A stretch of DNA of 63,210 bases, filler included, from Bigelowiella natans CCMP2755 (GCA_000320545.1; 8 parts of 8 records of this genome joined end to end with filler, not necessarily neighbours in it), one strand, 5' to 3'. Counted from the first letter of the whole stretch, positions 1-63,210 are shown. Numbers and translations: made by a program. Notes: generated from the letters alone by a model not told the origin.

Positions 1-651
1 TCGTAAAAGGTCCATGGCTTGCTTTATTATAGCTAGCCATTTGAGCTTGTCGTTTTCGGTGGGGTTAGGGGTAAAGTCGCAGAGTATACTCCTAGCGTTC
101 TTCCACCACCTCCTTGCCTCACCTCTTTTCCCGTTGTATTTCGTTATCATAACCGGTGCTGTTTTAACAGACATGAACTGGGTGTTCCGCTGTACCGGCT
201 GCTGCTGCTTGACGGTGCTCTGGGTCGTCCCCCGCGAGGCGCCCAGACCCCCGTCGTTCCTAAACAAAGCTGCCCACTCTGGAGGTAAGTCTGCTTCGTA
301 ATCCATGATGTCCTGCATGATAGCTGCCCAAACATCATGTGTCTGATACTTGTATTCTATCGATACTTTCAGTTTGGCGTAGTTGCTCGCCCTGGGTCGC
401 AAGGCTCGTAATGCCATTACGACCTTCTTGCTTTCGGCGGCCACGTCCTCGTCGTCCGCCTCGTAGAAGTTCTCCAGTGCCTCTGCTGCTGCATCTGCTT
501 TCTTAATCCCGGGTGCTGGTCCCGGCGGTGCCTGTGGAGGTGTTCCTCCTCCTTCCTTAGCGTCCGTATCGCCCTTCCTTTCCTGTTTCTGCTCGTGCCC
601 TTGCACGGCCTGCGAGCCAAAGTCCTGCTGTTCTTCTAGCTGCTGTGACAT
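1..651 (-). CDS. gag: Retrotransposon Gag-like ORF, 5' part (runs off the window edge)
   Basis: ATG at 651 opens 217 uninterrupted, intronless codons to position 1 (MSQQLEEQQDFG...). It is absent from the ORF track because there is no stop in the window. ITKYNGKRGEARRWWKNARSIL resembles the [FY]xG-x(5-6)-W capsid motif of LTR-retrotransposon Gag. Confidence 0.6.
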   Translation of the reverse strand, partial: MSQQLEEQQDFGSQAVQGHEQKQERKGDTDAKEGGGTPPQAPPGPAPGIKKADAAAEALENFYEADDEDVAAESKKVVMALRALRPRASNYAKLKVSIEYKYQTHDVWAAIMQDIMDYEADLPPEWAALFRNDGGLGASRGTTQSTVKQQQPVQRNTQFMSVKTAPVMITKYNGKRGEARRWWKNARSILCDFTPNPTENDKLKWLAIIKQAMDLLR

Positions 652-690
652 TGTTAGTCAAATCGTTTCCCGTGTGTGGAAGCCAAAGGT

Positions 691-965
691 TGTTGCGCGT
701 AAGGTGTTCACAGGCCGAGGCGCTACGTGCACAAGTAGGCAGGGGGGGGGAAAGGCACGTTTGCTTCCTTTTGAAGAGTTGTGTTTATTTTTATTAAAGA
801 TTATATTTTTATTAAATCGTGCACTGCGTAATCATTCGCGAAGCTTTCGCGAATGCCGCCGCACGTGGGGCAGCACACTTCCGGTGTGCTGCCATGAGTC
901 CCGCCGGAACCCACGTGCCTATGCTGTATTAATATCTACGTTATCTATATTCTATATCCGCGACA
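691..965 (-). mobile_element. Candidate 5' LTR (275 bp)
   Basis: On the minus strand it begins TGTCGCG and ends CGCAACA (TG...CA, 6/7 inverted match). It contains several AATAAA signals. It is followed by a TGG-initiated PBS-like tract (685-668) and then the gag ATG. The second LTR is not visible. Confidence 0.42.
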
Positions 966-1499
966 ACCCCTTTGTTGTCGCACGTGACTTGTGCCCGCGT
1001 AGTGGTACGCGCTACAACTTCGATTCCGACGATCGCTTCTTTCAGCTGCGTTCACTGTCATTGGAGTTTGCTTCGTTCGTTCACTCGTTCACACGCACGC
1101 ATCGAAAGAGTCTCCTTTTTTTGGACTCCACTGAAATTCAACTGCCGAGTTGAAAAGTGTGCACACCTCTGGACCTGGACACGCTCTGGCGCCAGCACGT
1201 GCTGTGCCCCGCGTGTTGTTCGTCAAGTCCAGAAGTGGGAACAAGAACAGAAAAGAACGACCACATTGGCTGCGTTGCGCGTGCCTGCTGCGGGCTCGCA
1301 AACTGTCCAGCTAGCCAGCTGTGCGAGCTGGCCCAGTCGTGGCAGTCTTGGTCGCGCCAGCAGACCGCTGGGCGGCGGTCCACGCCAGCACGCCCCACAC
1401 GAGTTCCAGTTGGGAATCACAGTTCAAATTGTTCAACCCACAAGCCTTTATACCTTCCATCTCAAGCCACGATGGCGGGCCAACGTGACTGCTGACGTC

Positions 1500-2330
1500 T
1501 AGACGTGTGCAGTGCAAAGGATGTCGAAGTGTGAGTCACAAGCATGCACTGCTAGACTGCTGGCGCGTGGCTGAAATGATGGTTGTCGTTGCATTGTTCG
1601 TGACATCCGATGTGTGCTGTGGCCATGGTGCATGTGCCGCACCGGTGTGCCGGCCTGCGCGTCATGCGCACGCACGAAAGCATTGCTGGGTTGTGGCAGG
1701 TGCATGCAATGGAAATTGGAACTCAAAAGAACAACAGGCATGCAATGGCAATTCACATTGCAACCGGAACGAACGCTGGAACGTACATGCACGCACTGCT
1801 AGACCATGACAAGCGCATGCTAGTGCATGCTAGCATGGCGCTGTTCTGACAACCACCGATTGATGAGCTGGGTCTGATGCGGAAGCCTGCTGCCTGCAAC
1901 TAGGCAACCCAAAGCGTGCATGCGGTCGAAAACTGCGCACAACGTCTAGACATGCCATGCAGCTAGAGCACACATTGTCACGTTGCTCTGTGGCCTGATC
2001 TAGCTAGCTAGATCGATCAATGTTGTGCACAATTTTCATCACATTACACATCCTGCACATTTGATGCAATGCACACATCACATGTGCCACAAAACACGTG
2101 CAACGTGCATGGATGCATGGATGACTGTTGGAAAAATGCAAGCTGTTTCACCATTTCATTGTACATGTGCATCCAATGTGCAGTGTTCTGTCTACAGAGT
2201 GGTCCATTTTCTCAGAGGATTAAAACGACAGTGTATATCTAGACACTACATTGCTGCTTTCGATGTGCACATCTTGACACAATCGTCCTCAAAGTGTTTG
2301 CAATCTGAAATGCTTTCATGAATTTCTGAT
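1500..2330. other. CTAG/CATG/TGCA-rich non-coding island
   Basis: Dense in gctag, catg, tgca and gtgcac. No credible ORF. Boundaries approximate. Confidence 0.6.
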
Positions 2331-3280
2331 GGAAACCTGGCACAACATTGCAATGTTCATTAGAGACTAATTAAGTAGGTTTGCAACCTCGGAATAAGAA
2401 ATAAATACTATCTTCGATAAAGTCGAGGTATTGGTGAACAACAAAAGGTAACTATGTCGAAGTTGTTGGAGGTCTTGATCAGTGGGAATCTGATTCAAGC
2501 TACTATGACACTTCATTTGTGTGTTCAATCTGGACTCTATCGAAAATGCCCTTGGCATGGAAAAACTCCACACCGTAGTTTGGCAACAAGGAAAAGCCAC
2601 GGGCATTCTCCAGAGTCAAATGTGAATAAAGTGTGTTCGTACAAACAGCTTTCATTGTTATCACTTTTTCGATGAGCACGTCAGATGTTTGGTACTTTTG
2701 GAAAATCTATAGTTTCTGGGGTCTGGGTCCAGAGAAGAAGCCCATTAAAATTTGGATTACGCTACTATCCAGCACGGACAACCAGATTACCGGGTATAGG
2801 GGTCACACCCGCCCATTCGTGGAGCTACATATGTTTGCGCTTTCGATTGACGTGATTCTCCAGAGATACTCTAAAGATAGATACTCTCTCACGAGAAACT
2901 CTCAATTCGTTCGTCGAAATTCGCATTGAGAGGGAGCCAGAGATTAAAAGCATGTAATTTTAATCCTACGACACAGAGAAATGAGCAGAATTAGCTGATG
3001 GATGAGCCGGTAAATATATTTATGGTATTGACCGATAGTTGCCGTCAGTAACAAGTTGCCTCCCCTTAAGCGTAGGGTACGGACCCGGGCACAAGAACAC
3101 CATAGTTAATCCTATTATACAATAAAATAAGGAATAATGACTTATTTATAGTGTTTTGCCATGCTTTTTACATATTCTTATAAATTAAAAGTTAGATTCA
3201 AAGTCTTAGCACGATAATCTTTCCCCACTCCCCAACCCTACTTGGTGTGGGGAATTGCAAGGTACTACGACAATCAATAA

Positions 3281-4410
3281 ATGAGCCTTTGCGCTTCGAA
3301 CCAGCTTAAGAAACCATCTGAGAAGTCTTCCATCCAATTCTCCAAGGTGATGTGATGGAGAGTTATTTTATATACTCGGAAAGAAGTGAGCCTTCGGACA
3401 GCGAGCAAACAATATGAATGCAGCACACACGTCTTGCACTAAAACCACTGTTGCGTAAACCCAAGGGATCGGTTTGAGTGGTGCCTCTTTAGCAACAGTT
3501 TCTTCTTTCATGTTGGACGCTATTTCTCTGTGCCCTCACCGGATGTCACCTATATTTTCAGCGCAATGCTGATGGCGAGCGCGATGCTGCAGGGCGGCGA
3601 AAAGGACAAAATAATAGAGACATAATTGGTATAGTATCGTCAATTGGTCTGCAGAAAGTAAATGGTGAGAGGCGCTCCCTATTAAATATCAAGAAACGGA
3701 ATAGCAACACTTCCATAAATGAGAGCAACCATCTGCTCAACGAAAGTGACTCGTCTACTTCCATTTCCAGTATGCAAAAACTCAACTCTTATCGTAGCCT
3801 GGATGTTGTGGGTAAAATACAATCATTAATCATTACAATCGTTCTTCTTTCAATTATTTTTCACTGTCCTATTTTGTGTGGTTACCTTCTTGCTGGAGTG
3901 TTTACTGGTCGAATGGTTGGGTGTGGGGGGGGGGTTCATGTATCCAATATGTGGCTTGTGGCAGATTTGTTCTAAAATCTATTGTACCTGGTGTTTGAAT
4001 TGTTCGCAGCGTCTATAACACCTGAGGAACAACCAGTGAACACGCAGCCAAAAGCAACGACTTCGCGGACCTGGCCTTCCGACGACACCAACGGCTGCCA
4101 ACCCAGTGATCTACGTCTTGCGGAAAGTCCAGACAGAAACGTGGTAAATTTAAATAGGACAATGTCTAGCTCATCATCAAGCTCTTTCCGTTTTACGGTT
4201 GTGGAACGGCAATTTGGATATCGAGAAAGGACTGCGACAGACTGCGATAAACCTCGCCTGGCGAAGGAGAAGACAATTTTATTCATGCTTAAAAACCACC
4301 AGCTTGACCCTGAGGAAGGGCAATTTATACCTCTATACCGCGACATAGATTCAAACAAGCAGGACCTGATAAATATCTTGTGTTGTTGTTGGGCATGGTC
4401 CACGGGTTAA
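3281..4410 (+). CDS. Hypothetical multi-exon, Ser-rich protein
   Basis: Open segments at about 3562-3810 (RNADGERD...SLDVV) and 4010-4410 (SITPEEQ...CCCWAWSTG*) join in phase across a GT..CAG intron. Start uncertain. No family recognised. Confidence 0.35.
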
Positions 4411-4769
4411 CACCATCGCCTATTAAATGCATCAAGCGTCTCGGGAGTGCGATATCATCTCGCCTAGAGCTGCTTTGCTGGAAGAGCTCGATATTGTAGA
4501 GTTAATAGAATACTTCTCGTTAACAATTTAGAAGTGAGTTTCCATCTCATAAATAGCAAATGAATCATTTACTGCTTCTCCGTCATTCGGTGCACCGTTT
4601 ACTACACTGTGGTATGAAGTGCAGACTTAGCCTCATCTTTAAGGTTTTAGAGTAATGAAAATTCCTTAGATTGACGTTGAACTTCTTGTTCGACTGCCCG
4701 CAATAATTTAATGTACATTTCGTATGATTTTGTCCAGTTAGAATTCGCCCACTGTAGTGAAATCAAAAT

Positions 4770-5760
4770 TACGCTGCATGCATGCTAACCAAGATGACGT
4801 AACGCAAAATAGTTCCTAATCGTGAACATTCTTGCATACAGGCACCTAGCTATCTGCGCAGATGTAGGCATGATACGATATTGCGACATAGAGCAGTCAT
4901 CATATCTAGCTAGCTAGCTAATGCGTCCATGTGAAACTTGCCCGTCCACGACACCCGCCTGCTCTAGTCTAGTAGTGCTGAGCTAGCTAGCAAGCAAACA
5001 AGTGCACATGTCTAGATGTCACTTGTAGTTGTTGCCACATGCTCTGCTAGTGCTAGCTAGCATGGCACGTGAGCATGCATGAATTTGCCGGCTAGCCGGG
5101 CATCCATATGTCAAGTACCGCGTTTGACCAGTGTGCTCATGCAACTATAGTCAACAGTGCTTGCTAGCTTGGCGTGGGCGTACGTGCTACGCTGAGCTGC
5201 ACAATGTTGCACACTTGCATGCACGCAATCATTGATGTGTTCATTCTGCGCATTCGATCATTCATTCGCAATTCGCTGGACTGAGAGTTACGTTTGTTGT
5301 GCGCTTCCAAGAAAAGTGTTTGGCGCGCAGGGTGCACTACATTCCAGCCTCGCACACAGCATGCGCATGCAGCCCGCAGCGGCGCCGTGTGACCGCGATG
5401 ACGCACGCGCGCCTGATATGAGGAAACCTCCCTGCTGCTATTGATGTCACAATGACGAGCTCTGTTGATTTTCACAGGGCTGCGCGCAGAGGGGTCATCG
5501 CAGCCCCTGCAACTTTTTAGGGGCCATTGCAACCTCTCTAGCTCTGTGCGCAGTTGAACGATGACCTCTGTTGCGCATCAACGTGGGCTAGCGGAGCGCG
5601 AACAGGGGCCCACCGTGGCATGTCCTCCGTTCACCAAGAGGTGTACTGTGTGCCATCATGCATCTTGCATCTCTGAACTCCCAGCTAGTGTAGCCGGCAG
5701 CACAATTGCACTGCTTGCTCACCATGCACAAGGTTCAGTCTGCATTTTGCGTGACTCATT
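4770..5760. other. CTAG/CATG/TGCA-rich island between convergent genes
   Basis: Contains ctagctagctag runs and gcatgc, tgca, cacgtg. Lies between a + gene end (4410) and a - gene end (5853). Confidence 0.65.
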
Positions 5761-5852
5761 TTGCTGTGTGAAATCTGGTCTCCATGCGACAACAAACCAC
5801 AATCGAATCCAACAAGCCAAAACCGCTCACATTCACAGCTCGCCCGCAAACA

Positions 5853-7764
5853 TCACTCCTGGCCCTGCTCCTTTTTTTCTTCCTCAGAAACCTTTGGCAG
5901 CGGTGACTTTTTTTGGCCTAACAATATCGAATGTGCACCCCCAGCAATGACGCGAGAAATAACGATGTCTTTCGTGCCCTCTATGAGTTTTGGAGTAGGC
6001 TGGTCCTCCAACGACCCGTGTCCCAGAGCACCCGCACCCCCCTTGCCCCAAGACCATACTCCTTCTTTGGTGACTGCAAGACCGTGATTTGAGCCGGCAG
6101 CAATGTGTGTGACCTCGCTGCCATCAAATGCATCCAGGAGAGTCGGCGTGGGTTGGTCTTTGCCATCTTCGTTGCCCAAGGCTCCGCATTCACCACTACC
6201 CCACGTGTATAGCTTGCCATCCGAAGTTAACGCTAGGGTGAAATCATCTCCGCAACTCACCGAACGAATTTTGGTCTCTGCCTCAAAGGGAACAGAGGTT
6301 GGAACGACGATCGTCTGAGGTTTCTTAGCTGGCACCCCAAGCTGTAACTTTTCTCCTTCACCCCAGGCGAAAACTTTACCTTCCGCGTCGACAGCCACAG
6401 CATGTGCCCTCCCTGACGATACGTGTACAAACTTGGACTCGGAAGGAATCAGTTTTGGAGCCTCCTGAGTCTCCGCACCCCCATCTATCTCGAAACCGAC
6501 TCCAACAGCTGCTCCCCAGCTGAAGAGATTTCCCGATTTATCGTCAAGCGAGATCACGAATCTGCTATTCCCTGTTGCTGATGTGATCGAAGATACCTAG
6601 CGATGAAGTTAATGATGTTAACGTTGGTGTGAAAAGCAAGATCTCAAAGCAAAGGAAAGGGAAGTGGAGGAAAAGTCATCTCTCGCATAGAACATTCAAA
6701 TGATTGCACGAACTGATAAATACCTTAACTGGGACCATTTCCTTTGGTTTCTCAGCACCCACCTCTTCGTCCTTTTTCTCTTCCTCCTCCTCCACTTGAT
6801 CATCACCCTCTTTTTCCTCTGGGGGCTTTTCGGTCTGGACCGAGATTCTCTTAGCCTCCTCGTATATGCCCTGATCTGACTTGCTCGCCTCCCACACACA
6901 TCCACTGTCGTCCACACCAACGATCCTGCCATTCTCCCCGACGGAGAGACATTGCAGCTCCAAGCCCCACAGCCGCTCAATGAGGTTCAGCGGGGGGAGG
7001 GGAATCTCTAGCTTTGGTTTTTCGGCCACGTTTTCTTTCCCGGGCTCTTCCTTTTGTTCTTCCTCCTTCCCTCCCTCCTTTTTCTCTTCCTCCTTGTTTC
7101 CCTCTTCTGATTGGTCATCCTGCTTGACCTCCCCTCCCCAAACATATACGCGGTCGTTATCGAGAACTGCCACGCAATGATCCCCGCCAGCAACTGCCGT
7201 AAGCACATTAGAGCTGCCTTCGAGAAGCGGTATGAAGTAGCCCTTTGAGTTCGCATCGCCTCCATTGCCGGTCCACCACATTTGGAAGAGTTTTCTCCCT
7301 GCTTTCTCCTCGGTCTGACTGAAAAGCTTCTTCTGAGCCTCGGTCTCTCCCTCGTAGTCCAACAGCCATTGCCGCGTTGCACCCGCAAGCCGGTCCTTCA
7401 CTTCCTTCGATAACTGGGTGTGGGAGACATTTCGTTTTTCATCAAGCTCGGCCTGTTTCTTCGCCTCTTCAGCCTGTCTTGCGGCCTCTTCCGCGGCTGC
7501 CTTGGCCTTTGCTGCCTTCTCTTCCTCGCTTTCCTCTTTCTTCTCCTCGTCCTTCCCACCCCCTCTCTCCCCCTTTCTCCTGTCATTGCTGCCCCTGCTG
7601 TTGTCACCGTCATTCATTTTCTTTTTCTTCTTCTCCTCTTCCTCCCCCCCCTCATCCGTTGCCGAAGAGTCAGGGATGTAGGGCGGGAGGTTGATATGAG
7701 GGTTCCGTATCTCCTCTGCCAATTCGAGAGGAACACCATTACCTAAGCTCGAGTCTCGTGCGAT
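5853..7764 (-). CDS. RCC1-repeat (beta-propeller) coding region; probably the 3' part of the MYCBPAP-like gene
   Basis: RCC1 repeats include VSSGRAHAVAVDAEGKVFAWGEG..QLG, VSCGDDFTLALTSDGKLYTWGSGECGALG and IAAGSNHGLAVT..VWSWGKG..GALGHG. A phase-0 GT-AG intron at 6723-6597 joins the two ORFs. Alternative independent start at ATG 7836. Confidence 0.9.
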
Positions 7765-8030
7765 CTGGTTGGGGACATGAGAAGGTCTCATATAAGTTTG
7801 CGGTGAATAAAGGGATGTAGGTTCATGGCTGGCCATTTCGACGAGTAGCTGCTGCTAAGTGCTGCTTAGCTTTGCTCGATTCCAACAAAAACAACACATC
7901 TTTTTAAAAAAAAATCTGATCATCATCGGACTCTCCGGGACTAGGCGTGTTGTTCTATGACACTGCCAGAGCCCTGTCGCTTGAAAAGCATGGACAACGA
8001 TTGGAATTTACTGCAAACTACGACGGCTAC

Positions 8031-8123
8031 CTTAGGAATGCCTCTCGCGAGCGGGGTGAGGAGAGACTTTACGATTCGGAAGGATATTGGGTTGGGTGGC
8101 GGCTGGACCTGAAGAGAGAGAGA

Positions 8124-8159
<36 letters not shown>

Positions 8160-8360
8160 GGGGGAGGGGCGAGAGAATACAAAATTAAGTATACCGATAG
8201 CACACAGCAACCAGCATCACTTTCCACATACGACGAGTCCCGTGAAAACGACGATAAAAGGAATGCTACAGCATCAAAGATCATGCATGAATAGTAGCTT
8301 TCACGGAGCTCTTTCTTAGCAAGAATGAAAGCGCTTGTGATTCTCGCAAATGGATGCGAA

Positions 8361-8392
<32 letters not shown>

Positions 8393-9198
8393 ATACACAT
8401 ACACACCTTTGCCCTAGCAACAAGCTTTTCAAGCCTCTTCTCGAAGCTGGGGATAAGGTCAGCCCTTCTCCGCGGAATATCTTGGATCCACCTCTTGAGC
8501 ACTGCGACGGAAAAGTCCCATACCTCGTTGTTCCTCACAACACGCTTCTGGGCGGCGAGGATCTCGGCCGCCAAGGCCTCGAATTCCTCGAGTACTTTGG
8601 GCGTGTAGTACAAGCGATGCTCCCTGTTCGCGCGGTAGTATATCCTGCGCGGATGAGGAGGAGAAGGAGGAGGAGGTGGTGTCAGAGAAAGGCTCAACAA
8701 AAAGATGGGATTCGATTCGACGGATATTGGACCAATGGATCTCTGTCCTGCTAGTTCTAGCTAGTAGTAGTAATATGAATATTTCTCTGAACACGCTACT
8801 ACTTTTTTTGCAAGAAAAGGGAGGTGGTCGGTGTGGTGAAAGAGGAGGACACACGCGCGCACACACGCACGCACGCTCGCATTCTCAACATATTCATTGA
8901 TATGTATTGTAACAGCGGGGCGATGATTTTCGTTGCAGAGCGGCCACAGTCGTGCCGGTAATACAACTCATCTGTTTCTCCCGTATATACATAATTTATA
9001 GAACGTCTTATAACACATTGATGGGCTTTGTAGAACCTCGGTCTCCTCTTCTTCTCCGGTTTCGTCGGCTTAACTTTCGTAGCGATCATGTCCCCGAGGA
9101 AGTCTTGGATCATGCTAGGAACAACGTTCTTCGTAATAGACGCCTGGGCTGCTTGCCTCGTACTACACGAATGGGGGGTGGAGGAATGTTGTGTGTGC

Positions 9199-9274
<76 letters not shown>

Positions 9275-11647
9275 ACGCGTTTGTATTTGAGCGTGTATTT
9301 GTATACCGAAGAGTGTTGTCGTCCTCAGGATATAAGCCCTTCACCGTGATCACTGGGGTTTCTTTGAGGTCCGGGATCTTCGGCTCAGTATGGAGAGCAA
9401 ACGTAGCAGCTGAAACACCTGTCTTCGCAGCTCCTGGGCTATACGAAATCATCGTTAGCAAAGCCTCCCCAGGCGACAGGCTTGCCCGAGGGTTGGAAAC
9501 TAAAAACGGCGAAGAAGTGTCGAGAGAGGAGGAGGAGGAATGCTTTTCGTCGTTGCCGTCGTCTTTCCTGGCCCATCCTACGAACAAGGCGCACGTTCCT
9601 GTGTTAACGACCTTAACTTGAACCCGGTTCTCGAGTGAGGGACTTGGCGGGTAGCGCAGCAGAAAGCTTTGGGCCTTTGTGGAGGGCAATGTTGGTAGCA
9701 GCAATGGCAAATTATTCGCAAACTAACACAGCGATGGTGGTTGTAGTAGTAATAGAAGTAGAGGTGGTAGTGGTAAAACACAAGTATAACAATAACCGGG
9801 TACATGCATGCATGCAAGTGCCTAACGGAGACTGCAGCGGTATACTATCACAACGTCTCTCCTCTCTTCATCATGAATAGAAATGGACAGGGAGATGAAG
9901 TCAGTACTACCATGCCTCCCTCCACATGAACTCTGATCCCTGAAGCCTTGTTAGATGCACCATCTGTCTCTTTCTCCTCCTGCACAATCCCCATCTCCGA
10001 ATCCTCTGCTTCTTCATCTTCCTCGGGGGGCAGGAGGTCACCGAAGAGATCCGTTCCGACGACTATCAAATCGGCCAAAGCGTCCGGATGGAATGGCCGC
10101 GCCTACGCAATAAAGCAATAGGCATGTTAGGTCGTCGTAGTGTTCTCAGAGAGATTGCCAGCGTAGCAAGGTTTGTTGTGTGAGCTACTACTAATAATGC
10201 CAGGCGTAGTATTACCTTCTTCAGACGTCTATTCAGGTACTTCTGCCGTTTCACTAGAAATTGTGAGTCTCTCCACGTTTTCTGATTCATCGTTTTGAAG
10301 AGCTTGGTGCCCTTAAGCACTGATTTGTCCTTTTGAACCTTCTCCTGATAAGATGTTGTTAACTGTGTGTTTGGGGGTTAGTAGCTTAGCATCAACAATA
10401 TGTGCTTCAATCGAGCATCTCACTGTACCTTTGTCTTTTCTAAGAGGTAAGTCGATTTTCGCACGTACTCCCGTTTTTTACTATTCAATGGCACTTCTGT
10501 TGTGAGGCCGCTGAAGTAGTCACCCACGTGGGCCACACGGGAGCTTCCCCCTCTCAAAGTCATCTCCCAAGCAGCTGCGCCGTACTTCTCGACCGGAAGC
10601 GTCACCATATCTAAATCGGACATTTCCTCGTCGCGTGCTCGTCTGAGAAAGTCGCACGTGGGTTAAAGAACCATACATATAATTGTTGGTGAAGGGGGGG
10701 AATAGAGTTCCGGCTGTGCTGGTGTGGGATGGTATTTGAGGTGCTAGGTGAAGGTTCTCACTTCTCATCCGAAAGATTCATTATCATTTGGTCGGGATCT
10801 CTTCCCAGTTTCTTCGCCATTCTTTTTAAAAATACATACGTTAGCTTCATGGCAATCTCATAGGCACGGCGTCGTCAAAATATCAGCGTCAACGTGCTCA
10901 AACAACCTGATGCGCTCTCTTTCCCATGCTTTGGTCCGCGCCTCCCACTTTTTCTGTATGCGTTCCTTCTTCGTGTATTGCTTCATGTCTGCCGGGTTCA
11001 ACTTTTTAAGCTCTTTGACACGGAGTTTTTCTTCCTGCAAGCGCGCTTGTTCGAGTTCCTTCCTCATCCGATCCACCATTCCGCGTCGACTTATCGAGGT
11101 TTCAACTTTCTCCTCGATCTAAGAGCAAGTTGTGAGGAATGCAGTATCATTAGCAACGTACAATGCTATGTGGAATGTATAGAAAACAAAAAACCTTTTC
11201 TTCGCTGTGGCCTTTGATCATCCTCTCCTCCTCTCGGAAGTCTTCCGCAGATCCTAGTAGCGTATGCTCTAAAATCTTCCCAGCGTCGTCCTGCTGGGGA
11301 CCATAGGCGATTTGGCCGTGCATCAGAGTATTCGGAAGTGTCCTAACTTGACCCTTCCGAATCGGAGAGCTCTTGTTGGATCGAGTATCTAGGGACGAAG
11401 GCATGCGAACAGCATGGGCAGCATCGTTGAGGCGGATGGTTTGGCCAGGCTTGATGGTCCTTGCAACGATTACCTTCTTGGCAACTTCATTGTTGCTTTC
11501 AGGGTTTCTGCGACGCACCACGACAACTTTCCTTTTTCGCTTAGGCTTACTTGCTGCAGCCTGTCTGCTGGAATCAGGCAGAGCGGGATTAGATGTTTGT
11601 TGATGTGGATTGGATCCTCCACGTTGGGATGACTGCGGCTTGTCCAT
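8031..11647 (-). CDS. MYCBPAP: MYCBP-associated protein (FAP147-like axonemal protein), multi-exon
   Basis: Motifs in the order expected for the family: ILEHTLLGSAEDF; WEARTKAWERER; WEMTLR..VGDYFSGL; DLIVVG; Ig-like VVNTGTCALFVGW...LSPGE...FALHTEP; NREHRLYYTP...WDFSVAVLKRWI. Exons are bounded by GT/AG. Confidence 0.72.
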
Positions 11648-12512
11648 TTAGCTTCGCAGCCTCCTCTGAGAGGATTATCAAAGTTTCGCTGTTGGAGGTA
11701 CGTAGGTTTGAAGGCAAACTTTCTGTAATCACTTCTGATAGAAATGATGGGTGTGCCCTATCCTCTATTGCCCCCCCCGACGGATTCGTAGGGCTGTTTC
11801 CAAACCAGACCAATGTAGGTGGCAATTTGTCTGTATTCTTGGATAGCGACAACCAAAATGGAGCCTTTTTTTGGAGAAAAATCAAACGTTATAAAGCACA
11901 AAACAGCCAAGCTCTATCCTCGTATTGATAGCTTACGACGAGGGAAATATGGAGAGAAGTCCTGTCGTAAATCAAAACTCTCGAATATCAAAATAATTAA
12001 GCCATACGTCATTCTATTCGATCATGCGACAATGTTAGCATTAGGTCGTTTGTACTAAATACAATCGCGAAGGGCTTTTTTATATGGTTGAGATTGGTAA
12101 ATGTTGTCGCAAGAAGCGCATGCTCTGTATCCTTCTGGTCGCCGAAAAGATAATTTCTCACCTCTCGGAATCGTATCCCACTCGTTCTCGCCTCCCCCCT
12201 GTGAAAAGAAGTGATCCCAGTATCACCTCAGGCTGGTAAGCCGGTTCGAAGAATACTTTATGTGAAAAATATTTCCATCTCGAAATTGTAGAGTTCGACG
12301 ATGACGAAGTTGAATAGAGGAGAGATTCAGGACAGCATTCTCGACAAAGCTCGCCGCACGAGCTTCATCAAATTAATGATGACGGGATTGTAAAATCCGT
12401 CTTTTGTGCCCATTCTCCTGGCACATTATATTCGCTTCATTTATTTACATCTAATAGTAAAAAATACTTTTATTTGACATCTATTTCCCCTTGGTCCATA
12501 AAAAACAGCGAG

Positions 12513-25479: not shown

Positions 25480-26180
25480 GCAGCTGGCATGAGGCATGCC
25501 TAGCTTATGTATAGTATGTAACAACGAGTCATCTTGTCGGTTCGGCCATTATAACCGATTGAACTTGTGAAGAGCATTGCCAATTGAAGAGGACTTGGTG
25601 ATTGATGGCACTAAATGGATACATTCGATCTAGCATTGTCTGGCCATTGCGCCTGTTACATGCTAGCATGATCGATCTGGTGAAGTATGCGATGAGCGCC
25701 TTGCATGTGGCAATGCTCTGTCGTCTAGCTGTTACGTTGTATAATTTTATGCACATTTGGCTAGCTGGGCATCGATCGTCCCTTTCCGACTTTGTTTCAT
25801 TGTCGTAATGTCTAGATGTTTTGTCTTTAGAGGCACGTACAGCTGTGCTAGCCGCTTTTTGAAATATGTCCAACAACTAGCTAGCCAACAAGCCGAGAAT
25901 TTCAAGTAGTGCGGTGCATGTGCACATGCTAGCATGCACGCTAGCGCGCTCTAGGCGCTGTCAGGCTGTGGTCTACATGTTCAAAGTGCAGCAGACACGT
26001 GATGATATGATTGATGCGCTCGTTGGCAATAACTATAGCTACTGCAATGTCATTATTTTATCATCACGCTGCCAGCGTACGTCAGGAGGCATATTGACCA
26101 ACAAGCTGCAAATATAGCTCGTAGAGCATGCCGTTGATATATCTAGAACATGCGGTGTATCATGCAGATTGTCTCGATCG

Positions 26181-26226
<46 letters not shown>

Positions 26227-26320
26227 GCCGTTTATACACATATGTACGAATCTCCAAAGAGCACTGCTCAACTTTATTCCAAAGGTAGCATGCCGATTGC
26301 ACGCACTAATAGCTGCCTAG
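25480..26320. other. CTAG/CATG/TGCA-rich island between convergent genes
   Basis: Dense in gctagcatg, tgcatgtgcacatgctagc and tctaga. Follows a + stop at 25409. Confidence 0.7.
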
Positions 26321-27259
26321 TCGTTCTGTTTTGAGGTCTCCGAAAGCGCCTTCTTTGCCACCCCTGCCCCCTCTGCTGCGACGATAATGATAAATAATAT
26401 TTCTCGGTCAGCTTGGAGTAAACATGACTAATCCAGACCGAGCCAGTATGAAACACATCAATTTATACCCTCTCTCTTTCTCTTTCTCTCTCTCTCTCTA
26501 AACACCCACGCGCAAAACACAAATACATGACACACATAGCGCACACACGCAACAAATCTACGTGAAAATCTCCCTCTGCATTCGTGAATCATCATATCAC
26601 CGGATGCAGCCGCGCCTCCGCCGCCGTTAGCAGTGAGAGCCACCTTCTTCTTCTCCATGCGCCTCTTGGACTAAACACACACACACACACACACACAAAC
26701 ACATACACAAATATAAATATCTATATCTATTACACAAATTGCTAACAAAATTGCGTCCGCGAATGCAGCGCGTATTATTCTCCCCCATGCTACTCGCCGC
26801 CTCCTCCCCCAAGATGGCTGCTATTCCTCACAAACAGCATCTAGATAGAAACCCAAGAAAAAATCGCGGGGAAACACACAACACAAAACGAAGGCCGGGC
26901 GGCCGCGGGAGGGAGAGAGACTTCATCAGCGTTTATAAGTCTCCCCGCCCGTTCTTGCTAGGTTGCAGTGCAGCGTTCGCTCACGATTCTCAATGGTACA
27001 TAGCGATGGATACAATGCAGCAGCAGCAGCGCAAGGACTCAGGCCAAGCCAAGTCGTACAGTTACCAAGGTCAGGCTAGTATAGCTGGAGAGCAGAGAGC
27101 GAAGAAGCTTGAGATCCGTCAGGAACTCTTGCTCGATTTCTGTTTTTCGCGCGAACAAGAGAGGGGGGGGGGGGGGGGGGGGGGGGAGGGAAGGGGATAG
27201 GTAGAGGACGATGATAGTGATGATGACGAGGATGATGGCAAACGATATATTCGAATACT

Positions 27260-27301
<42 letters not shown>

Positions 27302-28800
27302 ATAAATATTCGTACGAGCTTGTTAAATATTGTTAAATATTTGTCAGAAATACGAGAAAAACGGCGACTGAGTCGGTGCTGCAGCATCGTCCGAATTCAC
27401 GGCTCTAACGTGCGCGTTTGCTTGACGCAAGTCACCGGGAAAATAACGAACCAAAACAAGGATTTCCCCTGCATCGCACCACCACTAGCAGCAGCAGCAG
27501 CAGCAGCAGCTACTTCTCTTGCCTCTGGAATCGAGTTTTTGAAAACATCGCCCTCCTCCTCTGCAAAAAACTTTGCCATTGCTGCTATTGCTGCTGCTAC
27601 TACTACTTCTACTACTACTACTATTACTACTACTACCATCACGACAACGACGATGCCTGATTTGACTACTATTACTACTATGGACATTTCTTCTACCGTT
27701 CCTACTCACTACTCACCTTGAATATCTAATTTCTCCGCAGCAGCGTCATCTGTTGTTTTGGGTGCAAGCAACCATCACACAGCGTGAATAAAGACCGAAT
27801 CACCATCGTCATCTTAGTGGGCATTAGTAGCCAGACACAAACCGCACGTACTGTGTTTGCTGTGCATCTTTGGTACACCCACGATGCCACCGCTCACGAT
27901 GTTATTCACTCACCACAGTGACGATGTTTGTCTTTTATTTTGCAATTTTATTCTTGCCCCCTAGCCTCCCCCCCCCCCCCCCCCTATCGTTCGAGGAAGG
28001 GCCGATCCCAGATCTGGAAGTGGGCGTGCCCCCCGTACCGCTTGTCTCCTTACTACTCACGGAGGACTGCTAGCTCCTGGCGCTGCTTTTCCTCCTGCTT
28101 TCGCGCCCCCCCCTCCCCCGCCAAGCTCGAGGCGGTGAGAGCCGACCTGCGTGTGAATGTGTGGGGGAGGAGATTCGTGAGAGGGTGTGAGTTCGCTGTG
28201 GGGCGCAGGATGGTTTTTGGTTGTTTGGCCATCATCATCATCTTCAATCATTATCATCGTTATCATCATCGTCATCATTATCATCGTCATCATCATCATC
28301 ATTATCGGCTGACCGTTTTCGTCGCCTTATTGAGGACTTCATGTGTGTTGATAATGCTGGTTCGGACCTAAGGGATGGTGGTGGTGGTGGTGGTGATGAT
28401 GATGATGGCAGTGATAATGCTGCTGCTGATCATGGTGATGATGGTAGTGATAATGCTGATGATGATGTGATGATGATTGATGATGATGGTGATGATGATG
28501 GTGATGAGGATCCTGCTATGTACATGCGCGTGCGAGGTGTGTGTTTTTGATCATACATCTATCATACTATCGTGCGCCGCCATTTCAACAATGCGCCGCA
28601 GCTAGTGCATAACAACTACAATAACAAGAACAAGAACAACAAGAACAACAACAACAGCTACTTGCCATGACATCGCACCTTCCGCAGCTTTGCATATACT
28701 TGCTTGACCTTCTCAGCCGCTTTAACTCGATCGGCATTTGCCTGATGTGAAAACAGCACCTGTAAAGACCCGCTGCTTCTCATTCTCCCCATACCTTAGA
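26320..28800 (-). CDS. Unidentified multi-exon gene, 3' part
   Basis: Minus-strand donors GTGAGT (about 28060 and 27716), GTCAGC and GTGCGA. A phase-compatible chain reads ADRVKAAEKVKQVYAKLRK|VRTSIINTHEVLNKATKT|VGSHRLELGG. Full model not resolved. Confidence 0.4.
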
Positions 28801-29364
28801 ATAGCAATATACCCTGCAAACTCTCTCTCTCTCCTTCGACCCCCCCCCCCCCCCCCCCTCCTTTCAAAAACAATAACACACGTTTGTGGTGGGCACCCCG
28901 AAAACCCTACCGCTGGAGCCGAACCCCCCCTCTCCCCAGGGGTGGATATCGTCGAGGGGGGAAAAAGCCTTTGCAGGGGGGGAGGGGGGGGGCATATTCC
29001 TCAGGGGGGGGGTCGCATTACGCGATCGCGCGTCCTACAAAGAGTGCTCGGAAGTTTGGGAGGGGGCCCCCCCCCCCCGTTGGGGAGAAAGAAGGGCGGA
29101 TCCCCAGACTGTCTAGGGGTGCGGGCACNNNNNNNNNNNNNNNNNNNNNNNNNNNNNNNNNNNNNNNNNNNNTTAATTAATTAANNNNNNNNNNNNNNNN
29201 NNNNNNNNNNNNNNNNNNNNNNNNNNNNTATCACACACACGCCTTCATTTACGACGACACGCCTGAACGACCGATCACGTATATATGTCTTGTTTTTTGT
29301 AAGTGTCGTGTTGCGTTGCACCCATCCCCCCCCCCCCCCTCCCCCCCCTCCCCCTTTCCCACTT

Positions 29365-29771
29365 ACCGTGATCTATGAACTTCGCGTCGTTGGCCTTGAC
29401 CATAACACTAGCTGTTCTTTCCACCTCCTCCTCTTCCTCCTCCTCCTCCTCCTCCTCCATCATCATCTCTCCCTCGTCCTACGAACAAAGACAGGGGGAG
29501 GGGGCTCCTCAACTTGCCTTCGGTGATGACTGGAAACGTCGTCGCAGTAATCACATGGTTTCTAGGGCGCCAGGCGATGAGCCATACGTGCTACTACTAC
29601 TACTACTACTACTACTATTAGCATTACAACTACCTCATTCTCTCCTTGGTCGTAGACCTTCTGGACTTTCTATGGGCAGTAAAGCAGTAGCAGTGGCAGT
29701 TGAAGTGTTCATATTTGCATGGATTACTATGTATATACGTGCATATGTGCGCCACGCGATTGCGTGTTTGT

Positions 29772-29829
<58 letters not shown>

Positions 29830-31140
29830 GGAGAGAGAAGGAGAGAGAGAGCATCCACCATCTTCTCGTCAGCTGTTATTCGCTTCCGCCGTCCATTCTC
29901 GTCTAAAGACTCTCCCGATTTCTTCTCTGTATCGCTCGACTAGGTGGTAATAGTACACACGTGTAATCATCATCATCATCATCATCATCATTATCCCCAT
30001 CATCTCTATCATGAGTACATCATCACCAGTATTTATCATAATAGACACACGAACGCATGCTGTTGCCCCCATCCAAGCACACACTCACAGAGAGAAAGAG
30101 AGAGAGAGAGAGGGGGGGGGGGAGGGGTTCAGATCACAGCGAACATGACTTCACAATATCTCGAAAAATACGGAGAGTTGTTATCGGGCTTTAAAAGAAA
30201 CGTAATGATCGATCCATTCTATTATTCTTGATTGGAAACAGCACGACAACAAATACCGATTCGCCTCTGGACTCCAGGATGTTTCCGGTCGAAATGGTGG
30301 ACTCCTGGCTCTCATGCTCGGGCAGCCTTTTGCCCTCCTGTCCCGCGTGGTGCAAGGAAGAAGAGGAAGAAGAAGAAAATGAAGATGAAGAAGACACGGG
30401 GGGGGGAAGAGAATGAGAAGGGACAAGGAGGGTGTGAGAACAAATGAAATGGATGGCAGTGAGTAAGCACGCACCATCTTCTTGTCGCGCTTCTTCTTTT
30501 TCTCCAGTTGACGTTGCTTGTATCTTTGAGACTGCGACGTTATGAAACGCAGCGCGACAGAATTATTAGGAGTTTTTATTGAGAATCCCCCCCCATACAT
30601 GCCCCACACACGCACAAATCCATGAAACACGATGATGGCTGCAAGATAAGGAGAAGAACGAAACGAAGAAGCAATGTTCGAGCTTTTATGTAACAACTAA
30701 CTTCTCTCCTCTTAATCCGCTTCTTCCACCGTTTTCGCACCAAGTGCAGCACCTAGAGGATGATGATGTCGATGATGTTGATGATCATGATGAGGGCAGC
30801 GGGTTAGGTACCTCTCCCCCCCCCCCTTTGCTCTTTCTGTCCTCAGTCCCGTAGACATTGAGTTTATTGTGCCTCCGATGTTTCTTCTCCTCGTGCTCAA
30901 GGATATCTTCTCTGGTGGGGGGGATGGAAAGATTTAGTTCGACTTGTTTTTTTTCTGTTGTGCTCTGCGCATGTGGCCCATCATAACATCATCCTTGTCA
31001 CTGCAGCAGCAACAGCTTTTGGGGGTGTTAGGTTAGGGAGTACCCTCCCTCCATAGTCATAATAGGAAGGCCGGTGAGATGGGCAAGGAGTCGTCTGTAA
31101 TAAAAGGAAGTGTAATAACTATGTAAATATATAAACCTAT

Positions 31141-31194
<54 letters not shown>

Positions 31195-31996
31195 TAAGAC
31201 TGTATGTATGGTGCGGGGTTACAGATAATATGCACACATCTACTACCGGTCTTTGTAGATCTCTTTATGCTCTTCATCCTCAAAGCCCAGAGCCTGGGAG
31301 GCGGTGGGAGGGCATGTAAGATTTGGCGAAGATTGAACGATGATCAAAGTGGAATGCTTTACGCGTTGTTCTACAACAACTCACCTTTATAGCTAGTTCC
31401 GTCATGAACCTCGATTGCCGTTTCGCTGTTAATGATAAAGGGGAGATCAAGGCGAGGAGGAGGAAACGACGACGACGACGACAAAGTGTAATGGAAGACT
31501 GCATATTCTGCGTCAATGACAGATAGCACAAAAGTGACGTTTAGTTTTGTATAGCAGATCTATTTCTGTTCGTTCAAGTCAAGAACGTTTGTTTGTGATG
31601 AGTACACGTGGCTGACCAAATGTGAAGTGTCGGCCTTTCTCCGCTTCCCTGAATTTTTTCCGGTCCCTGAATAGAAATTGTGATCACCCCCAACGGCTCC
31701 TCCTACATGCGGTCATTCGCAAATAACAGCTTCACGAATTACCTTCCAGGATTTTGCTTCGATCGCGAAGATGCATAGTGGCTGCTCTTGGCACCACCTC
31801 TGATCCCACACAGTCGCCTCATCCCCCAGGTCCTTCCGAGATTCATATCTAGGTGGAAGACTGGTGGGTAGGGCCGTCGCAGCATACCTGATGATGATGC
31901 TACCACCGCCTCTTCGTCGGTCGCCTGGCATCGGAATTGTTGCGGCGACATTGCTACAAAGAGCAGAAGCTTCAACGCCACTGCTGCCATGGTCAT
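29365..31996 (-). CDS. Unidentified multi-exon gene with an N-terminal signal-peptide-like sequence
   Basis: Starts MTMAAVALKLLLFVAMSPQQFRCQA, followed by small GT/AG-bounded exons between microsatellite introns (e.g. VVVEQRVKHSTLIIVQSSPNLTCPP). May continue into 26320-28800. Confidence 0.4.
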
Positions 31997-32517
31997 CTTG
32001 AAGAAGAGATCGCCATCGCGGCGTCGTTGGGAACAGCAGTCATCAACCTCTCGCACTTAGCCTTGCGAGATGTCCCCGAGTAGCAGGAGGCCGACCTACC
32101 AGCTCTCTGTACCACCTCAAAAGATCCTGCTGCCAAGATCCGGGTTGGGGGCTGAGGCACCCGTACCCCAATCTAAAGATGAGAGAAAAGGCAACAAAAT
32201 ATCAGATGTTTGTTCGATAAATACGAAACATTTCCCGATGCAACCGCCGCCGCTTGAATTTCGGTCGCACCTGGCTCGAGGCTTCAAGGACGATTTCCAG
32301 GATTTCCGAAGAAACACCTGCAAAGATCGGCCTGGTTGCGTGCATGAAAAAACCTGGATTTTTTTTCTCAACGACAATTCTAAGATCGAGACGTAGGGCA
32401 TAATTTCCCAGCGTTTTCGCGGGAAAGTGCTCTCATATTTCACTTTTCGTCTGCCAGCTTGCCTCCACCAGATCTGGAACTTGCAGCTGCGTTGGTGCTT
32501 TGGCGCAGGTATGTAAC

Positions 32518-33028
32518 ATGGCCCGAAGATCCGGAGTGCAGAAACAGGTACTTGAAGCTGTTCCATTTTTATGTTATAAAACGAAAACTTAGTTGAGGGA
32601 CTTGGCATTGTGCGCTTTGCGCAAAAGGTATTGGCTTTGTACCGTTCCTTCCTAGTTGCCGCACGACAAAAACCTGAACTGGATAGACAGGTTGGTTGGT
32701 ATATGATTACTGGTGGCGGTAAAAATGCAAAATTCATTGATCTCTTTTCTTAGCCATGGATTGAGACAATCCGCAGTGCCTTCAAGGATGGTGCACAAGT
32801 AAAGCGCAACAATTTTAAGAAGATAGAATATTTGCTCAGGTATATCGATTTACTTATTTTCAAACTAAATAATAATACTATATGTATTTATACATACATA
32901 TTATTTATGATTTTTTATTCTTGTTATTATTAAGACAAGGAAATAAACGATTGCAAACGTTCAAAGATTCAAGCGTCAAAAGTATGCGAACATACGGTGT
33001 CAATTCTTCACCCGTCAGCAAAGATTAA
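32518..33028 (+). CDS. SDHAF1: Succinate dehydrogenase assembly factor 1 (LYR-motif protein), 4 exons, 90 aa
   Basis: Exons 32518-32547, 32628-32690, 32754-32839 and 32935-33028 give MARRSGVQKQVLALYRSFLVAARQK...IRSAFKDG..VKRNNFKKIEYLLRQGNKRL. Not in the ORF track. Confidence 0.88.
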
Positions 33029-33228
33029 CGTAGCGCAGTAGCTCAAAATATAGTAAAATAAACTTTGATTCAGATGGTAAAATCTGGAGCCAATTTTTTA
33101 GTATTGAGGATAGCCTCGTCTTCCGCTATTCTTTCCTAGATAGTGCTTACGATTATTCTAGTTATAATGAGACGGATGTAATGATATGATTAAATCTTTT
33201 CAATTGTCATCCTTACGATGATTACACA

Positions 33229-33272
<44 letters not shown>

Positions 33273-33277
33273 TACCT

Positions 33278-33329
<52 letters not shown>

Positions 33330-33392
33330 CTATGCGTACTTGGAACCCGCTTGACATATCGTGCGGAGTAAGTACGAAAAAAAAAAATATAG

Positions 33393-33426
<34 letters not shown>

Positions 33427-33454
33427 TAATATTCGACGCAGCGATGATGCTGCA

Positions 33455-34870
33455 CCAGCTAGCTAGTGAATCAATGAATGATGCCAGGCGAGCTATGATT
33501 AGTGATGACGTACATGCGTCATCAGGCTAGTCTAGTCGTGCACGCTATATGGATTACGCAGCTATGACGCTACGCTACAGACGACGCACACAATTAATGC
33601 GTGCAATGGCATGTCTAGATGTGGTACATCTGTGATGCACAATGATTGTAAATGTAGCATGAACAAGAGAACAGATGCACACAGTCATCTTACATTGACG
33701 AGTGTGCACAAGTCCAAGCAAAGCGAGCGTAGTAATTGCAATGATGAGCAATCTAGAGCGCACATCACAGCTAGCGAAGCTGTCTAGCTCAGTGAGAGCT
33801 GCCGCATGCCGGCATTTGCGGACCATTGAATGTTTTTGCATTGACCAATTGGCAGTCATTTGAGCGTAGCATGCTAGCATGCTGCACAGAAATCTTTATG
33901 TTCTGCTTGATGCATGTGCGATGTGACGACAAACTGGAGAAAATTGGGAAGTCGTGCTGCAACAGACAAGGTGTACATGCCAGCATGTACTAGTGTAGTA
34001 GCTAATGGCGTGTGCTGGAACACACAATAGACATAGCTAGATAGCATGTCAACATGCACAACATTATATTCACTGTGCACACCGTGCTAGCGTGTCTACT
34101 ACTAGTCTGTGGTGTACGTTGTTACGCGCGCGGGGGCATGCGATTGACAGTGCAAGCACGGTGTGTCAACAGCATGCAGCAGACGAATCTAGCTGCACGC
34201 ATGGATGCGGACGTATCGTAGCTAGACACCACAACGCTGCTTGTGCTGCACGTATAACAATGAATGTGTAATGAATCAAATCAAAATTTTTCAACATCCA
34301 CATGACATGGTCATCCTCGTCATGCATGTAGTTGTTCTACTGTGCAATGCAGCTTGAGCGGCTAGACTACTGTGTACGTTTGTGTGCACGTACAAGCATC
34401 AACGCATGTATGTACACGTCTCTCTGCTCAGTTATTAGTGACGCATCGTATCATCGTATCTAGCTAGCTAGGCATGCTATTGGCATGGGATGGGCCGCCA
34501 AGTGCGATCTTATTGACACACACATGGCATTTCATTTTTTTATTTTTTAGTTTCATTAGATGCATGAAGTGTCTAGAGATGTGTGCGCGATCGCGAGAGA
34601 TGCAGTGCACATGCTAGAATCGAATGTGCGAACCTAGGCATGATACGATCGAGCATGTCCGTCGTTTAGACATAACATTAAACATGTGGTAGACACACTG
34701 CTCCTTGCTCTGTGTGTCTGCAAATAAAACATGCAACGAAAAGATGGAACACCACATCTGTGGCGTGTTATAATCAAAATATGTCTCCAAATTCACAGAA
34801 CATCTAGACATGGTTGCTACTATCTAGCTACGTCCGCAACGCTTCTGTAGATAGAAGTTACAAAGTTCGT
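33455..34870. other. CTAG/CATG/TGCA-rich island between convergent genes
   Basis: About 1.4 kb of palindromic-tetramer-rich sequence between the SDHAF1 and COX6B stops. Confidence 0.75.
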
Positions 34871-34939
34871 AGCTACACTCATTGAATCTATCCAGCAATA
34901 TCCTATTCTGGATTAAATGGTGAAGTTTCGACGTATAAT

Positions 34940-35472
34940 TTACTCGTCATCATCATCATCATCGTCTTCATCATCTGACCAAAAAAGGTTTTTTCAGGAC
35001 AAGGTATGCAAAATGAACCAAATGAAACGAACCTCCTGCGTCCTCGCATCCATGGTTTACGCCATAGAAGTTGTGGACCTTCTTAGTACCACCGTGTCCA
35101 TCGGAAACCTCGCGCCAAACGCGAGCCTCCTTCCAAGCCTCAAGCTAAATAGTTTGTTTAGTGATACTAGTTAGTCATTATAACAATAACCTCCTGAAAG
35201 ACTACATTTACCCAATCGTTTGGACAGAGAGAGAATGCTGCTTTTTTGAAGACCAAGCACTTTGCTGCGTCATCTCCGCTCTCCTTTTGGCACTTTAGCA
35301 TCTCGTTGTATGCAGTCCTGCGAGACAAAATGATGAAGTGAGATACTACAATTGATGACATTCTTTAATTCCACTACCAGCAGTTCTTGGCTTGATTTTG
35401 GGATGAAATAAAGCGAAGATCAATTGCTGCAGTTTGCAACTTGAACTTGCCGTCTTCGCCAAAGTAGCTCAT
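34940..35472 (-). CDS. COX6B: Cytochrome c oxidase subunit 6B
   Basis: Reads LQTAAIDLRFISSQNQAKNCW|TAYNEMLKCQKESGDDAAKCLVFKKAAFSLCPNDW|LEAWKEAR, with the CX9C/CX10C pattern. Acidic last exon. Confidence 0.9.
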
Positions 35473-36383
35473 TTCTATAGGCTTGGTCTGAGAAGGATTA
35501 GAGAGTGGGGGGAGAGCGTATTCACCGCCTCTTTCCAGTACTAACGTGCCTCTTGTTCGTGAATATTTAGGCCAAAATTTTCTTATTAATGTAAAATAAG
35601 CAATAAACGCCATGTGTATTGAAAATTATATAAGGTATCCCCGTTTTTAATAAATCCCGCTTTCGTTTCCCAGGTCTGAAAAAGGACAAACTGAGCGCAG
35701 AATCTTGCTTACCCCTAGAGGGCCGAAGTAATGTTTTTTAGAATTGTTATCTGCTGACTAAATATCTCGTCCTTTTTTGGATATTAATCATCAAATTAGG
35801 TTGTCGCTTTGCCTCATCCTCGCACCCGATGCCTCTTCAAATTTTTTTCGTTGGCACTGGTCTTTTCAACAAAAGACTTTTCCGAAAAAACAAAAAGGGA
35901 GATGTCGTAGGCATCTTATGAAATGATATTTTTGCGTGCTTTCTTGCATGCCATTGTCGTACAAGATAAAATAGAAAGCATAATCACTCAACCGTGGATT
36001 CTTAGCTAAAGTCATGCGAAACACGTTGTCGCTTTGGAATCGTTGTGCACCTTTCCCTGCCGTTTTGATAAATGTCGAAGTTTGTGAAACGCTCGAATTA
36101 TGTAATATTCTGTCAATATCCGGTACTTCTTAATCCTTACATTATAGGAATATATTTCATGCATACGACAATAGTTCTAGTATGTCTTTAGTCTCAAATT
36201 GTCTTTGCTGGCTACAACTCTTGCCCTGACGGACACAACCCACCAGATCGATCCACCCCCACCTGTTCGTTGCACAAACCTTGAAGGCTCCATCCAACCT
36301 TCGAAAAGAAGATTTTTTTCACGTGGAAATTGTGTCAGCAGTTTGCATTCGAGTATCTGCTTTCCCAATTACATTGACGAACT

Positions 36384-38779
36384 ATGTCACGGGTGAGCAG
36401 CATTAGTCGATACAAGATCTTCGATCGGATGCTCAAAGTCTGTGTATTTTATCAGGGATCTAGTGTTGATGAGACTCTCTTTGCAAGCAAGCATAACAGT
36501 CGCAGAACCTCCCGAAAAGGCTACACGGTGAGCTTTATACCTCCGACATCGAAATCCAGATTATCCCCTCATGGGTTTGTGTATCTCTGGAATTCTTGAA
36601 TAAAAAACGAATGAGGTTCTTGGTATATTCCTAGGTTATCTCTAAGAGTAAGCTGAAGAATCTACTTGGTCAAGGAGATGCAGTTGTCCTGAAATCGAGC
36701 GAGCTAAGTGCAATCAAGGCCATGGCTCCGCGCACGGTTACAAATGCCAAGACCCGTTCGAAGGAGAAGTATAACAAGACTCTGACAATAAGATCTCAAC
36801 AGAGAAAGTAGATTCATCCAATTTATTATTTCAAATAAGAATGGACAACCCAGGAATATTTTTGAGGAACACGTTGCCTGTCTTAATTACCTCTTTACAG
36901 AGATCGAATGATGAAAAAAGGGAAAATGGGAACTGTTTCTATTGTCGAGGCAGATAAAGAAGTCGTTGTAAACAAGAAAGAAGGTGCGTTCTTGCTAATG
37001 TCATTGAAAATTGTGTTTTGATGCCCTAAATTTATGTTATCATCCTGTCGTCCTATCCTCCTATCCTCAGACGCGAACGATCTTCAGAAACGAAGAGACG
37101 AGGATCACGATGATGTCAAACATATGAATCAAATTCTTCTCTATGCACAATGTGCAAGTATCCGTGACAAGCAACTAGAAGAAAAGAAAATGATTGCTCA
37201 GCGGAGAGCTGAGGAAGAAAAGGAAGTTTTCATGAAAATGGAAGAGGAGGTATGCGGAACATAGCCGGGCGTGCGTACCAAAGAGGGGGGGAGTAAGTTG
37301 ATGACGGCATAAAACCTGATTGTGCGTATCTTTGTGATGGTAGCGCGTACGGGCAATTCGAATGGTTGAGGAGCGTGAAAAAGTTAAAATTATGAAAAGA
37401 AAAGAAGATGCGGTTATGCTACGAAAGCAGGTGAGTCGAGATATCACAAAATTAAGCCGGATCTTAGTCTTAGTAGCCGCCGAGATTGAGGTGTGAATTT
37501 TTTTCCACAGATTCAATTCCGCGAGCGTGAAAGACTTCGAAAGAGAGAACGAGCTGAACAGGAGGCAGAGCTTATGCTCGAGCGTATAAAAGTACATAAT
37601 TGTATTCGCATGCCTTTTTCTAAATCTCTCCTCCTTCATGAGATAGTACATGAAGTCCAGTTCGGATCTCACATGGTTTTTTTAATTCTAACAGGAAAAC
37701 GAGCGACGCCAGGAGGAAGAGGCTAGAAGAAAGATTGAACATGGTCGCAAGCTTCACGCAGAAGTTATGGCCGCAAACGATGCAGCAGCTAGAGCTAAGC
37801 TTCGCAGGAAGCAAGAAGAGGTGCCATCCCTAACAAACACTTACGATTTGAACATCAACTATCACCGACTCGGTGGTATTCTTCCAGTTTTTTCTCGATC
37901 ATTCTTCAAATTTCTGTTTGGGAAGTTCTCTGGTTAGAAATGAGAAAAACGGAAGGACATACGATTTCCCATCCGTCTCGAAAAAATCGAATCGAGTGGT
38001 GAAACTTCATAATAAATAACTGCCTTCGATATACGATAGAATGAAGAAAACGAGAGGATTGCGCGATACATAAAGCAAAAAGAGCTCAAAGAAGCCCGAG
38101 AAGAAGAGAGACTGGCAGCAATCAAGGCGGCGAAAGAGCAGGAGGTTGCTCGCTTACGGGCTCAACAGGAAAAGGCCAACGATAGACGGAGCGAGCTTGA
38201 TGAATTAAGGTGATTCTTTGATGCATAATTAATTGGACGTTGATATCCAGACAAAATCCTCATCATTTCTTTTGGTACACACACGTCCGTTGCAGAGCGA
38301 GACGTTACCAAGAAGCCAGCGACCGGCGTTGGAGGCTCGCTGAGAAAGAGAAGGCTATGAAGCAACGAGAAATGATGCGCGACATGGACCGGGTGCGGAA
38401 CGAGCAGAGGTTGTACAAAGAAAAAGCCATAAACGAGCAACGCAAGCAAGATCAGGAACTTCATCTCCGCACGCTCAAGTGGCAGAAGGAGCAGGAAGAG
38501 AGGGAAGCTCTCGAAGCCGAACGCAAAAGGATGGTTAGGATGCAAATCCAGGACACAGTTGTGCAGCAAATCTCAGAGCACGAGCGATCAAAAAAGGCGG
38601 AGAGGGAGCAATATCTCACCGAAGGAAATAAAATTAAAGCGGCTCTCGCGCAAGAGAAAGCTCGCATCGAAGCTGTGAAGGCTAACAAACTCATGCAAAT
38701 GAAAAAAATGGGCATTCCATCGAAGTACCAGGCGGAACTTGCGAAGAAAAAAGTTCTACAATCAAAAGTGACCCACTAA
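36384..38779 (+). CDS. CFAP45: Cilia- and flagella-associated protein 45 (CCDC19), multi-exon
   Basis: Motifs: SSVDETLFA; DEDHDDVKHMNQILLYAQCASIRDKQLEEKK; AAKEQEVARLRAQQEKA..ELDELRARRYQE; MGIPSKYQAEL. Confidence 0.9.
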
Positions 38780-39099
38780 GGTGAAACAGCCGCCACCATC
38801 CGTCATAGCAATGACATTATGATGCGGTGGATGTTGGGTCTGCTTACTTCTGCAGAGGTTTTAAAATGCGGTGATGCAACAGACTCAATGGCAAACTTGC
38901 ACAATAGAGACAAAGTCCTCCTTGACCATAGACGGACTTTGTTCATTTTTTACGTCGTTAGAGTTTGCTGCGCCACGGCCCGATGTACCTATAAATACAT
39001 AGATAGCATGCATGCCGCTTTTGCAATGTTTAACATTTGTGTAACAATGACCGCTTTATTGATGCTGACATACGTTGTATCGTATTAGAGTGAATTCAA

Positions 39100-53525: not shown

Positions 53526-54151
53526 GCAGTCATACAACCGATATAACAGGTAATAGCTAATCAAAATCCATTGCGGTGGTCGTCGATCTCTCTCATTCTT
53601 ATCTTGCAATGCTACGATGCTGCAGGAAGTTTAGGCATTTTCGCTCAGTCTCACTACCGACATTAGACCATGCGGGGAGGGAGGGAGGGAGGGGGGGAGG
53701 GAGGGGGGTATTGGGGGGAAGGGGAGGGGATTGCGGCAAAAAACTTATAACAATTAAAAAGATGATGAGATTATACATCAAATCGTCTCCATCAACTCTT
53801 CTTCCCCTCCCCCCCTTTAACCACCTTGCGCATAGCCGACGTGGGTAGAGTGCACACCGGGCATTCTCATGAAGAGATTCTCTGAGCACCTGAAAGTAAG
53901 AAAGAAGGAGAGAAAGAGGGAGAGAAAGAGGGAAGAATCACGCACATCCCCGTATTCTTTTCATAATCGCGCTTCCACGGGAAACAACCATGACAGCGGA
54001 AAGGGGGGAGGGGGGGCGGGGGCGGCATGCCGATCGGAGTTTCTTCGAAAATTCTATCTACCAGAAACAGCCCATTCCGAGGGAAACCATCTCCATGTTT
54101 TCAGGGAATGGAGGGTACATTGGTGTGCCTGAAGTGTGACGATGGTGATGG

Positions 54152-54200
<49 letters not shown>

Positions 54201-55511
54201 GGTGATTATTGTAGATAATTCCCGTAAAAGAATGCAAAAACTTGATGGATGATACCCCCCATCCTCAACCACAAACCACCTCATCGTATAACGTAAGAAC
54301 CGACTCTCAATTTTAAGAAACTGCTACCATGCCGTGAGCACAATGATAATAACAACATGTGCACAAAAGTGCTGCATTCACGAAGAATGAACCTAGAAGG
54401 AAATGCTTCTCATCCTTCCCTGGGGCATCAGGAATGGGAGACTCAGTTCCCTGAAGAGGAGGGGGGGGGGGAGATTATGTGATGGAGGTGTCGGTGTCAG
54501 GCTGAAAGCGCTGTATGCTAGTGTTTCATGCTGCATGCAGATCATAGATAGATTCAAGATTCGACTATTCTACAGCTGCTCTTGCATTCTAATCATTAAC
54601 GTCGTCGTCGTCGTCGTCGTGGCACAACCGCAATGCAGGCGTTCTTCTCGAGGAGTTCCACTGGTTTCCCCCATCCAAAAGCAGCTGCAGTGCGAGGGCT
54701 ACTTGCTGCGAAATCACGTATAGATAGAAGCACGATGATGAATGGAGAGAATGGCGAGGGTGTTGGTGACAGTCTCATTGTGCAAACTGCTTCGGCGCAC
54801 ACACATCATCACCAAAAAGGCCAGGTTCTTATCTAAATACATTCTCGGGTTACTCGGTCCTACCCATCGCGTACGCTGCGAGAGTAGTTCCCATGCCTAC
54901 TGCAAACCCCTTCGATCGCGCGGCCTTGTTGATCATTCTGCCGGCGAAATTGCGAGCCGTCGGGATCCATCCTGCGTAACGAGGGCGTTGTTTCGAATGA
55001 CGTCGTCGCTCTTAAGATGTGTGATTGGGACGATGTGGTGGAAAAGGAAACGATGGTTGGGACAGGAGAATTAGGCGCGGTCAAAACTCGAAGCCACGTG
55101 CATGTGCGTGTTTGTGCGCGCGCGCGCGCGAAACCAATGACACTGAAAGACGACGTTCCACTACTTTTAATGGCCCTGCTTCCCACTCCCCCTCGGACAT
55201 TTCTGAACGTGTTTAAGCCCCGACGCATGCTTGCACCCGCGAAGCCGAAGGCAAGAGAAGAGGACGGAGCGTTGTCTGGTGAATGAAAGAATGAAGCATG
55301 ATTACGGCATCTATCTCTCGTATTGGAAATACAAGAAATCACGCGCCGGCAAGCACATTCTCGCGAACGAACCTTCCTCGGCGTTTTTCGTAGCGAAGAG
55401 TACTACACAGGCGAGGGCCAATGCCGCAGCTGCTAGAACGTAAGCGAAGGAAGAGGAGGAGGAGGAGGAGCGGCGGTTGGAGAAGGGCTGTGCCGCAAAG
55501 CGTGCATACAT
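51472..55511 (-). CDS. msrA: Peptide methionine sulfoxide reductase A with bipartite targeting presequence
   Basis: Reads PPFPENMEMVSLGMGCFW|CSENLFMRMPGVHSTHVGYAQ|GVTKNPSYEEVCSG|TNHNEVVRVVYDP|FWERHDPTTLNQQGNDRG|TQYRSGIY|FYYAEIYHQQYDAKPG|SRQYCGL. Confidence 0.93.
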
Positions 55512-55846
55512 CTCTTCTGTCCGGTTGGTTAGGTTGTAAGACATAATTTCGCCTCCAACAGACCTCAAAATATGTCTTTGGTATAAAATCGCATGGATTT
55601 GACCCGGAAAATCATAACGAATCGCGAATTACGCGACAAATCACCGGGCCCCGTCGAGCCGTTGCCAGAAGGAAAAGCCTGGACCGTGCGGGAACTATCG
55701 CAATTATTGTGGCCGTACTTTGCTCGTGGAGATGACAGGGCATTTTGGATGAAAAACTTGAAATATGCTTGACGAATTCCATAAAAGGGACCCATTTTCG
55801 TCAAAATAGGATACTCGAAGCAGATTCGGTCAACGCTTCCTTTCCC

Positions 55847-56503
55847 ATGGCTTCCCGACCCCCTCCTCAGTCGCCGTCGCCGTCGGCGTCACCGCTCCTG
55901 CGAGTGTTGGCGGCGCTCTCCGCGATTGGCGGAGCCCATGGACTTACTATGCCTGCATATTTGGCTCATTCCCAGGTGGGTGGGACTGTGGCGTGCCATT
56001 TGTGTCATCATCTTGCTGAACGTGCCCTCCTCCCATGCTAATCCAACATACAGGCCAGCTTCGGGTACGTGCAGGATGCGCCGATTCCAGAGCTAGGTTC
56101 CCTTCGCGACGTCTTTACCAATCTATCCAGTACCTGTGAGGTATCGTATTTCCGATTGAATGAAATACAGCAGCAACCTTTATCTAACTAAGGCGCGCTC
56201 TCTCTCTCTCTCCCCCCCCCCTCCTCCCTAGGTGCTTGTGAACGTAAAAGCGAGTTCTGTGAACCCCACGGACCGCCATGTGGATGCATACCGGTTACCC
56301 AAAGTTATGGGCGCTGACGTTGCGGGAGTCGTCGTGAAGGTGGAAGATTCGTGTTCTCTTCTCAAACCAGGAGATAAAGGCAATATTGGACAATCATTGC
56401 TCCTTGCACTGTTGCGGAATGGGAGGAGCATCGTTTCCTTTCGAAAAAAATGCCCCTTTTCACCTTCTCCTATTAATAGTGTTTTATTTTTGATATTTTA
56501 TCA

Positions 56504-56542
<39 letters not shown>

Positions 56543-57584
56543 CTCTCTCGCTCGCTCTCCCCTTAACGTGGAACATGTGGTTTGCTTTTGCACTCCTCGC
56601 TCCCTCTCTCCCTTTCAGTGTGGGGTGATATCGGAGCAAACGCATTCTTTGCAAACGGCACAAAAACGAAGGAGCTCGGCGCCTACGGGGCCTTTGCTGT
56701 GGCCCTCGAAAGCCAGCTAGGGAAAATGCCAGAGTAATTAGTATTTCATAGCCATTAGGAGCACTAGTCTAATCTCTCAGCGATAAAAGATATGATCGTT
56801 GCGTTGTATATGATAGATTCAACTCCTTCTTATAGGCTGTCCTCTTTCTCCTCCTCCTCTTCCTCTATTTTGGTGTATGCGAAGGAACATCGGGTATTTA
56901 GAAGCAGGGGTACTACCCAAAGTAGCATTAACTAGCTACAAGGCTCTCGTTTGGTATGCTGCTGCGCCTTGGTCTTCTCCTCAAAGACAAGAGATTTATG
57001 ATCATGATGACGACGGTAATCATGATGATGGCGGCAAAGATGTGCTTATACTTGGAGGCTCGGGGGGAACAGGTCGTCAAGGAGGAGGAAGAGGAGGAGG
57101 ACGAGAGAAAAACTATAAAATGCATTCCGTTAATTATTTTTTTAAATGCCCCTAATGCAAACATTCCGAGCGTAACCTCTGCATGTAGAGCTACCGTCGA
57201 TAAAGGTAATGAGTTGTGATATCTTCTTCCGATGGAAAATGTCCTGCAATAACAACGGCTCAGGTTCGATTGGATTGCAGCTTGCTCGTGTCTTCGGGGC
57301 CCGCTCATTGGTGACAACTACCTCGAGCAAGAACGCCGCGTATTGCACGTCTCTCGGTGCTACACGGGTCATTGATTATCACACAGAGAACTGGTGGGAG
57401 GTGCTGCCCAGCGACTCGTTTGACGTCATCTACGACACGGTAGCCGCGAGCTATGAAGAGTCTAGCACATGCTTTCTCTTTTAAGTTTCCCCCTTTTCTC
57501 CTTTTTCTCTCTTTTCTCTCTTCTTCCTCCTCCTCCTCCTCCTCCTCCTCCTCCTCCTCCCTCTACCGCATTGTTGTCATCCTT

Positions 57585-57617
<33 letters not shown>

Positions 57618-57933
57618 GTCATCATGCTTCTCTCCTCCCCCCCACCCCCCTCCTTCGCGCGCTTGGCCTTTTTGCAGGTCGGCCAGGAAGGGACCGCGGA
57701 TAGGGCTATGCAAAAGCTCAGACGCGGGGGATCCTTCGTGACGATTGCCGGGGCTCTGTCGCAGCACCCAAAGCCGGGCGTCTCGCAGAACTTCTTCATC
57801 AATAGCGACACGAATCTCTCGAATCTGAAGGAGCTCAACGCTCTCAAGTGAGTGCGGCTACACGCGTGCCCCCTCCTGCCTCAAGAAGGAGAAGAAGAGG
57901 CCAGAAGAAGATGAGGGAAGGGGAATAGGACTC

Positions 57934-58012
<79 letters not shown>

Positions 58013-58505
58013 GTAGAAGATTCCCCATAGCAGCAAAATCGATCCCAGCTCACACACATTGCATAACGTCCTGTTACTGGCCATTTTATTACTGCCACCG
58101 AACGTTCATGATGAATGCCGATCGGCCGACGACTTTCGAAAGTAGTCGCTGCCTTACTAACGGGCTGAAACCACGTGCACAGGGGCCTTGTGGAGGACTT
58201 CAACCTTACCATGCATATAGACGGACAATTCAATCTGAGCCGAGTGGAAGAGGCCTTTGATATGAGGTTTGACATCTACAACGGCCATATGTGATGCTTT
58301 CCAATCATAGCCTTTTCTCTTTATAAATTAACATGCGTGTCAGAAGGTGGTGGATTTTATCTCACTCTGTGTGCGTGTGGGCGTGTGGGAGAGGGGGGTA
58401 TCTGCCGCTGATATATATATGTTTTCCCTTGTGTTTTGGTTACGTCAAACTAGCGCTCAAGGCCACGTTGTTGGCAAAGTATCCGTCGCAGTATCGCTGC
58501 AGTAG
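55847..58505 (+). CDS. Medium-chain dehydrogenase/reductase (NADPH:quinone/alkenal reductase-like, Zn-independent)
   Basis: Motifs: VLVNVKASSVNPTD; GADVAGVV; GAYGAFA; LPKVALTSYKAL; VLILGGSGGTG|SIGLQLAR; LGATRVIDY; FDVIYDT|VG; GHVVGKV. Confidence 0.92.
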
Positions 58506-58785
58506 CATCCAGGCGCAAGGAATAACGAGTCACCGCTTGTTGTGCGGAAAGACTGCGCGCGAATCGCGGTTCCATTTCGATGAGTGCCGTGCTTAACAAA
58601 TAACTCTGAGAGCTGCGGTGTGCAGTCGTTATGTCATTTTATACATACATGCCGACGACGACGGCACCGTCGTTCGTCACTATGTGGTCATTGTCCACAT
58701 TGTAGTTTTTCTGCTTGCTAAGCCAGAAGTCGTCAGTAATCTAGGCAAATGTGTCATCAAATGACGCACAACAACTATGTACATA

Positions 58786-58829
<44 letters not shown>

Positions 58830-58844
58830 CGGATGTAATGAAAG

Positions 58845-58891
<47 letters not shown>

Positions 58892-58899
58892 CACTCTAG

Positions 58900-60272
58900 C
58901 ATTACCATGACTAAATCAGTATATATATGTATACGTCATGCTCGCACGCAGAGATGAATGCGGCGCGATCGATCGAAGCGCATAGCTAGATGGACCGCAC
59001 ATTGGCTATGGGCGGCCTGCTGTCACGTTTCGCATGTACTGGCATGGCTAGTGTACCTAGACACATGCGCGATCCAACAGGCACATCTAGCTAGCTAGCT
59101 CGCTAGGTATGTGAGACCTTACGGATGCAATTAATCAATTAAATTTGTTCAATGCTAGAATGGTTCATACTCATGCATGTATCGCTAGCTAGCTAGATCG
59201 TAGCTGTGCGAAGCAGCGGCTACAGCGTAGATGTTGAATCCATTAGTCTCAGCTAAGATGTGTTCCGGCCATGCCATTGAATGCATGGTGAGTTTCGGTC
59301 ATGTGCTAGATGTGGTTGTCTGTTGCAGTATAGCAGACTCTAGATTAGCAGAGCTCCTGGGTAGCCGTCGATCAAAAGACTGGCAAGGCGACTGGCTAGC
59401 TGGCCTACGACTGACAATTGCACACAGTCGTTGTCTGCACAGTGACGACGATCGACATCACGTGCCATCACGCTAGCACGCGCCGCGTCAGCCACGTTTT
59501 CTCTAGCTAGCTAGATCTGCTATGCATAGAGTTGTTAGAGGCTAGATCTGTATGTAGTTCTAAACAGATTTTTGCAGAGGCGCGCCCAAGACACAGCTGG
59601 CGGACAGCTAGCTAAACAGCGAGAAGAAACTGGGCAAATCAACTGATGATCGAAGACTCGAATCATCATCATTGTCAACTAGTCTGCTTTTAGGGACTCA
59701 TAAGTCCCTATACGTGTACGCGTAAGGAACACATGTACCCATGCACACCACATGGCCTAAAAAGCACACATGCTCTGCTAGTCTGTTCATATCCACACAT
59801 GCACCAAACAAGCCACTACACATGTACCATTGCTATTACAAGCAACACATGGTACACATGGATGCATGTATGTACATGTGAGCGCTATCATTTGGCACAT
59901 GTGTAGCTATATATATAGGTACATGTGAAGTACGTGATGTACACATGTCGTAGACGGCTACACGTTTAGGGACTTATAAGTCCCTACGTGCTAGCTCATG
60001 GATGATGCCATGCACATGCATGGCGCAGAGACTGCAATGCGCGCGTAGCGGCGCGGCAACAAACAACATGCTGCTATGATGTGAATGCAACATCATTGCA
60101 TGCTGGCCTGGCGGATCCAACGATGTTGGCTAGCTGTGAACGCTACGTAGTCACAACTATAGCGAACGTAACCATTGCCACCTCGCTAGCTCGAGATCTC
60201 ACGCTTGAAATGCATCACCACATGCATGCGTTAGATAGTTAGATGATAGACACAGTCATTAATACCATAAAT
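58900..60272. other. CTAG/CATG/TGCA-rich island downstream of the MDR gene
   Basis: Same composition as the other islands. Ends at a gap. Confidence 0.7.
59691..59986. mobile_element. Candidate MITE/foldback element (296 bp) with palindromic termini
   Basis: TAGGGACT(C/T)ATAAGTCCCTA occurs at 59691-59710 and 59967-59986. Inverted similarity continues inward (TACGTGTA / TACACGTT). Internal CACATG repeats switch to CATGTG. Confidence 0.6.
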
Positions 60273-60749
60273 NNNNNNNNNNNNNNNNNNNNNNNNNNNN
60301 NNNNNNNNNNNNNNNNTTAATTAATTAANNNNNNNNNNNNNNNNNNNNNNNNNNNNNNNNNNNNNNNNNNNNTTCTGCACGTTTACGGTATTACAAGCCA
60401 CCTTAAAACATCCCAGGGATATCTTTCTCTTATGTAGAATATGACAACGGCACTGGAGCGGCTGTTGATCGTACTATTATTACTACTACCGCTAATATAT
60501 CCAGTCGGGTAAGGGAAAGCAAAAGTACTTGCTTGGTTTCACGGGGAGAAAGGGGGAGATTCTAAAGGATTTGGACATCATTTGGGAGGCCCTTTTTGAG
60601 AAATCAAAAATTCTTTTTTTATCCCCCCCCTTTTTTTTTGTTTTTTCCCCCCCCCCCCCCCCCCCCCTTCCACCCAAAAATGGATAAAAAAGAGCATAAA
60701 ATTCATAAACTGGTCGTCACTTCGCAACCGCGACTCCGTGCACTGGCTG

Positions 60750-61208
60750 ATAGAGATAATCTACAAGAGTTCCATTCTTGCCGCCAACACCCCTTCGAGC
60801 ATGGTTGCGCCAAGGCAGAAGCACCACTTCATCCAGTTTTTCTACGATATCAGCTCGAGGCTGGACTTCACGGGTAGGTCACCGGGGGCAGGGATGGGGG
60901 GGGGGGAGGTTGAAGATCCATTAATTACAGCTTCGTTTTTCCCTCGCATTGACTCACTGAAAAGAGCTTATTTGTCTTCCTTCCGCCCTCGACCCCCCCC
61001 TCCCCCACCCCCCCCCCTCCAGAGGCAGACGAGAGGCGGCGCTACCAGTCCCTTGTGAGTATCTTAAGCACGGGCACGGTGGAGGCGGAGTCTGTGGCCG
61101 ATCTTGACATTACGCAGAAGCTCCCAAAGCGACCCACCTCCAAGGACTTCAACTGCCCAAATGGCCATTGCGTCATCCTGCTGGCCAAAACCATCGAGCA
61201 GGTGATAT

Positions 61209-61248
<40 letters not shown>

Positions 61249-61457
61249 GAGAGAGAGAGAGGGAGGGAGAGAGAGAGAACCGAATAGTCTGTGTGTGTGT
61301 GTGTGTGTGTGTGTGCATATATTCATATTTATGTTCTACACAGGTGAATGGCCTCGAGATGATGGAGGCTGCGCTGAATCGCCATAAGATTGAGACGTCC
61401 CTGTGGGTGCTCAAGACGATGTTCCATCTCACCAATCTACGCAATGTATTGCAGGAT

Positions 61458-61501
<44 letters not shown>

Positions 61502-61566
61502 ATATGCGCGTGTGTGTCTATGTTTGTGGAGATGACATTAGAAGAGAATCTATACCTGCATGTTCG

Positions 61567-61602
<36 letters not shown>

Positions 61603-61740
61603 TTCCCTCCATTGCCTCCTCCTCTCTCTCATCCTCCATCATCCAGTCGTACCACCTTTGCACGACGCCCACCTCAAGACGCCAGTCCTCCGTGATGCTC
61701 GAGTTCCGGTCGGTGATGATTGATCACGACAAAGAAGATG
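60750..61740 (+). CDS. Internal exons of an unidentified gene
   Basis: GT/AG-bounded exons read ..KHHFIQFFYDISSRLDFT; RRRYQSLVSILSTG..GHCVILLAKTIEQ|VNGLEMMEAALNRHKIETSLWVLKTMFHL. The contig is gapped at both ends. Confidence 0.5.
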
Positions 61741-62054
61741 ATGCNNNNNNNNNNNNNNNNNNNNNNNNNNNNNNNNNNNNNNNNNNNNTTAATTAATTAA
61801 NNNNNNNNNNNNNNNNNNNNNNNNNNNNNNNNNNNNNNNNNNNNCCTTAATATCACCATACCTGTACGTGACCACAGCTCCGATCTGGGGGGGCTCTCCC
61901 TATCTTTATCAGTCATCCACTTCCTGCAAGACAAGTATATATCGTTGTAATTTTAGTAAGCAGCAGCAGCAGTGGCGGGGGGAGGAGAGGTATGGTACAC
62001 TTGAGGTGAAACAATAACAGCAGATAGACTCCTCTAAATGATGACGACGATGAC

Positions 62055-62087
<33 letters not shown>

Positions 62088-62289
62088 GTGTGATGTTGGC
62101 GCTGGTAGAGGAAAGGAGTGTTTGGCCTTCGATTTATTAGCATCTAATGGACGACGGGGAAACAGGTATTTGGTGAGGATTATCAATGTAGTCGTTGGTG
62201 AGTTGATCATAAGTACCGCATAGAAATTCTCGCCCATCTGGAGTTCGGAGAGCTGCATGCAAACAATAAAGACAGCCAATATGTAATAT

Positions 62290-62327
<38 letters not shown>

Positions 62328-63210
62328 TACATATCGATGTATTGTGGATGGGGACACAAAATAAAGATGTTTTTTACGTCAGAACGCTAAAAAAAAAACT
62401 CATTCGAAATACACCAAACCGCGCAAGACCGGTACTATTATCTTCTTCTTCTTCTCATTCATTCTTCATATACACACACGCATATACACACGTACACTCA
62501 CACTTATACAGTCACTCTCACCAAGGGCTCCCACTTTGCCAACATGCTTTCCTTTGCCATCCTGATACCTCATTACCTACACACCACCGCATGTAATATT
62601 AGAGGGGCAACCGAAGGGAGGCGGGGGGGTGGGGAGGCATGTAGAAGTCGGCGTGGACAAAAAACGAGAAGGAAAAAGACACCTTGGCCTCTTCATCTTG
62701 GAAATTCTTCACCTTGGGGGAGAAGGGAGGGCAAAATATGCACAGAGTTATTGTGATTATGACCTTCTTTTCTGCGCTCCCCCCCCCCCCCCCCCCCTTC
62801 TCTTGATAGTCGTTACCTTCGTAGCAGCACATCTGAGCGTCCTTGGGCATAATCCGACTAACAGCAAAAAAGGGAGGAAGAGGAGGATGAGTGCGAAACC
62901 GGAGGGGGGGGGGGGGGAAAGAGAAATTTTAGAGGGAGCATTCCAGACAGTATTCTCCCATGTGATTAAATGCCAAAAACCCTTGATATGAAATGAAAGG
63001 TTGCTGGGAAAGAAAATCCATGAAATTCCCCCTTTTGGTGATGCCCAACTTGCCCTACCTTTGGGTTTTTCAACAAAAAGGCCTCCCCTCCCCCGCCAAA
63101 AACCTGGACGATTCCCAAAACGTCGTTCATCACATTTGAAGGGGGAAGGGAAACATAGCCCTCTTCCCTTTTTTAAGGAAAAATTGGGAGGGAAAACCCC
63201 ATCATCATTG

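Follow-up and report, generated by a model that had tools for sequence, protein, structure and literature searches.

Alternating gene orientation and CTAG-rich blocks at gene ends in a window of the Bigelowiella natans nuclear genome

[quoted passage not shown] A strand-symmetric CTAG-rich block was observed in each convergent spacer and in two further 3' flanks, and it is this block that is new here; earlier work has already described each of the other elements, namely head-to-head pairs, alternation of moderate degree and special convergent sites. Our preferred reading, to which we assign a probability of roughly 0.5, combines alternation at every testable junction with a likely genome-wide bias, predicted shared promoters and CTAG blocks that would act as closed-chromatin buffers.

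Strand alternation in the window

The window consists of eight pieces, with seven placeholders of 100 bases each (N44, a 12-base linker and N44) between them. Only junctions inside one piece were counted, since the placeholders do not give the size of the gaps and the pieces need not be neighbours in the genome. Along the gene order in Table 1, gaps follow PI3K, CRAL-TRIO, the first unnamed gene, alpha-galactosidase and the flank of the dehydrogenase, and PI3K itself also crosses one.

Table 1 Features of the window in order of position (strand-less features are marked with a dot)
Feature	Position	Strand	Evidence
TE-like, multi-copy, highly transcribed unit (ORF 1-657)	1..1170 (end approximate)	-	RNA depth
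CTAG/CATG-rich block, 3' end of RNA Z	1450..2141	.	composition
RNA Z, hidden spliced RNA without long ORF	2142..2840 (about)	-	RNA contigs
Divergent spacer Z/A, 14th junction	2841..3316	.	RNA contig ends
Gene A, spliced transcript without family match	3281..4410	+	RNA intron ends
Convergent spacer A/MYCBPAP-RCC1 with CTAG block	4411..5852	.	composition
MYCBPAP-RCC1 fusion gene, 11 exons, 1265 aa	5853..11647	-	open frame, Pfam, RNA contig
PI3-kinase-like gene (PI3K), crosses gap at 14046	12513..17100	+	PF00454 on one exon (E 0.0015), exon chain
CDC45 3' end, separate gene past gap	17201..18013	+	PF02724, E 6e-9, model positions 582-619 of 624
Convergent spacer CDC45/RHS-like with CTAG block	18302..19443	.	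composition
RHS/Crinkler-like gene with frame breaks, kept unjoined	19444..21684	-	411-codon frame, Atlas
CRAL-TRIO gene, 5' part	22237..24786	+	Pfam
WD40-like gene 3' end, weak support	24887..25409	+	WD40 match, E about 0.1
Convergent spacer WD40-like/unnamed with CTAG block	25410..26319	.	composition
Unnamed multi-exon gene, 3' part	26320..29128	-	GT-AG exon chain, some junctions only
Unnamed gene, 5' part, signal-peptide-like start	29229..31996	-	14-exon open frame, 302 aa
LYR-motif gene	32518..33028	+	Pfam
Convergent spacer LYR/COX6B with CTAG block	33029..34939	.	composition
COX6B	34940..35472	-	Pfam
CFAP45	36384..38779	+	matches transcript-derived protein
Convergent spacer CFAP45/alpha-galactosidase with CTAG block	38780..40030	.	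composition
Alpha-galactosidase, 3' part	40031..41442	-	Pfam
GrpE, 3' part	41543..42109	+	Pfam
Convergent spacer GrpE/MAP65-TPR with CTAG block	42110..43188	.	composition
MAP65 with C-terminal TPR pair, 18 exons, 680 aa (predicted single gene)	43189..48776	-	open frame, 17 GT-AG introns, Pfam
CEP44	49398..50886	+	Pfam
Convergent spacer CEP44/MsrA with CTAG block	50887..51471	.	composition
MsrA (peptide methionine sulfoxide reductase)	51472..55511	-	Pfam
Zinc-binding dehydrogenase family gene (ADH)	55847..58506	+	Pfam
CTAG block 3' of dehydrogenase, gap-cut, partner gene unseen	58507..60272	.	composition
Gene after the gap at 60273	60373-61744	+ (weak support)	simple gene finder

The sequence-only reading had claimed a switch of strand at every junction. 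Within gap-free stretches this was observed at 13 of 13 junctions, with boundaries at or near those it had drawn, and a 14th, divergent junction between RNA Z and gene A was located at about 2840/3317 from the ends of RNA contigs.

Contigs from four RNA runs were mapped to positions 1-7000, the region covered by the direct RNA test; one of the runs was labelled RNA by guess, and its contigs were spliced and left empty bins. As a CTAG block had been seen beforehand at about 1480-2300, a minus-strand gene was sought there, and the RNA contigs then revealed RNA Z, which carries a 359-base intron with CT..AC ends (2334-2694) in 4/4 runs. Trial splices of RNA Z gave short ORFs only, and no Rfam match was found for it or elsewhere across 1-6500. 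The sequence-only reading had overlooked this RNA. Gene A, the weakest of the earlier models, was established as a plus-strand transcript by a GT..AG RNA intron (3811-4008) and a contig (3317-4719) in one of the four runs.

At 1-~1170, a TE-like unit runs in the same direction as RNA Z, and when it is added, 14 of 15 junctions switch. Its RNA depth is 40,000-260,000 compared with 14-650 per bin on genes, and 574 contigs were placed over 1-7000 in one RNA run. The unit had no match in Pfam and its Atlas leads were all under 0.9. Of two metagenome scans meant to widen the test to the genome, one returned a 1,362-base contig of the unit and the other no match; a scan of viral contigs found no matching locus. 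We infer that the unit is a retrotransposon, and we take its ORF to be gag. A CTAG block lies between this unit and RNA Z, which shows that tandem junctions, too, can carry one.

Four gaps are flanked by genes on the same strand on both sides, and in two of these cases the genes are different ones (PI3K/CDC45 and the dehydrogenase/the gene at 60373). Besides PI3K/CDC45, the three other gaps could correspond to tandem pairs, to whole opposite-strand genes or to single genes; the mean scaffold gap is about 1 kb by arithmetic from published sizes. The gene finder used for 60373-61744 miscalled the strand of gene A, the dehydrogenase, alpha-galactosidase and the middle part of PI3K. A splice-signal-only score failed on known genes, and no result rests on it. 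Strict alternation was therefore retained for the host genes of the window and given up as a rule of the genome, because of the TE-like unit and the four cross-gap junctions.

If half of all junctions switched, 14 of 14 would be observed with a probability of 6e-5. The 95 % lower bound on the switching rate is 0.81 for 14/14 and 0.72 for 14/15, when the TE-like unit is counted. This is one window only, picked out for its alternation pattern, and for that reason chance sampling of a genome with moderate bias could account for the result. The genome would then have 35-40 % tandem junctions, as in Cyanidioschyzon or Cryptococcus, and the CTAG block would mark any untranscribed 3' flank. At the strongest published biases (lowest co-directional shares of 34-39 %), the probability of 14/14 is 0.001-0.003, reaching 0.003 at 34 % tandem, the extreme value in a survey of 64 eukaryotes, and a 95-Mb genome could be cut into about 1,500 stretches as long as this one. 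The block at the co-directional Z/TE junction and the four cross-gap pairs on one strand also agree with this explanation. However, a rare draw is required, and the added Z/A junction, which was found without the earlier list of genes, switched as well. We regard a lucky window as doubtful and a strong genome-wide bias to the alternating layout, judged from this one window, as likely.

CTAG-rich blocks and divergent spacers

The dedicated end spacer that had been proposed for each pair of genes turned out to have a sequence signature of its own, with a CTAG-rich block in 7/7 convergent spacers. Together with the flanks 3' of the dehydrogenase and RNA Z, there are nine blocks in all. They contain 56 of the 60 copies of GCTAGC in the window within 11,057 of 62,594 bases (18 %), and no copy was found in the seven divergent spacers (4,662 bases). 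The binomial P value for this clustering (1e-37) is an overstatement, as the motif was chosen after looking and its copies are clustered. When a leave-one-out Markov score was calculated with microsatellites masked, values of +0.07 to +0.13 bits per base were obtained in 9/9 blocks, and values of -0.05 to -0.12 in 7/7 divergent spacers and 6/6 intron sets. The distinct composition is thus found at convergent and not at divergent sites (9/9 blocks versus 0/7 divergent spacers).

Compared with dinucleotide shuffles, CTAG is enriched 3.75-fold in the blocks (1.66-fold for the next 4-mer palindrome), GCTAGC 9.1-fold and TAGCTA 7.6-fold. Palindromes of 12 bases numbered 25 versus 3.9 expected from these shuffles and 10.5 from shuffles that keep the tetramers. 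No such excess was seen in introns, exons or divergent spacers. The observed/expected ratios of dinucleotides in the blocks were 1.64 for GC, 1.40 for CA/TG, 1.29 for AT, 0.58 for CC/GG and 0.98 for CG. RNA cover was absent from both blocks tested, at 1171-2106 (in four runs) and at 4720-5521, although contigs are better at showing that a transcript is there than that it is missing.

The seven divergent junctions all have adjacent genes in divergent orientation. Their spacers, taken from one start codon or RNA contig end to the next, measure 335-969 bases, all less than 1 kb, and contain no microsatellites. No 6-8-mer was shared across the seven spacers above the level of dinucleotide shuffles. 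These spacers are predicted to be shared promoters.

The CTAG/GCTAGC clusters could also be putative binding sites of a sequence-specific two-way terminator or chromatin-boundary factor, and orientation would then alternate because each gene needs an end element and two genes share one. In line with this, the signal is centred on one palindrome, is strand-symmetric (skews within 0.12) and keeps a distance of 63-776 bases from the spacer edges, and the RNA contigs of Z, A and MYCBPAP-RCC1 stop at the block edges. In addition, convergent sites are described as boundaries in Symbiodinium and Dictyostelium in the available parts of PMC8110479 and PMC11754127. However, neither a fixed motif spacing nor a longer consensus was found in the blocks, and the dinucleotide shift (GC, CA/TG and CC/GG) spans the whole block and looks mutational. 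We consider such a factor improbable.

Less probable still, and by a clear step, is an origin as decayed transposon remains that collected between gene ends because insertions are harmless there. The TE-like unit does adjoin one block, preferential build-up between convergent genes has been reported in bacteria (available part of PMC2942039), and CCA is depleted relative to CTA in the blocks, as cytosine deamination would give. On the other hand, CpG is not depleted, and when all spacers were compared by all-against-all blastn, homology among the matches listed was limited to motif or microsatellite matches of 16-32 bases. Among these matches, the blocks have motifs in common, not ancestry.

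We also considered CpG-methylation decay tracts. This candidate was rejected because CG stands at 0.98 while CA/TG is at 1.40, so that ordinary CpG-methylation decay gives no explanation of the blocks. For B. natans, the available part of PMC9998398 mentions a DNMT6 enzyme only. The main text of a 6mA survey (PMC12695648) does not mention the lineage, and PMC6461891, as far as its available part goes, is on nucleomorph RNAs.

Gene models behind the strand calls

Pfam backs 13 family calls, several of which are single short exons under Pfam's curated cut-off. By Pfam, MYCBPAP, RCC1, COX6B, alpha-galactosidase, MAP65 and MsrA are on the minus strand, and PI3K, CDC45, CRAL-TRIO, LYR, CFAP45/TPH, GrpE, CEP44 and ADH on the plus strand; for the dehydrogenase, alpha-galactosidase and CDC45, the strand was set by these matches. 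In the case of 26320-29128 and 29229-31996, which have no family match, it was read from exon chains, and in the case of 24887-25409 from the weak WD40 match.

Two apparent tandem pairs had been proposed to be joinable in frame by a GT-AG intron. For MYCBPAP and RCC1, the open frame and the length of the RNA contig support one gene: the RCC1 contig has 4358 nt, 3006 of them upstream of position 7000, where the fused 11-exon model needs 2777 (plus a 229-base UTR) and a free RCC1 836. The transcript evidence here is the length of the contig, not an alignment of its part upstream of 7000. For MAP65 and TPR, a single open frame runs through all exons and 17 GT-AG introns, and one gene is predicted from it; homologue searches with single exons returned no hit, a result of little weight in either direction.

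The region 12513-18301, earlier drawn as one unit, was resolved by Pfam as two separate genes: PI3K comes first, and the 3' end of CDC45 lies past a gap. The gap before 17201 must conceal most of CDC45, and the stop of this gene is probably at 18013. For the CRAL-TRIO gene, the start is probably at 22237 and not at 22654. The RHS-like gene has a 411-codon frame on the minus strand versus at most 122 codons on the plus strand, and an Atlas score of 0.96-0.97 with PF07999, present in 17 % of members, as the best named row. The LYR-motif gene is presumably SDHAF1-like, and we assume a CFAP45-like role for the gene at 36384..38779. The latter model equals a transcript-derived protein at 487/487 residues, and its exon 38222-38776 is 99 % identical to jgi Bigna1/86519 and MMETSP transcript proteins and 70 % identical to Lotharella CFAP45.

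An annotation artefact, with tandem genes merged or strands mis-assigned, can hardly explain the alternation: PI3K and CDC45 had indeed been merged, MAP65-TPR rests on its open frame and three of the gene pieces have no solid match to a family, but apart from three pieces every strand is fixed by family, RNA or long frame, the MYCBPAP-RCC1 fusion agrees with the length of the RNA contig, and the discovery of the hidden gene brought one more switch.

Proposed mechanism and comparison with known systems

According to the preferred reading of alternation with closed CTAG-rich buffers, promoters would fire in both directions, and a neighbouring gene would thus be best kept head-to-head. The only DNA outside transcripts and promoters would then be the stretch between gene ends, where short self-complementary units (CTAG, GCTA, GCAT) may build up by slippage and local mutation bias. 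The CTAG block would have begun as a footprint of silent chromatin, not as a conserved element, and the untranscribed closed blocks would buffer two oncoming polymerases. As background, open chromatin in B. natans is found almost only at promoters by ATAC-seq (available part of PMC8887012). One H3K9me3/H3K27me3 heterochromatin state is reported for the species in the available part of bioRxiv 10.1101/2025.03.17.643675, with repressive marks over 13-28 % of the larger genomes studied, B. natans included. The share of the window in CTAG blocks, 18 %, may be set beside this range.

A stronger version, which we hold only tentatively and think unlikely, is that the B. natans nuclear genome consists almost wholly of two-gene modules, each with a bidirectional promoter, outward genes and a shared palindromic CTAG element that would stop both polymerases and bound a chromatin domain of the size of a gene pair.

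In their head-to-head arrangement and in the 0.3-1.0 kb that separates their start codons, the pairs resemble the bidirectional-promoter pairs of less than 1 kb in the available part of PMC2871058. The human genome has 924 conserved short pairs among 5,855 divergent pairs, a minority class (same source), whereas in the window all host genes with a visible 5' end are so paired, and the partners have no evident shared function. Among the 64 species in Table S1 of PMC2871058, the co-directional share is 34 % in Cyanidioschyzon merolae, 35 % in Monosiga, 37 % in Cryptococcus and 39 % in Thalassiosira. A tandem deficit is common to these orientation-biased compact genomes and the B. natans window, but the window has 0/14 co-directional junctions (1/15 with the TE-like unit). 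The available part of that paper does not mention a spacer signature.

In Symbiodinium microadriaticum, a divergent unit is likewise flanked by convergent sites of their own base composition (available part of PMC8110479). There, however, long unidirectional blocks and a GC dip are described, whereas the window has one gene per arm and an enrichment of CTAG and palindromes; across the window, one host gene per arm was found in place of long unidirectional gene arrays of the dinoflagellate/kinetoplastid type. In Dictyostelium, convergent pairs act as loop anchors (PMC11754127, abstract), and the convergent sites here are likewise candidate two-way barriers. Only some convergent pairs anchor loops in that species, the abstract mentions no sequence block, and 50 % of Dictyostelium junctions are co-directional (PMC2871058 Table S1). 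Hi-C exists for B. natans (available part of PMC8887012).

The available parts of the Amorphochlora genome paper (PMC12730881), a 2026 rhizarian genome paper (PMC13746701) and the B. natans chromatin paper (PMC8887012) do not comment on how genes are oriented in chlorarachniophyte nuclei or on spacers of this kind, and the layout found in this window was not described in the literature that the searches returned. Novelty may also depend on the original genome paper with its supplement and on the bioRxiv supplement.

If it holds genome-wide, the alternation would go beyond the strongest among the 64 surveyed eukaryotes. It would also provide thousands of natural replicates on the ending of colliding transcription and on orientation versus chromosome folding, and ATAC-seq, KAS-seq, Hi-C and histone maps of the species are already in print. 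As a practical use, the CTAG block is an aid to annotation, as it led here to an RNA gene missed by eye. If the reading as two-gene modules is true, the genome would be the mirror image of trypanosome/dinoflagellate arrays, with a grammar that could be read from sequence alone.

Fused and irregular gene models

Two of the minus-strand gene models extend into additional domains. The MYCBPAP gene forms one 1265-aa frame with a C-terminal RCC1-like domain, and a TPR pair is predicted at the C-terminus of MAP65/PRC1. The RHS/Crinkler-like gene has a frame that is broken near 20850, near 20600 and also in its 5' part, and either a pseudogene or sequencing error accounts for these breaks. One intron of the dehydrogenase gene, judged by eye, apparently has GC at its donor site. 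The expected MsrA exon resembles low-quality sequence, and attempts to join the MsrA 3' exons did not succeed.

Positions of the features discussed
Feature	Positions	Strand
TE-like unit	1-1170	-
RNA Z	2142-2840	-
MYCBPAP/RCC1-like gene	5853-11647	-
RHS/Crinkler-like gene	19444-21684	-
LYR protein and COX6B genes	32518-35472	
CFAP45	36384-38779	
MAP65/PRC1 (predicted TPR pair)	43189-48776	-
Expected MsrA exon	~52100-52300	
Apparent GC donor (dehydrogenase gene)	~56379	
20-base palindrome, two copies	59689-59710; 59967-59986	
Gaps (each 44 N, 12-base palindromic stop linker, 44 N)	14046, 17101, 24787, 29129, 41443, 60273, 61745	

Repeats, blocks and RNA Z

The TE-like unit is multi-copy, with very high coverage and a gag-like ORF. 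L001, a sequence matched to this unit, aligned to its bases 886-169 and then diverged beginning at GT; thus a spliced form or another copy of the unit exists.

Among the CTAG-rich blocks, the longest complete one (1.9 kb) lies between the convergent LYR protein and COX6B genes, both small and both of the mitochondrial respiratory chain. The last block contains a 20-base palindrome twice, ~280 bases apart, one copy being perfect and the other having a mismatch. The gaps are artificial joiners whose length says nothing about the true gap size.

RNA Z, observed in RNA contigs, is abundant and spliced (two splice forms), lacks a long ORF and has no Rfam match. Contigs of wild strains exhibit single-base insertions within it. 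It is possibly a lncRNA or a micropeptide gene.

CFAP45 and the JGI annotation

The JGI model of CFAP45 (P0002) retains intron sequence that is absent from the transcript-derived protein (P0001). Because of this retention, JGI models may be unreliable for counting gene orientation genome-wide.
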